Part shown: positions 1 through 64,000 of the stretch, in pieces
Numbering within the stretch: position 1 is the stretch's first letter
Layout of the letters: the number at the start of each line of letters is the position of its first letter
Assembly (NCBI GenBank): GCA_964449585.1
Contig: CAYUZE010000001.1
Span: 140,142-204,141 of the forward strand
Reading direction: 5' to 3'
DNA from: an uncultured Gammaproteobacteria bacterium
Lineage (GTDB): Bacteria > Patescibacteriota > Microgenomatia > UBA10105 > UBA927
Length of the DNA stretch: 64,000 bases
Notes under the pieces: model-generated
What the model saw: only the letters and a program-made list of their open reading frames with translations
What the model was told of the DNA's origin: nothing
The model's database searches: none
Made by a program: the position numbers and the translations under genes

Positions 1-2
1 TT

Positions 3-95
3 AGCGAGCTTGAGGAAAAGTACGCCTACTTAGTAGAACGACTTGCCCTTAAGCGATCCATGCAAGCGCGGGCATACGCCTTCGCCACTGCGTAA
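3..95 (+). CDS. 3-prime end (30 codons) of a gene entering the window from the left (...SELEEKYAYLVERLALKRSMQARAYAFATA*)
   Basis: Open frame from window edge to TAA at 93-95; no recognisable family. Confidence 0.25.
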   Translation, partial: SELEEKYAYLVERLALKRSMQARAYAFATA

Positions 96-400
96 GATCC
101 ATCCTGACTACTCTTTTGTCTGGTGAGGGTATCAGGGTGTAAACAAAGCCAGGCCGCCAGGCTGTTCATGATCGGGAACAGCCGGAGTACAATTTCGATC
201 ACCCCTCTTGTATGGTATTTGTCCGTTTCTTCCGTACAAGAGAATCAAACGGACTACGCTTGTAGAAGTTTTTGATGTATTCCTTCGGACCCGGGCTCAT
301 TACCCGGCATCTCCACCCATTCGCGTCCGTCCCGCTTAGGCGGGACGAGATAGGGCAAGCAATCTTGCCTCCTTGTACAATGGTATAAGGAGGCTTTATT

Positions 401-1087
401 GTGGACTTTTTGTCGCTCTTTTTCCCCAGACGATGCATTCGTTGTCGACGGCTCGGTGCGTATGTGTGCCCTCGGTGTGCCAAAACACTCCCGTTTTTAT
501 CGTCCTCCGAAATGATTTGCCCATATTGCAATAAACCCGCCATAGACGGTGCGGTACACCCGCGGTGTCGAACGCGGCACGGGCTCGACGGACTGACGTG
601 TTTTTTCCGGTATCGGGGAGTGGTGCGGACATTGATTCACGAAATGAAATATCGGCTCGTTTCTGATACCGCACCGTCGTTCATCGCGATGGTTCCCGAT
701 ACGATGCTACAGCTGATTCGGATGAGGAAAGAGAGCTCGTCCACGGTTATTATCCCCATTCCTATGGCACACCGACGGCAGAGGCTTCGCGGCTTTAATC
801 AGGCGGAACTCATTGCAATGGCGCTGGGGAAGCGGTTGGCGCTCCCCCTCGACACAACGACCCTTTTCCGCACCAGAGAAACAGCGCCGCAGGCAACGGC
901 AGAAAAGCGCATTCTTAGGCTCCAAAATGTAAAAAATGCCTTTTCTGCAACAAAGGGGAAGAGTCTTGCCCGCGGCGTTATCCTTTGTGATGACGTCTAT
1001 ACGACCGGGGCCACCATGAAAAATGCTGCTAGCGCGTTAAAACGCGCTGGAATAGAATACGTGTGGGGAGTCGCGATGGCTCGATGA
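401..1087 (+). CDS. comF: ComF family protein (phosphoribosyltransferase-like, competence-associated)
   Basis: GTG start 7 nt after AAGGAGG (387-393); N-terminal CxxC...CxxC zinc-finger motif, C-terminal PRTase motif VILCDDVYTTGATM. Confidence 0.8.
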   Translation: MDFLSLFFPRRCIRCRRLGAYVCPRCAKTLPFLSSSEMICPYCNKPAIDGAVHPRCRTRHGLDGLTCFFRYRGVVRTLIHEMKYRLVSDTAPSFIAMVPDTMLQLIRMRKESSSTVIIPIPMAHRRQRLRGFNQAELIAMALGKRLALPLDTTTLFRTRETAPQATAEKRILRLQNVKNAFSATKGKSLARGVILCDDVYTTGATMKNAASALKRAGIEYVWGVAMAR

Positions 1088-1088
1088 T

Positions 1089-1760
1089 ATGAAAGCATAT
1101 ATACCGGTACAAGGAAAAACGGTGGTAATCGTAGCAGGCGGGGTGTATCACCCGCCCTTGTTATCGAAAATAGCATCAGCGGATTATGTGGTAGGTGTTG
1201 ATAGGGGGGCGCTATTGCTCCTCAAAAAAAAATTGCCGCTTCATCTTGCCATCGGTGATTTTGATTCCGTAACGGCAAAAGAAAAGCGACGGATTCACGC
1301 AGCAGCGCATACGTATATCGAATACCAGCCGGAAAAGGACATGTCCGACCTGGAGCTCGCCGTACTGTAAGTTTGTACGGGCGATCCGCAAAGCGTCACG
1401 CTCTTTGCCGTCCTTGGGAACCGATTCGACCATACCATGGAGGCAATTCATAGCTTGGCGTACTTATCGTCGCACAATATTGATGGAGAAATTGTGGATA
1501 ACTTTAATAAAATAAACATTGTGCGACGAGGTCGGGTAAAGTTTTCACGATCGGCACAATTTCGGTATCTGTCGATTATGCCGTTGACTCAACGGGCAAT
1601 TGTCACGCTGAAGGGCGTCAAATATCCGATCACAAAAGGTATCATGCACCGATATTCATCACGCGGCATTAGTAACGAACTTACCCACACGGTTGCGTCC
1701 GTTACCGTCCATCAAGGAACCGTGCTCGTTATACGAAGCTCGGACATGGCTAGGAGTTAG
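1089..1760 (+). pseudogene. Thiamine pyrophosphokinase interrupted by an in-frame TAA (1368-1370); both halves in the same frame
   Basis: N-terminal half has the TPK GDFDS motif; translation through the stop gives ...LELAVL*VCTGDPQSVTLFAVLGNRFDHT..., matching the TPK GGRxDH region; ORFs 1089..1370 and 1437..1760 share one frame. Confidence 0.6.
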
Positions 1761-1774
1761 GCGGTTATTCTTGG

Positions 1775-1780
1775 TATAAT
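1775..1780 (+). promoter_or_regulatory. -10 hexamer TATAAT (context TTGGTATAAT) about 10 nt upstream of tRNA-Ser(GCT)
   Basis: Consensus -10 with upstream TG, positioned for transcription starting near 1788-1790. Confidence 0.4.
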
Positions 1781-1789
1781 GATGCCCAC

Positions 1790-1875
1790 GGAGAGTGGCC
1801 CGGACGGTAAGGGAACGGTTTGCTAAACCGTGACGAGCGTAAGTTCGTCAATGGGTTCGACTCCCATACTCTCCG
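1790..1875 (+). tRNA. tRNA-Ser (anticodon GCU), type II with long variable arm
   Basis: Manual cloverleaf: acceptor GGAGAGT/ACTCTCC, anticodon stem ACGGT/ACCGT with loop TTGCTAA, T-loop GGTTCGACTCC, discriminator G. Confidence 0.8.
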
Positions 1876-1895
1876 CAAAGTGGTACACTGGATTA

Positions 1896-2372
1896 GTGAG
1901 CGAGCAGTACAAACGCCATCCGAATACCAAGTGTACGGTCTGTCGTAAAGAGATATATAAACGCCCTTCAGTTATACAAGTAAATTCGGGAAGGGTTTTT
2001 TGTAGTATAACCTGTTATGGCATTGCTAATCGCAAAGAAGTGTCTTGCATCGTGTGCGGCAAACGCATGCTGTCTGGTTTAAACAAAAAAACTTGTAGTC
2101 GGGCATGTGCGAATCAAAATAGGATAGGAACAAAATACCATCAAAATAGACCAAGAGATAAAGTGATTACCATTCGACGTATTAAAATACGCTTATTCGA
2201 AGCGAGAGGTGAGGAATGTGAACGATGTGGATACAAGCGAGCGGCCATTTTACAAGTGCATCATAAAGATAGAAATCATAGTAATAATGAATTGAATAAC
2301 TTAGAAATACTTTGTCCGAACTGTCATTACGAAGAACATTTACATGAAGATAGTCAGGTAAAAGCAGAGTAA
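1896..2372 (+). CDS. HNH endonuclease with N-terminal Cys-rich zinc-ribbon repeats
   Basis: C-terminal HNH motif HHKDRNHSNNELNNLEILCPNCH; four CxxC pairs upstream; the track ORF starts at 1830 inside the tRNA, so the start is probably the GTG at 1896 or nearby. Confidence 0.7.
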   Translation: MSEQYKRHPNTKCTVCRKEIYKRPSVIQVNSGRVFCSITCYGIANRKEVSCIVCGKRMLSGLNKKTCSRACANQNRIGTKYHQNRPRDKVITIRRIKIRLFEARGEECERCGYKRAAILQVHHKDRNHSNNELNNLEILCPNCHYEEHLHEDSQVKAE

Positions 2373-2379
2373 TGTTTGT

Positions 2380-2462
2380 GGAGGGGTGCTCCGAATGGTA
2401 AGGAACCAGTCTTGAAAACTGGCGCCCGTAAGGGCTTGCAGGTTCGAGTCCTGTCCCCTCCG
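2380..2462 (+). tRNA. tRNA-Ser (anticodon UGA), type II
   Basis: Acceptor GGAGGGG/CCCCTCC, 3-bp D stem TCC/GGA, anticodon stem CCAGT/ACTGG with loop CTTGAAA, long variable arm, T-loop GGTTCGAGTCC, discriminator G. Confidence 0.8.
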
Positions 2463-2467
2463 CACTT

Positions 2468-2550
2468 GGAGAGGTCGCATAGTGGCTATTGCAGCGGTTT
2501 ACTAAACCGCCGACCGCAAGGTCTCGTGGGTTCGAGTCCCGCCCTCTCCG
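2468..2550 (+). tRNA. tRNA-Ser-like, type II, with an unusual anticodon ACU (A at position 34)
   Basis: Perfect cloverleaf: acceptor GGAGAGG/CCTCTCC, D stem GCA/TGC, anticodon stem GCGGT/ACCGC with loop TTACTAA, variable arm GACC-GCAA-GGTC, T arm GTGGG-TTCGAGT-CCCGC, discriminator G. Confidence 0.6.
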
Positions 2551-2724
2551 CAGTAGTCTCAAGGTTCTACCCGACCCGTTCACTACCCCTGAATGGGTTG
2601 ATCTGGATTGCTAAACTATCCTCAACTCAACATTTTTTGTTTTAAGAGCCCAGAGAAGGTTGATGGGCCTCATTACAGGACGCAGCTTTTGACAGATATT
2701 ATTTTGAAATGAAAATACTTTGAG

Positions 2725-4050
2725 TTATTTTATACGAAGCTGTCGGTTGTGGAGGATAAATTTTGTTTTGATAACCGAGAGGATTTCCTGACGTTCTTCT
2801 GTTGATCCATGTTGGAGCGTGTGGAGCAAATACCGCTTTACCATATCGTGACTTATGTGCTTGAAGGTTGCGTAGTCTATTTTTTGCAAGTTTCCCTCTA
2901 AATATTGTTGCTTTAGTACGTCTGAACGAAGTTCATGGAATTGGTCTATTTTGTGTTTGAGCTTATGGGCAAGTTCCAGTTCGTTAATCTTTATATCGTC
3001 GAGGTATGCGATTAATTGCTGAATGAGGTCTGCTTCGGTGATGTACGGCTCATCACAGTCATAATCGATAGATCGGGTGCAGTGGTAATAGACGTGTTTA
3101 TTATATCCGCCATATTTAAGCTTCTTGTACCGCTCTTCTCCGGTTACTGACGCACCGCAACTTCCGCACTTACAAAGGGTTTTGAATGGAAATGTTTTTT
3201 GATGCCACGTTTTTGGAGGAATCGTGAGTTGCAGTTGCACCTTTTCCCAAAGCGCTTTGGTAATAAGTGGTGGATGTTGTCCTTTGTAGATAATTCCGTG
3301 ATATTCAAAGTCACCATAATAGAAACGACTGTTGAGCGCGGTATAGATTTTGCTTAAGGGAATCGATTTATCGTTCTTGGTCCGGAAGCCAATCGTATCC
3401 AGCCATTTTTTGATTGTCCGTCCGCTTTGGCCTTGCTCGCCAACACGGATAAACATTTGTTTGATGAATGGTGCACGTTCTTCATCAATAATAATTTTGC
3501 TGATCCGGTTGTTTGTAAGGATGTTTTTATATCCGATCGGAGCGACACCCGGCCGCCATCCCATTTCACACTTTGCCTTGAGTCCGCGTTTTACGTTAAT
3601 GCCTCTGTTGTCGTTTTCTAGTTTCGCCTGTGAACAGAGAATCATGAGAAGAAACTTTTCGTTGGGATTATTACCGAACACCTGTGAATATGTTCGGATT
3701 GTCTGGAGTTTTCCCTGATCCATAAGATCGACGAGTCGCCCCAGATCACCTGCATTTCGCGATAGTCGGTCCGGTGCCCAGGTGAGAATGCCGGAAAATA
3801 ACCCTTGTTCAATATCCGTAAGCATCTGATTAAATACTGGTCGGGCGAGGGAAGCTTTGGCTGAATGGCTTTCCTGCCGAATCTCCGCGATGGTAATCTG
3901 TTCGCGGGCAGCCAGATCCGTCATTTCCTTAATCTGCGAATCAATGGACATTGCTTGCCGTTCGTCCGATTCGCTCGATTTCCGCGCATACAAACAGTAT
4001 TCAATAGTAGGGGTTTGTGCTGCTATAGGACTGTTAGTTGTATTGGTCAT
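2725..4050 (-). CDS. Large serine recombinase (resolvase-domain site-specific integrase)
   Basis: N-terminal resolvase catalytic motif YARKSSESD, recombinase domain, C-terminal zinc ribbon CKCGSCG...YYHC; sits about 175 nt from the tRNA cluster. Confidence 0.85.
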   Translation of the reverse strand: MTNTTNSPIAAQTPTIEYCLYARKSSESDERQAMSIDSQIKEMTDLAAREQITIAEIRQESHSAKASLARPVFNQMLTDIEQGLFSGILTWAPDRLSRNAGDLGRLVDLMDQGKLQTIRTYSQVFGNNPNEKFLLMILCSQAKLENDNRGINVKRGLKAKCEMGWRPGVAPIGYKNILTNNRISKIIIDEERAPFIKQMFIRVGEQGQSGRTIKKWLDTIGFRTKNDKSIPLSKIYTALNSRFYYGDFEYHGIIYKGQHPPLITKALWEKVQLQLTIPPKTWHQKTFPFKTLCKCGSCGASVTGEERYKKLKYGGYNKHVYYHCTRSIDYDCDEPYITEADLIQQLIAYLDDIKINELELAHKLKHKIDQFHELRSDVLKQQYLEGNLQKIDYATFKHISHDMVKRYLLHTLQHGSTEERQEILSVIKTKFILHNRQLRIK

Positions 4051-4117
4051 ATCAAGGAGGAACAGTACCGCGAAGGGGTGGTGAAGTCTAGCGGATGAAT
4101 CTTATAAGGACAGGAGG

Positions 4118-4909
4118 TTATATATCTAGTGATAGCATTACCGGATTGTGGTCGCTGTATTTTCTAATTTCGGGGCTATCAATCACGTCGCATTTAACAA
4201 AGTGCTTCGAGAGAGATTTGCTTATGAAGAAATAGTCATTTTGCCACGGTATGTTGCTTTTAGGATATCGAAGCGTTTGGACAAAGTTTTTGTTTCCAGT
4301 GAGTTCGTAACAGTTTTCAAGTCCAAGATCTTTAAGTCGTTCAAAGAATATTCGGTGTGATTGGCCTCCAAACTGCTGGTCAAATTGCAAACTTGCATTA
4401 AGATCTCCGGCGAGAATGATATTTCTTTTGCCGCTCATGTGGCCCTTTAATATTCCGGTAAGATCGGAAATAATTCGGTGAAGGTTTGGAATGGAATAAC
4501 CGATATATCCAATTTTATCCATCCTGCCATATAGGGAGATAAACGTAAAAAGGGTGTTGTTAATATTTGTGTTTGCTATGACACAAAGCTCTTTGTGTCC
4601 ATTCCTATTCCATTCGGGGATTGAAGCCTCTGGTTCTTCTGTAAGCGAATAGGCTCCCGAATATATCCCCGCGCCCCACGATTTTCTCCCATTAGATACT
4701 CCTGCGGGATGCCATATGAAATTCTGATTATTTTTTATAAACGTCGGTTTATGTGCCTCTTGAAAGAGGAGGACATCAGCTCCTAACTGAGTGAAATATC
4801 TCCATGACGAGTCGAGAAGCTTTTTGTGGCTCCAATACGCCATATTCCATGTCATAACTTTCATTTCCATATCAAGGCCAATGATATGAGAAACGTGGCA
4901 TGAAAGCAA
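4118..4909 (-). CDS. Endonuclease/exonuclease/phosphatase (EEP, DNase I-like) family protein
   Basis: MKVMTWNM...ADVLLFQE N-terminal motif and C-terminal SDHNPV motif; true start may be the internal Met at 4870. Confidence 0.6.
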   Translation of the reverse strand: MLSCHVSHIIGLDMEMKVMTWNMAYWSHKKLLDSSWRYFTQLGADVLLFQEAHKPTFIKNNQNFIWHPAGVSNGRKSWGAGIYSGAYSLTEEPEASIPEWNRNGHKELCVIANTNINNTLFTFISLYGRMDKIGYIGYSIPNLHRIISDLTGILKGHMSGKRNIILAGDLNASLQFDQQFGGQSHRIFFERLKDLGLENCYELTGNKNFVQTLRYPKSNIPWQNDYFFISKSLSKHFVKCDVIDSPEIRKYSDHNPVMLSLDI

Positions 4910-4979
4910 ATGAGATTTGAGGCTAATTGCTCGCTTTAAGCTAGTGGAATTGATCGCTCGCAGCTATCACGATTAGCTT

Positions 4980-5195
4980 ATGTTTTTGAGTGTAAATCAG
5001 ACAAAGGAGCGACTGGGTAAGCGCATTCAGAAAGCGCGTAAAAGCATGGGATTCACCCAAGAAGAACTAGCGGAGAAGATTCGTATAAGCAGGACTCATA
5101 TGGGTCACATTGAGCAAGGAAGAAAATCTCCGTCAATTAAGGTGATGACAAGAATTTCGAAAGTGCTTAGGGTTAAGCTATCGGACTTGTTTTAG
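4980..5195 (+). CDS. XRE-family helix-turn-helix transcriptional regulator
   Basis: GFTQEELAEKIRISRTHMGHIEQGRKSPS is a typical HTH_XRE pattern; 71 aa. Confidence 0.7.
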   Translation: MFLSVNQTKERLGKRIQKARKSMGFTQEELAEKIRISRTHMGHIEQGRKSPSIKVMTRISKVLRVKLSDLF

Positions 5196-5196
5196 T

Positions 5197-6642
5197 TTAT
5201 GCAATAAAGAATTGAAAAGGCGGTTTATTATCCAATTCCTGTATTTTGAGCACTAAAAGCGAAAACGCATCCGCTAGGTCATCATGTTTTTCGATGCCAA
5301 ACCCCGTTAATTGCTGTATAAGTTCTTCAGCTCCTTTTTTAGGAAAGAGTATATTTCCCTGTTTAATAAGGTGGGTAATGAGGGCTAGCCGTGCTCGTTT
5401 ATCCTGACCCGACACTTTTACGCCCTCGGCAGGGATGTTATTTGCTTGAAGATGTTGTATGAGCGATCCCTGGTATCCAACTTCTTCGATATATAGCATG
5501 GTGAATTTTCCATTTCCTAGGTTTTTTGAGAGATTTTTTGCCTGTTCAAAAGTTTGAGGAAAATCAAGTCGGTTGTTTATAGGAAAAGGAAGTATATATA
5601 CTCGTAAATCACTTTTGTACCCGAATACTTTAGCGGATACCATTGCTGTACAGTCTGCTGAATCTTTTTGTGAGATGGCAAGATCAACTCCGGTGGCAAT
5701 AAATCGAAATCCGTTCGTTGTTTCAGGTGGCAATTGGTCATAATAGTGTATCCATTCCGGGTGCACCAATCTGTCAGCGTCCGATATGATTCGTAGGAGA
5801 TACTCTCGATACCATGCGGATTCCGATCCAATGCTCAGGTGTAGTTTTTCAATTTCGGCGAGCGTCGGGAATTTATCCTGCCACGCGATTTCGTTTTCTT
5901 TACTTAATAGCGGATACGCGTAGAATTGTCCATGCAACTTTTCTTCATCAATTGAGTGTTTTAGTCTCATGAGTAAACTATCCTCATGGAGGAGGTTTCC
6001 TACGATAATTATTTTGGTATATTGATCACCAATCGGAAGAACGTCTCCTGTTAACCACTGAAACGTCTTGTCTCGTCCTTCGCGCGTTTTTACGCTCGTT
6101 AAATCCTCAACGTCATCGCAAATGACCAAATCGGGTCTATGTTCTCCATGTCGCGCTCCACGTATGCTTTGCTCTGATGAGGCAATAGTGATTCTTGCTC
6201 CGTAATTTGAGAGTACAATAGTGCTTGATCCCCATTCATCACTAAATTCTTCGAACGGACCGATGTCTGATTTGAGCAGATCGTTGGTTTCCAGCTCACG
6301 TTTAATATTTGCCATGTGTAATTTAGCTTGTGATTGTGTCTGACACAGGATCAGGACAAACTTTTTTTGCTGGATGCCCACAATTGACCAGATGACGTAC
6401 GACAAAGTCATAAGTGTAGATTTGCCGGAACCTCTAAAAGCAACCAGAACAAAAAGTTTGTTAGTAATATCTTCGGTAATACGAAACATTTCGTGATGGA
6501 AAGGAGCAAACGGGTATGTGATGTAGTGGTGAAGATATATTGTGAAGAACCAATAATGACTGTTGCGTGCGAGTGCCCGGCGTACCGACCTCTTTTGCTT
6601 GATTTCTTCTAATTCGTTGGGCGTTAAATGCGTGGTGGTCAT
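5197..6642 (-). CDS. terL: Phage terminase large subunit
   Basis: Walker A FRGSGKST, ATPase motif VICDDVED, C-terminal RNase H-like nuclease region (IATGVDLAIS...); overlaps the upstream small-subunit gene by 4 nt. Confidence 0.8.
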   Translation of the reverse strand: MTTTHLTPNELEEIKQKRSVRRALARNSHYWFFTIYLHHYITYPFAPFHHEMFRITEDITNKLFVLVAFRGSGKSTLMTLSYVIWSIVGIQQKKFVLILCQTQSQAKLHMANIKRELETNDLLKSDIGPFEEFSDEWGSSTIVLSNYGARITIASSEQSIRGARHGEHRPDLVICDDVEDLTSVKTREGRDKTFQWLTGDVLPIGDQYTKIIIVGNLLHEDSLLMRLKHSIDEEKLHGQFYAYPLLSKENEIAWQDKFPTLAEIEKLHLSIGSESAWYREYLLRIISDADRLVHPEWIHYYDQLPPETTNGFRFIATGVDLAISQKDSADCTAMVSAKVFGYKSDLRVYILPFPINNRLDFPQTFEQAKNLSKNLGNGKFTMLYIEEVGYQGSLIQHLQANNIPAEGVKVSGQDKRARLALITHLIKQGNILFPKKGAEELIQQLTGFGIEKHDDLADAFSLLVLKIQELDNKPPFQFFIA

Positions 6643-7055
6643 TTTTCCTCCGTGTGTTCCGCTGGCGCTAAGGCAGCCAGTTTTAATGCTTTCGACACCA
6701 ACTCCTCTTGTTCCGGTGTTAATACTTCGTTGTCTGCTTTTAACCGCGCCGTTACTTCAACTTTGGTTGCATAGAGTGGATGGTGATGTTTGAGCCAGAA
6801 GATGATGGCTGTGAGATTTTTGTCCCGTATCGCACTCATAAGTTGGGATTCAGCCATATCGTTTACCAGCGACGCCCCTTCGATAAGCGCATCATTGGCC
6901 TGTTTAGCAAACATTTCGTCCTGATTGGTCCATCGGTAATAGGTGGCTCGCGCAATGCCGACTTTTTCGCATGCAATTTGAATAATAGGCGTACGTTTAA
7001 GTTGCTCAAGTAACAACGACTTATTTTTCTGTTGTCGTTTTTGGATTGTTTTCAT
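6639..7055 (-). CDS. Terminase small subunit-like HTH protein
   Basis: N-terminal HTH (IACEKVGIARATYYRWTNQD); 138 aa; translationally coupled immediately upstream of terL. Confidence 0.5.
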   Translation of the reverse strand: MKTIQKRQQKNKSLLLEQLKRTPIIQIACEKVGIARATYYRWTNQDEMFAKQANDALIEGASLVNDMAESQLMSAIRDKNLTAIIFWLKHHHPLYATKVEVTARLKADNEVLTPEQEELVSKALKLAALAPAEHTEEK

Positions 7056-8389
7056 AGGATTCGTTTAGCCTTTTGACCAGTAAGTTTTTCCCACCGGTTA
7101 CGGATGACTTCCGCGTAGACTGGTGATTTTTCCATAAGAAAGCAGCGCCGTTTCAGCTTTGTAGCAGCTATAAGGGTGCTGCCTGATCCTCCAAAAGGCT
7201 CCACGATTAGGTCTCCGCGCTTCGTGAGCACCTTGATGTACGGGATAAGGATTTCGAGAGGCTTGGTGCCAAAAATAATACCTTGCCCGGAACTTTTTTC
7301 ATCCGCGGCTACATGTTCTATGAAATCGGTAGGCTGATACTTCTTGCCTTTCTCATACCCTTCCCAATGAGGTTTTCCGGATATAGCATAGAGAGCCGTT
7401 TCGTATTCATTCTGTAAACCATCTTCTTCGGTCTCGTTATTGAATTCAACGTCGGTATTTTTGCTCGCTCCCACCATGGCAATATCATGTTTGCTAAAGA
7501 ATTTATATTTAGCTGAAAATCCTTGTACACGGTTTGGCAAATGCCACACAAGCATATTCTTTATCTTCCAATGTGCTTCCATAGCTGACCAAATAGTGCG
7601 GATATTTTTCCAGTTTTCATAGACGATGATAGAAAAATGTTCTTTTTGTACTTTGGCTATATTATTCATCCAGAGTTCCGTGAAGTTGTCCGGTAGCACA
7701 TCGGTTTCAAGATATCTGCGATCACGCTTGGCCCCAAAACCAGTAACAGCATTTCCATGTTTCTTTTTACCCTTGAGATAGTCGAGGATGTATGGCGGAT
7801 CGGTAAAACACATATCTGCCTTTTCTTCATCCATAAGCTTTAATACATCTGCTTCAACCGTGGAATCGCCACACATCATGCGGTTATCGCCTAGTGCATA
7901 AACGTCTTGTTTTTGTATCGATATTTTGTCGATTTTGAGCTTGTGCAGTTCTTTTTGAAGATCAAATTCCTCCGGTGTTTCGTCGATGCCAAATATGTCA
8001 TCCATTTCTTCGCTGGTAAATCCGATGTCGGTAAGCAGTGATTGGTCGAATTTCGCGAGTTTACTCCAGTCCCAATAACCGGTGTTTCTATTTAACCGGA
8101 TATTTAATTCCTTCTCTCGTTCAACATCTGGAATCGTGAGATATACGACAGGGATGGTTTTGTACCCCAAGTCTTTCGCAACTTTAAGGCGCATGTGGCC
8201 ACCTATGACAATATTCTGTCTATTAGGTGCGTTGTTAACGATAATGGGATCAACAAGGCCATACCTCTTTACACTCTCCGTAAGTTGTTTGAGGGCATCC
8301 GGGGTCCATTTCCGTGGGTTATAGATAGCTGCATTTAGGCCAGTTATTTGGATATATAGAACCTGTAACTTAGAGTCGATCGTTTGCAT
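7052..8389 (-). CDS. ParB-like nuclease domain fused to a DNA methyltransferase (N6A/N4C, beta class)
   Basis: ParB N-terminal motif VDPIIVN...GGHMRLKVAKDLGY; methylase motif IV CFTDPPY and motif I EPFGGSGST; the track ORF extends to 8503, and the start is chosen at Met 8389 to avoid overlap. Confidence 0.8.
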   Translation of the reverse strand: MQTIDSKLQVLYIQITGLNAAIYNPRKWTPDALKQLTESVKRYGLVDPIIVNNAPNRQNIVIGGHMRLKVAKDLGYKTIPVVYLTIPDVEREKELNIRLNRNTGYWDWSKLAKFDQSLLTDIGFTSEEMDDIFGIDETPEEFDLQKELHKLKIDKISIQKQDVYALGDNRMMCGDSTVEADVLKLMDEEKADMCFTDPPYILDYLKGKKKHGNAVTGFGAKRDRRYLETDVLPDNFTELWMNNIAKVQKEHFSIIVYENWKNIRTIWSAMEAHWKIKNMLVWHLPNRVQGFSAKYKFFSKHDIAMVGASKNTDVEFNNETEEDGLQNEYETALYAISGKPHWEGYEKGKKYQPTDFIEHVAADEKSSGQGIIFGTKPLEILIPYIKVLTKRGDLIVEPFGGSGSTLIAATKLKRRCFLMEKSPVYAEVIRNRWEKLTGQKAKRIL

Positions 8390-8453
8390 GTTAAGAACAT
8401 TGTAGGGAGAAGCGTTGATGCAAACGATAGAGGTCTTACAAGGTGTTAATAAC

Positions 8454-9149
8454 CTATTTTTGAGGATTAAAACGTTTCTCCATTTTATTTTTGAACGTGG
8501 CAATGTCCGCTGCTGTGCAATTCTTTATTTCTGGAAGTCGTTTGGCTATTTCACGTTGTGGTATGTTTTGATCTTCAAGATCACGAATCTTAATATATGT
8601 GCTCACGTTCGTAAATACACGTCTACGTATGGGAACTTTTGTGGTCATTTTTGATTGGTATTGTTTCACAGTTTCCCAAATATCCTCAATATCCTTGATA
8701 GCAGTGTCTTTGTTTATTTGTATTGATAATTTGGTCACAACTTGTTGATGAATAGGTAATTTGGGATCGTCTATTTGAACATCAATATCTATTCCACCAT
8801 AAGGAGTATTTAGCTTGCTCCTTTCGTCCATTAGGTAAAAAAGGAGATCGATATACCATCGCTCATCGAGATTGAATTCACTAGCGAATTTCTCTAATTG
8901 TTCTATGACGAATTTATTAGGAGGTAGTAAGTCGCGGCTTGATTCAAAAGCGAAGCGATTTCTAGTATCTAAGGTTTCGTTTTTAAATAAAGCGTGATAC
9001 CACTGGAGTGCTAATCTTTGTAAAAATCCGCTTTTGGGTATACCCAGCGCAACTCGGTATTTTTCTGTTGCTTTTTGAAACCGCTTCATGCGGACGAGGA
9101 TAGATGCAAGATCAGACCAATATTGTTCGAGATCATTGCTAGTTTTCAT
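8454..9149 (-). CDS. Hypothetical protein (231 aa)
   Basis: Long ORF only; no recognisable motif. Confidence 0.4.
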   Translation of the reverse strand: MKTSNDLEQYWSDLASILVRMKRFQKATEKYRVALGIPKSGFLQRLALQWYHALFKNETLDTRNRFAFESSRDLLPPNKFVIEQLEKFASEFNLDERWYIDLLFYLMDERSKLNTPYGGIDIDVQIDDPKLPIHQQVVTKLSIQINKDTAIKDIEDIWETVKQYQSKMTTKVPIRRRVFTNVSTYIKIRDLEDQNIPQREIAKRLPEIKNCTAADIATFKNKMEKRFNPQK

Positions 9150-9196
9150 AGCTTGATTATAGCGTAAGGATAATATATTTATGCAGGATTTAGCGG

Positions 9197-9202
9197 TATA
9201 AT
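9197..9202 (+). promoter_or_regulatory. -10 TATAAT about 7 nt upstream of the res ATG at 9210 (possibly a leaderless transcript)
   Basis: TAGCGGTATAATGCAGTGTATGG; the first ATG of the track ORF (9201) lies inside the hexamer. Confidence 0.35.
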
Positions 9203-9209
9203 GCAGTGT

Positions 9210-12182
9210 ATGGCGGATAAAACATTTATTTTAAATTCTCCCTATAATGAACCGCTTTTCCATTTTAAGTCTGATGACCGCGGTTTAACGCCTGAAATAA
9301 ACGAGTTTCGTCGTCCAAGTAGCTTCTACATCCCAGTTCCTAAGGCCAAAAGTAAGAATAAGCAGATGGAGCTCAATATAGCTGAAGGTGCATATGGAAG
9401 CGAGATCCAACGCGACAACGTATTCATCAATCGCATACGAGAAAAATTATCGGAATGGCGAAAACAGAATTATCCTGGGCTGACAAAGACATCACGAGAC
9501 TTACTATTTTACTGGAACGATGAGAGTAGAACGAACAAGTTATTTTTTTGTCAGATTGAAGCGCTTGAGACTCTCATGTATGTCACAGAAGTGGCAGAAA
9601 AATCCGGTGAGGGATGGATTATAAATGAGCTTCGACAAAAGAATACAGAGGCAAACCCCGGCCTTTATCGTATGGCGTTTAAAATGGCTACTGGCTCGGG
9701 CAAAACAGTTGTAATGGCAATGATGATTGCCTACAACACTCTAAATAAAATTCGTTATCCAATGGATACGCGATTTACGGATGCGTTTGTGGTTGTTACT
9801 CCGGGAATTACGATTCGGGATCGATTAAACGTGCTTCTTCCTAATGATCCTCACAATTACTATCAACAGCGAGACATTGTTTCCTATCAGGATTTTGAAC
9901 TCCTTCAACAAGCAGTTGTTCACATTGTGAATTTTCAGCAGCTTGAACTCCGACAAAACCCTCGATATCAAATGGGAGGAGTGCTTAAAGCTTCAGGACT
10001 AATAAATGAAGCGGCCATTAAAGAAACACCTAGCGCTATGGTAAATCGAGTATTTAAGAGTTTACTTGGTAAGCCAAGAGTGCTTGTTCTTAATGATGAG
10101 GCACATCACTGCTATCGAGAGAAACCTATGGAGGCAAAATTAACTGGTGATGATCGAGAAGAAGCGGATAAGAATAATAAAGCTGCGCGGGTATGGATTA
10201 GCGGATTAGAAGCATTGTCGCAAAAAATGAATGTAAACGCCATTATAGATCTTTCAGCCACTCCATATTTTCTTCGCGGATCAGGCTATCCGGAAGGAGA
10301 ATTATTTCCATGGGTGGTGTCCGATTTTTCACTTCTTGATGCGCTTGAATGCGGGATAGTAAAGATTCCTCGGTTGCCAGTGTCTGCCGACAACATCACA
10401 GAAAATGATGAGCCGGAGTTTAGAAATCTTTGGCTCCACGTACGAGATGATCTTCCGAAGAAAGGTATTAAAACAGGAGGCTATGATTTAACAGTTTTAG
10501 TGTTGCCTACTAAATTGAGTGAAGCTTTGTTATCTCTTTATCGCAGTTATGAGGCGTATCACAAGGCGTATGAAGAAGCAAAGCAAAACAATCCTGGTGT
10601 TATGCCGCCGGTTATGATCGTGGTTTGTAATAATACGACTGTTTCCGAGCTTGTATATCGCTGGATTGCTGGTTACGAACGGGAATTACCAACTGGAAAA
10701 GTTTCGATTGAAAAAGGAAATCTGGATATTTTCCGAAACGAAGATGGGGTAAATTTTCTCGATAAACCGAATACGTTAATTATTGATAGCGAGCAGTTGG
10801 AGAGTGGTGAAAAGATTGACGAGAATTTTAAACGAATCTTCTCTAAAGAAATAGACGATTTTCATAAAGAGTACAAAAAAAGATTTCCCGGACGTGACGA
10901 TCCAACAGACGAAGAGTTGTTGCGCGAGGTTATGAACACTGTAGGGAAACCCGGTAAATTGGGAGAAAACATTAAGTGTGTAGTGAGCGTTTCGATGCTA
11001 ACTGAGGGATGGGATGTAAATACTGTTACACATATTCTTGGGATACGTGCATTTTCTACTCAGCTTTTGTGCGAACAAGTCGTTGGTCGTGCGTTACGAC
11101 GAATTGATTACACAACGGATGAAGAGACTGGATTAATGCGAGAAGAATATGCAGAGGTATATGGTGTACCGTTTAATTTCTTACGAGTTGAAGGCAACCC
11201 CAGCCCACAACCACCAAAAGTTATTCATCGTGTCCATTCCCTCGATGATCGAGAACAGTATCAAATAACATTTCCTAGGGTTCAGGGATATCGTTTTGAG
11301 CTGAATGAAGAAACATTAGCTGCTCACTTTACTGATGATTCCCGAACAATTATTGAGAATGAGCCTACGCAGATAACACTTGGAGGAATGATAGGTGAAG
11401 AGACCACCGAAAATATGGAAAAAATTAAAGAACGTCGGCAAGGTGAAGTTGTTACTCGTCTATCTGAGGCATTATTGAAAAGATACTATACTTCAGCCGA
11501 CGGGCAAGTAAAATATTGGTTATTCCCCCAAATTAAACGAATTGTAGAGGAATATGTGACTAAATATGTCGTGCTTAAAGACAAAATGGTTATTGGATAT
11601 CTGAGTGTAGGCGAGTACTTCTCCGGTGCGTTAACTAAGATTCAACAGGCAATTATCGCAGAAAATATTTCTCGAACCGACGAGAAAAAGATTTTACCAA
11701 TATTAGCACCATACGACTCTGAAGGATCAACCAGATACGTCGATTTCCTTACGACCAAAGAAGTGCGAGAAACAGTAAAAAGCCATATAAATTATGTGGT
11801 AGCTGACACAGAAGAATGGGAGCAGGGAGTTGCAAAAAAACTTGAAGAGATGCCGGAGGTATTGGCGTACGTTAAGAATCAAAATTTGGGATTTTCAATC
11901 CCATACGAATATGAAGGGATAAGTCGACAATACATAACTGATTTTATCGTAAAGCTGGAGATGCCTGATGAATCTATTCTTAACTTGCTTATTGAAGTTA
12001 CCGGCCTTAAAAGAGATAAAAAGGCAGTTAAGGTGAAGACCGCGAAAGAATTATGGATTCCAGCAGTAAATAATGCCGAACGATTTGGTAAATGGGCAAT
12101 TATTGAAATTCAGGATATCCATGAAACACAGCAGCTCATTCGAGCTGGTATGACACAAGGCTTTGTAAACGAGGTAAACTAG
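9210..12182 (+). CDS. res: Type III restriction-modification system, restriction (Res) subunit, SF2 helicase-nuclease
   Basis: Walker A MATGSGKT, DEAH box LNDEAHH, about 990 aa; followed 5 nt later by the mod gene. Confidence 0.85.
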   Translation: MADKTFILNSPYNEPLFHFKSDDRGLTPEINEFRRPSSFYIPVPKAKSKNKQMELNIAEGAYGSEIQRDNVFINRIREKLSEWRKQNYPGLTKTSRDLLFYWNDESRTNKLFFCQIEALETLMYVTEVAEKSGEGWIINELRQKNTEANPGLYRMAFKMATGSGKTVVMAMMIAYNTLNKIRYPMDTRFTDAFVVVTPGITIRDRLNVLLPNDPHNYYQQRDIVSYQDFELLQQAVVHIVNFQQLELRQNPRYQMGGVLKASGLINEAAIKETPSAMVNRVFKSLLGKPRVLVLNDEAHHCYREKPMEAKLTGDDREEADKNNKAARVWISGLEALSQKMNVNAIIDLSATPYFLRGSGYPEGELFPWVVSDFSLLDALECGIVKIPRLPVSADNITENDEPEFRNLWLHVRDDLPKKGIKTGGYDLTVLVLPTKLSEALLSLYRSYEAYHKAYEEAKQNNPGVMPPVMIVVCNNTTVSELVYRWIAGYERELPTGKVSIEKGNLDIFRNEDGVNFLDKPNTLIIDSEQLESGEKIDENFKRIFSKEIDDFHKEYKKRFPGRDDPTDEELLREVMNTVGKPGKLGENIKCVVSVSMLTEGWDVNTVTHILGIRAFSTQLLCEQVVGRALRRIDYTTDEETGLMREEYAEVYGVPFNFLRVEGNPSPQPPKVIHRVHSLDDREQYQITFPRVQGYRFELNEETLAAHFTDDSRTIIENEPTQITLGGMIGEETTENMEKIKERRQGEVVTRLSEALLKRYYTSADGQVKYWLFPQIKRIVEEYVTKYVVLKDKMVIGYLSVGEYFSGALTKIQQAIIAENISRTDEKKILPILAPYDSEGSTRYVDFLTTKEVRETVKSHINYVVADTEEWEQGVAKKLEEMPEVLAYVKNQNLGFSIPYEYEGISRQYITDFIVKLEMPDESILNLLIEVTGLKRDKKAVKVKTAKELWIPAVNNAERFGKWAIIEIQDIHETQQLIRAGMTQGFVNEVN

Positions 12183-12187
12183 TCATT

Positions 12188-14653
12188 ATGAGGAAAACCA
12201 AAATTAAGGCACCAACAGACGCCGCCCCAGTAACGTCGTATAAACACAAAGATACCCGCGTACGCATTCCCACGCAAGAAGAATCACAGGCACTTGCTCC
12301 TCGTGAGAAGCGCCCAGTAAAGAAGATTTACGAATATGATCCATCGCTCGATCCCCAATTAACTTGGGCGGGTAAGAGGGAGCAGGGATCACAATTTGGT
12401 GTTTCTACGGTTCCCATTTACCAACAGGAAAAGATAGCCCCAGAAGCCATTATCGCTCGACTTAAGCAAGGAGCAGCGCTTGATACACAATTAACATTCT
12501 TGGGTACGACAGCAACAGAGCAATTCGAGAAAGCAGTTTCCTTTTATGAGCACGAGGATAACTGGCAAAACAGGATGATTCTTGGTGATAGTTTATTGGT
12601 AATGAATAGCTTACTTGAGAAAGAACGAATGCGAGGGAAAGTGCAGACTATTTATATTGATCCTCCTTACGGGATTAAATTTGGATCAAATTGGCAAGTA
12701 AGTACTAGAAAAAGAGAAGTAAAAGAAAATAGAACTGAAGATTTTATAAGACAACCTGAACAAGTTAAAGCTTTCCGTGATACTTGGGAGCTTGGGATCC
12801 ACTCTTATTTATCCTATTTGCGAGATAGATTAACCCTTTCTAGGGAGCTATTAACGGAGAGCGGATCGTGTTTTGTGCAAATTAACGATGAAAACTTGCA
12901 TTTAGTTAGGTGTCTTATGGATGAGGTCTTCGGCACCGATAATTTCATCAGCGTAATTACTTTTACAAAAACTAGTGGTTTTTCATCAGGTTATGTAGAT
13001 TCTATATCTGATTACATTATTTGGTATGCAAAAGATAAATCTTTGACTAAATTTAGAAAATTATTTCGAAATAAAAAAATTGAAACCGATCCAAACTACA
13101 AATATATTGAGATGGCAAATGGCGAAAGAAGATTAATGTCAAAGGAAGAACGAAACGGAACAAAATCGTTGCCTGAGGGGTCAAAAATATACCGATTAAG
13201 CGATATTACTTCACAAGGTGCAGCTAAGGTATCTCAGGAATATATATTTAATGGGAAAAAATATGTACCTGGTGCCGGGGGACACTGGAAGGCAAATTAT
13301 CCGAATGGAATGGATAAATTGGCCAAATTAAAGCGCATCGAAACAACAGGTAATAATCTTGCCTATGTTCGTTATGCGGATGATTTTCCAGCTATTCCTA
13401 TCACCAATAACTGGACAGATACTAACATTGGTTTCGGTACTGACAAAATTTATGTTGTTCAAACGTTAAATACGGTTATTGAGCGCTGCATATTAATGAC
13501 AACTGATCCAGGTGACATTGTTTTAGATCCAACTTGTGGATCTGGTACGACCGCATATGTTGCAGAACAGTGGGGACGAAGATGGATTACAATAGATACT
13601 TCCAGAGTTTCATTAGCACTCGCGCGGACGCGCTTAATGACAGCAAAATATCCTTATTACCTTCTCAAAGATGAAAACATACGTAATGGATTTGTGTACA
13701 AATCAGTTCCACACATAACTCTTAAATCTCTTGCAAATGATGAGCCAGCCGAACAGGAGATTCTATATGACCAGCCTATCCTAAACAACGATATTATTAG
13801 GGTTGCCGGTCCATTTACAGTTGAGAGTTTATCGCCTCACAGAGTATCAGATGCACAGGAGATGGTTTCATCAGAAAATTTTGTGGAAACAGTTGTTTCT
13901 AATCTGTTGAAATCTGGTGTGCAAACGGGTAAACGTGAAGAGCGAATGGAATTTGTGAATCTGGATATCCTTCCAAGCGGTCCTGAGGTTCAAGCTGTAG
14001 GAGAATATAAATCCGCAGATGGATTAAGGAAGGTCGCAGTTTCTATTGGTCCTGAATTCGGCAGTATAGATGACGATTTTATACGCGATGCGGCGAGTGT
14101 GGCAAAGCGATTTGCTAGTTTGTTGGTTGTTGCTGGAACTTCTTTTGAAGCATCAGCATTTTCCGAACCATCCGACGTAAATGGATTGAGAGTCATGAAG
14201 GTCAAAATAAATCCAGACCTATCCATGGGCGATCTTTTGAAAAAGACAGGATCTGGAAATTTATTTCTCGCGTTTGGAGATCCAGATGTTCAAATGCGAC
14301 AAAGCAAAGAGGGGTATGTAGTTGAGGTTATTGGTGTGGATGTGTACGATCCCGTAAAAAGTGAAATTCGATCCAGCGGTTCGGGAGATCCAGATCATGA
14401 TATTGCAGCATGGTTTATTGACACGAATTATGATGGGCGAGCGTTCTTTGTCACTCAAGCATACTTCCCGGGTGGGAATAATCCTTTTGAAAAACTAAAG
14501 AAAGCACTCAAAGCGGATATTAACGAAGAAGTGTGGGATTCACTAAACTCCACAGTTTCACGTCCGTTCGCAAAACCATCAACAGGGAAAGTAGCAGTAA
14601 AAGTGATTAATCATTACGGCGATGAGGCGATGAGAGTTATAGATATAAAGTAA
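12188..14653 (+). CDS. mod: Type III R-M methyltransferase (Mod) subunit, N6-adenine beta class, 821 aa
   Basis: Motif IV IYIDPPYG preceded by GDSLLVMNSL; motif I DPTCGSGTTAYVA; long C-terminal target-recognition region. Confidence 0.85.
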   Translation: MRKTKIKAPTDAAPVTSYKHKDTRVRIPTQEESQALAPREKRPVKKIYEYDPSLDPQLTWAGKREQGSQFGVSTVPIYQQEKIAPEAIIARLKQGAALDTQLTFLGTTATEQFEKAVSFYEHEDNWQNRMILGDSLLVMNSLLEKERMRGKVQTIYIDPPYGIKFGSNWQVSTRKREVKENRTEDFIRQPEQVKAFRDTWELGIHSYLSYLRDRLTLSRELLTESGSCFVQINDENLHLVRCLMDEVFGTDNFISVITFTKTSGFSSGYVDSISDYIIWYAKDKSLTKFRKLFRNKKIETDPNYKYIEMANGERRLMSKEERNGTKSLPEGSKIYRLSDITSQGAAKVSQEYIFNGKKYVPGAGGHWKANYPNGMDKLAKLKRIETTGNNLAYVRYADDFPAIPITNNWTDTNIGFGTDKIYVVQTLNTVIERCILMTTDPGDIVLDPTCGSGTTAYVAEQWGRRWITIDTSRVSLALARTRLMTAKYPYYLLKDENIRNGFVYKSVPHITLKSLANDEPAEQEILYDQPILNNDIIRVAGPFTVESLSPHRVSDAQEMVSSENFVETVVSNLLKSGVQTGKREERMEFVNLDILPSGPEVQAVGEYKSADGLRKVAVSIGPEFGSIDDDFIRDAASVAKRFASLLVVAGTSFEASAFSEPSDVNGLRVMKVKINPDLSMGDLLKKTGSGNLFLAFGDPDVQMRQSKEGYVVEVIGVDVYDPVKSEIRSSGSGDPDHDIAAWFIDTNYDGRAFFVTQAYFPGGNNPFEKLKKALKADINEEVWDSLNSTVSRPFAKPSTGKVAVKVINHYGDEAMRVIDIK

Positions 14654-14655
14654 TG

Positions 14656-15267
14656 TTATTGAAGTTTGCCGATAACTTTCCCCTGGATCTGAAAATTATT
14701 TCCAATAAATGGTTTAAAACTGGAATCAGTACTCTGTGGTATGAGTAGACAAAAACCATCCATCATTTTAAATTTTTTAAGTGTTGCCTCACTTTCGTCA
14801 GCATTACATGCGACAACAACGTCACCATTGTTGGGAACTGATTGTGGTACGACGATAACGACGTCTCCAGGTAAATAGCCTGCCTTATCCATGCTATTTC
14901 CCTTAACTCGCAAGAGAAAGGCGTCTTTTCGACCATGAAGAAGAGAAAGTGGCACATCTCTCTGCTCTTCAATATTTTGTTCCGCGTAGGTTGGTGCCCC
15001 CGCTTGGATTTCGCCGACTAGGGGAATCTTTGTAGTTTTTTCGTTTTTGTCAATAATTTGGATTGCCCGCCTAGCGTGTTTATTGCGGCGAATATATCCA
15101 AGTCTTTCGAGCTTTTCGAGCTGGATAGTAACTCCACGAAGAGATTTTATGTCCGTTCCGTCGCGAATTTCGGGTATGGATGGGGCATATCCATTCCTTT
15201 GGTGATACTGGTTAACAAATTGGTAGACAGATGATACGCGACCTGAAAGGTGAGAATTGGTATCCAT
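14656..15267 (-). CDS. lexA: LexA repressor (S24 peptidase, SOS-type autocleaving repressor)
   Basis: Winged-helix N-terminus; Ala-Gly cleavage region IPLVGEIQAGAP; Ser motif VKGNSM; Lys in ATLKKF; C-terminal beta domain. Confidence 0.8.
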   Translation of the reverse strand: MDTNSHLSGRVSSVYQFVNQYHQRNGYAPSIPEIRDGTDIKSLRGVTIQLEKLERLGYIRRNKHARRAIQIIDKNEKTTKIPLVGEIQAGAPTYAEQNIEEQRDVPLSLLHGRKDAFLLRVKGNSMDKAGYLPGDVVIVVPQSVPNNGDVVVACNADESEATLKKFKMMDGFCLLIPQSTDSSFKPFIGNNFQIQGKVIGKLQ

Positions 15268-15330
15268 ATTTCTACTTATTGTATAATTCTACCAAACGGT
15301 GTATAAATATGCAAGTGGGTTGACTGACTG

Positions 15331-15354
15331 CCTCCGAACCCAGGAGGTTTTTTT
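15331..15354 (+). terminator. Intrinsic terminator-like hairpin CCTCC-GAACCCA-GGAGG followed by T7, in the lexA/15365 divergent region
   Basis: 5-bp GC stem, 7-nt loop, seven Ts; lies about 45 nt downstream of a TATAAT (15283-15288) and 10 nt upstream of the 15365 start. Confidence 0.4.
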
Positions 15355-15364
15355 GTAGAAAAAG

Positions 15365-15643
15365 GTGGTGATCAAGATGATATATGCAATTACATATGAT
15401 TTGAACAAAACAGGGCAGGATTATCCAGCCTTGTATCAAAAGATACAAAGTTTAGGAGAGACATTCCATGCGCTGCAGAATTTGTGGGTGTTAAGTACCA
15501 CATATAGCGGGGCAACTGTGCGCGATGAGATTCGTAAAGCGGTAGATGCGAATGATCATATATTTGTCGCACAGCTATACAAAGGCAGTTATTCAGCATG
15601 GATGCCGGTGACGGCGCATGACTGGTTGGAAGCGAGGTTATAA
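15365..15643 (+). CDS. Small hypothetical protein (92 aa); its pattern resembles the Cas2/VapD ferredoxin-like fold
   Basis: MIYAITYDL...GETFHALQNLWVL...DHIFVAQL aligns by eye with the Cas2 pattern M-L-V-YDV...GxRVQNSVFEC...DSLRIY; no Cas1 or CRISPR array nearby. Confidence 0.4.
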   Translation: MVIKMIYAITYDLNKTGQDYPALYQKIQSLGETFHALQNLWVLSTTYSGATVRDEIRKAVDANDHIFVAQLYKGSYSAWMPVTAHDWLEARL

Positions 15644-15645
15644 AT

Positions 15646-15885
15646 ATGACAAATTACAACGTTGTTAATAATCCGAACGGTGGTTGGGATGTAAAAAGAG
15701 ATGGTGCGGAGAGAGCAAGTGTGCACGCGGATACGCAAGGTGAGGCAGAATCTCAAGCGAAGGGTTTTGCTGGGAATTCAGGTGGTGGTGAGGTGCGTAT
15801 TCAAGGGAGAAACGGTCAGTTTCGTGACAGCGATACGGTTGCACCTGCACATGACCCATACCCGCCACGAGATAAAAAGCATTAA
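15646..15885 (+). CDS. DUF2188 domain protein
   Basis: VVNNPNGGWDVKRDGAERASVHADTQGEAESQAKGFAGNSGGGEVRIQGRNGQFRDSD matches the DUF2188 pattern (GGWxVK...S..H.TK.EA...A...A...G.E..IH..DG.I). Confidence 0.65.
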   Translation: MTNYNVVNNPNGGWDVKRDGAERASVHADTQGEAESQAKGFAGNSGGGEVRIQGRNGQFRDSDTVAPAHDPYPPRDKKH

Positions 15886-15897
15886 GGAAATGGTGAT

Positions 15898-16245
15898 ATG
15901 AAATCAACAATAAATACAGAAGGTAAAAGATATACCGTTGAAGTATTTATGATGAAACCTCTCGAAGGCGTCTATCGGTTCGGAGTTCAAATTTGGGGAG
16001 GCAGAGAAATATTCCCCTTCTCCATAAGGCTGCCCAAAAAGTTTATTGAAGATGAAATTGATGCAAATAATGATAAAGGATATTTGGAAAATCTCACAAT
16101 GAGAGTGGTGGTGGATCACCTAAAGGATATTCTTTCCCTCGATCGAAACGGTGTGATGGCAAATCTTATTTATTGGTTTAAGGATGCAAAGTATAAATAT
16201 GATGAGGAGGTGAAAGATGGAAATTCTTACAAAACCGCTCAATAG
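15898..16245 (+). CDS. Hypothetical protein (115 aa)
   Basis: ORF with AGGAAA-type ribosome-binding site; no family recognised. Confidence 0.4.
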   Translation: MKSTINTEGKRYTVEVFMMKPLEGVYRFGVQIWGGREIFPFSIRLPKKFIEDEIDANNDKGYLENLTMRVVVDHLKDILSLDRNGVMANLIYWFKDAKYKYDEEVKDGNSYKTAQ

Positions 16246-17524
16246 CTTCAGTTTCGATGATATCGTGTCTTTCCAAAAACAAAATCATGCCGAAGGCATT
16301 GAGTTAGATTATAAAAAAGTATTCCCTGATAAAGGATTGGCAAAGATTATCGCATCGTTTGCGAACACGAGAGGTGGGATGATAATTCTTGGAATAGAGG
16401 AAGATGAAAAAACTGGGTTACCCGTCAGCGCCAACGGCATTGTTCCTGATAAACATGATGACAGAGTATATCAGTACGTTGGAAATATTAATCCGATCCC
16501 AAAGGTTGTATGTCACACAACCAACGAGGTTCATGGTAAGGTATTTGTTTTGATCCGCGTATTTGAAGGCGATGAAACCCCATATTATGTTTATAACGAT
16601 TCAAATATATGGATAAGAACAGGGAATATAAGTAAGCCGATCGATATTGTTTCGCCAGAGGGCGCAGAGCTTCTATATAAGAAAAGTGAACGCGCAGAAA
16701 TTGGAAGGATACACAATTTAGACTCAGCTGAAGCCAATTTTCAGGCATTTATAAAGAGAGCGGAAAAACAACGAGTACGCGAGATCGAAATTGAAAAGGA
16801 GAACTACGAAATAAAGAAGGCTCACAATGAAGACGGGGATAGTTTTCCACCATTTAAATCCCAAATTTCTCAGTCGCCAGTCGGGAAGAATGTTTCGTTG
16901 TTAAAGATAATTGTGCAACCTTATTACCCACGTGGCGAATTTGTTCGTCCGTTGGATATTGAACCTATTATTGTTGACTCAAGAAGTCAAAATAACGTTT
17001 ATGAATTTCCAGCCAATAGAATGTACGAGTCTATTAAAGAGGGAATGATCTTTTTTGACTGGTCGCGACGTGATGGGGAAATACAATGTCAGCAAATATT
17101 TGCTAATGGGTTGGGATACAGCATCCATGACGTTTTACGTCCCATACCCGACGGACAATTGGTAACACACTTGGGTTGGTTTGCGGGAGAGCTTTATATA
17201 ACCTTGTCTGGAATGAGGAAGATATTAGAAAAATTTGGCTATCAGGGAGCGCTTATTGGTAAAGTGTCAATTGAAAACATAGAGGGTGTAATAATAAATC
17301 CAATAATAGAAAGAATGTTTCCTGGAGATACGAAGCCTTCCGTTTTTGCTCATCGAGCTTGGCCGTTAATACTCGATACAAGGATTTTATCCGAAACAGA
17401 CAAGCTTAGGGACTTTGTAACGGAATTGGTAAGGGATATTCACTGGGCGTTTGGCTATAAAGACGTTTCAAGGCAAATTTCAGCGAAATATCTAGTTGAT
17501 AAAGGGTATCTAAGAGAGACTTGA
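16217..17524 (+). CDS. Schlafen-like AlbA_2 (divergent AAA / putative DNA-binding) domain protein, 435 aa
   Basis: N-terminal FDDIVSFQKQNHAEGIELDYKKVFPDKGLAKIIASFANTRGGMIILGIEED matches the AlbA_2/Schlafen core; strong SD GAGGAGG; about 300-aa uncharacterised C-terminal region. Confidence 0.6.
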   Translation: MEILTKPLNSFSFDDIVSFQKQNHAEGIELDYKKVFPDKGLAKIIASFANTRGGMIILGIEEDEKTGLPVSANGIVPDKHDDRVYQYVGNINPIPKVVCHTTNEVHGKVFVLIRVFEGDETPYYVYNDSNIWIRTGNISKPIDIVSPEGAELLYKKSERAEIGRIHNLDSAEANFQAFIKRAEKQRVREIEIEKENYEIKKAHNEDGDSFPPFKSQISQSPVGKNVSLLKIIVQPYYPRGEFVRPLDIEPIIVDSRSQNNVYEFPANRMYESIKEGMIFFDWSRRDGEIQCQQIFANGLGYSIHDVLRPIPDGQLVTHLGWFAGELYITLSGMRKILEKFGYQGALIGKVSIENIEGVIINPIIERMFPGDTKPSVFAHRAWPLILDTRILSETDKLRDFVTELVRDIHWAFGYKDVSRQISAKYLVDKGYLRET

Positions 17525-17573
17525 GATTCGATGACTTTTGACTTAATAAACAAAAGGCTGTGTAATAGTTAGC

Positions 17574-18329
17574 ATGTCCCAATACTACAACCCAAATCGA
17601 ATTCGTAATCGATATGAAGCAGGCTCAGCAGATGCCTTCCGCTTGAGCCGGTCGAAGATTGACCTGTATATTAATTGTCCACGATGTTTCTATCTTGACC
17701 GCAAGCTCGGAGTGGGCCAGCCGCCGGGATATCCGTTTAACCTGAATTCAGCCGTCGATAAACTTCTGAAGAAAGAGTTCGACATTCATCGCGCCCACGG
17801 TACTAGGCACCCGCTCATGGAAAAATATGGCATAGATGCCGTGCCACTTGTGCACGAAAAGATAGAAGAATGGCGAGATTCATTGAGAGCCGGTATTACG
17901 CATAGGATAGATAGCACCAATGTTGTGATAACCGGAGGTGTGGACGATGTATGGGTAAATCCGGCTGGTGAGTACATTATCGTCGATTATAAATCCACAT
18001 CTAAAGACGCAGAGGTGACACTCGATGCCGATTGGCAAATCGGATACAAACGTCAGATGGAAATTTATCAGTGGTTATTCCGGAAGAATGGTTTCAAGGT
18101 CTCCTCAACCGGCTACTTTGTCTACTGTAATGGAAATACAGACAAAGAAGCATTTGACGCCAAGCTGGAATTTGATATCAAAATTATTCCGTATATTGGC
18201 GACGACTCATGGGTAGAAAAGACAATTTTAGAAGCCATAGAATGTCTCAAAGGCGAAGCGCTATCTGCGTCCGGAATAGATTGTGATTTTTGTAAGTATC
18301 GGAAAGCAGTAAAGCAATTTGAACAGTAA
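17574..18329 (+). CDS. Cas4-like PD-(D/E)XK nuclease with a 4Fe-4S cysteine cluster (RecB/DUF83 family)
   Basis: N-terminal CPRC and C-terminal C-x8-C-x2-C (CLKGEALSASGIDCDFC) cysteines; D...IVDYKST (D-x-K) nuclease motif. Confidence 0.7.
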   Translation: MSQYYNPNRIRNRYEAGSADAFRLSRSKIDLYINCPRCFYLDRKLGVGQPPGYPFNLNSAVDKLLKKEFDIHRAHGTRHPLMEKYGIDAVPLVHEKIEEWRDSLRAGITHRIDSTNVVITGGVDDVWVNPAGEYIIVDYKSTSKDAEVTLDADWQIGYKRQMEIYQWLFRKNGFKVSSTGYFVYCNGNTDKEAFDAKLEFDIKIIPYIGDDSWVEKTILEAIECLKGEALSASGIDCDFCKYRKAVKQFEQ

Positions 18330-18331
18330 AT

Positions 18332-19723
18332 ATGCCCAAAAAAACATTAGCCAAATTTGTTTACGACAAGCTTCAAGAGGGTAAGTGGCCGGGAGTCACT
18401 CTTGATGAAAAAAAACAATCCGTTCGTATTCCAAGTGGAGATATACTCATTTCAAAAAAGGGCAAATACCATTTTTATTTCTATTATTTTTCAATAGACA
18501 CGCGTCAATTTAATTTAAGAAGTGGGTACAGTGAGCTGATTTTTCCAAAGAACTTGGATATAAGAAAAGTTCTTTATTTTAAGACAAACGGGAATTACAA
18601 GATTAATAATGAGCGCCAGTTTAAGAAAGTAGTTAATCCCCTTGGTAAACATGTAAATAATATCAAACTCTCTACCACCTCAACAAATTTAAAATTCTAT
18701 AAAGATTCCCTGATTCTTCCGATCCGCGTGTTTAAGGATACGTTAAAAGACGCTGAATATATTAATACACGAAGTACTGCATACAGAAACTCCGCAGAGA
18801 ATTATTTGTCAAATATAAAATCCCACAAATACAGTAACAAGATTAAACGTAGAACAACATACATGGAGAAAGGCGAGTTTCGTTTTTTAGTAGACCGCTT
18901 ATATCTTAAATCAAAAGAAAACAAAAGTGATTATCTGAAATATCTCGACGAATATGACCTCAAAGGGATCGAGGAATTACTTAGTGAGTTATTAAGGCAT
19001 GACGTTCTCTCAAAGGATTTTTTGAGAGTACTTAATGATTTTTTTATTAAAGAGAAACTCAAAGATATTATTGCGTTAGGAAGAGAAATACTCGCACTAA
19101 AAACTACAAATCTTACTATCGCACCAGCACAACAAGTTATCACTAAACTTGGGTTGACGGAGGCGGGCCAGTTAGAGTCGCTTTGGCAAAAGTATTTTGA
19201 AAATTATCTCTTGTATTTGATATTTACTTATAAGAAAATTTTTCCAAAGGTGGTGCTGAAGAATATAGATGGAGATAAAAAATATCCTGACTTTATTGGA
19301 ATTAATCATTATAACGGCTTGGATGTTATAGAGATTAAAACCCATCTCAAAAACGCACTTATGTGGGATGGTAGTCATGAAAATTTTTATTTTTCTCCCG
19401 AAATGAGCAAGGCCATAGTTCAGACGACAAACTATATGGACGCAATTGTGCAGGTGAGATTTCAAAACGCAGATGATCAAACTAAAATTACCCAATCTAC
19501 CGACGAAGAAAATTTATATCACCCAAGAGGGATTATAGTGATTTCATCACAAGCAAAACTTACTACGAAAATGGGACAGGACGAAAAACTAAGAAGGGAT
19601 TTTACGAAATTAAGAAATAGTTTACACAACATTGAAATTATCACTTTTGATGAAATACTTAATATTGCAGATGAATATATAAAGAACATCGTGCCCGAGG
19701 AGGAAAATGAACGAACAAATTGA
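18332..19723 (+). CDS. Putative Shedu-like (DUF4263) PD-(D/E)XK nuclease, 463 aa, very AT-rich
   Basis: C-terminal PDFIGINHYNGLDVIEIKTH (D...E-x-K) then PRGIIVISS...NIEIITFDEIL; variable N-terminal domain; start 2 nt after the upstream stop. Confidence 0.45.
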   Translation: MPKKTLAKFVYDKLQEGKWPGVTLDEKKQSVRIPSGDILISKKGKYHFYFYYFSIDTRQFNLRSGYSELIFPKNLDIRKVLYFKTNGNYKINNERQFKKVVNPLGKHVNNIKLSTTSTNLKFYKDSLILPIRVFKDTLKDAEYINTRSTAYRNSAENYLSNIKSHKYSNKIKRRTTYMEKGEFRFLVDRLYLKSKENKSDYLKYLDEYDLKGIEELLSELLRHDVLSKDFLRVLNDFFIKEKLKDIIALGREILALKTTNLTIAPAQQVITKLGLTEAGQLESLWQKYFENYLLYLIFTYKKIFPKVVLKNIDGDKKYPDFIGINHYNGLDVIEIKTHLKNALMWDGSHENFYFSPEMSKAIVQTTNYMDAIVQVRFQNADDQTKITQSTDEENLYHPRGIIVISSQAKLTTKMGQDEKLRRDFTKLRNSLHNIEIITFDEILNIADEYIKNIVPEEENERTN

Positions 19724-20021
19724 TCAGCGAATTCGGAATATTCTTAGAGATCTTCATAAAGCCCACGAACGATCGATGCAGTTTAATGCCAAAGAATTGA
19801 AGCCAGGGGAACCAATCGTTCCGATGGACTTATATGATATGGCTTTAGCTTACGATGAAGAAGAGCGTCAACTTTTGTATTTGGAACTTGCTTACAGTGA
19901 AAAATATCCTCAACAATACTCAAAGGATCAAGTTGATGATATAAATAAACGAATAAACAAGTTGACTCATGATATCAGGGCTTGGCAGAATCGACAGATT
20001 CCGAGCGAATATAAAGAATAA
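19707..20021 (+). CDS. Hypothetical protein (104 aa)
   Basis: ORF overlapping the upstream gene end, coupled; no family recognised. Confidence 0.35.
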   Translation: MNEQIDQRIRNILRDLHKAHERSMQFNAKELKPGEPIVPMDLYDMALAYDEEERQLLYLELAYSEKYPQQYSKDQVDDINKRINKLTHDIRAWQNRQIPSEYKE

Positions 20022-20037
20022 ATTGGCATTTAGTCAT

Positions 20038-20451
20038 ATGGAATCATTCATTCTATTTTTTGTCATCTTAGCGCTTCACACTTATGTGTTTATGTTCCAA
20101 CGCGCGACGCTTACGATAGCGAGAGTTATAGAAATACTTCCTATTGCTCAGGTTCAGGCTATTTTAACTCCTAATTGGGTTGGTGCTATCGGCTGGATCA
20201 GTACGATTGGGTTGTATGCATCACTGGTATATATTTGGCTTCAGCATGGGTTGTTATGGGCGCTCGGTGCTTTTGTTGCTAGCCATCTTTTAACGGCAGT
20301 AATTCCTATTCCGTCGGTATATTTCTATAATCTTGTTCTTCGACATCTCACCAAAGAAATTAGTCGTGAAAAGGATAACGAAAAGAAAGAGATATTTGTG
20401 GAGCTTCAGGAAACCGTAAAGAAGATCAGTAAAAATTACAGGGTTACTTGA
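20038..20451 (+). CDS. Small integral membrane protein (3-4 TM helices)
   Basis: Hydrophobic helices FILFFVILALHTYVF, VGAIGWISTIGLYASLVYIWL, LLWALGAFVASHLLTAVIPI; start set at Met 20038 (track ORF starts at 19969). Confidence 0.4.
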   Translation: MESFILFFVILALHTYVFMFQRATLTIARVIEILPIAQVQAILTPNWVGAIGWISTIGLYASLVYIWLQHGLLWALGAFVASHLLTAVIPIPSVYFYNLVLRHLTKEISREKDNEKKEIFVELQETVKKISKNYRVT

Positions 20452-20489
20452 TTACTGATTTTTCCATTATTCTTCTGCGGTTACTCGAT

Positions 20490-20936
20490 ATGATTCTCAA
20501 CAAGACAGTGCTGATATTAGAAGACGATTTGCGAACGCTTTCCAAGATATTGGAGCGGTTAGCAGTTGTTGAAGAAGATCAGCCGTATGATTTTGCACTT
20601 ATCGTGCTTACAAGCCACCTTCAGGTGCAGGAGTATATAAACGATCACTCAAAAACCTCATTTGACATTATTCTTCTTGATCGGGATTGTAAGCTCGGTG
20701 GGTCATTCCATGTTCTTGATCTTGAGCGACTTGGCCCGGAAAAAGTGATTGCTATTTCTTCAGTACCTAAATGGAACGAAGAAGCGAAGAAGCGTGGTGT
20801 CACGCGAGTGGTACCAAAAGACTATCGCAACCTTGACGCATTTGCTTCAAAAGTTGCCGACGAAGTGTCAGCCATGCTTAAAGGATCCCAGGTAACAGAG
20901 GCGAGTATGCACCATATTTTTGATAAAGAGAATTAA
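20490..20936 (+). CDS. Stand-alone CheY-like receiver domain protein
   Basis: TVLILEDD acidic pocket, DIILLDRD phospho-acceptor region, AISSV...K; no output domain. Confidence 0.45.
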   Translation: MILNKTVLILEDDLRTLSKILERLAVVEEDQPYDFALIVLTSHLQVQEYINDHSKTSFDIILLDRDCKLGGSFHVLDLERLGPEKVIAISSVPKWNEEAKKRGVTRVVPKDYRNLDAFASKVADEVSAMLKGSQVTEASMHHIFDKEN

Positions 20937-21472
20937 GTAAGGAGAGGCGCGAGAGCCTCTCGTATCTTTGTTTCATTGTAAGTATTCGTCACAGGAAACG
21001 AGATGAAACGTATACCTGCTTTTGTAAGAACATTTTCGATCTTCTGATCTCTATTTCTTCGATTGAATTGCAGGTGTGACTTGCCATTCAGCTCTATCGC
21101 AAGAACGGGAGACATTGCTTGTTTATCAAATAACACAAAGTCTAAAGATAGATGATCAATATGTCGGTAGAGGTTGTCATGGTCTTTGACGTCATTTTTG
21201 ACATCGAGAATGGTTGCAAGTCGTGCCTGGGGGTAGATGTAATATTTGTCGCCATAGAGTTTTATAAGCACATCAAAGAGCTGTCGTTCATCAGCGCGCA
21301 TGATAGACGGCTTTTTAGTGAAAAATCCTCGGGCATCCGCAAGATCCAACAGTTCATCATGTATTTTGTGATATTTATCTTTGTAATAGATCGCTATCCA
21401 TGCAAACAGGACGATAAAGCCGATAAGGAGAGCGAGGGCAGTATTATTGAGCGTGGCAGTAAGTATTGGCAT
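20933..21472 (-). CDS. DUF2726 (NERD-like) domain protein with N-terminal membrane anchor
   Basis: HLSLDFVLFDKQAMSPVLAIELNGKSHLQFNRRNRDQKIENVLTKAGIRFISFP matches the DUF2726 core; N-terminal TM LALLIGFIVLFAWIAIYY. Confidence 0.55.
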   Translation of the reverse strand: MPILTATLNNTALALLIGFIVLFAWIAIYYKDKYHKIHDELLDLADARGFFTKKPSIMRADERQLFDVLIKLYGDKYYIYPQARLATILDVKNDVKDHDNLYRHIDHLSLDFVLFDKQAMSPVLAIELNGKSHLQFNRRNRDQKIENVLTKAGIRFISFPVTNTYNETKIREALAPLLT

Positions 21473-21496
21473 ACATTTACTATAGATCTTCCGAGA

Positions 21497-21502
21497 GTAT
21501 AA
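21497..21502 (+). promoter_or_regulatory. -10 TATAAT upstream of the 21517 gene
   Basis: AGAGTATAATCAAAGGGATTTTTATGG: hexamer, AAAGGGA SD-like sequence, ATG at 21517. Confidence 0.3.
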
Positions 21503-21516
21503 TCAAAGGGATTTTT

Positions 21517-22605
21517 ATGGATTACCTTCATCCAAAATCCTATTACGACGACCAGTATGATCTCCATACCATTGAGCAGTCTCTGGAATACTGGAGTGTC
21601 GGAAAGAAGATGCAGGAGAAACGGAGTGAATTCAAAGGGACGGACGAAGAATTTCAGCGGGAAACCCTGAAAGTCGTTAGCTACATGACCAACATTCTTA
21701 AGATTGAACGATTCCGTCATCGGACAGAGCAGATCGGGGAATGGATGGAAAGGGATAGGAAGATTCAGGAAGTGCTGGATATCGCAACACCGCCGGACGA
21801 TATCCGGTGTACGGCATGCTCTTCAGACACCAATATTACCTCCAGAGATCTCTTCGATGCTTACGACAAGCATCCGTACGTCCTATTTATGTTCGAGTGT
21901 ATAAAGTGTCATAAGCGACAGGCACTCTATGCAGACGGGCGACCATGGCACTACGAGCCATCCCGGTGTCCTAAGTGTAGTGAAGCGTTAGAAAGCACCG
22001 TGAAACACGGGAAGGATACCCTGACGACGATCTACACCTGTACGTCGTGTTCGTATTCCCGAAAGGATGTGGATGACTTTGCCAAATCCCGCAAGGAACG
22101 GGAAGCGAAGGAGAAACGGGATACAGAGTTACTGACCAAATACCGAAATGAGTTCTGTTACAGCGAGAAAGACGGGCAGGAAGCAGTACAGAGTATGGAT
22201 ACAATCGTTCGGGTTGTGGATGAGATCAAGGCCAAGGAGAAAAAGGAGGCAGATCCGGTGTATCAGCAGGCGATGAAGCTCAAAAAGATCAGTATCGTAG
22301 ATATGGAGAAGCTCATTGTGGATGCAGTAACCCCTCAGAAATATATCCGGTTTACCCTTGGGCAACCGATCATGGGACGATTTATTGAGGTTTCATTCAC
22401 CGTGCAGGAGGGGGATAGCAGTCGGCATGAGTACGACAGCCGGAATGAGCTCAGGAAACTTATCATTAAGGCGTTGGAAGGAACCAACTGGCGGCTCATG
22501 AGCGATGGAATAACCTTCCGGCTGGGCGTGTTAGCCGGACGCCTAAAGGGGTTAGAAAACCCCGACGATATAGCCGATTCACTTAAGCCCGAAACCGGCT
22601 CGTAA
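21517..22605 (+). CDS. Hypothetical multi-zinc-ribbon protein (four CxxC pairs)
   Basis: CTACSS...CIKCHK...CPKCSE...CTSCSY; the track ORF begins at 21466 and the start is set at Met 21517 using the promoter/RBS context. Confidence 0.45.
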   Translation: MDYLHPKSYYDDQYDLHTIEQSLEYWSVGKKMQEKRSEFKGTDEEFQRETLKVVSYMTNILKIERFRHRTEQIGEWMERDRKIQEVLDIATPPDDIRCTACSSDTNITSRDLFDAYDKHPYVLFMFECIKCHKRQALYADGRPWHYEPSRCPKCSEALESTVKHGKDTLTTIYTCTSCSYSRKDVDDFAKSRKEREAKEKRDTELLTKYRNEFCYSEKDGQEAVQSMDTIVRVVDEIKAKEKKEADPVYQQAMKLKKISIVDMEKLIVDAVTPQKYIRFTLGQPIMGRFIEVSFTVQEGDSSRHEYDSRNELRKLIIKALEGTNWRLMSDGITFRLGVLAGRLKGLENPDDIADSLKPETGS

Positions 22606-22607
22606 TC

Positions 22608-22766
22608 TTACTCATCTCGCCACACGTATTTGTATCCGATTGGCGCGATAGGCTTGATCGGCCGAATTGGTTTTATCGGCTTTATCGGTTTGATGGGTCG
22701 AATAGGCGGGATCGCTTTAATGGGTTTAATTTTGAATGGATTATCTTTCACTAAAGTCCACGACAT
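22608..22766 (-). CDS. Unannotated 52-aa proline-repeat peptide MSWTLVKDNPFKIKPIKAIPPIRPIKPIKPIKPIRPIKPIAPIGYKYVWRDE
   Basis: Hand translation of the minus strand; AAGGAGG (22771-22777) 4 nt before the ATG; stop TAA at 22608-22610; starts 13 nt after the HNH stop codon; (K/R)PI triplet repeated about 9 times. Confidence 0.45.
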   Translation of the reverse strand: MSWTLVKDNPFKIKPIKAIPPIRPIKPIKPIKPIRPIKPIAPIGYKYVWRDE

Positions 22767-22778
22767 ATTACCTCCTTA

Positions 22779-23060
22779 TTAAATTTTTGCAGTTACCGGA
22801 CAGACTAATGGTCCATCTTGTCTGGATGCGTTATTGTACCAGTGCAACGGTCGTAAGTTGGACAGCATATCAGAACCACCCGGAATGATATGGTCGATTT
22901 CCCAACCGTTGTTAAACTGTTCGGATCGGACACCATATTGATTCCTCGCGATGTATGCGCCACATACGTCCTTGCGTATCTGGTTTGGATCTTTCCCTGG
23001 GACAATTATGCCCTTTGCCCAAACTTGCTGGACGATCATGTCGTCGTATTGTTGTGCCAT
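22779..23060 (-). CDS. Small HNH endonuclease (93 aa)
   Basis: C..Y...WEIDHIIP...NLRPLHWYNN HNH motif; GGAGGTG ribosome-binding site before the ATG. Confidence 0.7.
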   Translation of the reverse strand: MAQQYDDMIVQQVWAKGIIVPGKDPNQIRKDVCGAYIARNQYGVRSEQFNNGWEIDHIIPGGSDMLSNLRPLHWYNNASRQDGPLVCPVTAKI

Positions 23061-23473
23061 GTGTAAGTCACCTCCTTTCGGTGGAAAAAAATTCTGACCC
23101 TAAGCGGAGAAGACCGAGGACGTGTAGTGGGATTACCTCTTGCCCGTTCTCGCTTACCCCGCCTTTGGCCGGTCGGAATAAGCATTTCTCTTCATTGAAA
23201 TACCTGAGTGGAGTGTAAGATTAGCAGACGATTCAGTCAACTGCTAATTTATATATCAAACACTATCAATTTTAAGATTCAGCCACAAAGGAAAGTAGAG
23301 ACACTCCCTTTCTGTGGTGTCTCATTTGTCTCATTTAGCCTCGGCTATGGGACACAATCTGGTACAATACCTTCTAGGAGTATAGAGGGACTATAGGGAC
23401 ATTAGGGTTCCAGACCCGTATGCTCCGCAAAATCAAAATGTTGTCCTGCCCGAAGCTGAGAGGGAACGGGATA

Positions 23474-23500
23474 ATAACCTAACTTTTTAGGTTATATAAT
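23474..23500 (+). promoter_or_regulatory. Perfect palindrome ATAACCTAA-cttt-TTAGGTTAT overlapping a -10 TATAAT upstream of the 23517 gene
   Basis: 9-bp inverted arms with a 4-bp spacer (23474-23495); TATAAT at 23495-23500; ATG at 23517. Confidence 0.4.
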
Positions 23501-23516
23501 AATTTATATGTAACAT

Positions 23517-24608
23517 ATGGTTAATGAACTCGGTAATGATGGAACAGATATATTAGGTATTCTTCATGGTGCTTCCAACTGGACGAGCAAACGAAAAGAC
23601 AAGACGCAGTCAAGCGAGTTAGCTCCCGATGTTTCCCCTCATGTGCTAAATGAGCTGCCCTCAATGTCTGAATTACTACCAATTCGAGTATCAACAAGGA
23701 GATACACTCCGAATTCAAGTTTGGAATGGAATGATATTGGTCATCCTGGTTTTAGAGTTTTCCAACGTGAGCATGCAGCCCACAATGAATATGAAGAAGA
23801 CTTAACAAAAGCTTATGCAAAGGGTATCAATCCTGAGTCTCCCGTAAATAGAAAGATAGCTTACACAAATTCATGGAAAGCGAATCCAAATAGAGTTGCA
23901 TTTTTAGTGTTTAGCCCTGCGACTGCGGCAGACAGCGCAGTTATGAATAAACTGCAAGAAGCATCTTCATCAAGACAGTTTTTGCATATGGAAACTAAAT
24001 CAATGCCTCTCGATCGTTTTCATGAATTAATGAATCAAGGATATCCAGTTCTGAGTGCTGTTAGGCCATCCGATGATGATTTACTTTTTATTGATACTCA
24101 ATATGAACCATTGACAGAGGGAGGCAAGGGTCGTTTGGCAAGATTGCCTCAGGGAATAAAAACAGGGGTAATGATGGAAGAAATTGATATGCGTAATGGA
24201 AAAGTATTATGGACACCAGACGTTTTACAGGATAAAGGACTAATTCGTGATATCGCCCGTGCCTATCATAAATTGCGGTTATTTAAACCTGAGGCACAAA
24301 TCTATTTTCCTCAGGGGTCAGACACGATTCCTCAGTTTGGAGATGATCAAAAAACTCTTATTGCTCAAGCTCTCATGCACATGTCAGGGAAGCATTTTAA
24401 TTGGCATTCTTATGGTCCTAAAGAAAATGGTCCAGGATTCGTTCGGCTGGGTTTTTCAAGAAACAAAAAAGAAATTGAAAAGCAGGATGCGTATATAACA
24501 CCCACCCTAGTTGACGACACTGTCGACCTTATTCGTCATTCGTTTGCTCATTCCTGGCTTGAGGCACACTCACAGTGGAATAAATTGAAAGAAAAATTAT
24601 TAGGCTGA
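23517..24608 (+). CDS. Hypothetical protein (363 aa)
   Basis: Long ORF; no recognisable motif. Confidence 0.5.
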   Translation: MVNELGNDGTDILGILHGASNWTSKRKDKTQSSELAPDVSPHVLNELPSMSELLPIRVSTRRYTPNSSLEWNDIGHPGFRVFQREHAAHNEYEEDLTKAYAKGINPESPVNRKIAYTNSWKANPNRVAFLVFSPATAADSAVMNKLQEASSSRQFLHMETKSMPLDRFHELMNQGYPVLSAVRPSDDDLLFIDTQYEPLTEGGKGRLARLPQGIKTGVMMEEIDMRNGKVLWTPDVLQDKGLIRDIARAYHKLRLFKPEAQIYFPQGSDTIPQFGDDQKTLIAQALMHMSGKHFNWHSYGPKENGPGFVRLGFSRNKKEIEKQDAYITPTLVDDTVDLIRHSFAHSWLEAHSQWNKLKEKLLG

Positions 24609-24687
24609 TATACAAATTGTGAACTCAGGATTGAAAATTACGGTCTTGAAATAGGTTATAACACGGTAAATTGTTCTCCGCATCAGC

Positions 24688-24891
24688 ATGAAGAAAACAA
24701 CATTTTTGTTACCGGTTGGACTGTTATTTGTCCTCATGTATCTTTGTGTTTTTCTTCTTGGCAAGACCAATAGTCCGTTCGTATGCAGAAATCCGTATGT
24801 CGCAAATAATCGGGGCATCTGCGAATTCGCGGGGTGCAACTGGGGTGCTGGAGATTTGACCGGGCCACCGTTTTGCGGGGCGTACAAATAG
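24688..24891 (+). CDS. Possible small secreted cysteine-rich peptide (67 aa)
   Basis: N-terminal signal-like MKKTTFLLPVGLLFVLMYLCVFLLG followed by 6 Cys in about 40 aa; no clear SD; an antisense ORF also occupies this stretch. Confidence 0.3.
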   Translation: MKKTTFLLPVGLLFVLMYLCVFLLGKTNSPFVCRNPYVANNRGICEFAGCNWGAGDLTGPPFCGAYK

Positions 24892-24931
24892 GTCTCAATC
24901 AGATCCTCCACTACCCTTTCAGCAAAGCATT

Positions 24932-25573
24932 ATGAATGATTTAGGAACGTTAAATGAAACAAGCGGAAGGATTTCTTCTGCCATCGCACGGGTGGAGAGC
25001 ATTGTAAAAAACGGTCTATTTCCCGCAAGCGTTTTGATGCAAAAAGGAATGGATCACGAAAGAAGCGCTGATCCTGAACCGATGAAGTATTTAGAGGGGG
25101 TGACATGGCGGCGCGAAAATCCCGATTTATTGTTATGGGATGATCTGTACAAAAATTCGGATATCAGCGTTATCAAGGTAATGATGGAACGACCGGGTCA
25201 GGGAGATTTGCCTCAAAAGGGATTCTATTTAGCTGATGAAGTACGGAAACGAGCAATTTCAAATATACTGGTGGCGGTGCCGATAGCAAAAGATTTCCAA
25301 CCAAGAAATTTTGTTCAATTTGATCATATTCCGCCGGAGAGAATCGAAAAAATCTATATGCCTAAACGAATTTTTCAGAGTATCGGTGGTCTGCTGCATC
25401 GGTTATCTGGTCCGCAGATTGAGCAGGTTCCCTATACTACTATAGATTTTCCGTTATTAAGTAGGGTTGATCGGTTAGAGGTGCCGGATTATTATCATGC
25501 GATACAAAAGGACTTTGGTAATCCTCGGCGTGACGTGTGGCTGACTGGTGTTCGCATGCCGCTCGGATTATAA
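24932..25573 (+). CDS. Hypothetical protein (213 aa)
   Basis: ORF only. Confidence 0.45.
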   Translation: MNDLGTLNETSGRISSAIARVESIVKNGLFPASVLMQKGMDHERSADPEPMKYLEGVTWRRENPDLLLWDDLYKNSDISVIKVMMERPGQGDLPQKGFYLADEVRKRAISNILVAVPIAKDFQPRNFVQFDHIPPERIEKIYMPKRIFQSIGGLLHRLSGPQIEQVPYTTIDFPLLSRVDRLEVPDYYHAIQKDFGNPRRDVWLTGVRMPLGL

Positions 25574-25699
25574 TTCGGTGATCTTATTTTTATGGATGAG
25601 AGTTGTTGAGAATGATAATCATCACAGGTCAATATCGTGCAAAATCCGATCCCATATACAACTACATCTGACGAGGGTAAGATTGTGCCCTGATCGCAT

Positions 25700-26815
25700 A
25701 TGAATATTTCCTATACACCGAACTTTACCCACTTTTACCTGTTTTATTACGAACGGTTAAAAAAAGTTGGTTTTCTGTTGAAGTTCTCCGGTATTTTACT
25801 CATCCTGTCGTCGTTGTCATTTGCGGGGTTGGCACAGCTGTTGAATATCCTCTTCATCGTCGTGCTTACGACACCCCGGCTATTGGCATATCTATTGAGC
25901 CTCGTTGCGTTTCAGAGATACAAAAAAGGGATAAAGGCAATACAGTATACGTTTGACGATAACGGAATAACATTTCGTGACGAAAAAAAGATTAGCTCGG
26001 GCAAAACAAAATGGGAGTTTTTCACTTCTTACACCGTAACCAAGCGTTATCTGGCAGTCCATGGTACGAAAGCTTTTTTGCCGGTGATATTTTTGGTGAG
26101 AGCTAACGTATCCGGTGAACATTGGGAGAAAGTAATGCAACTTGTAAAGGAGCATTTGCCTAATAAAAAGCGTTTGCCGATTATTGCCGTAGTACTGACT
26201 ATCCTGGTTCATCTGATTTTTTATGTGCTTTATGCAATTTTGCTTGGTCAATTCGCATTGTCATTTTTGGGAATCTATCGTTTTGAATGTGTCGGATTGC
26301 AATATTGTACGGTGGTGACAAAACCCAGAAATAGTGAATGGCAGGAATATACGAATAAAACGTATGGGTATAGCTTTACGTATCCTCCCGATATGTACGT
26401 CGATACATCGTTTTACAATCCAAGCAAAGAAGAGAAACACGTACGGCTTTTGTTTTTTAATCCCACCAAAAAAACAATACCCGTAAAAAACGGCTTCGGG
26501 AATATGGAATATCAAAACGAAATTACGGTGAGGTACCTTGGAGAAAACTTATCCGATAAAGAAATTGAAGCGTACGATCGACACTATAAAAATTTTTATG
26601 CAAAAGATACCGAATCGGTAACACAGCCGGACTTTGTGCGCGGCAAGATTCTCTATCGGTACGAGAAAAGAGATAAAATAAACGATTTTTACTACCTCAA
26701 TAGTATTTTTGCCGTACATAACAGGTATTTTGAAATTTCGTTACGAGCACCGCACGCGACCCCCGAACTCAACGGCATATACGAAAAAATATTGGATTCA
26801 GTTACTCCACGTTAA
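25700..26815 (+). CDS. Membrane protein with a bacterial PH (YdbS/YdbT-like) domain and a C-terminal soluble domain
   Basis: Multiple TM segments; IQYTFDDNGITFRDEKKISSGKTKWEFFTSYTVTKRYLAVHG resembles bPH_2. Confidence 0.5.
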   Translation: MNISYTPNFTHFYLFYYERLKKVGFLLKFSGILLILSSLSFAGLAQLLNILFIVVLTTPRLLAYLLSLVAFQRYKKGIKAIQYTFDDNGITFRDEKKISSGKTKWEFFTSYTVTKRYLAVHGTKAFLPVIFLVRANVSGEHWEKVMQLVKEHLPNKKRLPIIAVVLTILVHLIFYVLYAILLGQFALSFLGIYRFECVGLQYCTVVTKPRNSEWQEYTNKTYGYSFTYPPDMYVDTSFYNPSKEEKHVRLLFFNPTKKTIPVKNGFGNMEYQNEITVRYLGENLSDKEIEAYDRHYKNFYAKDTESVTQPDFVRGKILYRYEKRDKINDFYYLNSIFAVHNRYFEISLRAPHATPELNGIYEKILDSVTPR

Positions 26816-27057
26816 TTTGAGGTTCCTCAGGGGGTGAGTCGACAACATGTATGGGGTGAAGCTGTCGCGTGATGAGGGTGAGGGGGCGTGGTAATACGAA
26901 TTCGGTCAAGGTACGCCCGTAGATAAGCGCGCCGAGCGCGTGCCCCTGTTTGTTACGGAAGATATCATTTTTAAAGGGCGACCGACAAAGCGGAGTGTCG
27001 CAACAATTTCATCATCAGGTACAATAACCTGAGTAAGGCGGTAATCGAAGTGGGGCT

Positions 27058-27429
27058 ATGACTGGAGATCTTGTTGACCGATATATACAAAAATATCCCG
27101 AGACGGTGCAGTTGCGGTTACGGGAAATCCAGGAGATTATTCGCTCCGTGGTTCCCGGTGGGGTGGAGCGGATTAGCTACGGTATTCCTACCGTAGATCT
27201 TTTCGGCAAGCATGTGGTGCACTATGCCGGATTTAAAAATCACATAAGTTTTTTCCCCACACCATCCCCTATTCCGATTTTTCAGAAGGCGCTTGCCCGG
27301 TATAAAACATCAAAAGGAACCATTCAGTTCCCTGCGGATGCCCCTATCCCCCGGGATCTGATTCGACGTATAGTCGCATACAGGGTTCGTGAAATAACGT
27401 CAAACAATACAACCCGTAGCACGGAATAA
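27058..27429 (+). CDS. DUF1801 (YdhG-like) domain protein
   Basis: Pattern RLREIQEIIRSVVPGGVERISYGIPTVDLFGKHVVHYAGFKNHISFFP. Confidence 0.6.
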   Translation: MTGDLVDRYIQKYPETVQLRLREIQEIIRSVVPGGVERISYGIPTVDLFGKHVVHYAGFKNHISFFPTPSPIPIFQKALARYKTSKGTIQFPADAPIPRDLIRRIVAYRVREITSNNTTRSTE

Positions 27430-27553
27430 GCGGAAGAAGGGGACAAGTATTTCTTCAATTGCGGCTGATGAGGCGGTTTTGATCGGAAGCATTGCCGGCT
27501 TGCTGGTATTCTTATGACTATGCAATTATCGGGGGTCACGATATACTGGATAC

Positions 27554-28069
27554 ATGCAACAAGCCGGTTCTCCGATGCGTAAAGATGAGGAAGTATATGC
27601 GACGTGGAGTTCTCCTTCGCGGCTGTTTAAAAAGCGCGACCGTGAGTTTTTTGTCAATATTTTTGCCATCGTCTTTCTTTTGTCGGTCATCCTCGTGTTT
27701 GTGCGAGAATTTGTGCTTATTGCGACCGTTCTCTCGATCGTTTTCTTAATTTATGTGCTTTCTACCGTTCCTCCCGAAGAAATGCGCCATCGGGTGACCA
27801 GCTTGGGAATCGAAAGCGGCGGACATTTTTACCGATGGGAAGAGTGTGCCGATTTTTGGTTTGAAGAGCAATGGGGACAAACAATACTGGTGTTACGCCT
27901 TTTTATGGCTCCCCGGGTGATCATACTCTTGGGGGATCAACCGAAGGATAAACTGCGCGAATATGTCGCAAAATATATTCCGTATAGGGAACAGCCGGAT
28001 CGCACGTGGGTTGATAATGCCGCCCGATGGATAAGCGAAAAGATTCCATTGGAAAAGCCGCAAGCATAG
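27554..28069 (+). CDS. Membrane protein (171 aa), hypothetical
   Basis: Two N-terminal TM helices; ORF. Confidence 0.45.
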   Translation: MQQAGSPMRKDEEVYATWSSPSRLFKKRDREFFVNIFAIVFLLSVILVFVREFVLIATVLSIVFLIYVLSTVPPEEMRHRVTSLGIESGGHFYRWEECADFWFEEQWGQTILVLRLFMAPRVIILLGDQPKDKLREYVAKYIPYREQPDRTWVDNAARWISEKIPLEKPQA

Positions 28070-28109
28070 CGTGGCCGGGCACGTTTGTTGTACAATACGG
28101 AAGGTATTC

Positions 28110-28181
28110 GCGCCCATAGTTCAATGGATAGAATAGGAGCTTGCGGAGCTTCTGATACAGGTTCGACTCCTGTTGGGCGTA
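28110..28181 (+). tRNA. tRNA-Arg, anticodon GCG as parsed
   Basis: Acceptor GCGCCCA/TGGGCGT (G1-U72 wobble), D arm GTTC-AATGGATA-GAAT, anticodon stem GGAGC/GCTTC with loop TTGCGGA, T arm ACAGG-TTCGACT-CCTGT, discriminator A. Confidence 0.6.
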
Positions 28182-28191
28182 CACGAGATTT

Positions 28192-28536
28192 ATGTCTTCC
28201 CGTTTTTTTATTGCCCTAGGGATCCTCTTTTGTGCTGCGGCCGGCATCGTTACGCTTTGGAGGCAGCCGTTCATAATATCATTGCTTCTTATCGCGTTAA
28301 CGCTTCTTAAGCGCCGGCTATTGCCCATTAAACGAGAGTTTCTCTGGTATATGGGACTTACCTTCGGAGGCGCGATTGTGGAAGTGGTGATGGTCAATAT
28401 CGGCGGCGGATGGAGGTACGCCAAACCGCAGTTTCTCAATATCCCGCTCTGGATGCCGTTATTTTGGGGACTCGTTGGCACGACGGTGATCGTGCTTTAT
28501 AGGGAATTAATCGGGAGACATTCATCGGATTTTTGA
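28192..28536 (+). CDS. Small membrane protein (114 aa)
   Basis: Three predicted TM helices. Confidence 0.4.
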   Translation: MSSRFFIALGILFCAAAGIVTLWRQPFIISLLLIALTLLKRRLLPIKREFLWYMGLTFGGAIVEVVMVNIGGGWRYAKPQFLNIPLWMPLFWGLVGTTVIVLYRELIGRHSSDF

Positions 28537-28543
28537 TACGTCT

Positions 28544-28978
28544 ATGAAGATTGCCGTATGCGGAAGCCTTACCTTTCACCACGAGATGCGCGAAGTGGAA
28601 AAAGCGCTGCGTTCTCTTGGCCATACGCCGCTTGTTCCCAAAAGCCTCGATCTTATCGATACACATGGATTTAAAAAACCGGAGACGGTGAGCGAACGCC
28701 TTGCCGCGGAAAATCACTATGATTTTATCCGAGAGCATTTCCGAAAAATTGAACAGGCGGAAGCAGTACTTGTAGTGAATCCCCCGAAAAACGGCATAGA
28801 AGGATATATAGGAGGGAACACTTTTCTTGAGATGGGAATAGGATTTTATCTGGGGAAAAAACTGTATGTGCTGTGTGCGCTTCCTCGTATGGGGTATGAA
28901 CTTGAGCTTGCAAGCATGCGTCCCACGGTGATTGGTGGAATTGCCAACCTCTCCATTATTGGCGCTGACGGGGTTTGA
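28544..28978 (+). CDS. Nucleoside 2-deoxyribosyltransferase-like (NDT/Rcl-like) protein, paralog A
   Basis: MKIAVCGSLTFH...GGNTFLEMGIGFYLGKKLYVL matches the NDT-family pattern (G.T.FE.G.A.ALGKP); about 50% identical to the 29145 gene. Confidence 0.5.
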   Translation: MKIAVCGSLTFHHEMREVEKALRSLGHTPLVPKSLDLIDTHGFKKPETVSERLAAENHYDFIREHFRKIEQAEAVLVVNPPKNGIEGYIGGNTFLEMGIGFYLGKKLYVLCALPRMGYELELASMRPTVIGGIANLSIIGADGV

Positions 28979-29034
28979 AGTATAATACGGGAGCACTAAC
29001 GTACCGGATATACCGGCACAGCCCTAAGTTGCAT

Positions 29035-29121
29035 GGAAGGATGCCGGAGCGGCTAAACGGCCAGGTCTCGAAAACCTTGGGGGTCGAAAGGCCCACGCGA
29101 GTTCAAATCTCGCTCCTTCCG
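29035..29121 (+). tRNA. tRNA-Ser (anticodon CGA), type II
   Basis: Acceptor GGAAGGA/TCCTTCC, D stem GCC/GGC with long D loop, anticodon stem CAGGT/ACCTT (one C-U mismatch) with loop CTCGAAA, variable arm, T arm GCGAG-TTCAAAT-CTCGC, discriminator G. Confidence 0.75.
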
Positions 29122-29144
29122 CCGATAGTTATTGAAGTTTCACT

Positions 29145-29561
29145 ATGACAATTACCATTTGCGGCAGCATGCAGTTTCATAAGGAAATGGCCGTGATGCG
29201 GGATGCCCTGAAAGCAAGAGGGTATCGTGTTTTCGTGCCAGGAGAACTCGACGATATTCACAAAAATGAATCCTATATGGATTCCGACGAAGAACGAATT
29301 ACCGTAAAAATCGAATACGACTTTATCCGCGAACACTTTCGCAAAATTGAACAGTCGGATGCGATCCTTATCGTTAACTACGAAAAAAAAGGAATCCCCG
29401 GTTATATAGGCGGCAACACCTTCCTTGAAATGGGGTATGCCTTCGGTTTAGGAAAAAAGGTGTATTTGCTGTATCCGGTTCCCGATATGGACTACAAAAC
29501 GGAAATGCACGCAATCCAGCCTCTTGTTTTGGACGGCGACATAGCGCGCATCGGCGACTAA
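29145..29561 (+). CDS. Nucleoside 2-deoxyribosyltransferase-like protein, paralog B
   Basis: MTITICGSMQFHKEM...GGNTFLEMGYAFGLGKKVYLLYPVPDM; paralog of the 28544 gene. Confidence 0.5.
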   Translation: MTITICGSMQFHKEMAVMRDALKARGYRVFVPGELDDIHKNESYMDSDEERITVKIEYDFIREHFRKIEQSDAILIVNYEKKGIPGYIGGNTFLEMGYAFGLGKKVYLLYPVPDMDYKTEMHAIQPLVLDGDIARIGD

Positions 29562-31645
29562 GGTTGTACTTCCGCGCCGTTTCTTGCCTCAATCGAGAGC
29601 AGTGTACGGATGACCGTCCCTGAGGTATCTTTAAGTACAATGTTCCCCCCGTTAAATCCTTTAAGTTCATTATTTTTTACTTTTTCGACGCCGGAAATAC
29701 CATCATAACTATTGGTGGAATACAGGTAACTGCAGCATTCGTCATACAGCGTGTTATGCAGGTTGCCGATATCTACGATTGCGTTGGGATACGTTATCCG
29801 GGTGAATGCCGGGGTGAACGATACGCCGCTTACCGTTGCAAGTGCCGCGATATTAGGATCATTCATGAGGTGTGGCATGACACCGATTGCTACCGGCACG
29901 TTCGGGCGGGTATTACCGACGATGCGCTGATGGAGTGCCACTTTCGGCACGCGTCCGCCGAAGATGGTTTCCAAAAGTGAGAGCAATCGTTCTTCTTCTT
30001 CCTGTTTTCGCAACGCCGGGGTAACCCACACGGTGGATCCTAGTACATCTTCGGCAAGCGGTTTTTTATCGCTGCCGACGATGGCGCCGCGTTTTGCAGG
30101 AACGACCGTTGTTTCAAGTGTTGAACCGTCGGTATATCCTGGGATCAACATGTCCCATTGCCATTCAATTCGCCACCTATTTTGTTCGCGGATGAACGGA
30201 ATGGTGATCTTGTGGGTAAATTTACCTAATCGTCGGGTAAAAAATGTCGCATCGGCATAAAGCGTAAATGTGTTGTTATCTTCGTGTATGCCGGGGACGA
30301 TAGGATCCAAAAGAATTTGTTCAATCTCTCCGCCGTCCATAAGCATCATTCCCTGTCGACGAAAATCCTCGCGGCTTACCCGACTTTTGCTTTCGGTTGT
30401 TAGGTGTTCATACAAATCGGCAAAAAACTTATTATGTATTTCATACATCACTAAATTGACGGTATTCGTCGACGGCGGAAAAAGTATCGGGAGAGACGAT
30501 GCGATATTTGCGATTGTCATAACGCTAAGAACGAAAAATAACACTCCCCTTTTTGTTTGTGAAAGCGCCGCACCGCCCGAGATGTACAGCAACGGAAGGA
30601 CAAGAACGAGATATCTGGTCCAAAAAGGAATTACCGCGTAAACGACGACCATACAAAGCGCCGCACCAGAAATCAAAAGCAGGGGAGAGTGGTAATTTTT
30701 TTTTCGTAATCCCGCGATGAACGTAAGGATACTTAAAAGAAACACAAAACCCCAGGTTGGGCTCCATTCACTGGCACGTTCCCAAAAATGGGTAAACAGA
30801 TTTTGGTATTGTCCGGTAAAAAGTGTTGCGATACTGCTCCCCCATGTCGGAGATATATTGCTGCCTCGATAAAAAGAAATCATCCATTTCTGTAATTTCA
30901 GCCATTCAATAATGGAGTGGCCCTGAATGAAATACCAGGTATAGGGGATGAGATATCCCGACACAGCCCCGATGATAAATGCCATGATGAGCCGCCAATT
31001 TTTTGTACGCTGCCAGAAATAATATACGCCGATTCCTCCCAATACCGGGGCAAAGATCGGCAATTTCACCTCGGCAAACAGCCCAAGCACAACGCCCGAC
31101 AGTCCTGCTCCGAGAAAATTTCGACGGACGTTGCCGGAAGTGAGCGAAAACAACGACAAAAAGAAAAGCACCACGGTGAGTGCCTGCAACGCATCCATCA
31201 TGGTGAGCGTGAATTGATTGGTAATCAAAGGATCGGTAGCCAGTAATAAGGCAACCCAAAAAGCGGATACCGAGTTGCCTAAAAGTTTCTTGGTCAAGAG
31301 AAATGTGGTAACGACAAGGAGGGAGGTTGTAATAAATCCGTAAAGATAGCCGTTCCCCAATAGCACGATACTTGCCCCGATGAGATATTTTCCCAGCGGA
31401 GGAACCTCGGCATTTGCACTTAAGAGATCTCCCCCTCGAATGAGACGATACCCCTCGTAGAGGTAAAGACCATCGTCGCCTATGACGCGGGGGGATAACG
31501 GTAACTTCCAGTGTGACTGTTCATACTTGTCTTGCCAATACGGCTCGTCAAAATGAGAAAAAAGTTGCGCCCTATTTGCAAAGACCACAAGAGTGAAATA
31601 ACAAAAAAGGAGAACCGAGAGGATGGTACGAATACCTTTTTTCAT
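29558..31645 (-). CDS. GT-C fold membrane glycosyltransferase (ArnT/PMT-like), 695 aa, with a C-terminal extracytoplasmic domain
   Basis: About 12 TM helices; DE motif in the first loop (HFDEPYW); large C-terminal soluble domain. Confidence 0.6.
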   Translation of the reverse strand: MKKGIRTILSVLLFCYFTLVVFANRAQLFSHFDEPYWQDKYEQSHWKLPLSPRVIGDDGLYLYEGYRLIRGGDLLSANAEVPPLGKYLIGASIVLLGNGYLYGFITTSLLVVTTFLLTKKLLGNSVSAFWVALLLATDPLITNQFTLTMMDALQALTVVLFFLSLFSLTSGNVRRNFLGAGLSGVVLGLFAEVKLPIFAPVLGGIGVYYFWQRTKNWRLIMAFIIGAVSGYLIPYTWYFIQGHSIIEWLKLQKWMISFYRGSNISPTWGSSIATLFTGQYQNLFTHFWERASEWSPTWGFVFLLSILTFIAGLRKKNYHSPLLLISGAALCMVVVYAVIPFWTRYLVLVLPLLYISGGAALSQTKRGVLFFVLSVMTIANIASSLPILFPPSTNTVNLVMYEIHNKFFADLYEHLTTESKSRVSREDFRRQGMMLMDGGEIEQILLDPIVPGIHEDNNTFTLYADATFFTRRLGKFTHKITIPFIREQNRWRIEWQWDMLIPGYTDGSTLETTVVPAKRGAIVGSDKKPLAEDVLGSTVWVTPALRKQEEEERLLSLLETIFGGRVPKVALHQRIVGNTRPNVPVAIGVMPHLMNDPNIAALATVSGVSFTPAFTRITYPNAIVDIGNLHNTLYDECCSYLYSTNSYDGISGVEKVKNNELKGFNGGNIVLKDTSGTVIRTLLSIEARNGAEVQP

Positions 31646-31680
31646 GTGATCCCATTCTAGCAGAGTGCATAAAAGGGCGG

Positions 31681-31686
31681 TATAAT
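31681..31686 (+). promoter_or_regulatory. -10 TATAAT about 10 nt upstream of tRNA-Arg(CCG)
   Basis: TATAATACGC; the same TATAATACGG arrangement is seen at 28981 upstream of tRNA-Ser(CGA). Confidence 0.35.
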
Positions 31687-31695
31687 ACGCTTATT

Positions 31696-31770
31696 GCTCT
31701 CGTAGTTCAATGGATAGAATGCGGCCCTCCGAAGGCTGTGATATGGGTTCGACTCCCGTCGAGAGTACCA
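31696..31770 (+). tRNA. tRNA-Arg (anticodon CCG) with encoded CCA
   Basis: Acceptor GCTCTCG/CGAGAGT, anticodon stem CGGCC/GGCTG with loop CTCCGAA, T arm ATGGG-TTCGACT-CCCGT, discriminator A, then CCA. Confidence 0.8.
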
Positions 31771-31788
31771 AAACGCTATACTACCCAT

Positions 31789-32385
31789 ATGGATGATCAA
31801 AAAAGACTTACCCATCTTATCTACGAAGCCGCCAACGTGAAGCGGATGCTTCGTACCGGATGGCAGCGGCTGGGAGACAACGAAGAAGGCGTCGGGGAAC
31901 ATTCGTTTATGACCGCGGTTATCGCTTATTTTTTGGCAAAGGAAATTAACGCATCCGATAATCCAGAACGGAAGGTTTCAATGGAAAAAGTATTGATCAT
32001 GAGCATTTTTCATGACTTCCATGAAGGGCGGACGGGCGAAATGGATAAAATGGCAAAACGTTATATGACACGCCATGAGGATAAGGCAAATACGGATATA
32101 TTCCAGGGTGTGGATGATGCGCTCCTTGCGACATTGAATGAATACGAGGAAAAGCAGACGCTTGAGGCACAAATCGTCTACGAGGCAAATGTTATCGCCT
32201 TTGGTGTCGAATGCCGTATTCTCATGGAAAAAGGCAATTCCCATGCAAAGGAATGGATGGACGCGAACTCACTCCGTGTCCGACTTCCCGAATCAGTTGC
32301 CCTCATGCGCGCGCTTGCGGATACCGATTCGCAGGACTGGTGGAAAGATATTCGCGATGCTATCCACGAAGAATTCGCAAAATAG
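31789..32385 (+). CDS. HD-domain phosphohydrolase (YfbR-like 5-prime-deoxynucleotidase family)
   Basis: EHSFMTAVIAYFLA...IFHDFHEGRTGEMD carries H...HD...E/D metal motifs; the track ORF start (31738) overlaps the tRNA, so the start is set at Met 31789. Confidence 0.65.
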   Translation: MDDQKRLTHLIYEAANVKRMLRTGWQRLGDNEEGVGEHSFMTAVIAYFLAKEINASDNPERKVSMEKVLIMSIFHDFHEGRTGEMDKMAKRYMTRHEDKANTDIFQGVDDALLATLNEYEEKQTLEAQIVYEANVIAFGVECRILMEKGNSHAKEWMDANSLRVRLPESVALMRALADTDSQDWWKDIRDAIHEEFAK

Positions 32386-33259
32386 CTTTGTGTGAGGCAA
32401 GGATAAGTCCGGTAACCACAATACCGCTTCCGAGAATAAAAATCGCGTTCAGTCGCTCGCCAAGGATAACAATAGACAATCCGACACTGATGACCAGTTG
32501 AATATAATCTTTGAGCGACGCAGTGGTTGCGGAAATATGTTTAATGACCCATTGAAATATTCCGAACGTGACGACGGTGACGGGAATCGCGGCATACAGT
32601 AACAGGAAAAAATATGAGGGAGTAAAGATCGCATCCGAAACAAACGTCTGACCGGTTGCTACCGCCATTACCAAACTAAACAATGCCAAAGTAAGAAAAT
32701 TAATTTCTGTCATCACCACGGGTGAAAAAGTTTCCTGCGAAATAAATTTTCGGGATCCTACCAGGTACAGTGTCCAGCTTACGACGGAAAGTAAAATAAG
32801 AAGATTTCCGGTGATGCTGCCGCCTATACTCCGGCCTTCGTTCCAAAGCGGGAGAAGAATAATGATGAGTGTGCCGATAAGGCCCACGATTACCCCCAGT
32901 ATTTTCTCTTTGTGGGTCCGTTCGCCGATGAGGAAATGAGAAAAAAGCGCGGTGAGAAGCGGAGTGCTGGTGTTGATAACAGAAGCGGCGCTTGCGGAAG
33001 TATGCACGATGCCGAGATAAAAAAATAAGGCGTTCCCGATACTTAGTAAGCTAAAGGGAATAAGCGTGCGCCACGTGTTCTTTGGTTTGTGTGCCCGCAA
33101 AAACCAGGGAAGAAAAATAATTGAAGCAAGTCCGAACCGGTAGAACAGGAGCACGTAGGGATGAAGCTCGGCAATAAGCATCTTGGCCGTAACACCTGCC
33201 GTTCCCCACAATACCGAGACGAGCAGCAGTCCCAGGAAAGCCTTTCTTCGTACACTCAT
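32360..33259 (-). CDS. EamA/DMT superfamily transporter
   Basis: Ten predicted TM helices; VLWGTAGVTAKM EamA signature; the track ORF's N-terminal extension is antisense to tRNA-Ser(GGA), so the start is set at Met 33259. Confidence 0.65.
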   Translation of the reverse strand: MSVRRKAFLGLLLVSVLWGTAGVTAKMLIAELHPYVLLFYRFGLASIIFLPWFLRAHKPKNTWRTLIPFSLLSIGNALFFYLGIVHTSASAASVINTSTPLLTALFSHFLIGERTHKEKILGVIVGLIGTLIIILLPLWNEGRSIGGSITGNLLILLSVVSWTLYLVGSRKFISQETFSPVVMTEINFLTLALFSLVMAVATGQTFVSDAIFTPSYFFLLLYAAIPVTVVTFGIFQWVIKHISATTASLKDYIQLVISVGLSIVILGERLNAIFILGSGIVVTGLILASHKAILRILRG

Positions 33260-33302
33260 TCGGTGATTATAGCACCGTGTTGAGCCCCCATGATGGTATA
33301 AT

Positions 33303-33385
33303 AAGGCATCTGGAGGAGTGGCCCAGCGGCTACGGCACGCGCTTGGAAAGCGCGCGGGAGCAATCCCACGCAGGTTCGAGTCCTG
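33303..33385 (+). tRNA. tRNA-Ser (anticodon GGA), type II
   Basis: Acceptor GGAGGAG/CTCCTCC, anticodon stem CGCGC/GCGCG with loop TTGGAAA, long variable arm, T-loop GGTTCGAGTCC, discriminator G. Confidence 0.8.
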
Positions 33386-33467
33386 TCTCCTCCGCAGATG
33401 AACATCGATGCATTGATTTTTACCTTGCCGGCACGGCAATTCCCCCACAACTCAACGGCATGCCGTT

Positions 33468-34769
33468 GTGATAGAAAATGTAGTATCTCTCAAAACGGAT
33501 GACGCTATGAGTACGCAGAATGAACCGGTTGATGTAATCATTATCGGCGGCGGCCCGGCGGGAATGATGGCCGCACTTTCCGTACGGCAACACCACCCTG
33601 ACTATTCGATCATCATTTTAGATCGCACGTTCGAGCTGGGGCGAAAGTTCTTAACGTCCGGTGCCGGACGAGGTAACCTTACAAACGTCAATTTGGCGAA
33701 TGGTCCGAACGGATATTTTCACGGCGATCAGGCACTTATTTCCTCCGTTTTTTCACGATTCGGCTATCGTGATATCATGAAATTTTTTGAAGAGCTCGGC
33801 ATTCCCACCTATGAGGAAAAGAAAACGAGCCGAGGAAAAATTTTTCCCACTATTGATCATGCCAAAACGGTGCGCGACGTGCTCGTTGATGCGCTTCTCG
33901 AAAAAAACATCCGTATTGTTACGAACGTCGCAATTCAGACAATAACGCGCGGAAACAGCGGCTGGGAACTTGCGACGGCAGGCACCGTGTATATCGGAAA
34001 AGCAATAATTATGACTCCGGGCGGACAAACCTATCCCGCCCTCGGGGCGGATGGATCAGGATATACGCTTGCGGCATCAGTGGGGCATACGATTATTCCC
34101 CCGGTCGTTACGGCGGTTCCCGTGGTTGCTAAAAATCCACTTTCACACTATATGCAGGGAGAAAAAATGCTGATGCAGGCAACCAGCATCATCGGGGGCG
34201 AGGCAAAAACCACTGCGATTGGAGACGTCATGTTCACCCAATACGGATTTTCGGGACCGGCAATTTTTGATATCAGCCACGATTTTTCGGTTCGTATCAA
34301 TAGAGAAAATCGGAAAGATACCTCGGTGATATTGTCATTTTTCCCGGGAAAAACAAAGGAAGAAGTCAGACAAATTATCGAAAAACGGCTCTCCCTCCAC
34401 GGATCAATGCCGGTTGCGCATAGCCTTTGGGGTTTATTTACGCAAAAGACTTCTGCGGCAATATGCGCGGTGGCCGGCTTGCCGAAAGAATTACTCGCGA
34501 AAGACATGAATCATGAGGATCAGGACAAACTCCTTACGGTGCTTACCGAATATATTTCGGATGTGTCCGATACCCGTGGGTGGAATGAGGGCGAATTCAC
34601 GGCAGGGGGGGTGGATACCGATGAAATTGATCACCGGACACTTATGTCAAAAAAGGCGCCAAATGTGTATTTGGCGGGGGAAATTCTGAATGTGGATGGA
34701 CAGGTCGGCGGATTTAATTTATCCTGGGCTTGGGCAACCGGTTGGATCGCCGGTCAACTGGGAACGTAA
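33468..34769 (+). CDS. HI0933/BaiN-like NAD(P)/FAD-dependent flavoprotein
   Basis: Dinucleotide-binding IIIGGGPAGMMAA; family-typical GAGRGNLTN and C-terminal GGV.T.E motifs. Confidence 0.75.
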   Translation: MIENVVSLKTDDAMSTQNEPVDVIIIGGGPAGMMAALSVRQHHPDYSIIILDRTFELGRKFLTSGAGRGNLTNVNLANGPNGYFHGDQALISSVFSRFGYRDIMKFFEELGIPTYEEKKTSRGKIFPTIDHAKTVRDVLVDALLEKNIRIVTNVAIQTITRGNSGWELATAGTVYIGKAIIMTPGGQTYPALGADGSGYTLAASVGHTIIPPVVTAVPVVAKNPLSHYMQGEKMLMQATSIIGGEAKTTAIGDVMFTQYGFSGPAIFDISHDFSVRINRENRKDTSVILSFFPGKTKEEVRQIIEKRLSLHGSMPVAHSLWGLFTQKTSAAICAVAGLPKELLAKDMNHEDQDKLLTVLTEYISDVSDTRGWNEGEFTAGGVDTDEIDHRTLMSKKAPNVYLAGEILNVDGQVGGFNLSWAWATGWIAGQLGT

Positions 34770-34778
34770 GATAGTTCA

Positions 34779-35342
34779 ATGAAAAAAGTAAAAAAAACAG
34801 TCCAAACAAGACAATCAATACTTCCGTTGCTTGTCGGAGGTGCGGGTATCGTTCTGGTGCTTCTCTGCATTCGAGCATACATCTTAAAAACTACCGCATC
34901 GGTTGTCCCGCCCGCTATTGAAAAGGTGAGCAACTATCGAAGTCAGGACGGAGACCTCATGCTTTCGCTTCCCGAGCCGCTTTACGTTACGGAATCCGCC
35001 GCCCGGCAAGACGGATTAACCGTGGGGAGTATCGTTATCTCCTCCTCACCGGGTGGTGACGAGGCAATCAGTAGTCTTACCATTCGATATGGGATTCCCT
35101 TTATCGAAGGAAAGGGAGGCGCGTGTGCGGATGAAAACGGGACCTATTGGAAAAAAGAGAAGATATTAAGCGCGTTGATCGATGTGTGCGAGCGTGAACA
35201 AAGTCTGCATGCGGGATATCCGAAGCACCCGGTAAAACAGATTGAATATGCTTTTTTTATCGGGGGTAGCGGCATAACACCCCGGGATTTTGCTCTCTAC
35301 AAGGAGATACTTATCAACGGTCTTACCTTTATTTCTCGGTGA
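34779..35342 (+). CDS. Hypothetical membrane-anchored protein (187 aa)
   Basis: N-terminal TM; ORF. Confidence 0.4.
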   Translation: MKKVKKTVQTRQSILPLLVGGAGIVLVLLCIRAYILKTTASVVPPAIEKVSNYRSQDGDLMLSLPEPLYVTESAARQDGLTVGSIVISSSPGGDEAISSLTIRYGIPFIEGKGGACADENGTYWKKEKILSALIDVCEREQSLHAGYPKHPVKQIEYAFFIGGSGITPRDFALYKEILINGLTFISR

Positions 35343-35487
35343 TATATACCGAAGCATACCGATGTGTAGGTTGAAGTGATACAAAATGAACGGGAACGAA
35401 TTTTTACGGATTCTATCACGCAAAGAATTTCTTATTTCGAAGTAGTAAGGAGTGAATATCTCTGCGAAGGATTAACGCCGCATTCGG

Positions 35488-37011
35488 TTAAATCGCCTCA
35501 TAAAAATTCGAGCAAAATTCTTCAATGTCTTTTATTGTCGCGGGTGTAAGCTGAAAGATTTGATAAAATTTTTTATCGAGCTTTGCCTGTATTGCAGAAA
35601 AATCGAAACCGGGTCTGGTGCGAAGGTTCTTCACGAGTGCCGCTACCGTCAAGGCAATTTTTTTCTTTTCTGCGGCGGGAGGCTCCTGATAAGGAAGGAG
35701 CCGAAGATAGTTTGCCGAAATATGATTCGTTCTGATAAGAACTTTGCGAGAAAAATACCAAGCAAGTTTTGTGTTTAACAGTCCGAGGGTATAAAAAAGA
35801 GTTTCTCGGTCGCGGAAAAAAAAGTTTGCATTTACCCCGAAAAGACAGTTTTTCGGAAGATATGCGGCGGAAAATCTGACACCGACGGATGAACAGGTAA
35901 TTCCTTCCTTAAAAAAGAATTTTTCGTTGCGGACGAGGTAATTCGCTACGGTTCTTTGATACTTTTCATAATTTCTTTCGATAAAAAATTCCGGTTGATA
36001 GTAGTACGCCCTGCGTGCACCGTTCTTAAAATATGGAACCCACTGTTTGTTATTTTGCACCTCCTCACGGCGCCTAAGAAACCGTTTATCGTTTCCGGTT
36101 GATATCCCCGTTCCTCCCATGACAATATCGCCGAGACGGGCAGACGGATGAAGGTACATGTCCCGTATCTGCGGGGACACACCGATCAAAAACGCCCCGT
36201 TAGGATAATGGGTGAATTCATCCTGTTTAATATACTCAACGCGTTGCGGATGCAGGTAATCATCTTCGGTATGTACCCGATCGACAAGTCTTATCGGAGG
36301 CATTGATGTGCGCTTCGAAGAAATGGTCTCTCCTTCCATTTTTTTAGTTGCGGTAAGAATACAGGTGCGAACATCAGCAGATCTTCCGTGAAACAGTTTC
36401 CATGGAGCCAACAGCAATTCATGCATCTGTGTATTTCGTAAGAGAAACAGTCGAAAACTTTTATAATAACTGTTCGTAAGAAATGAATCGGAAAGAATCA
36501 TTGAAAAAATTCCGTTTTCCCGTAATGCATTGATTGCCCTGTAGGCAATCATGCTGTACGTGTTTTTTGCATCTATTTCCTTAAATTGTTCTTTTAGCCG
36601 TTTTCTGTTTTCCCGAACATAGTGTGATTCATCGCCGTTATAGGGGGGATTACCGACAATAAAATCGTAGGTTTCGGGAAACGGGTAGGTTGCGTCAAAT
36701 ACCCGAACATTTGGAAATTTTTTTCGGAGGGCATCCACTTTTTGTTCATCAATATCAAATCCGTATAAATCGTCGCGAGAAATTCCCGCCTGATGAAGTG
36801 CCGAAAGAAATATACCGTCACCGACGGCAGGGTCAAGGATCTTCATGCCCTTTCGGTATGAGGAGAGAACGTTATTGCAGATATACTCGACCGTTTTCAG
36901 CGGTGTTTCGTAAAATCCGTTGACCCGGTCTTTTCCTAACTGTTCTTGGGTAAATATCCGCGGCATCGTATGGTACTTTCGGAGTGTACCCTTGAGGAAG
37001 AAGCGAAACAA
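35488..37011 (-). CDS. N6-adenine DNA methyltransferase (Eco57I/TaqI-like, gamma class) with a C-terminal target-recognition domain; no partner nuclease seen
   Basis: Motif I ILDPAVGDGIFL, motif IV VGNPPY; about 250-aa C-terminal domain. Confidence 0.75.
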   Translation of the reverse strand: MFRFFLKGTLRKYHTMPRIFTQEQLGKDRVNGFYETPLKTVEYICNNVLSSYRKGMKILDPAVGDGIFLSALHQAGISRDDLYGFDIDEQKVDALRKKFPNVRVFDATYPFPETYDFIVGNPPYNGDESHYVRENRKRLKEQFKEIDAKNTYSMIAYRAINALRENGIFSMILSDSFLTNSYYKSFRLFLLRNTQMHELLLAPWKLFHGRSADVRTCILTATKKMEGETISSKRTSMPPIRLVDRVHTEDDYLHPQRVEYIKQDEFTHYPNGAFLIGVSPQIRDMYLHPSARLGDIVMGGTGISTGNDKRFLRRREEVQNNKQWVPYFKNGARRAYYYQPEFFIERNYEKYQRTVANYLVRNEKFFFKEGITCSSVGVRFSAAYLPKNCLFGVNANFFFRDRETLFYTLGLLNTKLAWYFSRKVLIRTNHISANYLRLLPYQEPPAAEKKKIALTVAALVKNLRTRPGFDFSAIQAKLDKKFYQIFQLTPATIKDIEEFCSNFYEAI

Positions 37012-37038
37012 GAGGCGAGTGTTGGGAGAGCAACAGGG

Positions 37039-37641
37039 TTAACAGCCGAATTCTCCCTCGGTGCAGGGAGCGATAAGAGGGGCGGGAGCGTTCTTTTCTG
37101 TTTCCGAAGAGCTGACAAGGTATGCTTTGCCTTTTTCAGGATCTTCTCCCGGGTTCCATAGCCCCCAGTAGTATTTCCATTCGCTCCATCCAATGCCGAG
37201 TTCTTTTACATAAATACCGTTTTGGGCAAGCACTTCCCCTGTCTGACGTCCCAACATGCAGACCATACTGTAACAATGTACGATTATTTCCTTATCTTTG
37301 GGAAGTTTTTTGAAGGCGGCGATTATTTGTTCCTTGGACATGGAAACTGCGGGAATATTCACCGCCCCTACGATATGTTCCTTGTCATATTCGCCTTTGC
37401 TTCGTAAATCCACCAACAGAAATGACGGATCTTTTGCATCCATACGCTTCCGCAACGTGGATGGACTGACAAGCACGCTTGTTTCCGTTTCATAGTGATC
37501 CCGAATGCGGGATTCATCGCTGAGGAACCGGGGGACAATCAACTGCACAAGCATTGCGCCAATGATTCCGAAGAGCAATGAAAGCACGATGACAGGAAGG
37601 ACGGGGAGGCGGGACTGTAAAAATTTTCGTACGGTATGCAT
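37039..37641 (-). CDS. Membrane-anchored rhodanese-domain sulfurtransferase
   Basis: N-terminal TM; rhodanese active-site loop IIVHCYSMVCMLG. Confidence 0.65.
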   Translation of the reverse strand: MHTVRKFLQSRLPVLPVIVLSLLFGIIGAMLVQLIVPRFLSDESRIRDHYETETSVLVSPSTLRKRMDAKDPSFLLVDLRSKGEYDKEHIVGAVNIPAVSMSKEQIIAAFKKLPKDKEIIVHCYSMVCMLGRQTGEVLAQNGIYVKELGIGWSEWKYYWGLWNPGEDPEKGKAYLVSSSETEKNAPAPLIAPCTEGEFGC

Positions 37642-37739
37642 CGGTAGAAAAATAATAGCATATCCCTGAAGTATTTTGTATGGTAACTAACAATATAGTG
37701 TTGCTACCCCGCATGGGACTTCCGTGAGATACTACCCGT

Positions 37740-39257
37740 ATGGGGAAAATAATCCGGGTTCTCTCGCTTATTCTCTTCTGCGGGTATCTTTTTCTGGGGT
37801 TTCGGATATTTCCCGGGTACGGAGTGCCCATCGATGAGTACTCCCAAATTGATCTTGGGAGAGTGAACTACGAGCGTATTGTCTCAGGAAGTCTCGAAAT
37901 TCAGACGCATTATGACCGGCATTACGGACCTGCATTTGAAGTTCCGTTGTATGTTGTGAGTCAATTCGTTTCCCAAAAGACGGGTGCGGACGTCATCGCC
38001 GTTCGTCATCTGAGTGTTTTTCTTTTTTTTGCAGTTTCCGTAGCTTGTTTTTATCTCTTTTTGGAACGGATTTTTAAGCATGCATGGTACGGATTAGCTG
38101 GCTCATTGCTTTTGGCGCTTTATCCGCGATTTTTTGCGGAGAGCTTCTATAACTCAAAGGATATGACCTTTGTAGGCGTCACTGTTGTCAGTCTTTTTTT
38201 GCTTTCCCGCTATAACGGACGGAAGATTATTCCGTTATTGGTTGTCGGTATTGCCACGGGCATCGGCATTGCCGTAAGGGTGCAGGGATTGTTGCTTCTG
38301 GGTATATATGTCATCGCAATAGCAGGTTGGGGAGCTGATACGTTAAAGCGCCGGGTAGTTCATGCCGCCGCCTTTTTGGCCACAGGAGTTGGTGTTGCCT
38401 GGGCGAGCTTTCCACTGTTTTGGGACAATTTTTTTGAGAATCTTATCGGATTTTGGCGCGTTTCGGCAAATCAGATAGGGGTGGCAACGTACTATTTTGG
38501 GAAATTTTATACTAGCCCCGATTTACCATGGCACTATCATTTTGTCTGGATAGGGGTATCCGCAATGCTATCTGTGGTGGCGCTTTCGCTCATCGGTGTC
38601 GGTATGTTTTTCCATCAGCTTACCGCACACAAAAAACAAAACATTTTTCTATTTCTTTGTCTTTTTGGCATTATTGCGGGAACGCTCGCTACTTGTGTGT
38701 TTATGCGTCCCCGTTCCTATGACGGATGGCGACATATTTATTACGTATACCCCGCACTTATCACCTTTGCACTTTTTTCCATACAACGGCTCCTGACAAA
38801 CAAAAAACGCCAACGTATTTTTGTCGCCCGGGTATTTATTGTGTTGCTGCTTGTTGATCTGGTGGGGGCTGCAGTGTTTTTGCTGAAAAACCACCCGCGG
38901 CAATACGTCTATTTTAATATTCTTGCCGGAGGATATCTTCATGCGAAATCGCAATTTGATTTTGATTATTGGGGGATATCACTTAAAGAAACGCATGCGT
39001 ATCTTACCGAGATTGCTTCCCAAAAACGGTACCGTATTTTTTTTGATCAACGCTTGCCGTACACGGAAAACAGTATAATACCTTCGCTTATACCAAAAGG
39101 TTCGGTTGTCACAGATAACCCTGATGACGCGGACATATATGTTGCCGTGTTTCGCGATAAAAAAGCACCGCCGCCAAGGGAGCGGTTTGAGAAGGTGTAC
39201 GCGGTGACCGTTGAAGGTGCGGATTTGTCAGCGGTATATGCAAGAAAAAAACCATAG
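37740..39257 (+). CDS. GT-C fold membrane glycosyltransferase (ArnT/PMT-like), 505 aa
   Basis: About 11 TM helices; DE motif in the first loop (PIDEYSQ). Confidence 0.6.
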   Translation: MGKIIRVLSLILFCGYLFLGFRIFPGYGVPIDEYSQIDLGRVNYERIVSGSLEIQTHYDRHYGPAFEVPLYVVSQFVSQKTGADVIAVRHLSVFLFFAVSVACFYLFLERIFKHAWYGLAGSLLLALYPRFFAESFYNSKDMTFVGVTVVSLFLLSRYNGRKIIPLLVVGIATGIGIAVRVQGLLLLGIYVIAIAGWGADTLKRRVVHAAAFLATGVGVAWASFPLFWDNFFENLIGFWRVSANQIGVATYYFGKFYTSPDLPWHYHFVWIGVSAMLSVVALSLIGVGMFFHQLTAHKKQNIFLFLCLFGIIAGTLATCVFMRPRSYDGWRHIYYVYPALITFALFSIQRLLTNKKRQRIFVARVFIVLLLVDLVGAAVFLLKNHPRQYVYFNILAGGYLHAKSQFDFDYWGISLKETHAYLTEIASQKRYRIFFDQRLPYTENSIIPSLIPKGSVVTDNPDDADIYVAVFRDKKAPPPRERFEKVYAVTVEGADLSAVYARKKP

Positions 39258-39267
39258 AAATCACGCT

Positions 39268-39960
39268 ATGTCAGAGCTCACAAAACTGCTGGTCCGCATT
39301 TATGACGATCCTGCATTCCGCGGAGCCATCGCTCCCGATATTTTCCCCATGGCAATTTCAAAAAAACAAGGGATATTCGTTACCGATCTCATCAATACGT
39401 ATGCTCCCAGAGTCTTCGTCGAACTTGGGTTTCGGTATGGCATCTCATCGTTATGGATTCAGAGCGCTGCCCGAAAACCGGCACGGCATATCATTATTGA
39501 TCCGTATCACCACATTCCGTATCCGCCTCGCAAGAAAACCATTGATACTCTTATTAAAAAACAATCCGGCGTGACACTGGAAGAACAAAAAAACAGTCAG
39601 GAAAAGTTGGCGGAATTATCGTATGACGGTATCAATGTGGATATGGCGTTTGTCGATGCCAGCCAATGGTTCGACAGCGTCATCACCGATATGTACTTTC
39701 TGACGAGAATTCTCAGAAAAAACGGGATTATCATTATCCGTAATATTTGGAGTAAGCCAGTACGGAAAGCGGTACTGTATTATCTCAAAAATCTTCCCTA
39801 TACCATAGTGGGCTGTGCCCCCTGGCAGGAATGGGTGATACGGCATGTTCCCATGATCGGAGAATTACTGCTTCGCGTGTTGGTGCGCCCCATAGATTTA
39901 TGCGTGTTACAGCTAACGGAAAAAGATAACCGCACCTGGGATCATTATGTCCCATTTTAA
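39268..39960 (+). CDS. Class I SAM-dependent methyltransferase (O-methyltransferase family 3-like)
   Basis: VELGFRYGISSLW (motif I-like) and VDMAFVDASQWFDSVITDMYFLTRILRKNGIIII; start set at Met 39268 (track ORF 39211 overlaps the upstream gene). Confidence 0.5.
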   Translation: MSELTKLLVRIYDDPAFRGAIAPDIFPMAISKKQGIFVTDLINTYAPRVFVELGFRYGISSLWIQSAARKPARHIIIDPYHHIPYPPRKKTIDTLIKKQSGVTLEEQKNSQEKLAELSYDGINVDMAFVDASQWFDSVITDMYFLTRILRKNGIIIIRNIWSKPVRKAVLYYLKNLPYTIVGCAPWQEWVIRHVPMIGELLLRVLVRPIDLCVLQLTEKDNRTWDHYVPF

Positions 39961-39962
39961 TC

Positions 39963-40433
39963 ATGATCACCTGTTTATTTGAAAACGGACACGAAGCGCA
40001 CTTACGGCATGTCGTCGTGCATGCCATTGTCGAAAAGGACGGAGCGTTACTGCTGGTAAAGCGTGCCCCGAATCTTTTGGAGGGAGGAAAGTGGTCGCTT
40101 CCTTCGGGTTTTCTTGACCGAGACGAAACCGCGGCGGAAGGGACACTTCGCGAGTTATATGAAGAAACCGGTTGGCGGGGAGCGGTATCCTCTCTGTTTC
40201 TCATAAAAACATCCCCGCATCGTCCGCAGGAAGACCGGCAAAACGTTGCATTCCACTTTGTCGTTACGCCGACAAAAAAAACCGGAAAAGGGGATGCCGA
40301 GTCATCGGCAGTCGCATGGTTTCCCATCGAAGCCTTACCTTCTCTTACCGCACTGGCGTTTGATCATGGAGAAGCGGTTGCCGCCTATCTCCGTTTTCGA
40401 AATACGGCGTTTCCGCTCCCTCTTATTCTCTAA
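39963..40433 (+). CDS. NUDIX hydrolase
   Basis: Nudix box GFLDRDETAAEGTLRELYEETGW (GX5EX7REUXEEXGU). Confidence 0.7.
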   Translation: MITCLFENGHEAHLRHVVVHAIVEKDGALLLVKRAPNLLEGGKWSLPSGFLDRDETAAEGTLRELYEETGWRGAVSSLFLIKTSPHRPQEDRQNVAFHFVVTPTKKTGKGDAESSAVAWFPIEALPSLTALAFDHGEAVAAYLRFRNTAFPLPLIL

Positions 40434-40478
40434 AAAAATACGGATGATCCGGAACATCCCCATTAGAATTCCGACGGC

Positions 40479-42281
40479 ATGTATGGTATTCTGCGCAGGC
40501 TTATGTCCGATATTGATGAAATCAAATCAAGACTGAATATCGTCGATATCATCGGCGAGCGGGTAACACTGAAAAAAGCGGGACGAAACCTCAAGGGACT
40601 CTGTCCCTTTCATAACGAAAAAACTCCTTCATTTACCGTAAGCCCCGACAGACAGACATTTCATTGCTTCGGTTGCGGGAAAGGCGGCAGTGTTTTTGAT
40701 TTTGTGATGTTAATTGAGCATGTGGATTTTGCCGAGGCTCTGGAAACCCTTGCCGACAAAGCGGGGGTAACCTTGGAGCGGCGTCCCGCCGATACGCCGG
40801 AAGCAAAAATCAAACAAAAAATTCTTGAGGCAAACCATTTGGCGAGCGAATACTATCACTATCTGCTGACGCAACATGCGGTGGGAGAACACGCCAGAGC
40901 ATATCTGAAACACCGGGGAGTGACCGATAAATCAATGAAGACGTTCTCAATCGGCTATAGCCCCAATACCTGGGACAGCGTAGGATCGTTCTTACGAAAA
41001 AAAGGCTATGATGATCGTCTGCTGGAGACTGCGGGTTTGGTGATACGGGGAACCCGGGGCTATTATGACCGGTTTCGGGGGCGGGTGATGTTTGCCCTCA
41101 AAGATCATCGGGGGAACGTGGTGGGATTTTCCGGACGGGTGCTGGATCCCGAAGCAAAAGAGGCAAAGTACATCAACACATCGGAGACTCCCGTCTATGT
41201 CAAAGGAAAAATGCTGTATGGACTTGATGTCACCAAGGATTCGATTCAAAAAAATAACGAGGCGATTGTCATGGAGGGAGAATTGGACGTCATTTCTTCA
41301 TTTCAGGAAGGGATTTCGAATGTTGTTGCCATTAAAGGCTCCGCGGTGACCGAAGACCATGTACGATTGTTGCGGCGTTTTGCCGAACGGCTTATTTTTG
41401 CGCTTGATAGCGATCTTGCGGGAGATGCAGCGGCAAGAAGAGGCATTGAAATTGCGGAAAAATCAGGCTTTGATATGCGGGTTGCGGCCATGCCGCTGGG
41501 GAAAGATCCCGATGAAGCCGCCCGAGAAAACCCGCTTCTTCTCAAGAAAGCGTTAAAGGAAGCGGTTCCTATCTATGATTACTTCCTTTCTTCGGCGCTC
41601 AAACGGAATGATCCAGAAACCGCATTCGGCAAACGAAAAATATCCGAGGAATTTATGCCCACATTGTTAAAGATCGACAATCCGATCGTGCAGGGTCATT
41701 ATATACGGAAACTTTCAGCCGCTCTTGCAACCTCCGATGAAACGGTACGGGAAGGTATGGCAAAAATACGAATCAGCGGCAGTCTCCGGGGGAAGGAGAA
41801 AGAAAATCTTACGGAAGCGCCCCGGCTCACGCGGGTGGAAAAGGCCGAGTTGTATGTACTGGCGCTCCTGCTCCAGGGAAAAACGAGCGAACTGCTCCCG
41901 AAGTTTCTTGCCGCATTGCCTCCTTCGGCGTTTCGTTCGCTTGCGGTGAAACGGATTGTCGAGCATCTTGCCCAATTTGGAGCCACGCACGCGATGTTTG
42001 CATCGAAAGATGTAGCGGAAACGTTACCTTCGGAACTAGTACCGGTTTTTGATGAGGCGTTTATGTGGGATATCGCTCTTATCATCGATGATGAAACGCG
42101 ATTTGATGCCGAGTGGCACAAAGCGATTTCCGAGGTGCGCCGGGCGCAGGTGAGGCAACACATGGAAGAAATAAGTAAAAAACTCCGTGATGAACAACTC
42201 TCTTCTTCGCAACATGACGCGCTGCAATCCGAGCTCAAGGGGTTGGTGGACGAATTTGCCGCTCTGGAAAAAGGCGCGTAA
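40479..42281 (+). CDS. dnaG: DNA primase DnaG
   Basis: CHC2 zinc finger CPFHNEKTPSFTVSPDRQTFHCFGCGKGG; TOPRIM region EGELDVIS...DSDLAGDAAA; 600 aa. Confidence 0.85.
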   Translation: MYGILRRLMSDIDEIKSRLNIVDIIGERVTLKKAGRNLKGLCPFHNEKTPSFTVSPDRQTFHCFGCGKGGSVFDFVMLIEHVDFAEALETLADKAGVTLERRPADTPEAKIKQKILEANHLASEYYHYLLTQHAVGEHARAYLKHRGVTDKSMKTFSIGYSPNTWDSVGSFLRKKGYDDRLLETAGLVIRGTRGYYDRFRGRVMFALKDHRGNVVGFSGRVLDPEAKEAKYINTSETPVYVKGKMLYGLDVTKDSIQKNNEAIVMEGELDVISSFQEGISNVVAIKGSAVTEDHVRLLRRFAERLIFALDSDLAGDAAARRGIEIAEKSGFDMRVAAMPLGKDPDEAARENPLLLKKALKEAVPIYDYFLSSALKRNDPETAFGKRKISEEFMPTLLKIDNPIVQGHYIRKLSAALATSDETVREGMAKIRISGSLRGKEKENLTEAPRLTRVEKAELYVLALLLQGKTSELLPKFLAALPPSAFRSLAVKRIVEHLAQFGATHAMFASKDVAETLPSELVPVFDEAFMWDIALIIDDETRFDAEWHKAISEVRRAQVRQHMEEISKKLRDEQLSSSQHDALQSELKGLVDEFAALEKGA

Positions 42282-42348
42282 ATACGTTATAATGCCTGAT
42301 AAGCGAAGCTTGAATGAGTAAGGTGCTCATTGGCTCTCGGAGGTATCC

Positions 42349-43437
42349 ATGCAAAAATCTAAAGCCACTGGTTCCAGTGATAATCTCATAAAGCAAGGCA
42401 AATCCAACGGATTTGTCACCCAAGATGACATCTTGGCGCTATTCCCCAAACCCGAAGACAAAATTACCGATCTTGATCATTTATATGATCAGCTGATTCG
42501 TGCCGGCGTCGATGTTTTTGAGACCACGAGTGCCGATATCGAACAGGAAGCAAGAAAGAGTATCGCCGATCTTGAAAAAGAAATCGAAGCGCTGGTGCGA
42601 GCTTCCGACGAGGGAATTTCCGATCCCGTACGCATGTATTTAAAAGAAATCGGCCGTATTCCGCTTCTGACGTTTGCCGATGAAATGAGTCTTGCCAAAC
42701 GGTATGAAAAGGGAGATAGGAAAGCAAAAAAGAAGCTTATCGAAAGTAATCTTCGCCTTGTGGTTTCTATCGCCAAGAAATATATCGGTCGGGGGATGAG
42801 TCTTTTGGATCTTATCCAAGAGGGGAATCAGGGGCTTATCCGTGCCGTCGAAAAATACGACTGGCGCAAGGGATTTAAATTCTCGACATATGCGACCTGG
42901 TGGATCAGGCAGGCGATAACCCGTGCCATCGCGGATCAGGCGCGTACCATCCGCATTCCCGTCCATATGGTGGAGACGATTAACCGTTTTGCCCGAATAA
43001 GCAGGCGACTGATGCAGGATCTCGGACGGGAACCGACTCCGGAAGAAATAGCAAAGGCAATGGAAGTCGATGTGGTGAAAGTTCGCGAGATTATGAAGGT
43101 ATCCCAAGAACCCACCAGCTTGGAAACGCCGGTCGGAGACGAAGAGGATTCGCATTTGGGTGATTTTATTTCCGATCCCGGTCCGACACCGTATGATCAG
43201 ACCTCTCGACAGCTTCTGAAGGAGCACATGGAAGAAGTGCTTGCCACGCTATCCGATCGTGAGAAAAAAGTTCTCATCCTCCGCTTCGGTCTCGAGGACG
43301 GCAGACCGCGAACGCTCGAAGAAGTGGGTGCACAATTCGGGGTCACCCGCGAGCGCATCCGGCAAATTGAAGCAAAGGCACTGAGAAAACTTCGTCACCC
43401 CTCACGCTCAAAGAAGCTTAAAGATTATTTGGAATAA
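42349..43437 (+). CDS. rpoD: RNA polymerase sigma-70 factor RpoD (compact, 362 aa)
   Basis: Region 1.2 [16 protein letters not shown]; region 2 [36 protein letters not shown]; region 4 [28 protein letters not shown]. Confidence 0.9.
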
Positions 43438-43446
43438 GCACTTCCT

Positions 43447-44235
43447 ATGGAGCAGGAGACAATGTCCGCTTCCGTCATGCCCGAACCGCATCAACGAAGA
43501 TTTCATCCCACGGATTTTTTGTTCGGAATACTTCTTGGCGCGCTTATCGGAGGGGGGGCGGTATATATCTGGCAACAGCGGGTGTGGCAACCTACGGTAA
43601 ACGCTCTTAAAAAAGAGTACGCGGCGCTCAACGAGTCGTATCTTTCTTATACTCCGCCGACTCATCCCGTACCCGCCACGGAAAGCGGGGTGGCTTCATA
43701 CGGCAACGGAGAACAGGTGAAGACGGGGAACGAGGAGTTTTCAAGAAAAAGCGTCGGATTTTCCCTGCCGGCATTGGTCGGGCAAACGCTTGATGTCACG
43801 GTATTTTCATTTAAGGGGAAAACCATCACCAACCTGCGCTCGGACGTGCTCGTTTCGGAATCCGAAGCGGGCATTGACGTCTGGCGTTATGATAACGCCG
43901 CAGAAGCAAAAGATATTCCCGACGATTTTGTGACGTTTTACGGGTATGAGAATTATGCGCTTTTTGCATCACCCGTCGCAGTGACGATGAATGATTCGGA
44001 TGATACGTATACGACGGCAGACGGAACTATATGGAAGTATCAATATGAATATGCGCCAAGAAGTATCGGGGTGGTTTCGTTGATTACCTATGTGCAACCG
44101 CAAAAAAACAATTCCGGAAAGCCGCTTTTTATCAGAGTATGGCAAGCAGTAGGGCTCGGACACCAAAAGAACGATCCGGAAATTTCAAAGGCAAAAATTA
44201 CCCTTGCCAAGCTTGTTGACGCGATCGAATTCTAG
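43447..44235 (+). CDS. Hypothetical membrane-anchored protein (262 aa)
   Basis: N-terminal TM LFGILLGALIGGGAVYIW; ORF. Confidence 0.4.
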   Translation: MEQETMSASVMPEPHQRRFHPTDFLFGILLGALIGGGAVYIWQQRVWQPTVNALKKEYAALNESYLSYTPPTHPVPATESGVASYGNGEQVKTGNEEFSRKSVGFSLPALVGQTLDVTVFSFKGKTITNLRSDVLVSESEAGIDVWRYDNAAEAKDIPDDFVTFYGYENYALFASPVAVTMNDSDDTYTTADGTIWKYQYEYAPRSIGVVSLITYVQPQKNNSGKPLFIRVWQAVGLGHQKNDPEISKAKITLAKLVDAIEF

Positions 44236-44247
44236 CGAACAGTTCCG

Positions 44248-44382
44248 TTACGGAAGAAAATATTTCACGGCATACATGAGGAGCGCAAATCCGACGACAA
44301 CGATAAACGCGACTCCAAACTGAATAATAACGCTGTCACTCGGATGGACTGACTTCTTGACTCGGGCAGATTTTGCTTTCAT
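44248..44382 (-). CDS. Unannotated 44-aa single-TM small protein MKAKSARVKKSVHPSDSVIIQFGVAFIVVVGFALLMYAVKYFLP
   Basis: Hand translation of the minus strand; strong SD AGAGGAGGAATAT before the ATG; cationic N-terminus plus one TM helix. Confidence 0.35.
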   Translation of the reverse strand: MKAKSARVKKSVHPSDSVIIQFGVAFIVVVGFALLMYAVKYFLP

Positions 44383-44516
44383 ATATTCCTCCTCTTTCTA
44401 TATATCTAGCATAGAAAGTATTTGGTATCTTTGTCAATTATGTATTCCCCGGCATTGTTTCGTCCTCAGGCATACTTTATGATAAAGAGAGTCCGCGAAT
44501 TTCGGGCGCCCTGCCT

Positions 44517-45939
44517 ATGGTTATTGCCGATGACGTTTTGCAAAAAATTCTTATAGATGCGCATGTCGTTACCAACGACGAAATGCGATCGGTTGCCGAT
44601 TTTGCAAAATCAGCTTCCATGCCGCTTTCCGACGCGCTGATCGATAAAAATATCCTCACCGACGGAAATTTAGGCAAACTTATCGCCGCACACCTGAAAG
44701 TGCCGTTCGTCAATCTTGCCGAAACCACCATCGCCGATGAGGTGTATCGCATCATTCCCGATAAATACGCAAAAACCCATAAAATAGTGCCTTTTTCCCG
44801 GGATGACAGCGGGTTAAAAGTCGCAACCGCAAATCCATTAAACACCCAGGTCTTTTCCGCGCTCGAGAAGAAAACGGGACAAAAAATCATCGTTCACTAT
44901 GCGACGGAGCACGATGTGCACAACGCCCTTCAGTTGCACCGGCGGGAACTACAGTCCGTTTTTACGGATATGGTTGCCCGATTCCGTCGTGAAGAGGACG
45001 TTCCTATTTCAAACATTGTTGATTTACTGCTGCATACCGCCGTTGATGAGACGGCTTCCGATATTCATATCGAACCGGGAGAGTCCGACTCGCTGGTGCG
45101 TTTTCGTATCGACGGTATTTTGCATGATGTGCTGCATTTCTCCAAAACCATGCATAGCCAAGTCGTGAGCAGAATTAAAGTGTTGGCAAATCTCCGCACC
45201 GACGAACACTCAGCGCCCCAGGATGGAAAAGTACGTATCAAACACGATGAACAGTCGGTGGATATCCGTATATCCATCATTCCAATGGTGGAAGGAGAAA
45301 AGGTGGTCATGCGACTTCTTGTTTCGCATTTTAAATTGTTTAGTTTTTCGGATTTGGGAATGGAGCAATCCGCAGTGGACAAAATCAATGCCGCGCTGCA
45401 CCGGTCCTACGGTATGATCCTTTCCACCGGACCGACAGGGAGCGGCAAGACGACATCGATCTATGCCATGCTCAAAATTCTTAATGTTCGCGACAAGAAC
45501 ATCACCACCATTGAAGATCCGGTGGAATATCGGATAAAAGGAGTAAACCAGATACAGGTGAATACAAAGACAAATCTTACCTTTGCCAGCGGGCTACGCT
45601 CCATTCTTCGGCAGGATCCCAATATAATTTTTGTCGGAGAAATACGCGATCCTGAGACTGCGGGCATCGCCATTAACGCAGCCCTTACCGGGCATTTAGT
45701 TGTATCTACGCTTCATACCAACGATGCCGCCACGTCACTGCCGCGATTGACGGACATGCATGTTGAACCGTTTTTGGTGGCTTCAAGCGTCAGTCTAATC
45801 GTCGCACAACGGTTGGTGAGAAAAATTTGTGACTATTGTCGCATCTCGTTTACCGTTACCGAAGCAGAATTACAAAAAAGCCTGCCGGCAAGCGTGATCA
45901 GCAAGCATTATATTCCCTTCGGCGTCAATAAAGAGATTC
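44517..45939 (+). pseudogene. pilB: Type IV pilus assembly ATPase PilB (GspE family), 5-prime portion, interrupted by an IS insertion after codon ...NKEIR
   Basis: N-terminal GSPII_E_N domain; Walker A LSTGPTGSGKTT; first CxxC (CDYC) of the C-terminal zinc motif; the reading frame runs into the IS terminal repeat and stops. Confidence 0.8.
45932..45939. repeat. 8-bp target-site duplication AGAGATTC, left copy
   Basis: Identical to 48402-48409 at the other end of the inserted element. Confidence 0.6.
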
Positions 45940-46038
45940 GGTGGTGCTCCCTTCAAGACACGTAATAAAGCAATCAACTACAATTTATTACTTAAAAAAT
46001 CATTTGAGAAAATTGGTAGAGAGAATTACGAAGATAAT

Positions 46039-46341
46039 TTACACGTCTTCTATGCGGGCATTTGATTTGCCTCTGGCTATTACACTTGGATCTACACCCA
46101 CGATACGTTTAAGTGTGTCAATAGCAGACTGAAACATACTTTCTGCTTGTGCAGAGGTCGGTGGATTTCCAGAAAAGTGTGCATAATTGCCAAAAGCTTT
46201 TGCGGCTTCTTCACCATATCTCTCAGAAAATGCCTCGGAATCAAACCCAGCCCCGGTTGTAGTTCTTCCGTCACTTTTTCTCCGCATACGAATCCAATAT
46301 CGAGAAAAGTCGTCCTGATCAGGAAGTTCATGATTTGTCAT
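46039..46341 (-). CDS. Hypothetical protein (100 aa), passenger gene inside the IS
   Basis: ORF only. Confidence 0.35.
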   Translation of the reverse strand: MTNHELPDQDDFSRYWIRMRRKSDGRTTTGAGFDSEAFSERYGEEAAKAFGNYAHFSGNPPTSAQAESMFQSAIDTLKRIVGVDPSVIARGKSNARIEDV

Positions 46342-46419
46342 GTTTGTAGTATATCATATAGTATCAAATTCTTAAAATTATACTAATGTAATCATGTTTT
46401 GGATTGTCCATACATGTAA

Positions 46420-47199
46420 TTAATCAGCCTCCTTTACTTTTTCCAATGTCTCTCTATTCATCCCGTTTGTTTCTATTTCTTTCCAAGTTGAAAGATAAAA
46501 CTCAAGGTCAGATGCATATTCAAGCGTCTTTTGAATATGCCGATACAGATACCGTTTTGATCGCTCATCCGGGCAAATTATGATAATAATAGGAAACGGA
46601 TGTTTTGCGGCTTCTTGCCAGGTATCCTCATCAAAATATTCCACATATTGATTGATTCTCCGTCGTAATATCATACGGGCTGGTAGTGGATCTAGTATGT
46701 CCAGGAAATACCGTTTCATTTTCCCGCTTTGCTCTTTGATGGCAATATAGGCATCAGGATGTGGATTGAGGATGTAGTCGTGTTCATATAAATCTGTCTT
46801 AGTAAAGAAATGAAGAACAGCATTGGTTGTTTTGACAAGTTCCGTAAGCGATAAATAAATATCTGCCAAGAACAGGGAATGTATACGAAATTGTTCTGAT
46901 AATGTGTGTTCTCTCCATACCCTGTTCAGTAACTGTGGTTGAATCGTGCTTCCTTTTTCATTTGCTTTTTCCAGTAGATATTTTCTTCCTTTTGCTCCTA
47001 ATGAATATAATGCAGCTATAGTTACGGTTTTTGGATTATAGTATTTCCGAATAAAGCCATTGTTAGTTAATTGATTAAGCCAGATGATTACGCGATTAAA
47101 ATATTTGTGATTAAGGAGACTTTGAATTTGGAGACGATTGAGGAAACGAAAGCGATAGAGGTAAATAAGTATTTCTTCTTGCCGATGAGTAAGTATCAT
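46420..47199 (-). CDS. Replication-relaxation (Replic_Relax) family protein, passenger gene inside the IS
   Basis: N-terminal LTHRQEEILIYLYRFRFLNRLQIQSLLN matches the Replic_Relax winged-helix signature (LT.RD..IL..L...R.lt..Qi..L). Confidence 0.5.
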   Translation of the reverse strand: MILTHRQEEILIYLYRFRFLNRLQIQSLLNHKYFNRVIIWLNQLTNNGFIRKYYNPKTVTIAALYSLGAKGRKYLLEKANEKGSTIQPQLLNRVWREHTLSEQFRIHSLFLADIYLSLTELVKTTNAVLHFFTKTDLYEHDYILNPHPDAYIAIKEQSGKMKRYFLDILDPLPARMILRRRINQYVEYFDEDTWQEAAKHPFPIIIIICPDERSKRYLYRHIQKTLEYASDLEFYLSTWKEIETNGMNRETLEKVKEAD

Positions 47200-47457
47200 A
47201 GCATCTCTTTATATATAAAGAATAGTAGTGTAAGTAAATATAAATTATTTAGCCTTAAATATAAGGTAAATTAGTGTAAACACGCTTACACTAATTTGGA
47301 AGTATAACAGATTACCTAACTTATGCGAAGGGTGGAGTACTATTGCCAGTTTGGTATACTCAGAATATGCAAAAGAAGAAATTGGAAAATAACCTCTTGG
47401 TAAAAAAGCGACTTAAGGAAAATCAAACGATTGAAAAAAAAGATTTTATAAAGCTAC

Positions 47458-48351
47458 TCAAGAAAGCAACGCGAGTTTCAAGGCCTTCTTCAAAGCGATC
47501 TGCCTAAGCATGTCTGTAAACATATCATCTGATTTTCTGTTTCCGTAGCGGAATCCATATTCATTGGCATAGTGTTGTAGGTACTTAGGACTAATGTGGG
47601 TATAGACTCCAGTTACTCCTCTTTTAAAAATACTCCAAAACCCTTCGATTGAATTAGTGTGGATGTCAGTTCCTTTAATTACATACGTTTCTTTGTGGTT
47701 CACATAGGAATGGTTGTATCCATGTTGGGTTAATTGTTGATATGCTCCTAGTTGATCGGTATATATGGTGGCATCCGTTGCCAAATTTTCTTTAATCTGT
47801 TTAAGGATTGTCCATTTGCCGGTGTTAGGGATATGTCTTAAATGGATTTTTCCTCCTCGCTGGAGAATACCCATGACGATTTCTTTCGGCTTCTCATTGA
47901 AATGTGGAACAAAGCGTTTGTTCTTTCCATCTCCACCAATATATGTTTCGTCACTTTCATTTGTGCCATCCATTGGCTCCCCATCATCAGTCATAAGTTT
48001 GCGAATCTGATGGCACATGCGGAATGCACATTTATAGGTGACTCCAACTTCTCTTTGAATCTGACGTGCGCTGATGCCACTTCGGGTTTTACTCATGACC
48101 CACATGACATAAAACCATGTCCGTAGATCAGTTGTGCTTTTTTCAAAGATCGTGTTTTTAAGAGGATACACTTGAGTTCGACATATACCACAAGAATAGG
48201 CCATACGGCCATCAAGTTTGTAGAAGTTGGTTAGTTTTTGACATTTTGGGCAGGTAACACCATTGGGAAATACGAATTTCTTTATTTCATCTAAACACGC
48301 TTCGTTATTAGGATATTTTCTCAAAAACGTCTTGAGGCTAAGTTGTTTCAT
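47458..48351 (-). CDS. IS1595-family DDE transposase (ISXO2-like) with an N-terminal zinc ribbon
   Basis: CPKCQ...CGIC zinc ribbon; DDE residues in DETYIGG, IYTDQLGAY, NSIEGFWS. Confidence 0.8.
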   Translation of the reverse strand: MKQLSLKTFLRKYPNNEACLDEIKKFVFPNGVTCPKCQKLTNFYKLDGRMAYSCGICRTQVYPLKNTIFEKSTTDLRTWFYVMWVMSKTRSGISARQIQREVGVTYKCAFRMCHQIRKLMTDDGEPMDGTNESDETYIGGDGKNKRFVPHFNEKPKEIVMGILQRGGKIHLRHIPNTGKWTILKQIKENLATDATIYTDQLGAYQQLTQHGYNHSYVNHKETYVIKGTDIHTNSIEGFWSIFKRGVTGVYTHISPKYLQHYANEYGFRYGNRKSDDMFTDMLRQIALKKALKLALLS

Positions 48352-48401
48352 TCTTAGCCAAGAATATCATATTTATCCCGTGTTGTCAAGGGATCATCAC
48401 C

Positions 48402-48409
48402 AGAGATTC
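48402..48409. repeat. 8-bp target-site duplication AGAGATTC, right copy
   Basis: Identical to 45932-45939. Confidence 0.6.
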
Positions 48410-48663
48410 GGGTATATAAAGGGCAAGGATGTAAAAACTGCCGTTTTACGGGATACGCTGGGCGGGTCGGTATTTTCGAGGTATTGGAAGTAACCAAGGA
48501 AATAAAAAAACTGATTACCGAAAGAAAAGACAGTGACGTGATTGCACAAAAAGCGGTTGAGCAAGGGATGTTAACGATGCTTGATGACGGACTTATCAAG
48601 GTATCAAAGGGAGTGACGACAATCGAAGAAATACTTCGGGTTACCCGGGTGGAATCGTTATGA
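48402..48663 (+). pseudogene. pilB: PilB 3-prime fragment (C-terminal zinc-finger and tail), separated from the 5-prime part by the IS
   Basis: The frame gives EIRVYKGQGCKNCRFTGYAGRVGIFEVLEVTKEIKKLI...GLIKVSKGVTTIEEILRVTRVESL*, the canonical GspE C-terminus; the stop overlaps the pilC ATG (ATGA). Confidence 0.8.
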
Positions 48664-49712
48664 AAGCGGAAACTCTCACTCTCCAAAATTCTGAAAAATT
48701 GGCGTTGCTGAGTAATCTCTCGACTATGGTCAACGCCGGGTTAACGCTTGCCGAATCCATCAATTCACTCCTTGAAGACGCTACCGGTAATTTAAAAATC
48801 CTGCTTACGGGGATTGAGGCGGATATAACTCAGGGAAAGCCGCTTCATAGCGCCCTGGCTAAGTATCCTCGTGTATTTGATAGCGTTACGGTCGCCATTA
48901 TTAAAGCGTCGGAGGAATCGGGAACCATAGATGTCGTGCTTAAGGATGTAAAAAATACCATAAAAAAAGACATGGAGTTTAGCGATAAGATTCGTTCGGC
49001 ACTGACCTATCCCGCCGTTATTCTCGTAGTTTTTTTTGGCGTGCTTTTATTGCTTATTACCTTTGTTATTCCGAAAATTTCGGAAGTGTTTCTGCGCCTC
49101 CGCGTGGATTTGCCGCTTCCCACCCGCATTCTTATCGGTCTGTCGAATCTTGTGCTCAATTATACCCTTCCGACGCTTTTAGTACTGTTTGGACTTATTC
49201 TTATTCTCGTGTTTCTCTTTAAGCGAAAGCGTGCCTTTGTCATCAATGTTTTGCTTAATTTACCCTACGTGTCCACCATCGCGAGACAGATAGACCTGAC
49301 GAGATTTTCCCGCAGCATGTATTTACTGTTGGTCTCCGCAATTCCCTTGTACACGGCACTTGAGTTAACCCAGGCAGTTGCGATGAAAAAAGATATCCGC
49401 GAGGCGATCGCGAGAGCCCGAGAATATGTCGGGGGCGGGAAACGGTTGACGGATGGCTTACGCGGGCAAAAAAATATTCCCTCTTTGATGCTCAAGATCA
49501 TTGAGGTCGGTGAGCGAAGCGGTTCGCTTGATACATCAATGGAAGATCTGTCGGAATATTTTGATTATCAGGTGACGACCACGTTGCAGTATCTTATGAC
49601 GCTGCTCGAACCGGTGATCTTGGTGTTAGTCGGCGTTGTTGTGGGAGGAATGATGATGGCGATTATCGCGCCGATTTATAGTCTTATCGGTCAAGTGGGG
49701 GAGTTCCACTAG
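48660..49712 (+). CDS. pilC: Type IV pilus assembly platform protein PilC (GspF family)
   Basis: Two GspF-like repeats with TM segments; position immediately after pilB. Confidence 0.75.
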   Translation: MKAETLTLQNSEKLALLSNLSTMVNAGLTLAESINSLLEDATGNLKILLTGIEADITQGKPLHSALAKYPRVFDSVTVAIIKASEESGTIDVVLKDVKNTIKKDMEFSDKIRSALTYPAVILVVFFGVLLLLITFVIPKISEVFLRLRVDLPLPTRILIGLSNLVLNYTLPTLLVLFGLILILVFLFKRKRAFVINVLLNLPYVSTIARQIDLTRFSRSMYLLLVSAIPLYTALELTQAVAMKKDIREAIARAREYVGGGKRLTDGLRGQKNIPSLMLKIIEVGERSGSLDTSMEDLSEYFDYQVTTTLQYLMTLLEPVILVLVGVVVGGMMMAIIAPIYSLIGQVGEFH

Positions 49713-50079
49713 CGGCGGTTTTCTTGACCAATTCCACCAGCGCTGGGGGTAATATATCCGCCTTCAAAATATGTGTTGCGGCTCCCATTTTGAGCGCGGT
49801 ATCCAAAATCGGATCGTGATCAAGATTCGTCAAAAGGATAATGGGACCGTTGGGCGTTTCCGATTGTGTCTCCTGCAGCTTGGTGAGGACGCCGAGTCCG
49901 TCGAGTTTGGGCATCATTACATCGAGCAGAATGACACAAAAGCCGCCTTTACGAAGCTGTTCCAGTCCCGCTTCGCCATTCTCGGCCGTGGTTACCGTAA
50001 AACCGGCGTCCGTCAGTACTTCCTCATACAATTCTCGAATAAACGAGTCGTCGTCGATAATAAGGATGCGCTTTTCCAT
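49684..50079 (-). CDS. Single-domain response regulator (CheY-like receiver)
   Basis: RILIIDDD, phospho-acceptor VILLDVMMP, LLTNL...K; start set at the internal Met (the track ORF extends to 50373). Confidence 0.7.
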   Translation of the reverse strand: MEKRILIIDDDSFIRELYEEVLTDAGFTVTTAENGEAGLEQLRKGGFCVILLDVMMPKLDGLGVLTKLQETQSETPNGPIILLTNLDHDPILDTALKMGAATHILKADILPPALVELVKKTAASGTPPLDR

Positions 50080-50155
50080 CTTTTGTATCTTACCCCACTC
50101 ATAGGGTAAACTCAACGAATATCTATGGTAATCAGCACGGAACCATGCTGTAAGT

Positions 50156-51670
50156 ATGTTGACACAAACTCTTATCAATAATCCCGTCAGATGGGAGCAA
50201 ATGCTTCGTGAAAAGCCCGAATCATTCTGGTTGAGAAGGGGGGAAAAAGCAGTCCTCTCCCTGTGGAATGAAATGGCGCGCAATGTTCCCGCATATAAAA
50301 AAATGCTGGTGTCGCGACACAAAAAAACAGCAACGGGATTAGCGGATTTTGTGCGCCGGGCGCCGGTGCTCACGAAAGAAAATTATCTTCGTCGTTTTCC
50401 TCTCGCGTCACTTTGTTGGCACGGCACCATGGCGACAAAGCCGACGATTATTTCCGCAACCAGCGGTTCATCGGGAGAACCTTTTTACTTTCCGCGAACC
50501 CGTGAACAGGACTTGCAGTATGCGGCGGTTGCCGAGATGTATCTCCGATCCAATTTTGCCATTCATAAAAAATCCACCCTCTATATCGTCGGTTGGGGCA
50601 TGGGGGTATGGATCGGCGGCGTGTTTACCTATTCGGCGCTTCGTACCCTTGCGGAGCGAGGTAAGTATCGATTGAGCATCATCACCCCGGGAACGTCAAA
50701 TGATGAAATACTTAAAGCGGTGACCCGTCTTGGCGGGCAATTTGATCAGATAATCATCGGGGGATATCCCCCGATGATAAAGGATCTTATCGACGAAGGG
50801 ATACGCATGCACGTGTCGTGGAAAAAGTATCCGATAAAGTTTATTTTTTCCGCCGAAGGGTTTACCGAATCATTTCGTTCCTATATTGTCGACAAGGCAG
50901 GATTAAAAAATCCGCTTATCGACACGTTAAATCATTACGGCAGCGTAGACCTCGGAACCATGGCACATGAAACACCGGCGGCAATTTTAATTCGACGTCT
51001 TGCCGCGAATAACCCCGCACTCAACGAGCAATTATTCGGACATCCGCACAATCAACCGACGCTGGCGCAATATATTCCCGAGTTGTTTTATTTTGAAGAG
51101 CATGAGGGTGTGCTTCTGTGTAGTGCCAGAAGCGGTATTCCCCTTGTCCGCTATGATTTGCTTGATTGGGGGGGCATTCACACGTTTGCGAAAATACGCG
51201 AGATTTTTGCGGCACATGCCATTGATCTTGAGAAAGAAATACGTCGTGCGGGTATTGCACCTTCACTTTGGCATCTTCCTTTTGTATATGTCTTTGAACG
51301 GAAAGACTTCACCATCAAGATTTCGGGAGCCAATATATATCCGCAGGAAATAAAGCGTGCACTCGAAATTCCCGCCATACAAAAAATGGTCACTGGCAAG
51401 CATACGGCGGAAGTGTATTACGACGCATCCATGAATCAGTCGTGGAAAGTGCATATTGAACTGCAAGAAGGAGTGACTCCGGCGGCAAAATCCGCAAGTT
51501 TTGTACAGCAATCTATCGTGGATGTCCTTTCGGAGTGCAATTCCGAGTTTGCCAACAACGTCGCAAGTCTTGGGAGGGAACGGATGTCTCCCAGGGTACA
51601 ATGGTGGCCGTACAAAAGTGCCCCGCACTTTACCGCTTCCGGTAAGCATAAATGGGTTAGGAAAACATAA
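50156..51670 (+). CDS. Adenylate-forming enzyme of the PaaK/CapK/F390-synthetase family (phenylacetate-CoA ligase-like)
   Basis: N-terminal helix plus KENYLRRFP; AMP-binding motif ATSGSSGEPF; 504 aa. Confidence 0.65.
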   Translation: MLTQTLINNPVRWEQMLREKPESFWLRRGEKAVLSLWNEMARNVPAYKKMLVSRHKKTATGLADFVRRAPVLTKENYLRRFPLASLCWHGTMATKPTIISATSGSSGEPFYFPRTREQDLQYAAVAEMYLRSNFAIHKKSTLYIVGWGMGVWIGGVFTYSALRTLAERGKYRLSIITPGTSNDEILKAVTRLGGQFDQIIIGGYPPMIKDLIDEGIRMHVSWKKYPIKFIFSAEGFTESFRSYIVDKAGLKNPLIDTLNHYGSVDLGTMAHETPAAILIRRLAANNPALNEQLFGHPHNQPTLAQYIPELFYFEEHEGVLLCSARSGIPLVRYDLLDWGGIHTFAKIREIFAAHAIDLEKEIRRAGIAPSLWHLPFVYVFERKDFTIKISGANIYPQEIKRALEIPAIQKMVTGKHTAEVYYDASMNQSWKVHIELQEGVTPAAKSASFVQQSIVDVLSECNSEFANNVASLGRERMSPRVQWWPYKSAPHFTASGKHKWVRKT

Positions 51671-51684
51671 ATGGAGTTGTTACA

Positions 51685-51708
51685 ATGACAGTAACGCTCT
51701 ATGGATGA
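51685..51708 (+). other. 7-codon mini-ORF (MTVTLYG*) translationally coupled to the downstream E1-like gene
   Basis: GGAG (51673-51676) 8 nt upstream of the ATG at 51685; the TGA stop at 51706-51708 overlaps the ATG (51701) of the E1-like gene in the arrangement ATGGATGA. Confidence 0.25.
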
Positions 51709-52861
51709 TACTGCCCGTGATTATCGAATACTCCTCGATCCCAAAAAAAAGAAGGATGCCGACGTCATTGCACGCGTAACCTCACTTTCCGGAACCGTGG
51801 TTATCGATGAACTCGAATCACAGTTTGAGGAACTCTATAAAATCCGTAACCCCGGAACGATTTTTCAGTCATGGACGCCCGAACAGGTACGAAAATTCAC
51901 GCAAACCATTTTGGGGGAAAATACGACGGCGGCGTTCGGCAAATGGGGATGGTACCCTTGGAGTAAGACGCTCATTCATTTTTTGCCGGAGCCGCTTCAT
52001 TTTGAATTACGAACCGCCCGCAACCGAAATCTCATTACGAAAAAAGAACAGCACTGTTTCTATAACGCGCACATAGGAGTTGCGGGACTGAGTGTCGGGA
52101 ATGCCGTGGTCTCTGCGATAGTTCATACGGGGGGAGCCAAGTATCTCCGTATTGCCGACGGCGACGTCTTGTCAGGGTCGAATACAAACCGCATTCGCGC
52201 GGGTTTTGACACGATCGGCGTACCCAAAACGACCGTTGTTGCCCGTGAGGTACTCCTTACGAATCCGTATGCGAACCTTCAGGTATATGCTGAAGGACTT
52301 ACGGAGAGTAACTTACAACAATTTCTTACGGTTCCCGTGCCGCTTACCGTTGTCGTTGATGAGATGGATAATTTATACCTTAAAATACGACTTCGTTTGC
52401 TCGCGCGAAAATATCGCATTCCCGTTGTTATGGCAGCAGATAACGGAGAAGGTGTCGTCGTTGATATTGAACGGTATGATTTACATCCCCATCTTCCCCT
52501 CATGCACGGCGACGTACCGGAAGAGGAACTCCTGCGCATCCGTCCCGACACGCCCCGTTCGACTGCGGCGCGCATTATCAGTACGTGGGTGAAGCCGGAA
52601 AATATTGCCACACGAATGATGAGCTCTCTTATGGAGATGGGAAAGACAATCTACACGTGGCCACAACTGGGAAACGCCGCCGCCATGGCGGGGTCGGTAA
52701 TGAGCTATGTGGTGAGGCAGATTGCCGTAAAGAATCCCCTTAGGGAAGGAAAAATCGTTTTGTCTCCCGAGGCGTTATTTATGCCTTCTGATACGGCATC
52801 ACTTGAAAATAATCGAAAAGAAAAAATATACAGGCGATTTATAAAGATGACTCAGAAATGA
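51701..52861 (+). CDS. ThiF/MoeB/MccB-like E1 adenylyltransferase with an extra N-terminal domain of about 100 aa
   Basis: Rossmann motif GVAGLSVGNAV; ADGDVLSGSNTNR (D.D.V..SN.NR) E1 signature; N-terminal extension comparable to MccB peptide-clamp / RRE-type fusions. Confidence 0.6.
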   Translation: MDDTARDYRILLDPKKKKDADVIARVTSLSGTVVIDELESQFEELYKIRNPGTIFQSWTPEQVRKFTQTILGENTTAAFGKWGWYPWSKTLIHFLPEPLHFELRTARNRNLITKKEQHCFYNAHIGVAGLSVGNAVVSAIVHTGGAKYLRIADGDVLSGSNTNRIRAGFDTIGVPKTTVVAREVLLTNPYANLQVYAEGLTESNLQQFLTVPVPLTVVVDEMDNLYLKIRLRLLARKYRIPVVMAADNGEGVVVDIERYDLHPHLPLMHGDVPEEELLRIRPDTPRSTAARIISTWVKPENIATRMMSSLMEMGKTIYTWPQLGNAAAMAGSVMSYVVRQIAVKNPLREGKIVLSPEALFMPSDTASLENNRKEKIYRRFIKMTQK

Positions 52862-52870
52862 CGGGTATTT

Positions 52871-55093
52871 ATGTCTATTAATCTGCTCATTCTTATCGGC
52901 GGTGTTGCCGCAAACATTTTGCTGGGGCTGTTCGTATTTGTCCGGAACAGAAGATCGGCGACGGCTATCCTGTTTTTCCTTTTAACTCTCGATATCGGCC
53001 TTTGGTCTATAGCCAATTACCTGTCGCTTCACACGCGTGACTTACTCACCGTACTCTATTGGACACGGGGTGTTATGGCACTTGCGGTTCCTCAGGCGGT
53101 ATTGTTCTATTTGCTGATTTGCACCCTTCCGTCGGTAAAGTTTTCGGCACCTAACAGATGGTTTACCGGCTATCTTGCTATCAGTGCCATTACGGCAGGT
53201 CTGTGTGTTTCGCCGTATTTATTCCCGTCCCTTATTTTCGTAAATAACGTCCCTTCACCGACTCCGGGGCCTGCAATGCCGCTTTTTGCGGCGGTGGCGG
53301 TGGGTTCGGTTCTGGCCGCGGTGGGAAAGCTTCTTCAACGTATACGGAATGAAAAAGGAATAATACGGTCGCAGCTGCAGGTAATCGGACTCGGCATTGC
53401 CGTCATGTTTGCACTCATAATATTTTTCAATTTTGTGCTGGTTATCGTATTTCAACAGTCGTCATTTATTTCATTCAGCCCTCTTTACACACTTCCGTTC
53501 GTTATTGCGACGGCGTACGCGATTATTAAACATAAATTTCTGGCTATTCGTGCGGTTATCGCCCGAGCGGTTTCTTACGTGACGCTTATTTCCCTGTTCG
53601 GCATTGCGTACGCGCTGCTGTTTTCTTCGACCGCCTCACTGCTGGTTACTCCGTACATTGATCCGCAATTTATCGCTGTTTCAACATTTTTATCGCTCGT
53701 CATGTTGCTGACGTTCCCGCCGATTAAACGGGGAATTGAAAAAGCGACCGACGCGGTTTTTTTTAAAAACAAGTATGACACGCCGCAGGTTCTGTATCGT
53801 TTGTCAAAAACCATGGCCAGATCACTTCGACTCGAGGACTTATGCCATCAATTTCTTCGTGAGCTAATGACGGAGCTGAAAATCACTAAAGCATGTATCG
53901 TTCTTATTCATCAGGAACGAATATTTTCGATTCTTTCAGAAGGGTACGAGGTGACTCCGGAACTCCACGAGTCAGTCGCCGTACGCGCGGCAACGGTGGG
54001 AGGCGCGCATCGTCGTGACGACGAACAGGATCAATACCGAAAGGCAGTATTTGACGCACTGGATGCGTCCGTATTCATTCCTCTCGAAACATCGCAAAAG
54101 GTAATCGGCTTACTTTGCGTCGGTGAGCGCCTTTCAGGGGAAGAATACGCGGAGGAAGATATACATCTTTTGGAGATTATTGCCCCGGAGCTCGGTGTTG
54201 CCATCGAAAACTCATTGTCCTATGAGGAAATCCGCCGTTTTACGTTGACGCTTGAAGATGAAGTAAAACATGCCACCGAGGATCTTCGCGGCGCCAACGA
54301 GAAACTGCTGCAACTTGATAAGCTGAAGGACGAATTTGTATCACTTGCCTCGCACGAATTACGAACCCCTCTCACTTCAATTCGCTCGTATTTATGGATG
54401 GCGCTGTCGGGGAAAGGCGGCAGTTTATCCGAAAAACAGTCGTATTATCTTGAACGCGCCTTTAGTTCTGCCGATCGTCTCATTCGGCTGGTGAACGATA
54501 TGTTGAATATTTCCCGGATTGAATCAGGAAGACTATCGGTGCAATTCTCACGGATCGGCATGCAAACGATCATTCGTGATGTCCTCCAGGAAGTACAGCC
54601 GAAAATAGATGAACAGGAACTCCGTATGGAGCTAAAAATCGACGAGAAGGATTTGCCCGATGTTATAGCTGACACAGATAAAATAAAGGAAGTGCTCATC
54701 AATCTTATCGGCAATGCCATAAAAAGTACCCCAAGATCGGGAACCATCACGATCACCCTGGAGCGAAAGGATGAATTTATCATGACCAGCGTGTCGGATA
54801 CGGGAATCGGCTTTGACCCGTCGTTCACTTCAAAATTGTTTACAAAATTCGGTACGCTTGCCACCCCGACCCCCGCGCAATCGTCAATAATGCAAAGTAC
54901 CGGCTTGGGATTGTTTATCTGCAAATCCATAGTTATGCTCCACGGGGGGAGTATTGAGGGTCATTCCGAAGGGAAAGGTATGGGGGCAACGTTCCGTTTC
55001 ACGCTTCCTATTTATACGATAGCAAAACGGGAGGCATTACAACGCAGATATTCACCGGACGGACTTGCCATTATACACAGTTCGCTTTCGTAA
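52871..55093 (+). CDS. Sensor histidine kinase with an N-terminal 7TM region, GAF-like domain, HisKA and HATPase_c
   Basis: Seven hydrophobic helices; H-box LASHELRTPLTSI; N/G boxes LIGNAIKST, DTGIGF, GLGLFIC. Confidence 0.8.
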   Translation: MSINLLILIGGVAANILLGLFVFVRNRRSATAILFFLLTLDIGLWSIANYLSLHTRDLLTVLYWTRGVMALAVPQAVLFYLLICTLPSVKFSAPNRWFTGYLAISAITAGLCVSPYLFPSLIFVNNVPSPTPGPAMPLFAAVAVGSVLAAVGKLLQRIRNEKGIIRSQLQVIGLGIAVMFALIIFFNFVLVIVFQQSSFISFSPLYTLPFVIATAYAIIKHKFLAIRAVIARAVSYVTLISLFGIAYALLFSSTASLLVTPYIDPQFIAVSTFLSLVMLLTFPPIKRGIEKATDAVFFKNKYDTPQVLYRLSKTMARSLRLEDLCHQFLRELMTELKITKACIVLIHQERIFSILSEGYEVTPELHESVAVRAATVGGAHRRDDEQDQYRKAVFDALDASVFIPLETSQKVIGLLCVGERLSGEEYAEEDIHLLEIIAPELGVAIENSLSYEEIRRFTLTLEDEVKHATEDLRGANEKLLQLDKLKDEFVSLASHELRTPLTSIRSYLWMALSGKGGSLSEKQSYYLERAFSSADRLIRLVNDMLNISRIESGRLSVQFSRIGMQTIIRDVLQEVQPKIDEQELRMELKIDEKDLPDVIADTDKIKEVLINLIGNAIKSTPRSGTITITLERKDEFIMTSVSDTGIGFDPSFTSKLFTKFGTLATPTPAQSSIMQSTGLGLFICKSIVMLHGGSIEGHSEGKGMGATFRFTLPIYTIAKREALQRRYSPDGLAIIHSSLS

Positions 55094-55094
55094 T

Positions 55095-55610
55095 ATGGGA
55101 ACACGGACATCGGCGATAACAACCAATAGGCGATCGGCGAGGGGGTTTACCCTTATTGAAATCGTGATCGTGGGGGCAATTATGGGAATGCTTTGGGCGA
55201 TAACTACCCAATCGTTTTTTGGCGGCATACGAAGTGCAACGCTTGACGTTGCGGGAGAATCCGTCGTGCGCGACATGAATCTTCAGCAGGCGAAAGCGAT
55301 GCACGGGGTCTCGTCAAACGGTGCCGCAGTAGATTACTCGATTCGGTTTGAAACTGACCGATACGTTCTGTATCCGGGATCGGTATATGATGCGGGTAAT
55401 GTTCAGAATCGCATCGTCAATCTTGAGCCCGCACACATTTTTAGCGAGATTGCCGTTCCCGATCAGACACTGACCTATGCCAGAGGTAACGGGATTGTTC
55501 GTGATTTTGCCAGTGGCGCCGATCATATAACGCTTTCCGATCCGGAAAGCGGCGAGAGTGTTGTTATCAGTATTAATGCATACGGGGTGGTGACCCTCCG
55601 TTGGCAATAG
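55095..55610 (+). CDS. Prepilin-type N-terminal cleavage/methylation domain protein (minor pilin)
   Basis: Leader ...RSARG then FTLIEIVIV with Glu at +5; start set at Met 55095, 2 nt after the kinase stop. Confidence 0.6.
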   Translation: MGTRTSAITTNRRSARGFTLIEIVIVGAIMGMLWAITTQSFFGGIRSATLDVAGESVVRDMNLQQAKAMHGVSSNGAAVDYSIRFETDRYVLYPGSVYDAGNVQNRIVNLEPAHIFSEIAVPDQTLTYARGNGIVRDFASGADHITLSDPESGESVVISINAYGVVTLRWQ

Positions 55611-55614
55611 TGCT

Positions 55615-57612
55615 ATGAAGAGTCAAAAAGGCCAAACAATTATCGAAGTATTGCTTGCAATGGCATTTGCATTGGTACTCTTCCCCGCGCTTTTTACCCT
55701 GCTGTTTATTTCCCGGGACGGTAGAGCACAACAAATTACGCGCACAAGAGCGACGGCGCTCCTGACGGAAACACAGGAGGCGGTACGGAGTGTTCGGGAA
55801 AACGGATGGGAACATATCGCGTCATACGGTAACAACCTCGCATATCATCCCCGGGTAGAAAATAACCGTTGGACTTTGGGAAGCGGCGCAGATACACCCC
55901 AAGGATTTACCCGAAGTGTCGAGTTTTCTCCCGTCATGCGCGATGCCGATGGCAAGATAGTGACGACGGGAGGAAGTACCGATCCTTCGACAAGAAGGGT
56001 AACGGCGAGAGTCAGTTGGTCAATGCCGATACCCACGGAGATAACATCCGTTTTTTATTTAACCAGACATAACAATATCATCCAAGTTGATACGACGGAG
56101 ACGGATTTTGCCGCAGGGGACACCTCGCAGCACACCCGTGTGGTGAACCTGGCGGGAGGTGAAGTTATTTTAGGTTCCACCGGCGGCTACGGGGATTGGT
56201 GCCAACCATCACTGACGATTTCCGCGGTTGACCTTCCCAAAAGCGGGGTTGCCAACGCCATTTCGGCAATTCAGGGACAAATTGCCGCAGGCACGGGTGA
56301 CAACGCAAGCGGTGTTTCTTACGCCAACATTTTGGTGAGTGATCCGGAATATCCGACTAATCCCACCGCATCGGTGTCGGGAACATTTGACGGCTATAAA
56401 ACAAACGACGTCTTTACGGAACAGCAGTACGCATATCTTGCCACCGACACCAATACAAAAGAAGTGGAAATTATTGATCTTTCCGCCGTCAATGCGTCGG
56501 GGAAGTATGCGGAGGTGGGGTATTTTGATGCTCCGGGGAACGGCAACGCGGAAAGCGTCACCACCCATGATTCGGTCGGGTATATGGTGGGAGGATCAAT
56601 GCTTTATACGTTTAATCTTTCTCAAAAAACGGGTTCTCGGGCAATTCTTGATAGCGACGGATTATCACTTCCCGGCGTAGGGAAAAGCATTATTGTTACG
56701 GGTAACCGTGCGTTTATCGTCACCACGGCAACAAATGCCCAGTTGGTTATCGTTGACGTAAGTAATCCTTCTGATTTGCGCATTGTGAGTCAGATCGGAT
56801 TACCCGCTTCGGGCGGTAAGGCAATCTATGTCAACGGAAGTGCCAGTAGGGCATACGTGGCAACAGAGCAGTCTTCATCACAGCGGGAACTGTTTATCGT
56901 CAATACGGAGGCGGGGAGCGCCGGCTACACACAAGTTGTCGGATCGTATGATACGGGGAGCATGAATCCTAAAGGCGTTGTCGTCGTGTCCGGACCTCGG
57001 GCAATAGTCGTGGGAACGGGAGGGGAAGAATATCAGGTCGTGGATATAACAAACGAACAGGCCAATCCGCTTCCGCGATGCGGAGGATTACAGGTAGATT
57101 CCGGGGTCAACGGTATTGATACCGTGCTTTCCTCAAGCGGCAGGGCATACTCCTATATCATTTCCGGTGATGCCTCAAGCGAACTCAAGATTATCGAAGG
57201 AGGTCCCGGCGCAAACGGAAGAGACTATTACCTTACCGGGATATTTGATTCGCAAATCTTTGATGCCGCCACGATTGCTACGGGAAGTGCCGCCGTCGCA
57301 TTTAATCGGATAAGCGCCCAAATCACCGTTCCGTCTTCGCAAGCAACCGTGACGTTGCAATTTGCCGGCACTGATGCGGTTGGCGGGAGTTGTGCGGCGG
57401 CATCATACACGTATGTTGGACCGGATGGTACGGCAAATACTGCCTTTTCGTCAACCGACGGCACTTCGATAACGGGTATTCTCCCGTTTTCCGATGACGG
57501 TGCGGGGTACGAAAACCCCGCACGTTGTTTCCGCTACCGCGCCAACCTGGTGACCGGAGATGCGACACTTACGCCAATCGTCAATGATGTCAGTATCGCA
57601 GTATCACCATGA
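55615..57612 (+). CDS. Large (665 aa) prepilin-like protein, possibly a pilus tip or adhesin component
   Basis: MKSQKG then QTIIEVLLAMAFALVLF with Glu at +5; long Gly/Thr/Ser-rich extracellular region. Confidence 0.55.
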   Translation: MKSQKGQTIIEVLLAMAFALVLFPALFTLLFISRDGRAQQITRTRATALLTETQEAVRSVRENGWEHIASYGNNLAYHPRVENNRWTLGSGADTPQGFTRSVEFSPVMRDADGKIVTTGGSTDPSTRRVTARVSWSMPIPTEITSVFYLTRHNNIIQVDTTETDFAAGDTSQHTRVVNLAGGEVILGSTGGYGDWCQPSLTISAVDLPKSGVANAISAIQGQIAAGTGDNASGVSYANILVSDPEYPTNPTASVSGTFDGYKTNDVFTEQQYAYLATDTNTKEVEIIDLSAVNASGKYAEVGYFDAPGNGNAESVTTHDSVGYMVGGSMLYTFNLSQKTGSRAILDSDGLSLPGVGKSIIVTGNRAFIVTTATNAQLVIVDVSNPSDLRIVSQIGLPASGGKAIYVNGSASRAYVATEQSSSQRELFIVNTEAGSAGYTQVVGSYDTGSMNPKGVVVVSGPRAIVVGTGGEEYQVVDITNEQANPLPRCGGLQVDSGVNGIDTVLSSSGRAYSYIISGDASSELKIIEGGPGANGRDYYLTGIFDSQIFDAATIATGSAAVAFNRISAQITVPSSQATVTLQFAGTDAVGGSCAAASYTYVGPDGTANTAFSSTDGTSITGILPFSDDGAGYENPARCFRYRANLVTGDATLTPIVNDVSIAVSP

Positions 57613-58115
57613 AAAAAAACAGGGGTTTTTCCACCATCGAATTGATCTTGTATATCGGTCTTACGGGGATGCTGTTGGGAGTCATGAGTCAAGTATTTCT
57701 TACGATCATCGGAGTACGGGTTTCCTCTACCCAGACGACCGCCGTCCAACAGGATTCGCGATTTATTCTCGCGCGACTTTCTCACGCAATACGACGAGCA
57801 GACGTAATACTCTCTCCGAGTATCGGGGTGGCCAGTTCATCGATGACACTGCAAATCAATGAAAACGGAAACACTATTACGGAACAATATAGCTGGGACG
57901 GACAAAATATTTGGATAATAACCGCCACAAACAGCAGTCAATTAAACAGCAATCGCACCGTCGTTTCGGATTTTTCGCTTTCCCGCAACGGGACATCATC
58001 GACTGATCCTGCCGGAGCAGACACCATAACGGTTTCACTGTCGATGGACGGCAACGCCGAGATTACCACGGGACAACAATCCATACAGGTGCAAACGACG
58101 GTGGGACAACGATAA
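57609..58115 (+). CDS. Prepilin-type minor pilin (pseudopilin)
   Basis: MKKNRG then FSTIELILYIGLTGMLL with Glu at +5. Confidence 0.6.
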   Translation: MKKNRGFSTIELILYIGLTGMLLGVMSQVFLTIIGVRVSSTQTTAVQQDSRFILARLSHAIRRADVILSPSIGVASSSMTLQINENGNTITEQYSWDGQNIWIITATNSSQLNSNRTVVSDFSLSRNGTSSTDPAGADTITVSLSMDGNAEITTGQQSIQVQTTVGQR

Positions 58116-58116
58116 T

Positions 58117-58509
58117 ATGCAATCAATACGACATAAACATAATGCGGGTCAGGTGCTTATCGCGTTACTTTATATCATGGTGATCGGCATTCTCGTGACC
58201 ACCGCGGCGGTCTATGCGGTGATAGGAAACACGCAGGCAACAACGGCGTTTGAAGCAGGCACTCTTGCGCTCAGTGCCGCGGAAAGCGGAGCGGAGAACG
58301 GGTTGCTGCGACTCGTTCGCAATCCCTCGTATACGGGAGAAACGTTGGTGATGAGCGCAAATCAATCAGCGGTGGTAACGGTAACCAATGCCTCCGGCAT
58401 ACTTTTACTGTCACAGGGAACATACGGCGGCACAATCAAGCAGATTGAGGTTCGTCTGCATTATAATGGAGGAGAGTTAGTCGTTGATTCATGGAAAGAA
58501 CTTCCTTAA
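58117..58509 (+). CDS. PilX-like minor pilin / pilus assembly protein
   Basis: N-terminal hydrophobic helix GQVLIALLYIMVIGILVTTAAVYAV without Glu at +5. Confidence 0.4.
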   Translation: MQSIRHKHNAGQVLIALLYIMVIGILVTTAAVYAVIGNTQATTAFEAGTLALSAAESGAENGLLRLVRNPSYTGETLVMSANQSAVVTVTNASGILLLSQGTYGGTIKQIEVRLHYNGGELVVDSWKELP

Positions 58510-59179
58510 TACCGCTATGACTGCAGTCGCATTATTACGGCCAAATTCACTTTATGTCTATTACACGGATAAATCCTCTCCCGTCGGCGGAGAGTTTCCC
58601 AAAACCGCCGTTGCGGATATGGAAGTGGTGAGTGAAGAGGCACTAAGTGCCACGATATCGAAACTTATTCCGTATACCGGCACCGCCGGAATCTCGACCA
58701 TTCTCGTCGTAAGCGATGATTTGTGTTTCATAAAACCGCTTATTGATGGCGAAAAGGTTGATAGTGAAAGTTCGCTGATCGGGGAGGTTCCTTTTTCGCA
58801 GGTGGCTACCGCAAAGATGACCGCGCACAATCAGCAGTACATTATTGCGACAAATCAGGATCTCTACGAATCTGTCGGCCGGTCACTTCACGCACAACGC
58901 CATGAAGTGAATCTGGTGGTGGCATGGCCATGTCTTGTAGAACACGGGTTAACGCACGGAGAAATTGAAGCGGCCACCATAAAACGCATTTTTGACAACA
59001 TCACCCTGCTTCGTGATTGTCGGTTTCCGCTTACCGCCGAACCGAAGCAGGAAATTTCTCCGGGACTTGCTCCGCAAAAAAGCGGAAAAAAGAAAATTCC
59101 GTTAGGCTGGATACTATTTGGTGCCGTTTCGCTTCTTTATGCGTTTGCCATGTATTGGTTTTTCATCCGCACGGCATAA
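58484..59179 (+). CDS. Hypothetical pilus-locus protein with a C-terminal TM anchor
   Basis: ORF in the pilin operon; C-terminal helix ILFGAVSLLYAFAMYWFFI. Confidence 0.4.
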   Translation: MIHGKNFLNTAMTAVALLRPNSLYVYYTDKSSPVGGEFPKTAVADMEVVSEEALSATISKLIPYTGTAGISTILVVSDDLCFIKPLIDGEKVDSESSLIGEVPFSQVATAKMTAHNQQYIIATNQDLYESVGRSLHAQRHEVNLVVAWPCLVEHGLTHGEIEAATIKRIFDNITLLRDCRFPLTAEPKQEISPGLAPQKSGKKKIPLGWILFGAVSLLYAFAMYWFFIRTA

Positions 59180-59261
59180 CCCCTACGTTCTTGACAACAA
59201 AGGAATTCTTCCCCTATGCTGATTCTAAGGGTATTTTATGTCCTTGGGAGGGGACCTGCCT

Positions 59262-59729
59262 ATGAAAAAATATATTAAGGGCTTTACGCTCATCGAGTTA
59301 TTGGTAGTTATCGGTATTTTGGCGATATTATTGGCGATTACGCTTATTGCTATTAATCCCGCACGGCAATTCGGACAGGCGAATAATACAAAACGACGCA
59401 GTGATGTGTTGCAGGTGTTAAATGCCATTCATCAATATGTGGCGGAAAATCAGGGGCAACTTCCCGCTGAAGTAAGCGGTTTGACCGCAGGAACGGCAAC
59501 GCTCTTTAATTCCACAAACTTTCCGAATCTTTGTGGACAGCTCGTCACAAATTATTTGCCGGCATTACCGACGGATCCGTCGCTTAATACCGCAAACATT
59601 ACCGACTGTACCGCTAACGCGGGTGCATGGGGTAATACGGGGTACGAAATATCCCGTGATGCACAGAATCGCATAACCGTGAGTGCGCCGACAACGGACA
59701 ATGCGGCGATTATCACCGTTACTCGCTAA
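59262..59729 (+). CDS. pilA: Type IV major pilin (PilA-like)
   Basis: GGGAGGGG ribosome-binding site; leader MKKYIKG then FTLIELLVVIGILAILLAI with Glu at +5; 155 aa. Confidence 0.75.
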   Translation: MKKYIKGFTLIELLVVIGILAILLAITLIAINPARQFGQANNTKRRSDVLQVLNAIHQYVAENQGQLPAEVSGLTAGTATLFNSTNFPNLCGQLVTNYLPALPTDPSLNTANITDCTANAGAWGNTGYEISRDAQNRITVSAPTTDNAAIITVTR

Positions 59730-59745
59730 GAAACGGGTATATACC

Positions 59746-59774
59746 AAAAATCCCCCGCTTCTCGGGGGATTTTT
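59746..59774. terminator. Bidirectional rho-independent terminator AAAAA-TCCCCCG-cttct-CGGGGGA-TTTTT between pilA and typA
   Basis: 7-bp GC-rich stem, 5-nt loop, flanked by an A5 and a T5 run. Confidence 0.65.
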
Positions 59775-59833
59775 GTATGGAAAATAAGTACGGAATGAAG
59801 CAGGAACGATATAAGCAAGGGGACTATGCGATG

Positions 59834-61669
59834 TTAGATCGCAGAGGCACCGCGAGCCGCTCGTACACGGTTGACCTTCGAAAGATGTATTTTTCTCAGT
59901 CGCAGACTTAGCGGGGTGATTTCAAGAAGCTCATCATCCTCGATAAAATCAAGTGCCTGTTCAAGACTCATTTCGATCGGAGGATCTAGCTGAATGGCGA
60001 CATCGGCATTTGCCGAGTGAATATTCGTCAGTCGCTTTGATTTCGTGACATTCATATCGATATCTTCATTTCGGTTATTGATACCGATAATCATTCCTTC
60101 ATATACGGGAGTACCCGGCCCGATGAGCGCCTTTCCCCGTTCCTGGACGGTCGTTAACGCATACCCTGTGGATTTGCCGGTTTCAATAGAAATAAGCACG
60201 CCGTTTCGCGCCTTGGCTTTCTTGGGAGTCAACGGGAAGTAACCGATAATGCGAGTCGCGATAATGCCGCTCCCTCTGGTTTTCGTCATAATGTCGCCGC
60301 GGAAGCCCAATAAATTTCTGGTGGAAATTTTATATACCATTTTGGTGACTCCGCGTTCGTTCGTATGCGTGTCAAGAAGCTCACCGTGCCGTTTTCCCAT
60401 TTCCTCCGTAATGATTCCCACAAGCGAGGAATCAAGCTCGATCGTGAGTTCTTCATACGGTTCATGGATAACACCGTCAATTTCTTTGACGATAACTTCG
60501 GGTTTGCCGACCTGACACTCAAATCCCTCCCTGCGCATCGTTTCGAGAAGTACCGCGATATGCAGTTCTCCGCGACCGGAAACCAAAAATCCGTTTGACG
60601 TCGGACTCGGCTCGATTTTGAGTCCGATATTCGTCTGGATTTCTCTCGTCAGTCGATCGGCGAGCTGTGTGGGAGTTCCGAACTTTGATTCCTTTCCCGC
60701 AAACGGAGAGGTGTTGGGTCCGACGAGCACCTTGAGCGTCGGTTCTTCGATCTGAATCTTCGGGTACCCCGTGGGGTCGGCGGGACTTGCGAGCGTTTGT
60801 CCGATGGACATGGAGCTGTTGCCGGTGATGGCGATAATATCTCCTGTTTCTCCGATTGCCGCGGGTATTCGCTTCAGCCCTTCGCTGGTAAATACCTCTT
60901 CCACGCGAAATGTTCCCAGGGAGGTGTTTTCATCAAGGATGAGCAATTGATCACCCTTTTTTACCTGTCCTTGGCTCACCTTGCCGATGGCGAATTTTCC
61001 TTTGTGCGTATCAAAATCGAGCGTGGTGACCAGCATTTTAAACGGTTTTTCCGGATCTCCTTTGGGAGCGGGAATATACTTGGTGATCGCTTCAAAGAGG
61101 GGAATAAGATTTGCCGGTTCATCGGAGTTTTCCGGAAGGTGATCCCATACCTTTTCATTTCTTCCTATCGCGTACAGTACCGGAAAATTCAAATGTCCTT
61201 CGTGGTGGGCAAGGTGAAGGAAAAGCTCTTCTACCTCGTGTAACACTTCCGCGGGTCTCGCGTCTTTCCGATCGATTTTGTTAATCACGACAACAACGGT
61301 AAGATCATGCTCCAGCGCTTTTTGGAGTACAAAGTGCGTTTGGGGGAGCGGACCTTCGGCGGCATCAACAATGAGGAGCGCACCATCGGCCATATTGATA
61401 ACGCGTTCCACTTCACCGGAAAAGTCCGCATGTCCCGGCGTGTCGATAATGTTTATCTTGGTTGTCTTATAAAAAACGGAAGTGTTTTTGGCTAAAATGG
61501 TGATGCCTTTTTCCCGTTCGAGATCATTAGAGTCCAAAATGGTAGTTGCCGTCATTTCCGCCTGGTTTTCCCGGAACGTGTGGGTTTGTTTCAACATGCC
61601 GTCGACCAAGGTAGTCTTTCCGTGGTCCACGTGGGCGATAATAGCGATATTTCTGATATCTTTTTGCAT
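59834..61669 (-). CDS. typA: Translational GTPase TypA/BipA
   Basis: G1 motif [14 protein letters not shown]3 DTPGHADF, G4 NKID; EF-G-like domain order; start at the Met of [11 protein letters not shown]. Confidence 0.85.
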
Positions 61670-61767
61670 AGACGAAGGTCGAAAACGGGGAGATAAGCAC
61701 GAGCGCACGAGGCATCTTCCTTACCCACAGCCATTGACGATATCCCGTAGTATATCAGTTTTTGTGG

Positions 61768-62598
61768 TTATTCCGCAACATCTGCTCTGCGCAAATTGCC
61801 ATTTTTTGCGAAAACATACCAGCTCATCAACGCCACATAGCCGGTATAGACGGCTATCTGAACGATATCCATCGTTTGGGTTATGCCGAATATCGCCTTG
61901 ATTAAATCACCCGCCAGCGTGGTTTTCGCAGGAATAAAAGCAAAGGTGATTCGCGCAAATTCCGGAAACACACCCGCCTCAGCAAACTCATGGATACCTC
62001 TTGCAAATAACCCGGCGGCAAACAGGATAAGGAGCATGCTGGTTGCCCGGAAGGCGAGGCGTACCGGAAGGCGGATGGCGGCGGTAAATAATCCCAGTGA
62101 GATGAGTAACCCGCCGACAAGACCGCCGGAAAAACCGATGAATATCGCGTTCGGATTTGAAGAGAAAAAGATGGTGGAGAGAAAGAGCACGATTTCAAAT
62201 CCCTCCCGGAACACCGCGGTAAATGCCAGCCAAAATATCCCTCGCTGCTCCTCTTTTTTCATCGTCTCAGTCATTTTTGCTAACAATTTCGTTTTATAGC
62301 CGGCGAAGAACCGGTGCAGAAAAAATACTGCCCAGGTGATGAAGATCGCGGAGAGTGCCATGAGTATTCCTTCGATAAACTCCTCGACTTTTCCCGAGTA
62401 TACTTCCTGTACTTTTATGCCGAACAGGCTCCCGGTTATCAGGAGCATCACGCTCACGATACTCGCTGCAATGGTTGCCTGCCATACGGTACGAATGCTC
62501 TTTGTTTGTCGAAGTTTTACCAATATGCCGAGCATGGTGGCTACGATCAGCGATGCTTCAATAACTTCGCGCAACGTGATGAGAAAAGCCGCTATCAT
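61768..62598 (-). CDS. FTR1/EfeU-family iron permease
   Basis: Two RExxE motifs (REVIEA, REGFEI) within seven TM helices. Confidence 0.6.
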   Translation of the reverse strand: MIAAFLITLREVIEASLIVATMLGILVKLRQTKSIRTVWQATIAASIVSVMLLITGSLFGIKVQEVYSGKVEEFIEGILMALSAIFITWAVFFLHRFFAGYKTKLLAKMTETMKKEEQRGIFWLAFTAVFREGFEIVLFLSTIFFSSNPNAIFIGFSGGLVGGLLISLGLFTAAIRLPVRLAFRATSMLLILFAAGLFARGIHEFAEAGVFPEFARITFAFIPAKTTLAGDLIKAIFGITQTMDIVQIAVYTGYVALMSWYVFAKNGNLRRADVAE

Positions 62599-62772
62599 AG
62601 TCGTTCCCCCTTTTTTCCACAAAAAAACGACCCCTTAAAAAAAGGTCGTCAAGAAATTAGTGACAAGGACGGGAGTGATCCTCGCTCTATACGCTCCCTT
62701 TAGAGAAAAAACCGTGTCATTATGTATTCTACATTACCAATTTGTCTGTTACGACGCAAGAGGGATTATCGA

Positions 62773-63165
62773 TTACGCAACCAAAGCGATCGCCACCGTA
62801 CGAATGGTGACAAAAATAAGCGAGTCGGTTGCGGTATTTTTCAGACTATGTGCATGCCCAACCGGCACGGTAACGAAATCTCCTTTTTTTACGGCTTGCC
62901 ATTGATCACCCACCATCATTTCTCCCGTTCCCGATAAAAAGAAGTAGAATTCTTCACCGTCGGGGTGCGAGTGGATTTCAAGCTGCTTATTCGGTTCAAG
63001 CCACGCGTAATTCATTGTGGCGATATCACCCCGATGTTTCTCATCATTTGAAATCAGTCGTTTTCGATGGGTCGTATTGTTGTGAATGATTTCTTCGGGT
63101 ATATCCGAGAGGTTTTTGATGGGAAAGGACATAGTCGATATTGTAGCATAACGAGCGTGTCTCAT
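62773..63165 (-). CDS. Cupin domain protein
   Basis: Metal-binding motifs HSHPDGEEFYFFLSG and GDFVTVPVGHAHSLKN. Confidence 0.6.
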   Translation of the reverse strand: MRHARYATISTMSFPIKNLSDIPEEIIHNNTTHRKRLISNDEKHRGDIATMNYAWLEPNKQLEIHSHPDGEEFYFFLSGTGEMMVGDQWQAVKKGDFVTVPVGHAHSLKNTATDSLIFVTIRTVAIALVA

Positions 63166-63259
63166 CGATGTAGTGATGATTCGAAAAAAGGGATGGAAAA
63201 CGCTCGGCGTAAGGAATTGAAAACGCCATAGGAGAGCTTGAAATTCAAGCGTGCGGTTG

Positions 63260-63898
63260 CTAGAAGCCCAGTGGTTTGTTCACGAAAATGATACGGATGC
63301 TGCGTTTCAGCATTTGGTTTTCTCCCCGAAAGATCAATAGCTTATTGAGCTGAGAGGGAGCGCCGTAGGCTTTCATACTTCGCTTATTTTCCAACGGGAG
63401 AACATACTTTTCCAGTCGATCCATTGCGTCAGCGAGGGTGGGTACGATTTTATGTATCCCCACGACAAGGATGATGTTAGGGGAGGTAAATGCGAGGTGG
63501 GGGAGCTGACTGCCAGTATTCGACGCGATAAGGAGCTCTCCATTCTCGGTCACGGCGTGGGCGCTTCCCAAGTAAAAGTCCGCGGAAGTAGCTTCCCTTC
63601 GAAGTGCCGTTCGTTTTTCCTTATCATTTTCGCCGGTGATGAGCGCATGAAGATCACGCCAGCCGTGGTTGCCCGCCGCAAGATAAGAAAAATACCCGAT
63701 TTGTTCCAGGGTGGTTGAAGAACCGTTCATAACGGCTGCGCCCGGAGGGATGGTGTCTTTAATTATCGAAAGTGCGGCATTTTCATCATCGACTCGTTGT
63801 ACGATATAGCCTTTTTCCCGAAGCGAAGAAGCTGTTCGTTCTACCGTTTCATTTTGTGCAAGCTGTGAATGGTTCATATGCCTCCTTACCTTTTGCAA
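63260..63898 (-). CDS. LUD-domain (LutC/YkgG-like) protein
   Basis: General LUD/DUF162 pattern; 212 aa. Confidence 0.5.
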   Translation of the reverse strand: MQKVRRHMNHSQLAQNETVERTASSLREKGYIVQRVDDENAALSIIKDTIPPGAAVMNGSSTTLEQIGYFSYLAAGNHGWRDLHALITGENDKEKRTALRREATSADFYLGSAHAVTENGELLIASNTGSQLPHLAFTSPNIILVVGIHKIVPTLADAMDRLEKYVLPLENKRSMKAYGAPSQLNKLLIFRGENQMLKRSIRIIFVNKPLGF

Positions 63899-64000
63899 AA
63901 ATTTACCTCATCCGCTATAATTACTATATATTATATAGTACTATAGATTTTATAGTATGTCAATGTCGCCCGACAGCAAAAATAAGTGCGCCGCCACCGA

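Follow-up and report, generated by a model that had tools for sequence, protein, structure and literature searches.

A capsid-less integrative element with its own terminase genes at a tRNA-Ser gene of Patescibacteria: a candidate phage satellite

Among the described systems closest to the locus reported here are the cf-PICIs, integrated satellites with a small and a large terminase that package only their own DNA (PMC10690885), and the PLEs of Vibrio cholerae together with the serine-recombinase VEIMEs, which are anti-phage islands of about 10-20 kb that carry a large serine recombinase and are devoid of virion genes (PMC6002521; PMC9618062). The subject of this study is an element of 20,877 bp (~20.9 kb) at positions 2552-23428 of the window, i.e., the whole stretch of DNA that was analysed, which covers 64 kb of an approximately 222-kb contig; related loci are referred to by L-numbers. 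To our knowledge, no described satellite family has the terminase large subunit (TerL) without portal and capsid genes, and the architecture of this element is therefore without precedent. Judged by comparison of the loci, it is a member of a widespread family of integrative mobile elements of the Patescibacteria (CPR; the genome here is Gottesmanbacteria-like), of which no description was found in the literature searched.

The element forms a discrete insertion at the 3' end of a tRNA-Ser(ACU) gene. The features that define its two ends are as follows.
2468..2551, + strand: host tRNA-Ser gene, anticodon ACU (ARAGORN; Rfam tRNA, 50.7 bits)
2546-2551: 3' end of tRNA-Ser(ACU), core CTCCGC, the B half of attL
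2552..2724, unstranded: integrase-proximal conserved arm (P' side of attP), beginning AGTAGTCTCAAGGTTCTACCCGACCCGTT
23298..23355, unstranded: nearly invariant non-coding block, GAGACAC..TGTCTCATT TGTCTCATT TAGCC..GGGACAC
23405..23428, unstranded: tRNA 3'-end mimic GGGTTCCAGACCCGTATGCTCCGC, the P half of attR and the right end of the element
23429..26815, + strand: neighbouring block of low GC (40.6%), three orphan ORFs (363, 213 and 371 aa)

The 6-bp core CTCCGC is present at both junctions (23423-23428 on the right), and the mimic matches the tRNA-Ser(ACU) 3' end at 19 of 25 bases, the following A included. The integrase arm begins directly 3' of CTCCGC in four loci (the window, L008, L009 and L022), and the far end stops at CTCCGC in the loci that share this mimic (the window, L004 and L022), beyond which the sequences diverge. 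The earlier note had proposed a comparison with a relative lacking the insertion, and this was provided by L022 (Candidatus Gottesmanbacteria), which shares synteny with the window to either side of the element and has no insertion behind its tRNA-Ser(ACU) gene (14116-14202). CTCCGC alone is shared by attL, attR, the unoccupied attB sites and an attP-like junction, and the flanks switch exactly there; as in serine-recombinase att sites, identity at the crossover is short, and attL and attR each combine a part of attB with a part of attP. The attP-like junction, in which the far end (mimic) is joined to the integrase arm, was found once, on a metagenome contig (L023); since the contig around it is 446 kb long, tandem integration accounts for it as readily as a circular form would. 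Close relatives occupy another tRNA-Ser, with anticodon GGA (L008, L031 and a remnant in L022), and a more distant family member sits at tRNA-Gln.

Other properties also set the element apart from its surroundings. Proteins of the element share 76-98% identity with their counterparts in L008, in contrast to only 42% for the host PBP, and the GC content is 41.2% in the element versus 47-49% in the flanks, in agreement with the AT-richness seen in the earlier note, which had also correctly placed the integrase side next to the tRNA. Its guess of a right boundary within 23.1-23.5 kb was borne out at 23428, but its possible extension to ~27 kb was not: the low-GC tract that runs to ~26.8 kb is the separate block of three orphan ORFs, which lies outside the att-bounded element, has no match in Pfam, PHROGs or NCBIfam, and is missing from the corresponding site in L022 and L008. 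The description of 23.1-23.5 kb as highly repetitive was overstated, as repeats in the region are limited to short tandem 9-mers and small inverted repeats, and part of it is the conserved cis-element. The Patescibacteria-wide family and the targeting of the tRNA-Ser 3' end are both additions to what that note contained.

This cis-element, the far-end block at 23298..23355, holds four copies of GAGACA/TGTCTC and has no Rfam match. Its 22-nt motif is found unchanged in L004-L007 and L022, differs by one or two mismatches in L001, L016 and L026, and occurs as a two-mismatch variant in L023. Conservation of the non-coding ends exceeds that of the proteins, a pattern suggestive of a cis site that serves the element itself. 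The block is a candidate pac site, or a candidate site for some other protein.

The integrase side of the element contains three genes.
2725..4050, - strand: large serine recombinase (integrase), 441 aa (Pfam and PHROGs)
4118..4909, - strand: EEP (exo/endonuclease/phosphatase-family) protein, in cargo slot 2 between XRE and the integrase (PF03372, 9e-6)
4980..5195, + strand: XRE-family HTH regulator (PF01381, 6e-15)

The integrase has the domain order of a large serine recombinase, namely a resolvase catalytic domain (PF00239 Resolvase, 1.5e-19), a recombinase domain (PF07508 Recombinase, 2.9e-11) and a zinc beta-ribbon (PF13408 Zn_ribbon_recom, 8e-9), and it matches phrog_95 at 1.4e-63. Homologues of 47-93% identity lie at the same end of 10 related loci, and we infer that the tRNA-Ser 3' end is the target of this enzyme. 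L008 and L009, the closest relatives, are alone in sharing the EEP gene; in other members, slot 2 is occupied by an OB-fold gene or by 7-9 kb of cargo. XRE is divergent from the EEP-integrase operon and convergent with TerL, and is kept in 9 of 14 clustered loci, although its orientation varies in some.

On the other side of XRE is the packaging operon.
5197..6642, - strand: TerL, terminase large subunit (phrog_38, 2.6e-78, residues 15-471)
6639..7055, - strand: TerS-like small DNA-binding protein (PF13022, 32.5 bits against a cutoff of 27.9)
7052..8503, - strand: fusion of a ParB N-terminal domain with an N6/N4 DNA methyltransferase (PF02195 and PF01555 (N6_N4); phrog_498, 1.2e-77)
8454..9149, - strand: orfA, first gene of the operon, with an HTH-like C-terminus

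In TerL, the Walker A, Walker B and coupling motifs and the three nuclease acidic motifs are all intact. Its pN of 0.08 against a saturated pS of 0.74-0.76, together with the pN of 0.05-0.2 and saturated pS of the core genes, indicates that the core and packaging genes are under strong purifying selection. The TerS assignment is moderately supported by weak profile matches and gene position: several TerS PHROGs were matched weakly (about 1e-7 to 2e-7), and AF2 gives an all-helical model in which the N-terminal HTH is predicted with confidence, its fold-search matches being below significance. The ParB-methyltransferase, present in 13 of the 14 clustered loci, probably starts at 8389, as its homologues suggest. 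ATGA overlaps occur at both the ParB-methyltransferase/TerS and TerS/TerL junctions, and the three genes are therefore translationally coupled, as the earlier note had read them. The fast-evolving orfA has homologues of 231-250 aa at the same position in L001, L004, L009, L024, L026 and L028; it has no match in Pfam, PHROGs, NCBIfam or PDB, and its AF2 model is poor (pLDDT 54).

The remainder of the element is cargo.
9201-12182, + strand: Res of a Type III-like restriction-modification (R-M) system, cargo slot 1 (ResIII domain)
12188-14653, + strand: Mod of the same system, cargo slot 1 (PADLOC MTase_III, 7.6e-212)
14656..15267, - strand: LexA-like S24 repressor (PF00717, PF01726)
15365..17524, + strand: small cargo genes (phrog_1090, DUF2188 and a 115-aa ORF), in a segment shared with the Schlafen/AlbA_2 gene
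16217-17524, + strand: Schlafen/AlbA_2 protein
17574..18329, + strand: PD-(D/E)XK nuclease, Cas4-like (PF12705; PADLOC Cas4, 1.5e-8)
18332..19723, + strand: Shedu SduA defence nuclease (PF14082, 8e-21; PADLOC SduA, 4.8e-17)
19707..20936, + strand: three small ORFs of 104, 160 and 162 aa
20933..21472, - strand: DUF2726 (nuclease-related) protein (PF10881, 5.5e-24)
21466..22605, + strand: 379-aa protein with four CxxC pairs (zinc ribbons) in its translation, without a family match
22779..23060, - strand: small HNH-like endonuclease, 93 aa (phrog_1035, weak, 1.4e-4; H-N-H-type motif in the translation)

The Res protein matches PADLOC REase_III weakly (5.7e-6) and is 98-99% identical in L008 and L009; in L008, the Cas4-like nuclease is 92% and the DUF2726 protein 78% identical, and the whole segment 15365..17524 is missing. 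SduA conforms to Shedu in being a single protein with a C-terminal DUF4263 nuclease domain. It is also the lowest-GC gene, at 33.5%; this is the stretch at 18.3-19.7 kb for which the earlier note had estimated about 30% by eye. The ORFs of 104, 160 and 162 aa have no family match in Pfam, PHROGs, PADLOC or NCBIfam, and the first is retained in the mini-element of L022 (L022 7641-7964) as a 78% identical protein. A 36% identical relative of the CxxC protein adjoins the ParB-methyltransferase in L011, and in L025 and L028-L030, S24 repressor genes point away from the orfA operon. Overall, Pfam, PHROGs and PADLOC searches reproduced every gene call made from the sequence in the earlier note (integrase, EEP, XRE, ParB-methylase, TerS-like, TerL and cargo), and its defence cargo was matched as Type III-like R-M, Shedu, Cas4-like and others.

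Homologues of the TerS-like protein form 1,625 clusters, and those of TerL in Patescibacteria form more than 120 clusters at 64-88% identity. The family core consists of orfA, ParB-methylase, TerS-like, TerL, XRE and the large serine integrase, flanked by the two conserved non-coding ends and accompanied by two variable cargo slots, whose contents, mostly anti-phage systems, are exchangeable between members. Every related locus examined has the same capsid-less core and both ends, with differing cargo and hosts; the unannotated ORFs are not conserved between members. The core can be compact, the integrase directly following TerL in L013, L016 and L031, and the stretch from ParB-methyltransferase to integrase spanning only ~5.8 kb in L010 and L017. 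One example of a complete genome carrying the element is OZ246394.1.

The earlier note had reported no capsid or portal genes, and this was confirmed at several levels. Among the 22 main ORFs of the element (2552-23428), Pfam and PHROGs detected no virion, lysis or replication families; thus, the portal, major capsid, tail and lysis genes that an intact tailed prophage would have between its att ends were not found there. No portal, capsid, tail, lysis or replication genes were seen in the family members examined, nor any phage structural genes in the parts of the remaining window that were checked. The nearest phage-type relatives (L018-L021, IMG/VR contigs) served as positive controls. Their TerL is 35-44% identical, with a portal gene just downstream: PHROGs identified the portal in all three that were scanned (L018, L019 and L021), head-morphogenesis matches in all three (with head proteins in two of the phages) and, in L018, a major capsid protein with a strong match, and tblastn identified a portal homologue in L020. 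With the portal and head proteins of these phages as queries, tblastn found no match in the element-type loci or the window. Judging from these searches, the absence of virion genes is real.

We regard it as reasonably probable that the element is phage-satellite-like and packages itself into the capsids of a helper phage, the helper dependence being inferred. Like phage satellites, it is integrated, has its own integrase, is without complete virion genes, and carries genes that direct DNA into capsids, TerL being strongly and TerS-like moderately supported. Several points speak against this reading: most characterised satellites have a replication module, and none was found among the element ORFs with Pfam, PHROGs and NCBIfam; the junction pattern and far-end motif are absent from IMG/VR; and a satellite with TerL but neither portal nor capsid genes would have no precedent. 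In the proposed mechanism, the integrase would recombine attP (mimic plus arm) with the tRNA-Ser 3' end, and later arrivals could insert at attR, because it still resembles attB, leaving tandem arrays and scars. XRE would control the divergent integrase operon, and an S24/LexA-type repressor the packaging operon in many members, so that DNA damage or helper-phage infection would induce the element. After excision, its own TerS-TerL holoenzyme would recognise an element-specific site, for which the far-end block is the candidate, and package the DNA into procapsids of a co-infecting helper, with the ParB-methyltransferase either assisting the cutting or methylating the DNA beforehand, as protection from restriction in the recipient. 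The particle would then bring the element and its defence cargo to a new cell, to be integrated there at a tRNA-Ser gene. A broader proposition, to which we give an even chance, is that of a phylum-wide 'terminase-only' satellite family of CPR/Patescibacteria, equipped with a full packaging enzyme and a methyltransferase of its own but no capsid or replicase, and directed by a serine integrase to tRNA 3' ends through a tRNA-end mimic. If this is true, the family would be a main vehicle by which defence systems and other cargo are swapped among these ultra-small episymbiotic bacteria.

The same genes could alternatively constitute an integrative defence island that does not use the terminase module to transfer itself; TerS, TerL and the ParB-methyltransferase would act against phages, e.g., by mis-cutting or by competing for concatemers or procapsids, and the island would move between cells by other routes, e.g., natural transformation followed by integrase-mediated insertion. 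CPR bacteria commonly carry competence and type IV pilus genes, and pilB and pilC are indeed present in the window. The dominance of defence systems in the family cargo accords with such an island, as does the result from IMG/VR, where the junction pattern and far-end motif were absent and no particle-derived element sequence, hence no signal of encapsidation, was found; packaging genes of satellites are also known to interfere with the helper phage (PMC10690885). Nonetheless, a full terminase with intact ATPase and nuclease sites and a coupled TerS is the minimal machine for packaging one's own DNA, the conservation of the non-coding ends above that of the proteins suggests a cis site of its own, and anti-phage and self-packaging roles are not mutually exclusive; we consider the island unlikely.

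It is less plausible still that the element belongs to a complete virus-like or GTA-like system with structural genes too divergent for recognition or located elsewhere in the genome. Proteins of CPR bacteria and of phages frequently escape recognition (PMC6509639), several ORFs of the element lack a family match, and the view is that of 64 kb of the contig; however, the variability of the unannotated ORFs between members, the short cores described above, the ease with which the same libraries detect portal and head proteins in the closest phages, and the absence of phage structural genes from the checked parts of the window all speak against it. The earlier note had left the choice between a phage satellite and a degraded prophage, and comparative evidence favours the satellite-like architecture. 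Loss of structural genes in this particular genome, with the remnant kept as a defence island, would agree with the ParB-methyltransferase/TerS/TerL block being ordered as in true phages (L018 has methyltransferase-TerS-TerL-portal), and the family very probably descends from a phage. But the capsid-less form is the conserved state in all related loci examined, with both ends intact and with differing cargo and hosts, and the site is empty in a relative (L022). The degraded prophage, to which we assign a very low probability, was rejected on the recurrence of the capsid-less core and ends, the saturated synonymous versus low non-synonymous change in the packaging genes, and the intact TerL sites.

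Taken as a phage-satellite-like element, the locus can be compared with each known system. Like the cf-PICIs, it encodes both TerS and TerL; unlike it, they encode a major capsid protein, protease, portal, head-tail connectors and an HNH gene, and borrow tails only, and no capsid, portal, protease or connector genes were found in the window or the related element loci. It also differs from them in having a serine rather than a tyrosine integrase and no replication module. With PLEs and VEIMEs it shares the large serine recombinase, the lack of virion genes and an anti-phage role, the relationship being one of recombinase superfamily and otherwise of description; they use the large terminase of the helper and carry TerS at most, PLEs have their own replication genes, and host phylum and target site (the tRNA 3' end for the element) are different. 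The classical PICIs/SaPIs and the PICMIs resemble it in being integrated, with repressor-controlled excision, packaging redirected by their own TerS, and accessory cargo, and the minimalist PICMIs are packaged as concatemers. However, classical PICIs/SaPIs have a tyrosine integrase, a primase-replicase module, genes for capsid-size redirection and no TerL, whereas the element has TerL, the ParB-methyltransferase and a serine recombinase, and none of its ORFs matched a primase or replicase family in Pfam, PHROGs or NCBIfam. Lastly, the temperate Caudoviricetes (L018-L021) have a homologous TerL with identical catalytic motifs and the same order of methyltransferase, small protein and TerL; in these phages, portal and head-morphogenesis genes come after TerL, together with protease/scaffold and major capsid protein where matched, whereas XRE, cargo and the integrase take that place in the element.

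The stretch 2552-23428 is very probably a discrete mobile element of a conserved CPR family, and comparison with database relatives allowed both of its ends to be placed. The tRNA-Ser(ACU) gene ends in ...CCCTCTCCGC at 2551 and is followed by a 170-bp non-coding arm starting AGTAGTCTCAAGGTTCTACCCGACCCGTT...; the arm also lies directly after CTCCGC and beside the integrase in the two closest relatives of the element (L008 and L009), and directly after CTCCGC in a remnant in L022, a Candidatus Gottesmanbacteria MAG. When the tRNA end was aligned locally with the remainder of the island, a tRNA-end mimic, GGGTTCCAGACCCGTATGCTCCGCA, emerged at 23405-23429 (19/25 identical). Conservation with L022 and with another family member, L004, covers about 140 bp before the mimic and ends at CTCCGC each time. 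Judged from these sequence features, i.e., the arm start, the mimic and the stop of conservation, the ends are at 2552 and 23428, giving an element of 20,877 bp with a predicted attP of ...GTATGCTCCGC|AGTAGTCTCAAGG... and a predicted restored attB of ...GCCCTCTCCGC|AAAATCAAAATGTTG.... The far end further contains a 22-nt motif, GTCTCATTTGTCTCATTTAGCC, found exactly or with at most two mismatches in the window and in eight of the compared loci (L001, L004-L007, L016, L022 and L026), and as a 2-mismatch variant in the metagenome contig L023; Rfam returned only spurious sub-threshold matches in the far-end region.

The right end was expected by the earlier note at 23.1-23.5 kb, which position 23428 bears out, whereas its possible extension to about 27 kb was not supported, as no second tRNA-like or att-like site occurs between 23.4 and 27.6 kb. 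The adjoining 23429-26815 (40.6% GC) was therefore treated as a separate block; its three orphan ORFs of 363, 213 and 371 aa have no relatives in Pfam, PHROGs or NCBIfam, and the block is absent from the site in relatives. Judged by its sequence, the 371-aa ORF seems to carry N-terminal membrane helices.

The ends were also placed against a relative lacking the insertion. A scan of a genome collection that does not include the window's own genome, with the flanking PBP as query, recovered L022 as the only relative, and synteny between it and the window extends to both flanks of the element; the common order is tmRNA, ComF-like, thiamine pyrophosphokinase, tRNA-Ser GCU/UGA/ACU, a 171-aa gene, tRNA-Arg, tRNA-Ser(CGA) and PBP. 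In L022, tRNA-Ser(ACU) is directly followed by a NUDIX-like ORF (read from translation) and then by the 171-aa gene, and the site is therefore empty. Since the ACU tRNA is present at this empty site, it is a host gene and not a part of the element. The ACU anticodon (A at position 34) is kept in the window (2468-2551) and in L022 (14116-14202), and its variable arm and T stem show compensatory changes, which suggests that this tRNA is functional; L008 has a UGA tRNA-Ser of similar sequence at the equivalent position.

Several features of the flanks are to be noted in their own right. A tmRNA gene (Rfam RF00023) occupies 1-318, its 5' end cut off by the window start. The thiamine pyrophosphokinase is split into ORFs 1089-1370 and 1437-1760, its L022 counterpart being continuous (14795-15451), which reflects either a frameshift or pseudogene, or an assembly error. 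An HNH endonuclease ORF (Pfam HNH, 4e-5) lies at 1830-2372 between tRNA-Ser(GCU) and tRNA-Ser(UGA), its 5' end overlapping the former; L022, with a corresponding inter-tRNA gap of only 366 bp, showed no homologue. The region downstream of tRNA-Ser(GGA), an alternative attachment site used by L008, L031 (a further close relative) and L022, holds no element in the window; here, 33396-37749 has no homology with L022 and contains an HI0933-like flavoprotein, an Eco57I-type methyltransferase and a rhodanese protein. Lastly, a low-GC patch at 46420-48351 (GC 35-38%), with an IS1595-family transposase and a Replic_Relax gene, is inserted between pilB (44517-45965) and pilC (48660-49712), both of them type IV pilus genes.

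ORF listing and profile searches reproduced all gene calls of the earlier note, as follows.

Gene content of the element (window coordinates, strand)
2725-4050, minus: large serine recombinase
4118-4909, minus: EEP-family nuclease
4980-5195, plus: XRE regulator
5197-6642, minus: TerL (phrog_38, 2.6e-78, nearly whole length), packaging operon
6639-7055, minus: TerS-like protein (above the PF13022 Pfam cutoff; several TerS PHROGs at about 1e-7), packaging operon
7052-8503 (probable start 8389), minus: ParB_N plus N6/N4 methyltransferase (ParB-MT), packaging operon
8454-9149, minus: orfA, packaging operon
Cargo: Type III-like Res/Mod pair, in which Mod matches PADLOC MTase_III at 7.6e-212
Cargo: LexA-like S24 repressor; Schlafen/AlbA_2 protein; Cas4-like PD-(D/E)XK nuclease; Shedu SduA
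Cargo: DUF2726; protein with four CxxC pairs; small HNH protein

The ParB-MT/TerS and TerS/TerL junctions are ATGA overlaps. The element is indeed AT-richer than its flanks, as had been noticed by eye (GC 41.2% against 47-49% outside), and the low-GC stretch at 18.3-19.7 kb is real, although the value is 33.5% for the SduA gene rather than about 30%. The putative identity of TerS rests on weak profile matches and synteny. Its AlphaFold model had a pLDDT of 69, a Foldseek search of the PDB gave nothing significant (Sf6 gp1 and a phBC6A51 protein appeared only at E > 2), and a profile search against PDB sequences found no match. For orfA, a word search found only 3 close homologues, the AlphaFold model was poor (pLDDT 54), and the profile search against the PDB was uninformative.

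More than 3,000 relatives of TerL are in the databases; identity is 64-88% in the best 120 clusters, and those that carry a name belong to Roizmanbacteria, Microgenomates or 'Patescibacteria group' genomes. The comparison of TerL/TerS contexts covered NCBI genomes, among them a complete 1.61-Mb chromosome, as well as JGI and ENA metagenomes, Logan assemblies and IMG/VR; OZ246394.1 is an example of a complete genome with the element. All contexts share one layout, from left to right: far end, slot 1, orfA/ParB-MT/TerS/TerL, XRE, slot 2, integrase, arm and tRNA; as variants, a divergent S24 repressor may precede orfA, and ParB-MT is sometimes accompanied by a second methyltransferase. ORF clustering of 14 loci found TerL and ParB-MT in 13 each, TerS in 11, the integrase in 10, XRE in 9, and orfA in 4 at the clustering threshold, further orfA loci being added by direct search; all non-core genes were variable among these loci. 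The defence cargo seen across the family includes Type I and Type III R-M, Shedu, CBASS (SMODS and SLATT), an AAA_15 ATPase and a diversity-generating retroelement, and the other cargo includes copper resistance as well as an MFS transporter accompanied by a dehydrogenase. The target is tRNA-Ser(ACU) in the window and L009 and tRNA-Ser(GGA) in L008 and L031, and a more distant member adjoins tRNA-Gln. At tRNA-Ser(GGA), L022 carries a 3.1-kb mini-element (5045-8136) with both ends, no integrase and no terminase, and with a homologue of the window's 104-aa ORF (78% identical); this mini-element represents a non-autonomous derivative or else a remnant. Full-length tandem TerL pairs occur in three loci (L012 594-3752, L014 3809-6938 and L015 2405-5429); between the copies, aligned in L012 and L014, identity is about 52%, with every catalytic motif retained, and such a pair might adapt the element to two helper portals.

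The predicted attP was sought in JGI metagenome contigs as the mimic end followed by the arm start within 8-20 nt. The one match (L023, 725-762), in which far-end block, mimic, CTCCGC and arm are contiguous, confirms the predicted junction; it lies inside a 446-kb contig and is no proof of a free circle. In a search for circular or encapsidated forms, neither a strict nor a relaxed pattern found an attP junction in IMG/VR, and the far-end motif had no exact match there. The simplest reading of the L023 sequence would be integration of a later element at the attR left by an earlier one, as that attR is still attB-like through the mimic and could receive another insertion. In agreement with this, the mimic occurs three times in L004 in the 2 kb past its far end (2531-4429), and the two loci together suggest repeated attR insertion leading to tandem arrays and scars.

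The absence of capsid and portal genes, remarked on from the start, held on profile searching: none of the 22 main ORFs of the element matched portal, capsid, tail, lysis or replication families, and no phage structural genes were found in the rest of the window where checked. A degraded prophage had been offered as one explanation of this state. The nearest phage-type relatives are four IMG/VR contigs (L018-L021; TerL 35-44% identical), and their structural genes were readily detected: portal and head-morphogenesis matches lie downstream of TerL in L018, L019 and L021 (PHROGs), L018 also strongly matched a major capsid protein, and L020 has a portal homologue by tblastn, the sole check on that contig. 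By tblastn, the portal and head proteins of these phages had no match in the element-type loci or in the window. Furthermore, the core is under selection, with pS saturated (0.64-0.96) and pN at 0.05-0.28 for TerL, TerS, ParB-MT and the integrase (window against L008, L009, L001 and L004), and all members, both tandem copies included, keep the Walker A, Walker B, coupling and three acidic nuclease motifs of TerL unchanged or with conservative replacements. On these grounds decay was rejected as the cause of the capsid-less state.

The data establish that an element encoding a large serine recombinase has inserted site-specifically at the 3' end of a tRNA gene, and that it has a conserved and selected terminase operon, modular cargo, and no virion or replication genes. 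Spread of the element as a phage satellite by means of its own terminase is, in our judgment, somewhat more probable than the contrary. Excision would probably be controlled by XRE and, in many members, also by an S24/LexA-type repressor; the element's own TerS-TerL would cut its DNA and translocate it into helper-phage procapsids, ParB-MT would help in cutting or pre-methylate the DNA, and the integrase would insert it at the tRNA-Ser gene of a new cell. The far-end block 23298-23355, nearly invariant, more conserved than any family protein and containing four GAGACA/TGTCTC hexamers, is a candidate packaging recognition site, an origin or regulatory site being equally possible. The main weaknesses of the satellite reading are the missing helper phage, particle evidence and replicase, and the weak profile matches behind TerS.

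In CPR bacteria, genomes are tiny, few phages are known and hardly any mobile elements have been characterised. The element belongs, as a single copy, to a very large and conserved CPR family that carries cargo, which is beyond what the earlier note could see. For gene exchange and the acquisition of immunity in these bacteria, the family offers a testable vehicle with exact ends, predictable attB and attP, a core of five to six genes, and a pair of cargo slots into which R-M, Shedu, CBASS, DGR, AAA_15 and metal-resistance genes have entered. Its compact serine integrase, with a tRNA-end target and a short core, is a possible genome-engineering tool. Full-text literature searches outside subscription journals yielded no account of this kind of element in Patescibacteria, and the CPR-phage papers do not mention it; if a satellite, it would be the first satellite family found reported for this phylum. 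Among known systems, P4-like elements, PICIs/SaPIs, PICMIs and VEIMEs have TerS at most and take the large terminase from the helper, whereas cf-PICIs and Streptomyces satellites have both TerS and TerL, but with capsid and portal genes. PLEs share a serine integrase with the element, but unlike it they lack a terminase and bring replication genes of their own. The element fails the defining features of a PICI, a cf-PICI and an intact prophage, and fits only the general satellite definition, with helper dependence as a candidate feature; as a satellite it would own an entire terminase and borrow all else, a new point on the satellite spectrum.

What the first reader, a model, noticed from the sequence alone, without database searches (positions are those of the whole stretch)
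16217..19723. Candidate multi-nuclease defence module: Schlafen/AlbA_2-like, Cas4-like 4Fe-4S nuclease and Shedu(DUF4263)-like nuclease in one string
Three tightly spaced + strand genes. The first has an N-terminal Schlafen/AlbA_2 (divergent AAA) domain and a strong SD. The second is a Cas4/RecB-family PD-(D/E)XK nuclease with 1+3 cysteine ligands. The third (2-nt intergenic gap) has a C-terminal D...ExK core and an ...EIITFDEIL tail, typical of Shedu SduA (DUF4263), behind a novel N-terminal region. It is the most AT-rich gene in the window. Shedu is known as a single-gene system, and its pairing with a Cas4-like exonuclease and a Schlafen-like protein is not a described architecture as far as I know. 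The upstream Cas2-like/DUF2188 genes and the downstream receiver and membrane genes may belong to the same operon.
Basis: partly seen in the sequence, partly recalled or inferred. Interest (0 to 1): 0.7.

Follow-up and report, generated by a model that had tools for sequence, protein, structure and literature searches.

The report
Three unrelated nucleases in defence island
The three neighbouring nuclease genes are real and correctly identified, but they are two known single-gene anti-phage systems (a bacterial Schlafen and a Shedu) sitting on either side of a nuclease gene conserved across the Patescibacteria, not one new three-part system.

Summary
ORFs at 16217-17524 (A), 17574-18329 (B) and 18332-19723 (C) match SLFN_AlbA_2, PDDEXK_1/Cas4-like and SduA_C. 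The SD, the 2-nt gap and the lowest GC in the window are all there. The "module" reading does not hold.

- **B** is a solo Cas4-family gene, 66-92% identical across Patescibacteria (at least 580 species genomes). Its neighbours differ almost everywhere: Gabija-, OLD-, GmrSD-, HerA-, Lamassu-like genes, or rpoBC. Exchange junctions fall at its start or stop codon.
- **C** is a stand-alone Shedu. Of 72 related loci, one carries B and none carries A. In a 91%-identical relative the 2.6-kb C cassette is replaced by other genes, starting at B's stop codon.
- **A** is a prokaryotic Schlafen with an intact E-x4-D-x-K motif and a weakly TBP-like C-terminal domain. Its conserved partners lie upstream (DUF2188, a 115-aa ORF, a divergent LexA), not B.

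Best reading: a mosaic defence island holding two known single-gene systems and a conserved cellular nuclease, possibly co-transcribed.

Two by-products deserve follow-up. B's flanks look like a phylum-wide defence hotspot. A LexA/DUF2188/phrog_1090 cassette recurs upstream of both Shedu and Schlafen genes.

The parts
14656..15267 (-). LexA repressor, divergent from the operon that carries A
   Evidence: TIGR00498 lexA equivalog, 156.5 bits against a cut-off of 110.95. The sequence shows an AG cleavage site, GNSM serine and a lysine. The same divergent arrangement occurs in L004 and L157.
15330..15355 (+). Terminator-like hairpin plus T7 run in the leader of the 92-aa ORF
   Evidence: Found by the consensus scan. 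The stem is conserved in L004 and L020 while the loop differs. There is no Rfam match and the fold energy is unremarkable. Function is unknown.
15365..15643 (+). 92-aa protein of family phrog_1090 (only a weak Cas2b resemblance)
   Evidence: phrog_1090 at 3.4e-21; Cas2b at E 0.007 only. Homologues lie in the lysogeny modules of temperate phages. Others lie directly upstream of C-family Shedu genes in L098, L100, L105 and L106.
15646..15885 (+). DUF2188 protein (PADLOC candidate PDC-S16)
   Evidence: PF09954, 73 bits; PDC-S16 at 1.6e-21; phrog_3220. It lies upstream of A homologues in L004, L157 and L160 (directly adjacent only in L160), and directly upstream of C homologues in L097, L098, L100, L105 and L106.
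15898..16245 (+). 115-aa ORF that overlaps A's start by 29 nt; a partner specific to A
   Evidence: Conserved with the same overlap in L004 (91%) and L157 (54%). No family match.
16217..17524 (+). A: prokaryotic Schlafen (pSlfn). N-terminal Slfn RNase domain, long helix (aa 156-203), C-terminal alpha/beta domain that is a putative sensor
17574..18329 (+). B: solo Cas4-family PD-(D/E)XK nuclease, conserved across Patescibacteria
   Evidence: PDDEXK_1, 51.3 bits; Cas4 below cut-off. All 8000 candidates scored were homologues, and the 120 best listed are 78-92% identical. At least 580 species genomes carry it at 66-84% identity across CPR classes. D125, D138, K140, Q161, Y165 and C35/C38/C237/C240 are invariant. 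Weak fold matches to Cas4 SSO0001, ACE1, MGME1 and RecE. Almost absent from IMG/VR.
18332..19723 (+). C: Shedu SduA nuclease with a family-specific N-terminal region (aa 1-280)
   Evidence: SduA_C, 75.3 bits; PADLOC SduA at 5e-17. 282 homologues, and the 120 listed mostly cover more than 90% of the query, down to 45% identity. D320/E334/K336 are invariant. GC 33.5%, the lowest in the window.
19707..20936 (+). Three small overlapping ORFs (104 aa; 160 aa, hydrophobic; 162 aa) that travel with C as one cassette
   Evidence: Present with C in L167 (88% nt identity, collinear with 18059-21590) and absent from L004. The 104-aa ORF also follows C in L085. No family matches.
20942..20961 (+). Terminator-like hairpin that ends the co-directional string 15365-20936
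   Evidence: 7-bp stem with 5 GC pairs, directly after the stop codon of the 162-aa ORF.
20933..21472 (-). DUF2726 protein, convergent; right-hand backbone gene of the variable interval
   Evidence: PF10881, 84.8 bits. Conserved at this position in L004, L001 and L167.
9201..14653 (+). Type III-like restriction-modification pair (Res 993 aa, Mod 821 aa) on the left of the island
   Evidence: ORFs. The collinear genes in L004 carry ResIII and N6_N4_Mtase.

Best explanation
The string is a mosaic defence island in a Patescibacteria (CPR) genome. It holds three separately inherited units, not one system.

**A (16217-17524)** is a prokaryotic Schlafen. By analogy with characterised pSlfn proteins, its N-terminal RNase domain (E26-x4-D31-x-K33) would cut tRNA once the C-terminal domain senses infection. 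That domain has only a weak TBP-like resemblance. A's real partners lie upstream: DUF2188, an overlapping 115-aa ORF and a divergent LexA. A is therefore probably induced by DNA damage.

**B (17574-18329)** is a cellular solo Cas4-family nuclease with a metal or Fe-S site. It is kept at 66-92% identity throughout the phylum, and its likely role is DNA-end processing. Because it is so conserved, its two edges act as junctions where neighbouring cassettes are exchanged. Many of those cassettes are defence genes.

**C (18332-19723)** is a stand-alone Shedu nuclease. Its N-terminal domain would gate the D320/E334/K336 active site. With three small ORFs it forms a 2.6-kb AT-rich cassette inserted between B's stop codon and the DUF2726 gene.

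Shown here: the family memberships, the intact motifs, the lack of co-inheritance and the cassette swap. Inferred: the enzymatic activities, LexA control, and co-transcription of 15365-20936.
For: - **Families and motifs:**, with the motif definition.
- **B is phylum-wide and cellular.**
  - All 8000 candidates scored were homologues, and the 120 best listed are 78-92% identical.
  - 580 confirmed relatives in species genomes span Microgenomates, Parcubacteria, Saccharibacteria, Gracilibacteria and WWE3.
  - Only 2 partial hits in 2.9 million viral contigs.
  - In some genomes it sits beside ftsW-rpoB-rpoC or glycosyltransferases.
- **B's neighbours vary**. The gene directly upstream, at gaps of -4 to 72 nt (most 1-6 nt), is GmrSD, a UvrD/GajB-like helicase, type III Res, OLD, an SMC/LmuB-like ATPase or HerA, depending on the genome. 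The +-1 neighbours match 442 PADLOC families in 148 proteins, against 101 in 101 proteins at +-6.
- **Exchange junctions sit at B's edges.** 2945 of 3005 locus pairs share DNA homology only inside B. Where one flank is syntenic, the homology edge lies within a few nt of B's start or stop.
- **The C cassette is swapped.** Window and L004 are collinear at 91% up to 18324, then diverge until 20943. L167 carries the cassette.
- **C is independent.** B occurs in 1 and A in 0 of 72 loci, and neither occurs at two closer homologues.
- **A is independent of B.** L157, L158, L160 and L162 lack B. DUF2188 lies upstream of A in L004, L157 and L160.
- **Literature:** pSlfn and Shedu are single-gene systems. 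Solo-Cas4 is known to be enriched in CPR and mostly vertically inherited.
Against: - The genes are tightly packed. B and C are 2 nt apart, which suggests translational coupling, and no terminator-like site lies between 15365 and 20936 apart from weak hits. They are therefore probably expressed together.
- A looser trio exists in one related genome: another Shedu subfamily, then B, then A (L001 = L010).
- B lies within two genes of C in L003 and about 0.8 kb from it in L093.
- The enrichment of DNA-targeting defence genes next to B could reflect function rather than a recombination hotspot.
- Most metagenomic C loci are short. Only 32 of 72 are 6 kb or longer, which limits the power to detect partners.
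- Part of the PADLOC signal comes from generic ATPases, including housekeeping FtsK.
Confidence: 0.75

Rival explanations
1. One reading: A, B and C form one integrated three-nuclease defence system, with B (Cas4-like) and A (Schlafen-like) as obligatory partners of the Shedu nuclease.
For: The genes are co-directional and tightly spaced, with a 2-nt B-C gap. A Shedu + B + A trio also occurs in L001/L010.
Against: In L001/L010 the Shedu belongs to another subfamily (27 bits to the C-family profile) and the gene order differs. The closest relative, L004, has A-B without any Shedu. Of 72 C-family loci, none has A and one has B. Four A-family loci lack B. Among 80 B loci, one has A.
Confidence: 0.06
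2. B is a generic helper nuclease for whichever DNA-targeting defence system lies next to it, here Shedu. It would process or degrade the DNA ends those systems make or sense. RecBCD does this after restriction, and the Cas4-family protein ACE1 cooperates with Argonaute.
For: Unrelated defence genes sit immediately upstream of B, often within 1-3 nt, in many genomes, and defence families are enriched at +-1 compared with +-6. B is sometimes fused to, or followed by, an FtsK-gamma DNA-binding domain. There is a precedent for a Cas4-family accessory nuclease (abstract listed).
Against: Most Shedu, Schlafen and other defence loci sampled lack B nearby. In other genomes B sits among housekeeping genes. 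Its extreme conservation and mostly vertical pattern fit a core cellular role. A single-copy helper would not need to be adjacent to its partners.
Confidence: 0.15
3. The whole stretch from about 2.7 to 21.5 kb is cargo of a degraded prophage or integrative element. The LexA-like gene would be the element's own S24 repressor, and A, C and the small ORFs would be morons expressed from the immunity region.
For: A large serine recombinase (2725-4050) lies beside a tRNA-Ser cluster, with a terminase large subunit, a small HTH protein and a ParB-methylase. The 92-aa and DUF2188 proteins belong to phage families. Homologues of the 92-aa protein lie in phage lysogeny modules next to CI/ImmA and serine integrases. 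Shedu is often found in prophages and transposons.
Against: B is a cellular gene that is almost absent from viral contigs. The LexA passes the equivalog cut-off for true LexA. No att-like direct repeats were found. No structural phage genes were seen beyond the terminase. This reading does not exclude the best explanation.
Confidence: 0.2

Closest known systems
Shedu (SduA, DUF4263), e.g. Bacillus cereus SduA
   Same: C-terminal SduA_C PD-(D/E)XK domain with D...ExK, a variable N-terminal domain, a single-gene system, and a location in a defence island next to R-M genes.
   Different: The N-terminal 280 aa match no Pfam family and are specific to a Patescibacteria-centred family of about 280 clusters. 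The family profile finds no solved structure by sequence. In several lineages the gene follows a LexA/DUF2188/phrog_1090 cassette or a Zn-ribbon protein. The section of the Shedu survey that I read, on operon organisation, does not mention this.
Prokaryotic Schlafen defence proteins (pSlfn; RorSlfn5, EcoSlfn7; the pSlfn-TBP-like class)
   Same: N-terminal Slfn RNase domain with Ex4(E/D)xK, fused to a C-terminal putative sensor, about 430 aa, in a defence island.
Solo-Cas4 of CPR bacteria and DPANN archaea (Hudaiberdiev et al. 2017)
   Same: A Cas4/RecB-like nuclease outside any CRISPR locus, common in small-genome CPR bacteria, mostly vertically inherited, function unknown.
   Different: B matches PF12705 rather than the Cas4 equivalog, and its cysteines form CxxC...CxxC. 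Its very high conservation and the defence-rich, exchange-prone flanks did not appear in the passages of that paper that I read.
CapH/CapP-regulated operons and DUF2188 operons (Lau et al. 2022; Burroughs & Aravind 2020)
   Same: DUF2188 genes sit next to a DNA-damage-responsive, protease-dependent repressor placed upstream of, and often divergent from, a defence operon.
   Different: Here the repressor is a LexA-type S24 self-cleaving protein rather than an HTH plus metallopeptidase pair. The effectors are Schlafen or Shedu nucleases.

Membership tests
Shedu (SduA) | C-terminal DUF4263/SduA_C nuclease domain above the curated threshold | tested here: met
   PF14082, 75.3 bits against 27, aa 282-443. 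Eleven PADLOC SduA models match, the best at 4.8e-17.
Shedu (SduA) | Intact PD-(D/E)XK catalytic residues | tested here: met
   D320, E334 and K336 are invariant in 26 family members.
Shedu (SduA) | Works as a single gene, with no obligatory conserved partner | tested here: met
   No neighbour is shared by more than 13 of 67 loci. B occurs in 1 of 72 and A in 0 of 72. A LexA/DUF2188/phrog_1090 cassette lies upstream in 9 of 39 loci with enough flank, so it is optional.
Shedu (SduA) | Anti-phage activity and an oligomeric, sensor-gated nuclease | not testable with these tools
   Needs phage-challenge assays and biochemistry.
Prokaryotic Schlafen (pSlfn) | Slfn/AlbA_2 nuclease domain | tested here: met
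Prokaryotic Schlafen (pSlfn) | Catalytic Ex4(E/D)xK motif | tested here: met
   E26-G-I-E-L-D31-Y-K33. E26 and K33 are invariant and position 31 is D or E in 36 sequences.
Prokaryotic Schlafen (pSlfn) | Fusion to a sensor domain of a described class (TBP-like) | tested here: inconclusive
Prokaryotic Schlafen (pSlfn) | Phage-triggered tRNA cleavage | not testable with these tools
   Needs biochemistry.
CRISPR-associated Cas4 | Score above the Cas4 equivalog cut-off | tested here: not met
   TIGR00372, 32.8 bits against a cut-off of 65.
CRISPR-associated Cas4 | Location beside cas1/cas2 or a CRISPR array | tested here: not met
   No cas1 was found among the neighbours scanned. The only direct-repeat family in 1-40000 is a tRNA pair. 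The Cas2b hit of the 92-aa ORF is weak (E 0.007).
Solo Cas4-family / RecB-like PD-(D/E)XK nuclease | RecB-type motifs and four conserved cysteines | tested here: met
   PDDEXK_1, 51.3 bits. D125, D138-x-K140, Q161...Y165 and C35, C38, C237, C240 are invariant. Weak fold matches to Cas4 SSO0001, ACE1, MGME1, RecE and EXO5 from a low-confidence model (pLDDT 63). Whether the site holds Fe-S or Zn is not testable here.
   The exact trio recurs only in a near-identical relative (L167, where B is partial and A lies off the contig). A different trio occurs in L001/L010.
LexA | LexA equivalog score and self-cleavage residues | tested here: met
   TIGR00498, 156.5 bits against 110.95. The translation shows QAG|AP, GNSM and TLKK. 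No operator motif could be defined.

The most novel reading that the evidence does not exclude
Two linked ideas survive the evidence.

(i) The ultra-conserved Cas4-like gene B marks a phylum-wide hotspot in Patescibacteria. Unrelated defence cassettes are exchanged exactly at its start and stop codons. Either B serves as a universal homology arm for recombination in these naturally competent bacteria, or it is a shared helper nuclease for the adjacent systems.

(ii) A portable LexA / DUF2188 / phrog_1090 cassette places single-gene nucleases of different families (Shedu, Schlafen) under DNA-damage control. This would parallel CapH/CapP.
Probability: 0.3. Interest if true: 0.6.

Novelty: new member of a known kind. 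Interest (0 to 1): 0.3.

Why it matters
As stated, the finding would have been a new multi-nuclease immune system, and the evidence says it is not. It is a typical mosaic defence island holding CPR members of two recently characterised single-gene systems.

What could matter is the context. Patescibacteria largely lack CRISPR, and their immunity is poorly mapped. If the gene's flanks reliably collect defence cassettes, it would give a simple anchor for mining new systems in these uncultured bacteria. A LexA-linked small-protein cassette shared by Shedu and Schlafen genes would point to DNA-damage-coupled control of innate immunity in bacteria with minimal genomes.

Tried and rejected
- **LexA operator:** I searched 12 lexA upstream regions for a shared palindromic operator. 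Nothing was shared beyond the close relatives.
- **att repeats:** No att-like direct repeats of 24 nt or more were found in 1-40000 for the serine-recombinase element. Only a tRNA-Arg pair came up.
- **Solved structures:** Sequence searches found nothing for B or for the C-family profile.
- **Model of B:** The AlphaFold model was poor (pLDDT 63, shallow alignment at about 80% identity). Fold matches are only qualitative, and the cysteine geometry could not be checked.
- **'mad8'/'mad3' hits:** PADLOC hits of these families among B's neighbours first looked like a MADS association. They are generic FtsK/HerA and SMC-type ATPase matches, some from housekeeping FtsK, so I did not count them as defence.
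- **B as a phage gene:** A phrog_31195 hit suggested this. I rejected it because only 2 partial matches exist in IMG/VR.
- **RNA elements:** Rfam found nothing in 14000-23500, and the leader hairpin's fold energy is unexceptional.
- **Cas2/Cas4 remnant:** I rejected a CRISPR adaptation remnant (92-aa ORF plus B) because both scores are sub-threshold and there is no array or cas1.
- **Representative search:** The 50%-identity search for B shows a broad family (302 clusters at E<=1e-30) but carries no taxonomy, so it added little.

Full report
**1. What is in the sequence**

ORFs A (16217-17524, 435 aa), B (17574-18329, 251 aa) and C (18332-19723, 463 aa) are present on the + strand.

- A matches SLFN_AlbA_2 over aa 26-142 (55.8 bits, cut-off 25.3).
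- B matches PDDEXK_1 (51.3 bits), and Cas4 models only below the curated cut-off (TIGR00372, 32.8 against 65).
- C matches SduA_C over aa 282-443 (75.3 bits) and eleven PADLOC SduA models.

The AGGAGGTG before A, the 49-nt A-B gap and the 2-nt B-C gap can be read directly from the sequence. C has the lowest GC of 41 ORFs (33.5% against 45% for the window).

Two details need correcting. B's invariant cysteines are CxxC...CxxC (C35, C38, C237, C240) plus C185, not 1+3. The upstream 92-aa ORF resembles Cas2 only weakly (E 0.007) but clearly belongs to phrog_1090.

**2. Organism and setting**

Named homologues of all three proteins come from Patescibacteria/CPR metagenome-assembled genomes. The string lies in a defence-rich stretch with these parts:

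- a type III-like Res/Mod pair (9201-14653);
- a LexA (14656-15267, minus strand; TIGR00498, 156.5 bits);
- the 92-aa ORF, a DUF2188 protein (PADLOC PDC-S16) and a 115-aa ORF that overlaps A;
- A, B and C;
- three small ORFs, a terminator-like hairpin at 20942-20961, and a convergent DUF2726 gene.

Further left lie a large serine recombinase beside a tRNA-Ser cluster, a terminase and a ParB-methylase.

**3. B is a phylum-wide cellular gene with exchange-prone flanks**

All 8000 candidates scored were homologues, and the 120 best listed are 78-92% identical to B. The best 80 are 66-84% identical and span Microgenomates, Parcubacteria, Saccharibacteria, Gracilibacteria, WWE3 and others, with the closest matches in Microgenomates. 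In contrast, 2.9 million viral contigs gave two partial hits.

The neighbours differ from genome to genome. The gene directly upstream is a GmrSD, a UvrD/GajB-like helicase, a type III Res, an OLD nuclease, an SMC/LmuB-like ATPase or a HerA, depending on the genome. The gaps range from -4 to 72 nt, and most are 1-6 nt. Recurrent families at +-1 include Trypsin_2 (6), AAA_15/AAA_21 (5-6), FtsK (5), FtsK_gamma (4), GmrSD (3), SduA_C (2) and SLFN_AlbA_2 (2). The +-1 set matches 442 PADLOC families in 148 proteins, against 101 in 101 proteins at +-6. Part of this signal comes from generic ATPases.

In other genomes B sits beside ftsW-rpoB-rpoC or glycosyltransferases. At the DNA level, 2945 of 3005 locus pairs share homology only inside B. 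Where one flank is syntenic, the homology edge falls within a few nucleotides of B's start or stop (L013/L016, L009/L011, L004/window).

A survey of Cas4 already reported that solo-Cas4 is over-represented in CPR genomes, mostly vertically inherited and of unknown function. The model of B is poor (pLDDT 63). Its best fold matches are Cas4 SSO0001, ACE1, MGME1 and RecE.

**4. C is a stand-alone Shedu on a swapped cassette**

The C family has 282 clusters. The 120 listed mostly cover more than 90% of the query, down to 45% identity, and D320/E334/K336 are invariant.

Of 72 metagenomic loci, one contains B and none contains A. Loci of two homologues at 67-68% identity contain neither. In L003, B lies two genes upstream of a 54%-identical C.

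The window and its closest relative L004 are collinear at 91% nt identity up to position 18324. They then diverge until 20943. L004 has an FtsK-gamma gene and two other ORFs in place of C and the three small ORFs. L167 carries the same cassette as the window (88% nt identity). The low GC fits recent acquisition.

Shedu is described as a single-gene system with many N-terminal sensor types, often next to R-M systems, transposons or prophages.

**5. A is a prokaryotic Schlafen whose partners lie upstream**

Neighbourhoods of A homologues:
- L004: LexA(-) | 92-aa ORF, DUF2188, 115-aa ORF, A, B.
- L157: LexA(-) | DUF2188, 113-aa ORF, A, with no B.
- L160: DUF2188, A, with no B.
- L158 and L162: none of these.
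- L001 = L010: a different Shedu, then B, then A.

**6. A recurrent LexA/DUF2188/phrog_1090 cassette**

Homologues of the LexA, DUF2188 and 92-aa proteins lie directly upstream of C-family Shedu genes, on the same strand. This holds in 9 of 39 loci with enough upstream sequence, counting the window itself, where the cassette lies 2.1-3.1 kb upstream. These loci belong to at least two Shedu lineages. L140, a partial C locus outside this count, also carries the cassette.

DUF2188 has been linked to defence and to CapH/CapP-type damage-responsive regulators. Homologues of the 92-aa protein lie in the lysogeny modules of temperate phages, next to CI/ImmA-type repressors and serine integrases. A 379-aa Zn-ribbon protein (21466-22605) also recurs directly upstream of Shedu genes in five other loci.

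I could not define a LexA operator.

**7. Conclusion**

The trio is not a conserved module. It consists of a pSlfn unit with its own upstream partners, a conserved cellular Cas4-family gene, and a Shedu cassette, juxtaposed at an exchange-prone site. Co-transcription from the LexA-adjacent promoter is plausible but only inferred.

The main residual doubts are the tight coupling of B and C, the looser trio in L001/L010, and the possibility that B cooperates with neighbouring DNA-targeting systems.

Noticed in passing
window 17574-18329 and loci L005-L084: The flanks of the conserved Cas4-like gene B hold different defence genes in different Patescibacteria species (GmrSD, Gabija-like, OLD, HerA, Lamassu-like, type III R-M, Shedu, Schlafen). 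Homology breakpoints fall exactly at B's start or stop codon. This may be a phylum-wide defence hotspot.
   Followed up: partly
window 14656-15885; L097, L098, L100, L102, L104, L105, L106, L090, L140: A LexA-like repressor, a DUF2188 protein and a phrog_1090 protein recur directly upstream of C-family Shedu genes elsewhere. DUF2188, with or without LexA, also lies upstream of A-family Schlafen genes. This suggests a portable regulatory cassette.
   Followed up: partly
window 21466-22605; L109, L110, L111, L113, L145, L090, L104: A 379-aa protein with four CxxC pairs and no family match has homologues within 2-21 nt upstream of Shedu genes in four other loci (L109, L110, L111, L113). In L145, L090 and L104 a homologue lies near the Shedu gene.
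   Followed up: no
L003, L009, L013, L018, L023 (and other B loci): A Trypsin_2 protease of about 428 aa directly follows B in several genomes. B plus this gene are conserved together at about 70% nt identity. Some B homologues are fused to, or followed by, an FtsK-gamma domain (P0144, P0167, L004).
   Followed up: partly
window 1790-9149: A large serine recombinase (2725-4050), an Exo_endo_phos nuclease, a terminase large subunit (5197-6642), a small HTH protein and a ParB-methylase fusion (7052-8503) lie on the minus strand beside three tRNA-Ser genes. This looks like a degraded prophage or integrative element bordering the defence island.
   Followed up: partly
window 2468-2551: ARAGORN calls a tRNA-Ser with the unusual anticodon ACT, 4 nt after a tRNA-Ser(TGA). 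The window holds seven tRNA genes, all Ser or Arg.
   Followed up: no
window 15330-15355: A GC-rich hairpin followed by T7 lies just upstream of the 92-aa ORF's ribosome-binding site. Its stem is conserved in L004 and L020 while the loop differs. It may be a leader attenuator. No Rfam match.
   Followed up: partly
window 22779-23060 (minus strand): A 93-aa ORF whose sequence looks to me like an HNH-type motif (…EIDHIIPGG…NLRPLHWYNN…). No Pfam match at E <= 0.01.
   Followed up: no

Follow-up and report, generated by a model that had tools for sequence, protein, structure and literature searches.

The pilB gene in the stretch of Patescibacteria DNA analysed here (64 kb, hereafter the window) is split by a 2.46-kb insertion sequence (IS) of the IS1595 family. 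We read this element as an active transporter IS that entered pilB recently and that carries a captured MOBC-type module which would permit its conjugative mobilisation, and we give this reading a probability of roughly 0.55. The element itself is best regarded as a new, not yet catalogued transporter IS of the IS1595 family in Patescibacteria (CPR), one that has acquired a mobilisation module. Since it carries a gene of the type that nicks DNA in conjugation, together with a conserved DNA site, it may pass from cell to cell by this route. The features are collected in Table 1.

Table 1. Coordinates of the element, its parts and the neighbouring pilus genes within the window
Feature	Position	Strand	Remarks
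pilB 5′ fragment	44517..45939	+	residues 1–475
Target-site duplication AGAGATTC, left copy	45932..45939	.	8 bp
Whole IS1595-family transporter IS	45940..48401	- (genes)	2462 bp, 37.1% GC
Inverted repeat distal to transposase gene	45940..45962	.	GGTGGTGCTCCCTTCAAGACACG
100-aa passenger gene	46039..46341	-	small family, helical model, dN/dS 0.05–0.15
259-aa Replic_Relax (MOBC-relaxase-like) passenger	46420..47199	-	winged helix and alpha-beta-beta-beta-alpha-beta core
AT-rich near-perfect palindrome CTCTTTATATATAAAGAA	47205..47222	.	directly before start codon of relaxase-like gene
Palindrome AAATTAGTGTAA-ACACGC-TTACACTAATTT	47268..47297	.	about 70 bp upstream of relaxase-like gene; candidate oriT/operator
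46-aa lysine-rich gene	47367..47507	+	divergent from relaxase-like gene
IS1595-family DDE transposase, 297 aa	47458..48351	-	N-terminal zinc ribbon
Promoter-like site of transposase	48361..48389	-	TTGACA-17-TG-TATTCT, 10/12
Inverted repeat proximal to transposase gene	48379..48401	.	reverse complement GGTGATGATCCCTTGACAACACG
Target-site duplication AGAGATTC, right copy	48402..48409	.	8 bp
pilB 3′ fragment	48410..48663	+	residues 476–558; second CxxC at 482–485
pilC (T2SSF platform protein, PF00482)	48660..49712	+	start overlaps pilB stop

The interrupted pilB gene

The 5′ fragment of pilB encodes an MshEN domain, a Walker A motif (GPTGSGKT) at residue 305 and the first CxxC pair (438–441). After ...NKEIR its frame enters the element and reaches a stop at 45965, giving a product of 482 aa, and this truncated PilB is recorded in the protein collection as P0122. 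The insertion thus falls after codon 475, between both CxxC pairs that make up the tetracysteine motif at the C-terminus, and the 3′ fragment is separated from the start and promoter. The first-pass annotation had described this split, the direct repeat and the imperfect inverted repeats at the two ends, and had predicted that deletion of 45940–48409 would restore a pilB of about 560 aa; all of this holds, and the deletion yields an ORF of 1677 nt and 558 aa, the length of intact orthologs. The restored PilB is 95% identical to the intact ortholog in a syntenic locus. PilB matches PF00437 (360 bits) and PF05157, which is the GspE/PilB architecture, and it has a partner platform protein. The restored protein also aligns end to end with TIGR02538 at 530.6 bits, a score under the equivalog cut-off of 675.65, and so the assignment to PilB is made at the family level only. 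An exact intact allele of the restored PilB was not found in the protein collection, and there is no second PilB/PilT-like gene within the window.

In the syntenic relative L010 (GCA_009612915.1), pilB is unbroken and the empty site has a single AGAGATTC, with the flanks colinear over 7 kb on one side and 8 kb on the other. These observations bear on whether a repeat was mis-joined into pilB during assembly. The element occurs in multiple copies, and in the short contigs L044 and L045 the flanks do not match, as such mis-joining could produce; however, the exact 8-bp duplication, the exactly restorable full-length PilB and the colinear flanks effectively refute a chimera here, and we consider it hardly credible.

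Both halves of pilB remain under constraint, with a dN/dS of 0.015 compared to 0.018 for pilC and 0.011 for rpoD. The gene is therefore undecayed and constrained like its neighbour pilC and like rpoD, suggesting that the insertion is recent. We infer that the insertion knocks out PilB by truncation. Because the start of pilC overlaps the stop of pilB, a polar effect on pilC is probable, and this translationally coupled gene is probably silenced as well; no outward-facing hybrid promoter able to rescue pilC was found.

Family, boundaries and copies of the element

The transposase matches PF12762 (E=1.6e-34, 119.6 bits, cut-off 27) and NCBIfam NF033547 (177.3 bits, cut-off 75), and its candidate DDE triad lies in SDETY133, YTDQ197 and HTNSIE231. 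Its zinc ribbon (PF12760, 37.2 bits, cut-off 25.4) has CPKC at 34 and CGIC at 54, and such an N-terminal zinc ribbon is present in all IS1595 groups except IS1016 (PMC8101967). With a DDE_Tnp_IS1595 catalytic domain, a zinc ribbon, an 8-bp duplication and terminal inverted repeats, the element has the features by which the IS1595 family is recognised. Among annotated IS1595 transposases on plasmids, the best matches share only 31–37% identity with that of the element.

The two 23-bp inverted repeats are identical at 17 of 23 positions. A degenerate pattern of these repeats has two matches in 64 kb, both at the element ends, against 0 expected from 100 shuffles. The ends are 96% conserved across lineages that are 75–85% identical overall (three-way comparison), and homology with eight other element-carrying contigs ends exactly at 45940 and 48401, so that both these contigs and the empty site of L010 confirm the boundaries. 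The GC content is 37% in the element and 45% in the host.

Inside these boundaries, the transposase, the Replic_Relax gene and the 100-aa ORF were correctly listed in the first-pass annotation, and all three are under purifying selection (dN/dS 0.04–0.15); the 46-aa gene, which overlaps the 3′ end of the transposase gene by 50 nt, was missed. This small gene is also called in L033 and L038 and has a pN/pS of 0.07–0.25. The −35 TTGACA of the promoter-like site of the transposase falls within the inverted repeat. The 100-aa protein matches no Pfam, NCBIfam or PADLOC family and has no structural neighbour; it finds only its own cluster in a 90% database and about 22 representatives in a deep search, and its gene is not encoded near the T4CP-linked relaxase homologs described below. 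Rfam gave no match between 44000 and 49000.

Identical or near-identical copies were found at no fewer than 15 other sites, five of them 100% identical. A scan of genome contigs with the transposase recovered only three relatives. Wherever both ends could be read, at 12 of 12 distinct sites, a perfect 8-bp duplication flanks the element, and these insertions span three sequence lineages and two cargo variants. Together with the family models and the empty-site ortholog, they support the IS1595 identity that had been proposed from the start. That the insertion is recent, likewise proposed, is supported by the 100% identical copies and the undecayed pilB. One copy with 0/2462 differences lies in a host that has diverged to 44–80% identity in its syntenic proteins, which indicates recent horizontal spread. 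This spread between divergent hosts had not been recognised in the first-pass annotation.

At its 15 known targets, the element has entered AT-rich DNA of unrelated sequence, mostly intergenic; no other contig has an insertion in pilB, and there is no site specificity. This is difficult to reconcile with a reversible switch, in which precise excision would produce phase variation of the pilus. The clean insertion with its intact duplication would permit such excision, and pilB is undecayed, but given the scattered targets we regard a switch as very improbable.

The cargo differs among copies. In L014 it consists of the relaxase and a 386-aa PsbP-like protein, whereas L015 has the same ends and duplication and two unrelated ORFs in place of the relaxase module. 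Transposition is thus independent of the passengers, and the Replic_Relax protein is not a transposition factor. A TnsA-like transposition role for a nuclease is ruled out by the same locus, which transposes without it.

The named subgroups of the IS1595 family are ISPna2, ISH4, IS1016, IS1595, ISSod11, ISNwi1 and ISNha5. Those of ISPna2+ and ISNwi1+ reportedly include members with passenger genes, as described by Siguier et al. in 2009 and in ISfinder. The element resembles them in its single zinc-ribbon transposase gene, its 8-bp duplication, its ends starting with GG and its genes inside the inverted repeats, and differs in that cargo varies within its own lineage. The ISPna2 end motif GGCnnTG resembles the ends of the element (GGTGGTG and GGTGATG).

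The relaxase-like passenger and its palindrome

Although the Replic_Relax gene had been identified as a passenger, its homology to MOBC-type relaxases and the conserved DNA site upstream had not. The protein scores marginally against PF13814 (28.7 bits, cut-off 25.3), and most of the 120 homologs listed have a precomputed PF13814 assignment. PF13814 is a family of the PD-(D/E)XK type with fused HTH domains (PMC3424549) and corresponds to the MobC relaxases, which are partners of VirD4 (PMC5357655). The AF2 model (pLDDT 93) has an N-terminal winged helix, matched by Foldseek to MarR/PadR/MepR–DNA complexes with probability 1.00, followed by a core in the order alpha-beta-beta-beta-alpha-beta; the relaxase pAD1 TraX also has a winged helix at its N-terminus (PMC12857230). 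Conserved residues include E97, D113, K134, P148–D149, D/E167 and D170, of which P-D149 and D/E167 are kept in 55–57 of 58 sequences. The model thus suggests the layout of a MOBC relaxase, i.e., a winged helix and a PD-(D/E)XK-like core, and we infer a relaxase activity. In PF13814 membership, small size, and a winged helix joined to what may be a restriction-endonuclease-like core, the protein resembles the MOBC relaxases pAD1 TraX and CloDF13 MobC. However, tblastn against 72,556 plasmids found nothing, so that its link to plasmid-borne, experimentally studied MOBC relaxases is through the family model only and the activity of the element copy is a predicted one. A profile search against PDB sequences returned nothing meaningful.

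The genomic context of the homologs points to conjugation. In 43 of 53 Patescibacteria loci, whose homologs share less than about 60–65% identity with the passenger, a VirD4-like ATPase gene lies directly upstream, and TrbC pilins and serine recombinases occur near these T4CP-linked homologs. Homologs of at least 69% identity sit behind an IS1595 transposase. The VirD4 linkage therefore holds for the family, whereas the IS-borne copies adjoin the transposase instead. The non-IS homologs, paired with a VirD4-type gene and with serine recombinases nearby, resemble the streptococcal class 8 of integrative mobilisable elements (IMEs), which combines VirD4, MobC/PF13814 and a serine integrase; in the element, by contrast, the coupling-protein gene is absent and a DDE transposase replaces the serine integrase.

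Upstream of the relaxase-like gene, the palindrome AGTGTAA-n6-TTACACT is conserved both in the IS and in the conjugative contexts. It is 100% conserved across the element lineages, in which the surrounding spacer is 62% conserved. GTGT-armed palindromes precede the relaxase-like gene in 35 of 73 loci, compared to 9 of 1356 control windows, and the variants of their arms remain symmetrical. As ssDNA, the sequence is predicted to form a stable hairpin (z = −4.7). The second, AT-rich palindrome is also conserved among the element lineages. On sequence grounds, the palindrome at 47268–47297 is a candidate oriT or operator, and since a promoter-like site lies immediately before it, a simple operator for autoregulation would account for it equally well.

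This position is one reason to consider that the element is an ordinary transporter IS, whose Replic_Relax protein would be a DNA-binding regulator or a nuclease acting in the element's transposition or in the control of its copy number, whose palindrome would be an operator, and which would spread by transformation or phages and not by conjugation. Natural transformation or phage transfer could indeed account for identical copies in divergent hosts. The Replic_Relax family has been termed "a predicted transcriptional regulator" (PMC3424549), no T4CP or T4SS gene lies within the window, and an examination of 125 loci revealed no circle junction. The near-constant place of the homologs behind VirD4-like coupling proteins and the preservation, by strong purifying selection, of acidic residues of catalytic type speak against this explanation and point to a part in DNA processing that is linked to conjugation; we judge the ordinary transporter IS less likely, though it is the alternative to be taken most seriously. 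A second possibility, that the protein is a replication initiator maintaining an excised circular element, draws on the family name, which reflects reports of plasmid replication as well as relaxation (PMC3424549, table), and on the circles formed by IS1595 relatives (PMC5704250). However, the homologs lie on chromosomes and are linked with T4CP rather than with replicon modules, and no free circular contig or junction appeared among the same loci, making this role improbable.

Possible mobilisation and its meaning for Patescibacteria

In the reading that we prefer, that of a transporter IS with a captured MOBC-type module, the transposase would be expressed from the promoter with its −35 in one inverted repeat, act at both 23-bp ends and insert the element with an 8-bp target duplication. 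The module, comprising the relaxase-like protein, the palindrome and the 46-aa and 100-aa genes, would derive from conjugative or mobilisable elements of Patescibacteria. The relaxase-like protein would bind the palindrome and then nick nearby, and the element, or a circular transposition intermediate, would be taken over by a VirD4-type coupling protein and a T4SS, both supplied in trans; in the recipient cell, the transposase would insert the transferred element.

Mobilisable IS1595-family transporter ISs with 25-bp inverted repeats, 8-bp duplications and circle formation have been described, namely MTnSag1 (tISSag10, Streptococcus agalactiae) and tISCpe8 (Clostridium perfringens), which are regarded as IMEs (PMC5704250). 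The element shares with them an IS1595-type DDE transposase, duplications of 8 bp, terminal inverted repeats close to 25 bp long, AT-rich targets of low specificity, multiple copies, passenger genes and a small size (2.46 kb, compared to 1.7–2.0 kb). Its multiple recent insertions with duplications indicate integration and excision by its own IS1595 transposase, as expected of an IME, and it may thus be an IME of this kind with a relaxase of its own. Several differences set it apart. MTnSag1 and tISCpe8 lack a relaxase, have lincosamide resistance as their passenger gene and are considered to possess only a fortuitous oriT, whereas the element carries no resistance gene but has a relaxase-family gene, a conserved palindrome and two small genes. 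Its host belongs to the Patescibacteria, its transposase is at most about 37% identical to annotated plasmid-borne IS1595 transposases, and its own transfer is predicted. To our knowledge, mobilisable IS1595 transporter ISs are known only from these two Firmicutes elements, both of which lack a relaxase. A bolder version, which we put forward tentatively and against the odds, is a self-sufficient "mobilisable insertion sequence", i.e., a DDE transposon that is equipped with a MOBC relaxase, an oriT and accessory proteins of its own and rides the T4SS of Patescibacteria.

Genes for T4SS and T4CP occur widely among Patescibacteria, in which MOBC is the commonest relaxase class; these T4SS have recently been argued to be mostly non-conjugative, with relaxases seemingly absent (PMC12102498). 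The palindrome and the relaxase-like protein bear on the question of whether they conjugate DNA. If the bolder version is true, the nearly universal T4SS of Patescibacteria do move DNA, and the T4CP-linked Replic_Relax family is an under-detected relaxase of the phylum. With a conserved palindrome and a small protein modelled with high confidence, the hypothesis is directly testable in vitro, in a phylum that has no genetics and whose mobile DNA is little known.

Type IV pili are central to the attachment, movement and DNA uptake of these ultra-small episymbiotic bacteria. The presumed recent knock-out of the pilus motor, with the rest of the operon intact, offers a natural mutant whose fate in the population deserves to be followed. 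The element itself unites two modes of mobility in 2.5 kb, intragenomic transposition and, probably, conjugative mobilisation between genomes, and a relaxase-bearing IS that is unchanged across hosts with proteins of 44–80% identity would go some way to explaining how genes move within the phylum.

The insertion in pilB

The first-pass annotation had proposed that an IS1595-family element with an 8-bp target duplication splits pilB, and we put the probability of a genuine, recent insertion of this kind at about 0.97. The interrupted frame runs to ...GVNKEIR, continues into a foreign WCSLQDT and stops at 45965; deletion of 45940-48409 regains a 1677-nt ORF of 558 aa, and removal of the element gives the junction TCAATAAAGAGATTCGGGTATATAAAG. 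As claimed, the intervening DNA is bounded by 23-bp imperfect inverted repeats and an 8-bp direct repeat (see the table). A degenerate pattern of the terminal repeat matches twice in the 64-kb window, both times at the element ends, where shuffled sequences are expected to give no match. The G+C content falls from 45.3% in the remainder of the window to 37.1% in the element, with the change located at the element ends.

Nine other public contigs encode exactly the same transposase protein; at the DNA level they show 100% identity to the element, and this identity ends at window positions 45940 and 48401. In two of them the element is complete (2462 bp) and flanked by 8-bp duplications of their own (AGATTCAC and GTAATTCC), and three more show other distinct left junctions. 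The restored PilB is equal in length (558 aa) to its best database relatives and 95% identical to P0001, the PilB of GCA_009612915.1, in which the gene order is that of the window: dnaG, rpoD, a 262-aa gene, pilB, pilC, a response regulator, a ThiF-like gene and a histidine kinase. When this syntenic locus (L010) is aligned to the window by BLAST, two colinear blocks result that meet at the insertion point, and the empty site of L010, AATAAAGAGATTCGGGTGTATAAGG, contains AGAGATTC only once. An assembly chimera is ruled out by these colinear blocks and the single-copy empty site, and the repeats hold on alignment, with boundaries matched by the nine contigs and L010.

The insertion lies after codon 475, between CDYC (438-441) and CKNC (482-485), so that the ATPase loses its C-terminal 83 residues. 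Since GspE/PilB ATPases require the tetracysteine motif and the C-terminal subdomain for function, the truncated PilB is very probably inactive. The pilC start overlaps the pilB stop (ATGA), and pilC is now 2.46 kb from the pilB promoter, with the intervening DNA transcribed in the opposite sense; a search for an outward promoter from the element towards pilC found none, and a polar effect on pilC is therefore likely. No second PilB/PilT-like gene occurs within the 64-kb window. Relative to the intact ortholog, dN/dS is 0.015 in both pilB fragments, 0.018 in pilC and 0.011 in rpoD. This undecayed pilB, together with the identical IS copies, indicates that the insertion is recent, one of the readings offered initially. 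In the comparison with L010, dnaG shows a pS of 0.18, and rpoD, pilB, pilC, ThiF and kinase genes show 0.56-0.71; the low synonymous divergence of dnaG suggests a recent recombination tract.

Features of the window and of related loci
Feature	Location	Strand	Remarks
441-aa ORF	window 2725-4050	-	
507-aa Eco57I/N6_Mtase-type restriction-modification methylase	window 35488-37011	-	
dnaG	window 40479-42281		
pilB 5' part, GspE/PilB-type	window, start 44517	+	from ORF listing of 44300-48900
8-bp direct repeat AGAGATTC	window 45932-45939 and 48402-48409		
Terminal inverted repeat GGTGGTGCTCCCTTCAAGACACG	window, starts 45940		imperfect inverse ends 48401; 17/23 matching
Element end sequences GGGAGCACCACC and GGTGATGATCCC			would face each other in the end-to-end junction of an excised circle, 0-10 nt between
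Palindrome AAATTAGTGTAA-ACACGC-TTACACTAATTT	window 47268-47297		about 70 bp 5' of 259-aa start codon, immediately past promoter-like site
46-aa lysine-rich ORF	window 47367-47507	+	divergent from 259-aa gene; 3' end overlaps that of transposase by 50 nt
Transposase promoter-like site, TTGACA-17-(TG)TATTCT	window 48361-48389	-	best in region; -35 within transposase-proximal repeat
L001 element	5951-8412		
L014 element, 3345 bp	cargo at 6018-7178		transposase, Replic_Relax gene, 386-aa PsbP-like secreted protein
L015 element, 1949 bp	cargo at 4967-5775		transposase, 123-aa ORF, 140-aa membrane ORF; no Replic_Relax gene
L016	5273-6673		transposase 54% identical; 352-aa nucleotidyltransferase-like protein as tentative cargo

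Family membership, cargo and spread of the element

The Pfam domains DDE_Tnp_IS1595 (119.6 bits) and IS1595 zinc ribbon (37.2 bits) are found in the 297-aa protein, which also matches the NCBIfam IS1595 model (177 bits, cut-off 75). With the 8-bp duplications and the GG-initiated terminal repeats, these matches place the element in the IS1595 family as its definition is summarised in PMC8101967, in agreement with the original assignment. Identity to annotated IS1595 transposases reaches at most about 37% in a search of 72,556 plasmids, and the element is therefore a distant, uncatalogued member. Its two terminal repeats differ (TTGACA vs. TTCAAG), a difference kept in relatives because the -35 of the promoter-like site of the transposase lies inside one of them.

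Homologs of the 259-aa gene led to two more sequence lineages of the three-gene element, one of 2460 bp with 85% identity and the other of 2474 bp with 75% identity; both occupy several sites. A perfect 8-bp duplication flanks every complete copy with matching flanks in all lineages (12 distinct sites), the target sequences (15 in all) are 73% A+T, and copies within a lineage are 0-6 nucleotides apart. Two complete elements on Logan contigs (L044 and L045) have mismatched left and right 8-bp flanks (TAACAATG / ATTTATAT), each equal to a different known insertion site, which reflects either inter-copy recombination or a join made across the repeat during assembly.

Comparison of the lineages gives dN/dS values of 0.04 (transposase), 0.08-0.09 (259-aa gene) and 0.05-0.15 (100-aa gene); judged by these substitution patterns, the passengers are real genes. 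The 46-aa ORF, which runs antisense to the other genes of the element and is not listed in the first-pass annotation, is retained in 4/4 Replic_Relax-bearing lineages and absent from L015, and outside the overlap its pN/pS is 0.07-0.25 with synonymous sites near saturation. It is probably a fourth element gene, whose product could perhaps be a relaxosome accessory or an antisense regulator.

In two GTDB genomes (L014 and L015), both repeats and 8-bp duplications as in the element enclose different cargo. The element is therefore a transporter IS, which bears out the layout first suggested, and the L015 cargo, lacking a Replic_Relax gene, means that the passengers are dispensable for transposition. 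The more distant L016 shows one end only, weakly matching, and the 23-bp ends and duplications are established for L014 and L015 alone.

The copy in L001 (ena:ERZ27258483:k141_160638) shows 0/2462 differences from the window element, despite flanks that are syntenic with window 27575-32384 and encode proteins only 44-80% identical (nucleotides about 70%). The element has therefore moved very recently between well-diverged Patescibacteria, by a route that we infer. Other copies have flanks of 33-52% G+C.

The Replic_Relax passenger and its palindrome

The 259-aa protein matches PF13814 (Replic_Relax) with a score barely over threshold, and the domain is precomputed on most homologs. PF13814 belongs to the PD-(D/E)XK superfamily, with members mostly HTH-fused (PMC3424549), and has been equated with the MobC/MOBC conjugative relaxases (PMC5357655); a studied member, TraX of pAD1, combines an N-terminal winged helix with a restriction-endonuclease-type active site (PMC12857230). 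In the AlphaFold model (pLDDT 93; 58 homologs in the alignment), Foldseek identifies the N-terminus as a MarR/PadR-type winged helix, and the rest is predicted to follow an alpha-beta-beta-beta-alpha-beta order, with P148-D149 opening the second strand and D/E167 within the third. Of the 58 sequences, 50-57 retain these residues and also E97, D113, K134 and D170. The cargo is quite probably a captured MOBC-type module; conjugative mobilisation of the element by this module is a tentative proposal, which we rate somewhat below even odds.

Homologs of 41-47% identity occur in two settings, one beside an 870-940-aa DUF87/TrwB-type ATPase, TrbC/T4SS pilin, restriction-modification genes, RadC, DUF2958 and DUF3768, the other adjoining a large serine recombinase. 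Using the family alignment, 80 metagenomic loci were retrieved. Among these, a VirD4-like gene is immediately upstream in 43 of the 53 homologs with <65% identity and at least 700 bp of upstream sequence, and within 1.3 kb in several more, whereas homologs of at least 69% identity with upstream sequence (n = 3) all lie downstream of an IS1595 transposase. On these gene neighbourhoods, the copies carried by the IS form a derived branch of a family that normally belongs to the pair of coupling protein and relaxase in conjugative or mobilisable elements of Patescibacteria. In streptococcal mobilisable elements, MobC/MOBC relaxases come with VirD4, the coupling protein, and with a serine integrase (PMC5357655). 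Among the metagenomic Replic_Relax loci (L017-L024, L051-L124), those linked to a T4CP often have TrbC pilins, DUF2958/DUF3768 and serine recombinases nearby. The 441-aa ORF near the window start is 24% identical to large serine recombinases adjoining Replic_Relax genes elsewhere and shares 66% nucleotide identity with the recombinase adjoining the element in locus L034; its region is possibly another integrated element.

Three-way conservation is 62% in the spacer that separates the transposase gene from the 259-aa gene, and one block in this spacer, TAGTGTAAGCGTGTTTACACTA, is invariant; in the window this block is the palindrome at 47268-47297. An extra TTACACT half-site lies 37 bp closer to the 259-aa gene than the palindrome. 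T4CP-linked homologs have a similar palindrome 60-140 bp upstream; its core is identical in L051-L053 (AGTGTAA-gcgtgt-TTACACT), and at other loci both arms are changed jointly (TGTGTAA/TTACACA, AGTGTCA/TGACACT, AGTGTTAA/TTAACACT, AGTACACG/CGTGTACT). Of 73 distinct windows upstream of the gene, 35 contain a perfect inverted repeat of at least 6 bp with GTGT in the arm, compared with 9 of 1356 control windows taken from these loci (Fisher P 3e-41, which overstates independence since the loci are related). As ssDNA, the palindrome forms a hairpin of 13 bp (-8.9 kcal/mol, z = -4.7). An oriT and an autoregulatory operator would equally be expected to look like this, lying next to a winged-helix nuclease and co-evolving with it; the two often coincide in known systems.

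The IS1595 transporter ISs MTnSag1 and tISCpe8, which are mobilised by Tn916 and form circles, have 25-bp repeats and 8-bp duplications and no relaxase gene (PMC5704250), whereas the window element has a relaxase-family gene and a palindrome. No IS1595 element carrying a relaxase was found in the literature searched, where absence is not proof of absence. The pilB insertion itself is ordinary; what is unusual is the combination of relaxase and palindrome as cargo, the phylum, and a spread between hosts that can be demonstrated. In a 2025 survey, MOBC is the commonest relaxase class in Patescibacteria, and a relaxase is mostly missing from their T4SS clusters (PMC12102498); the T4CP-linked Replic_Relax family may be this missing relaxase.
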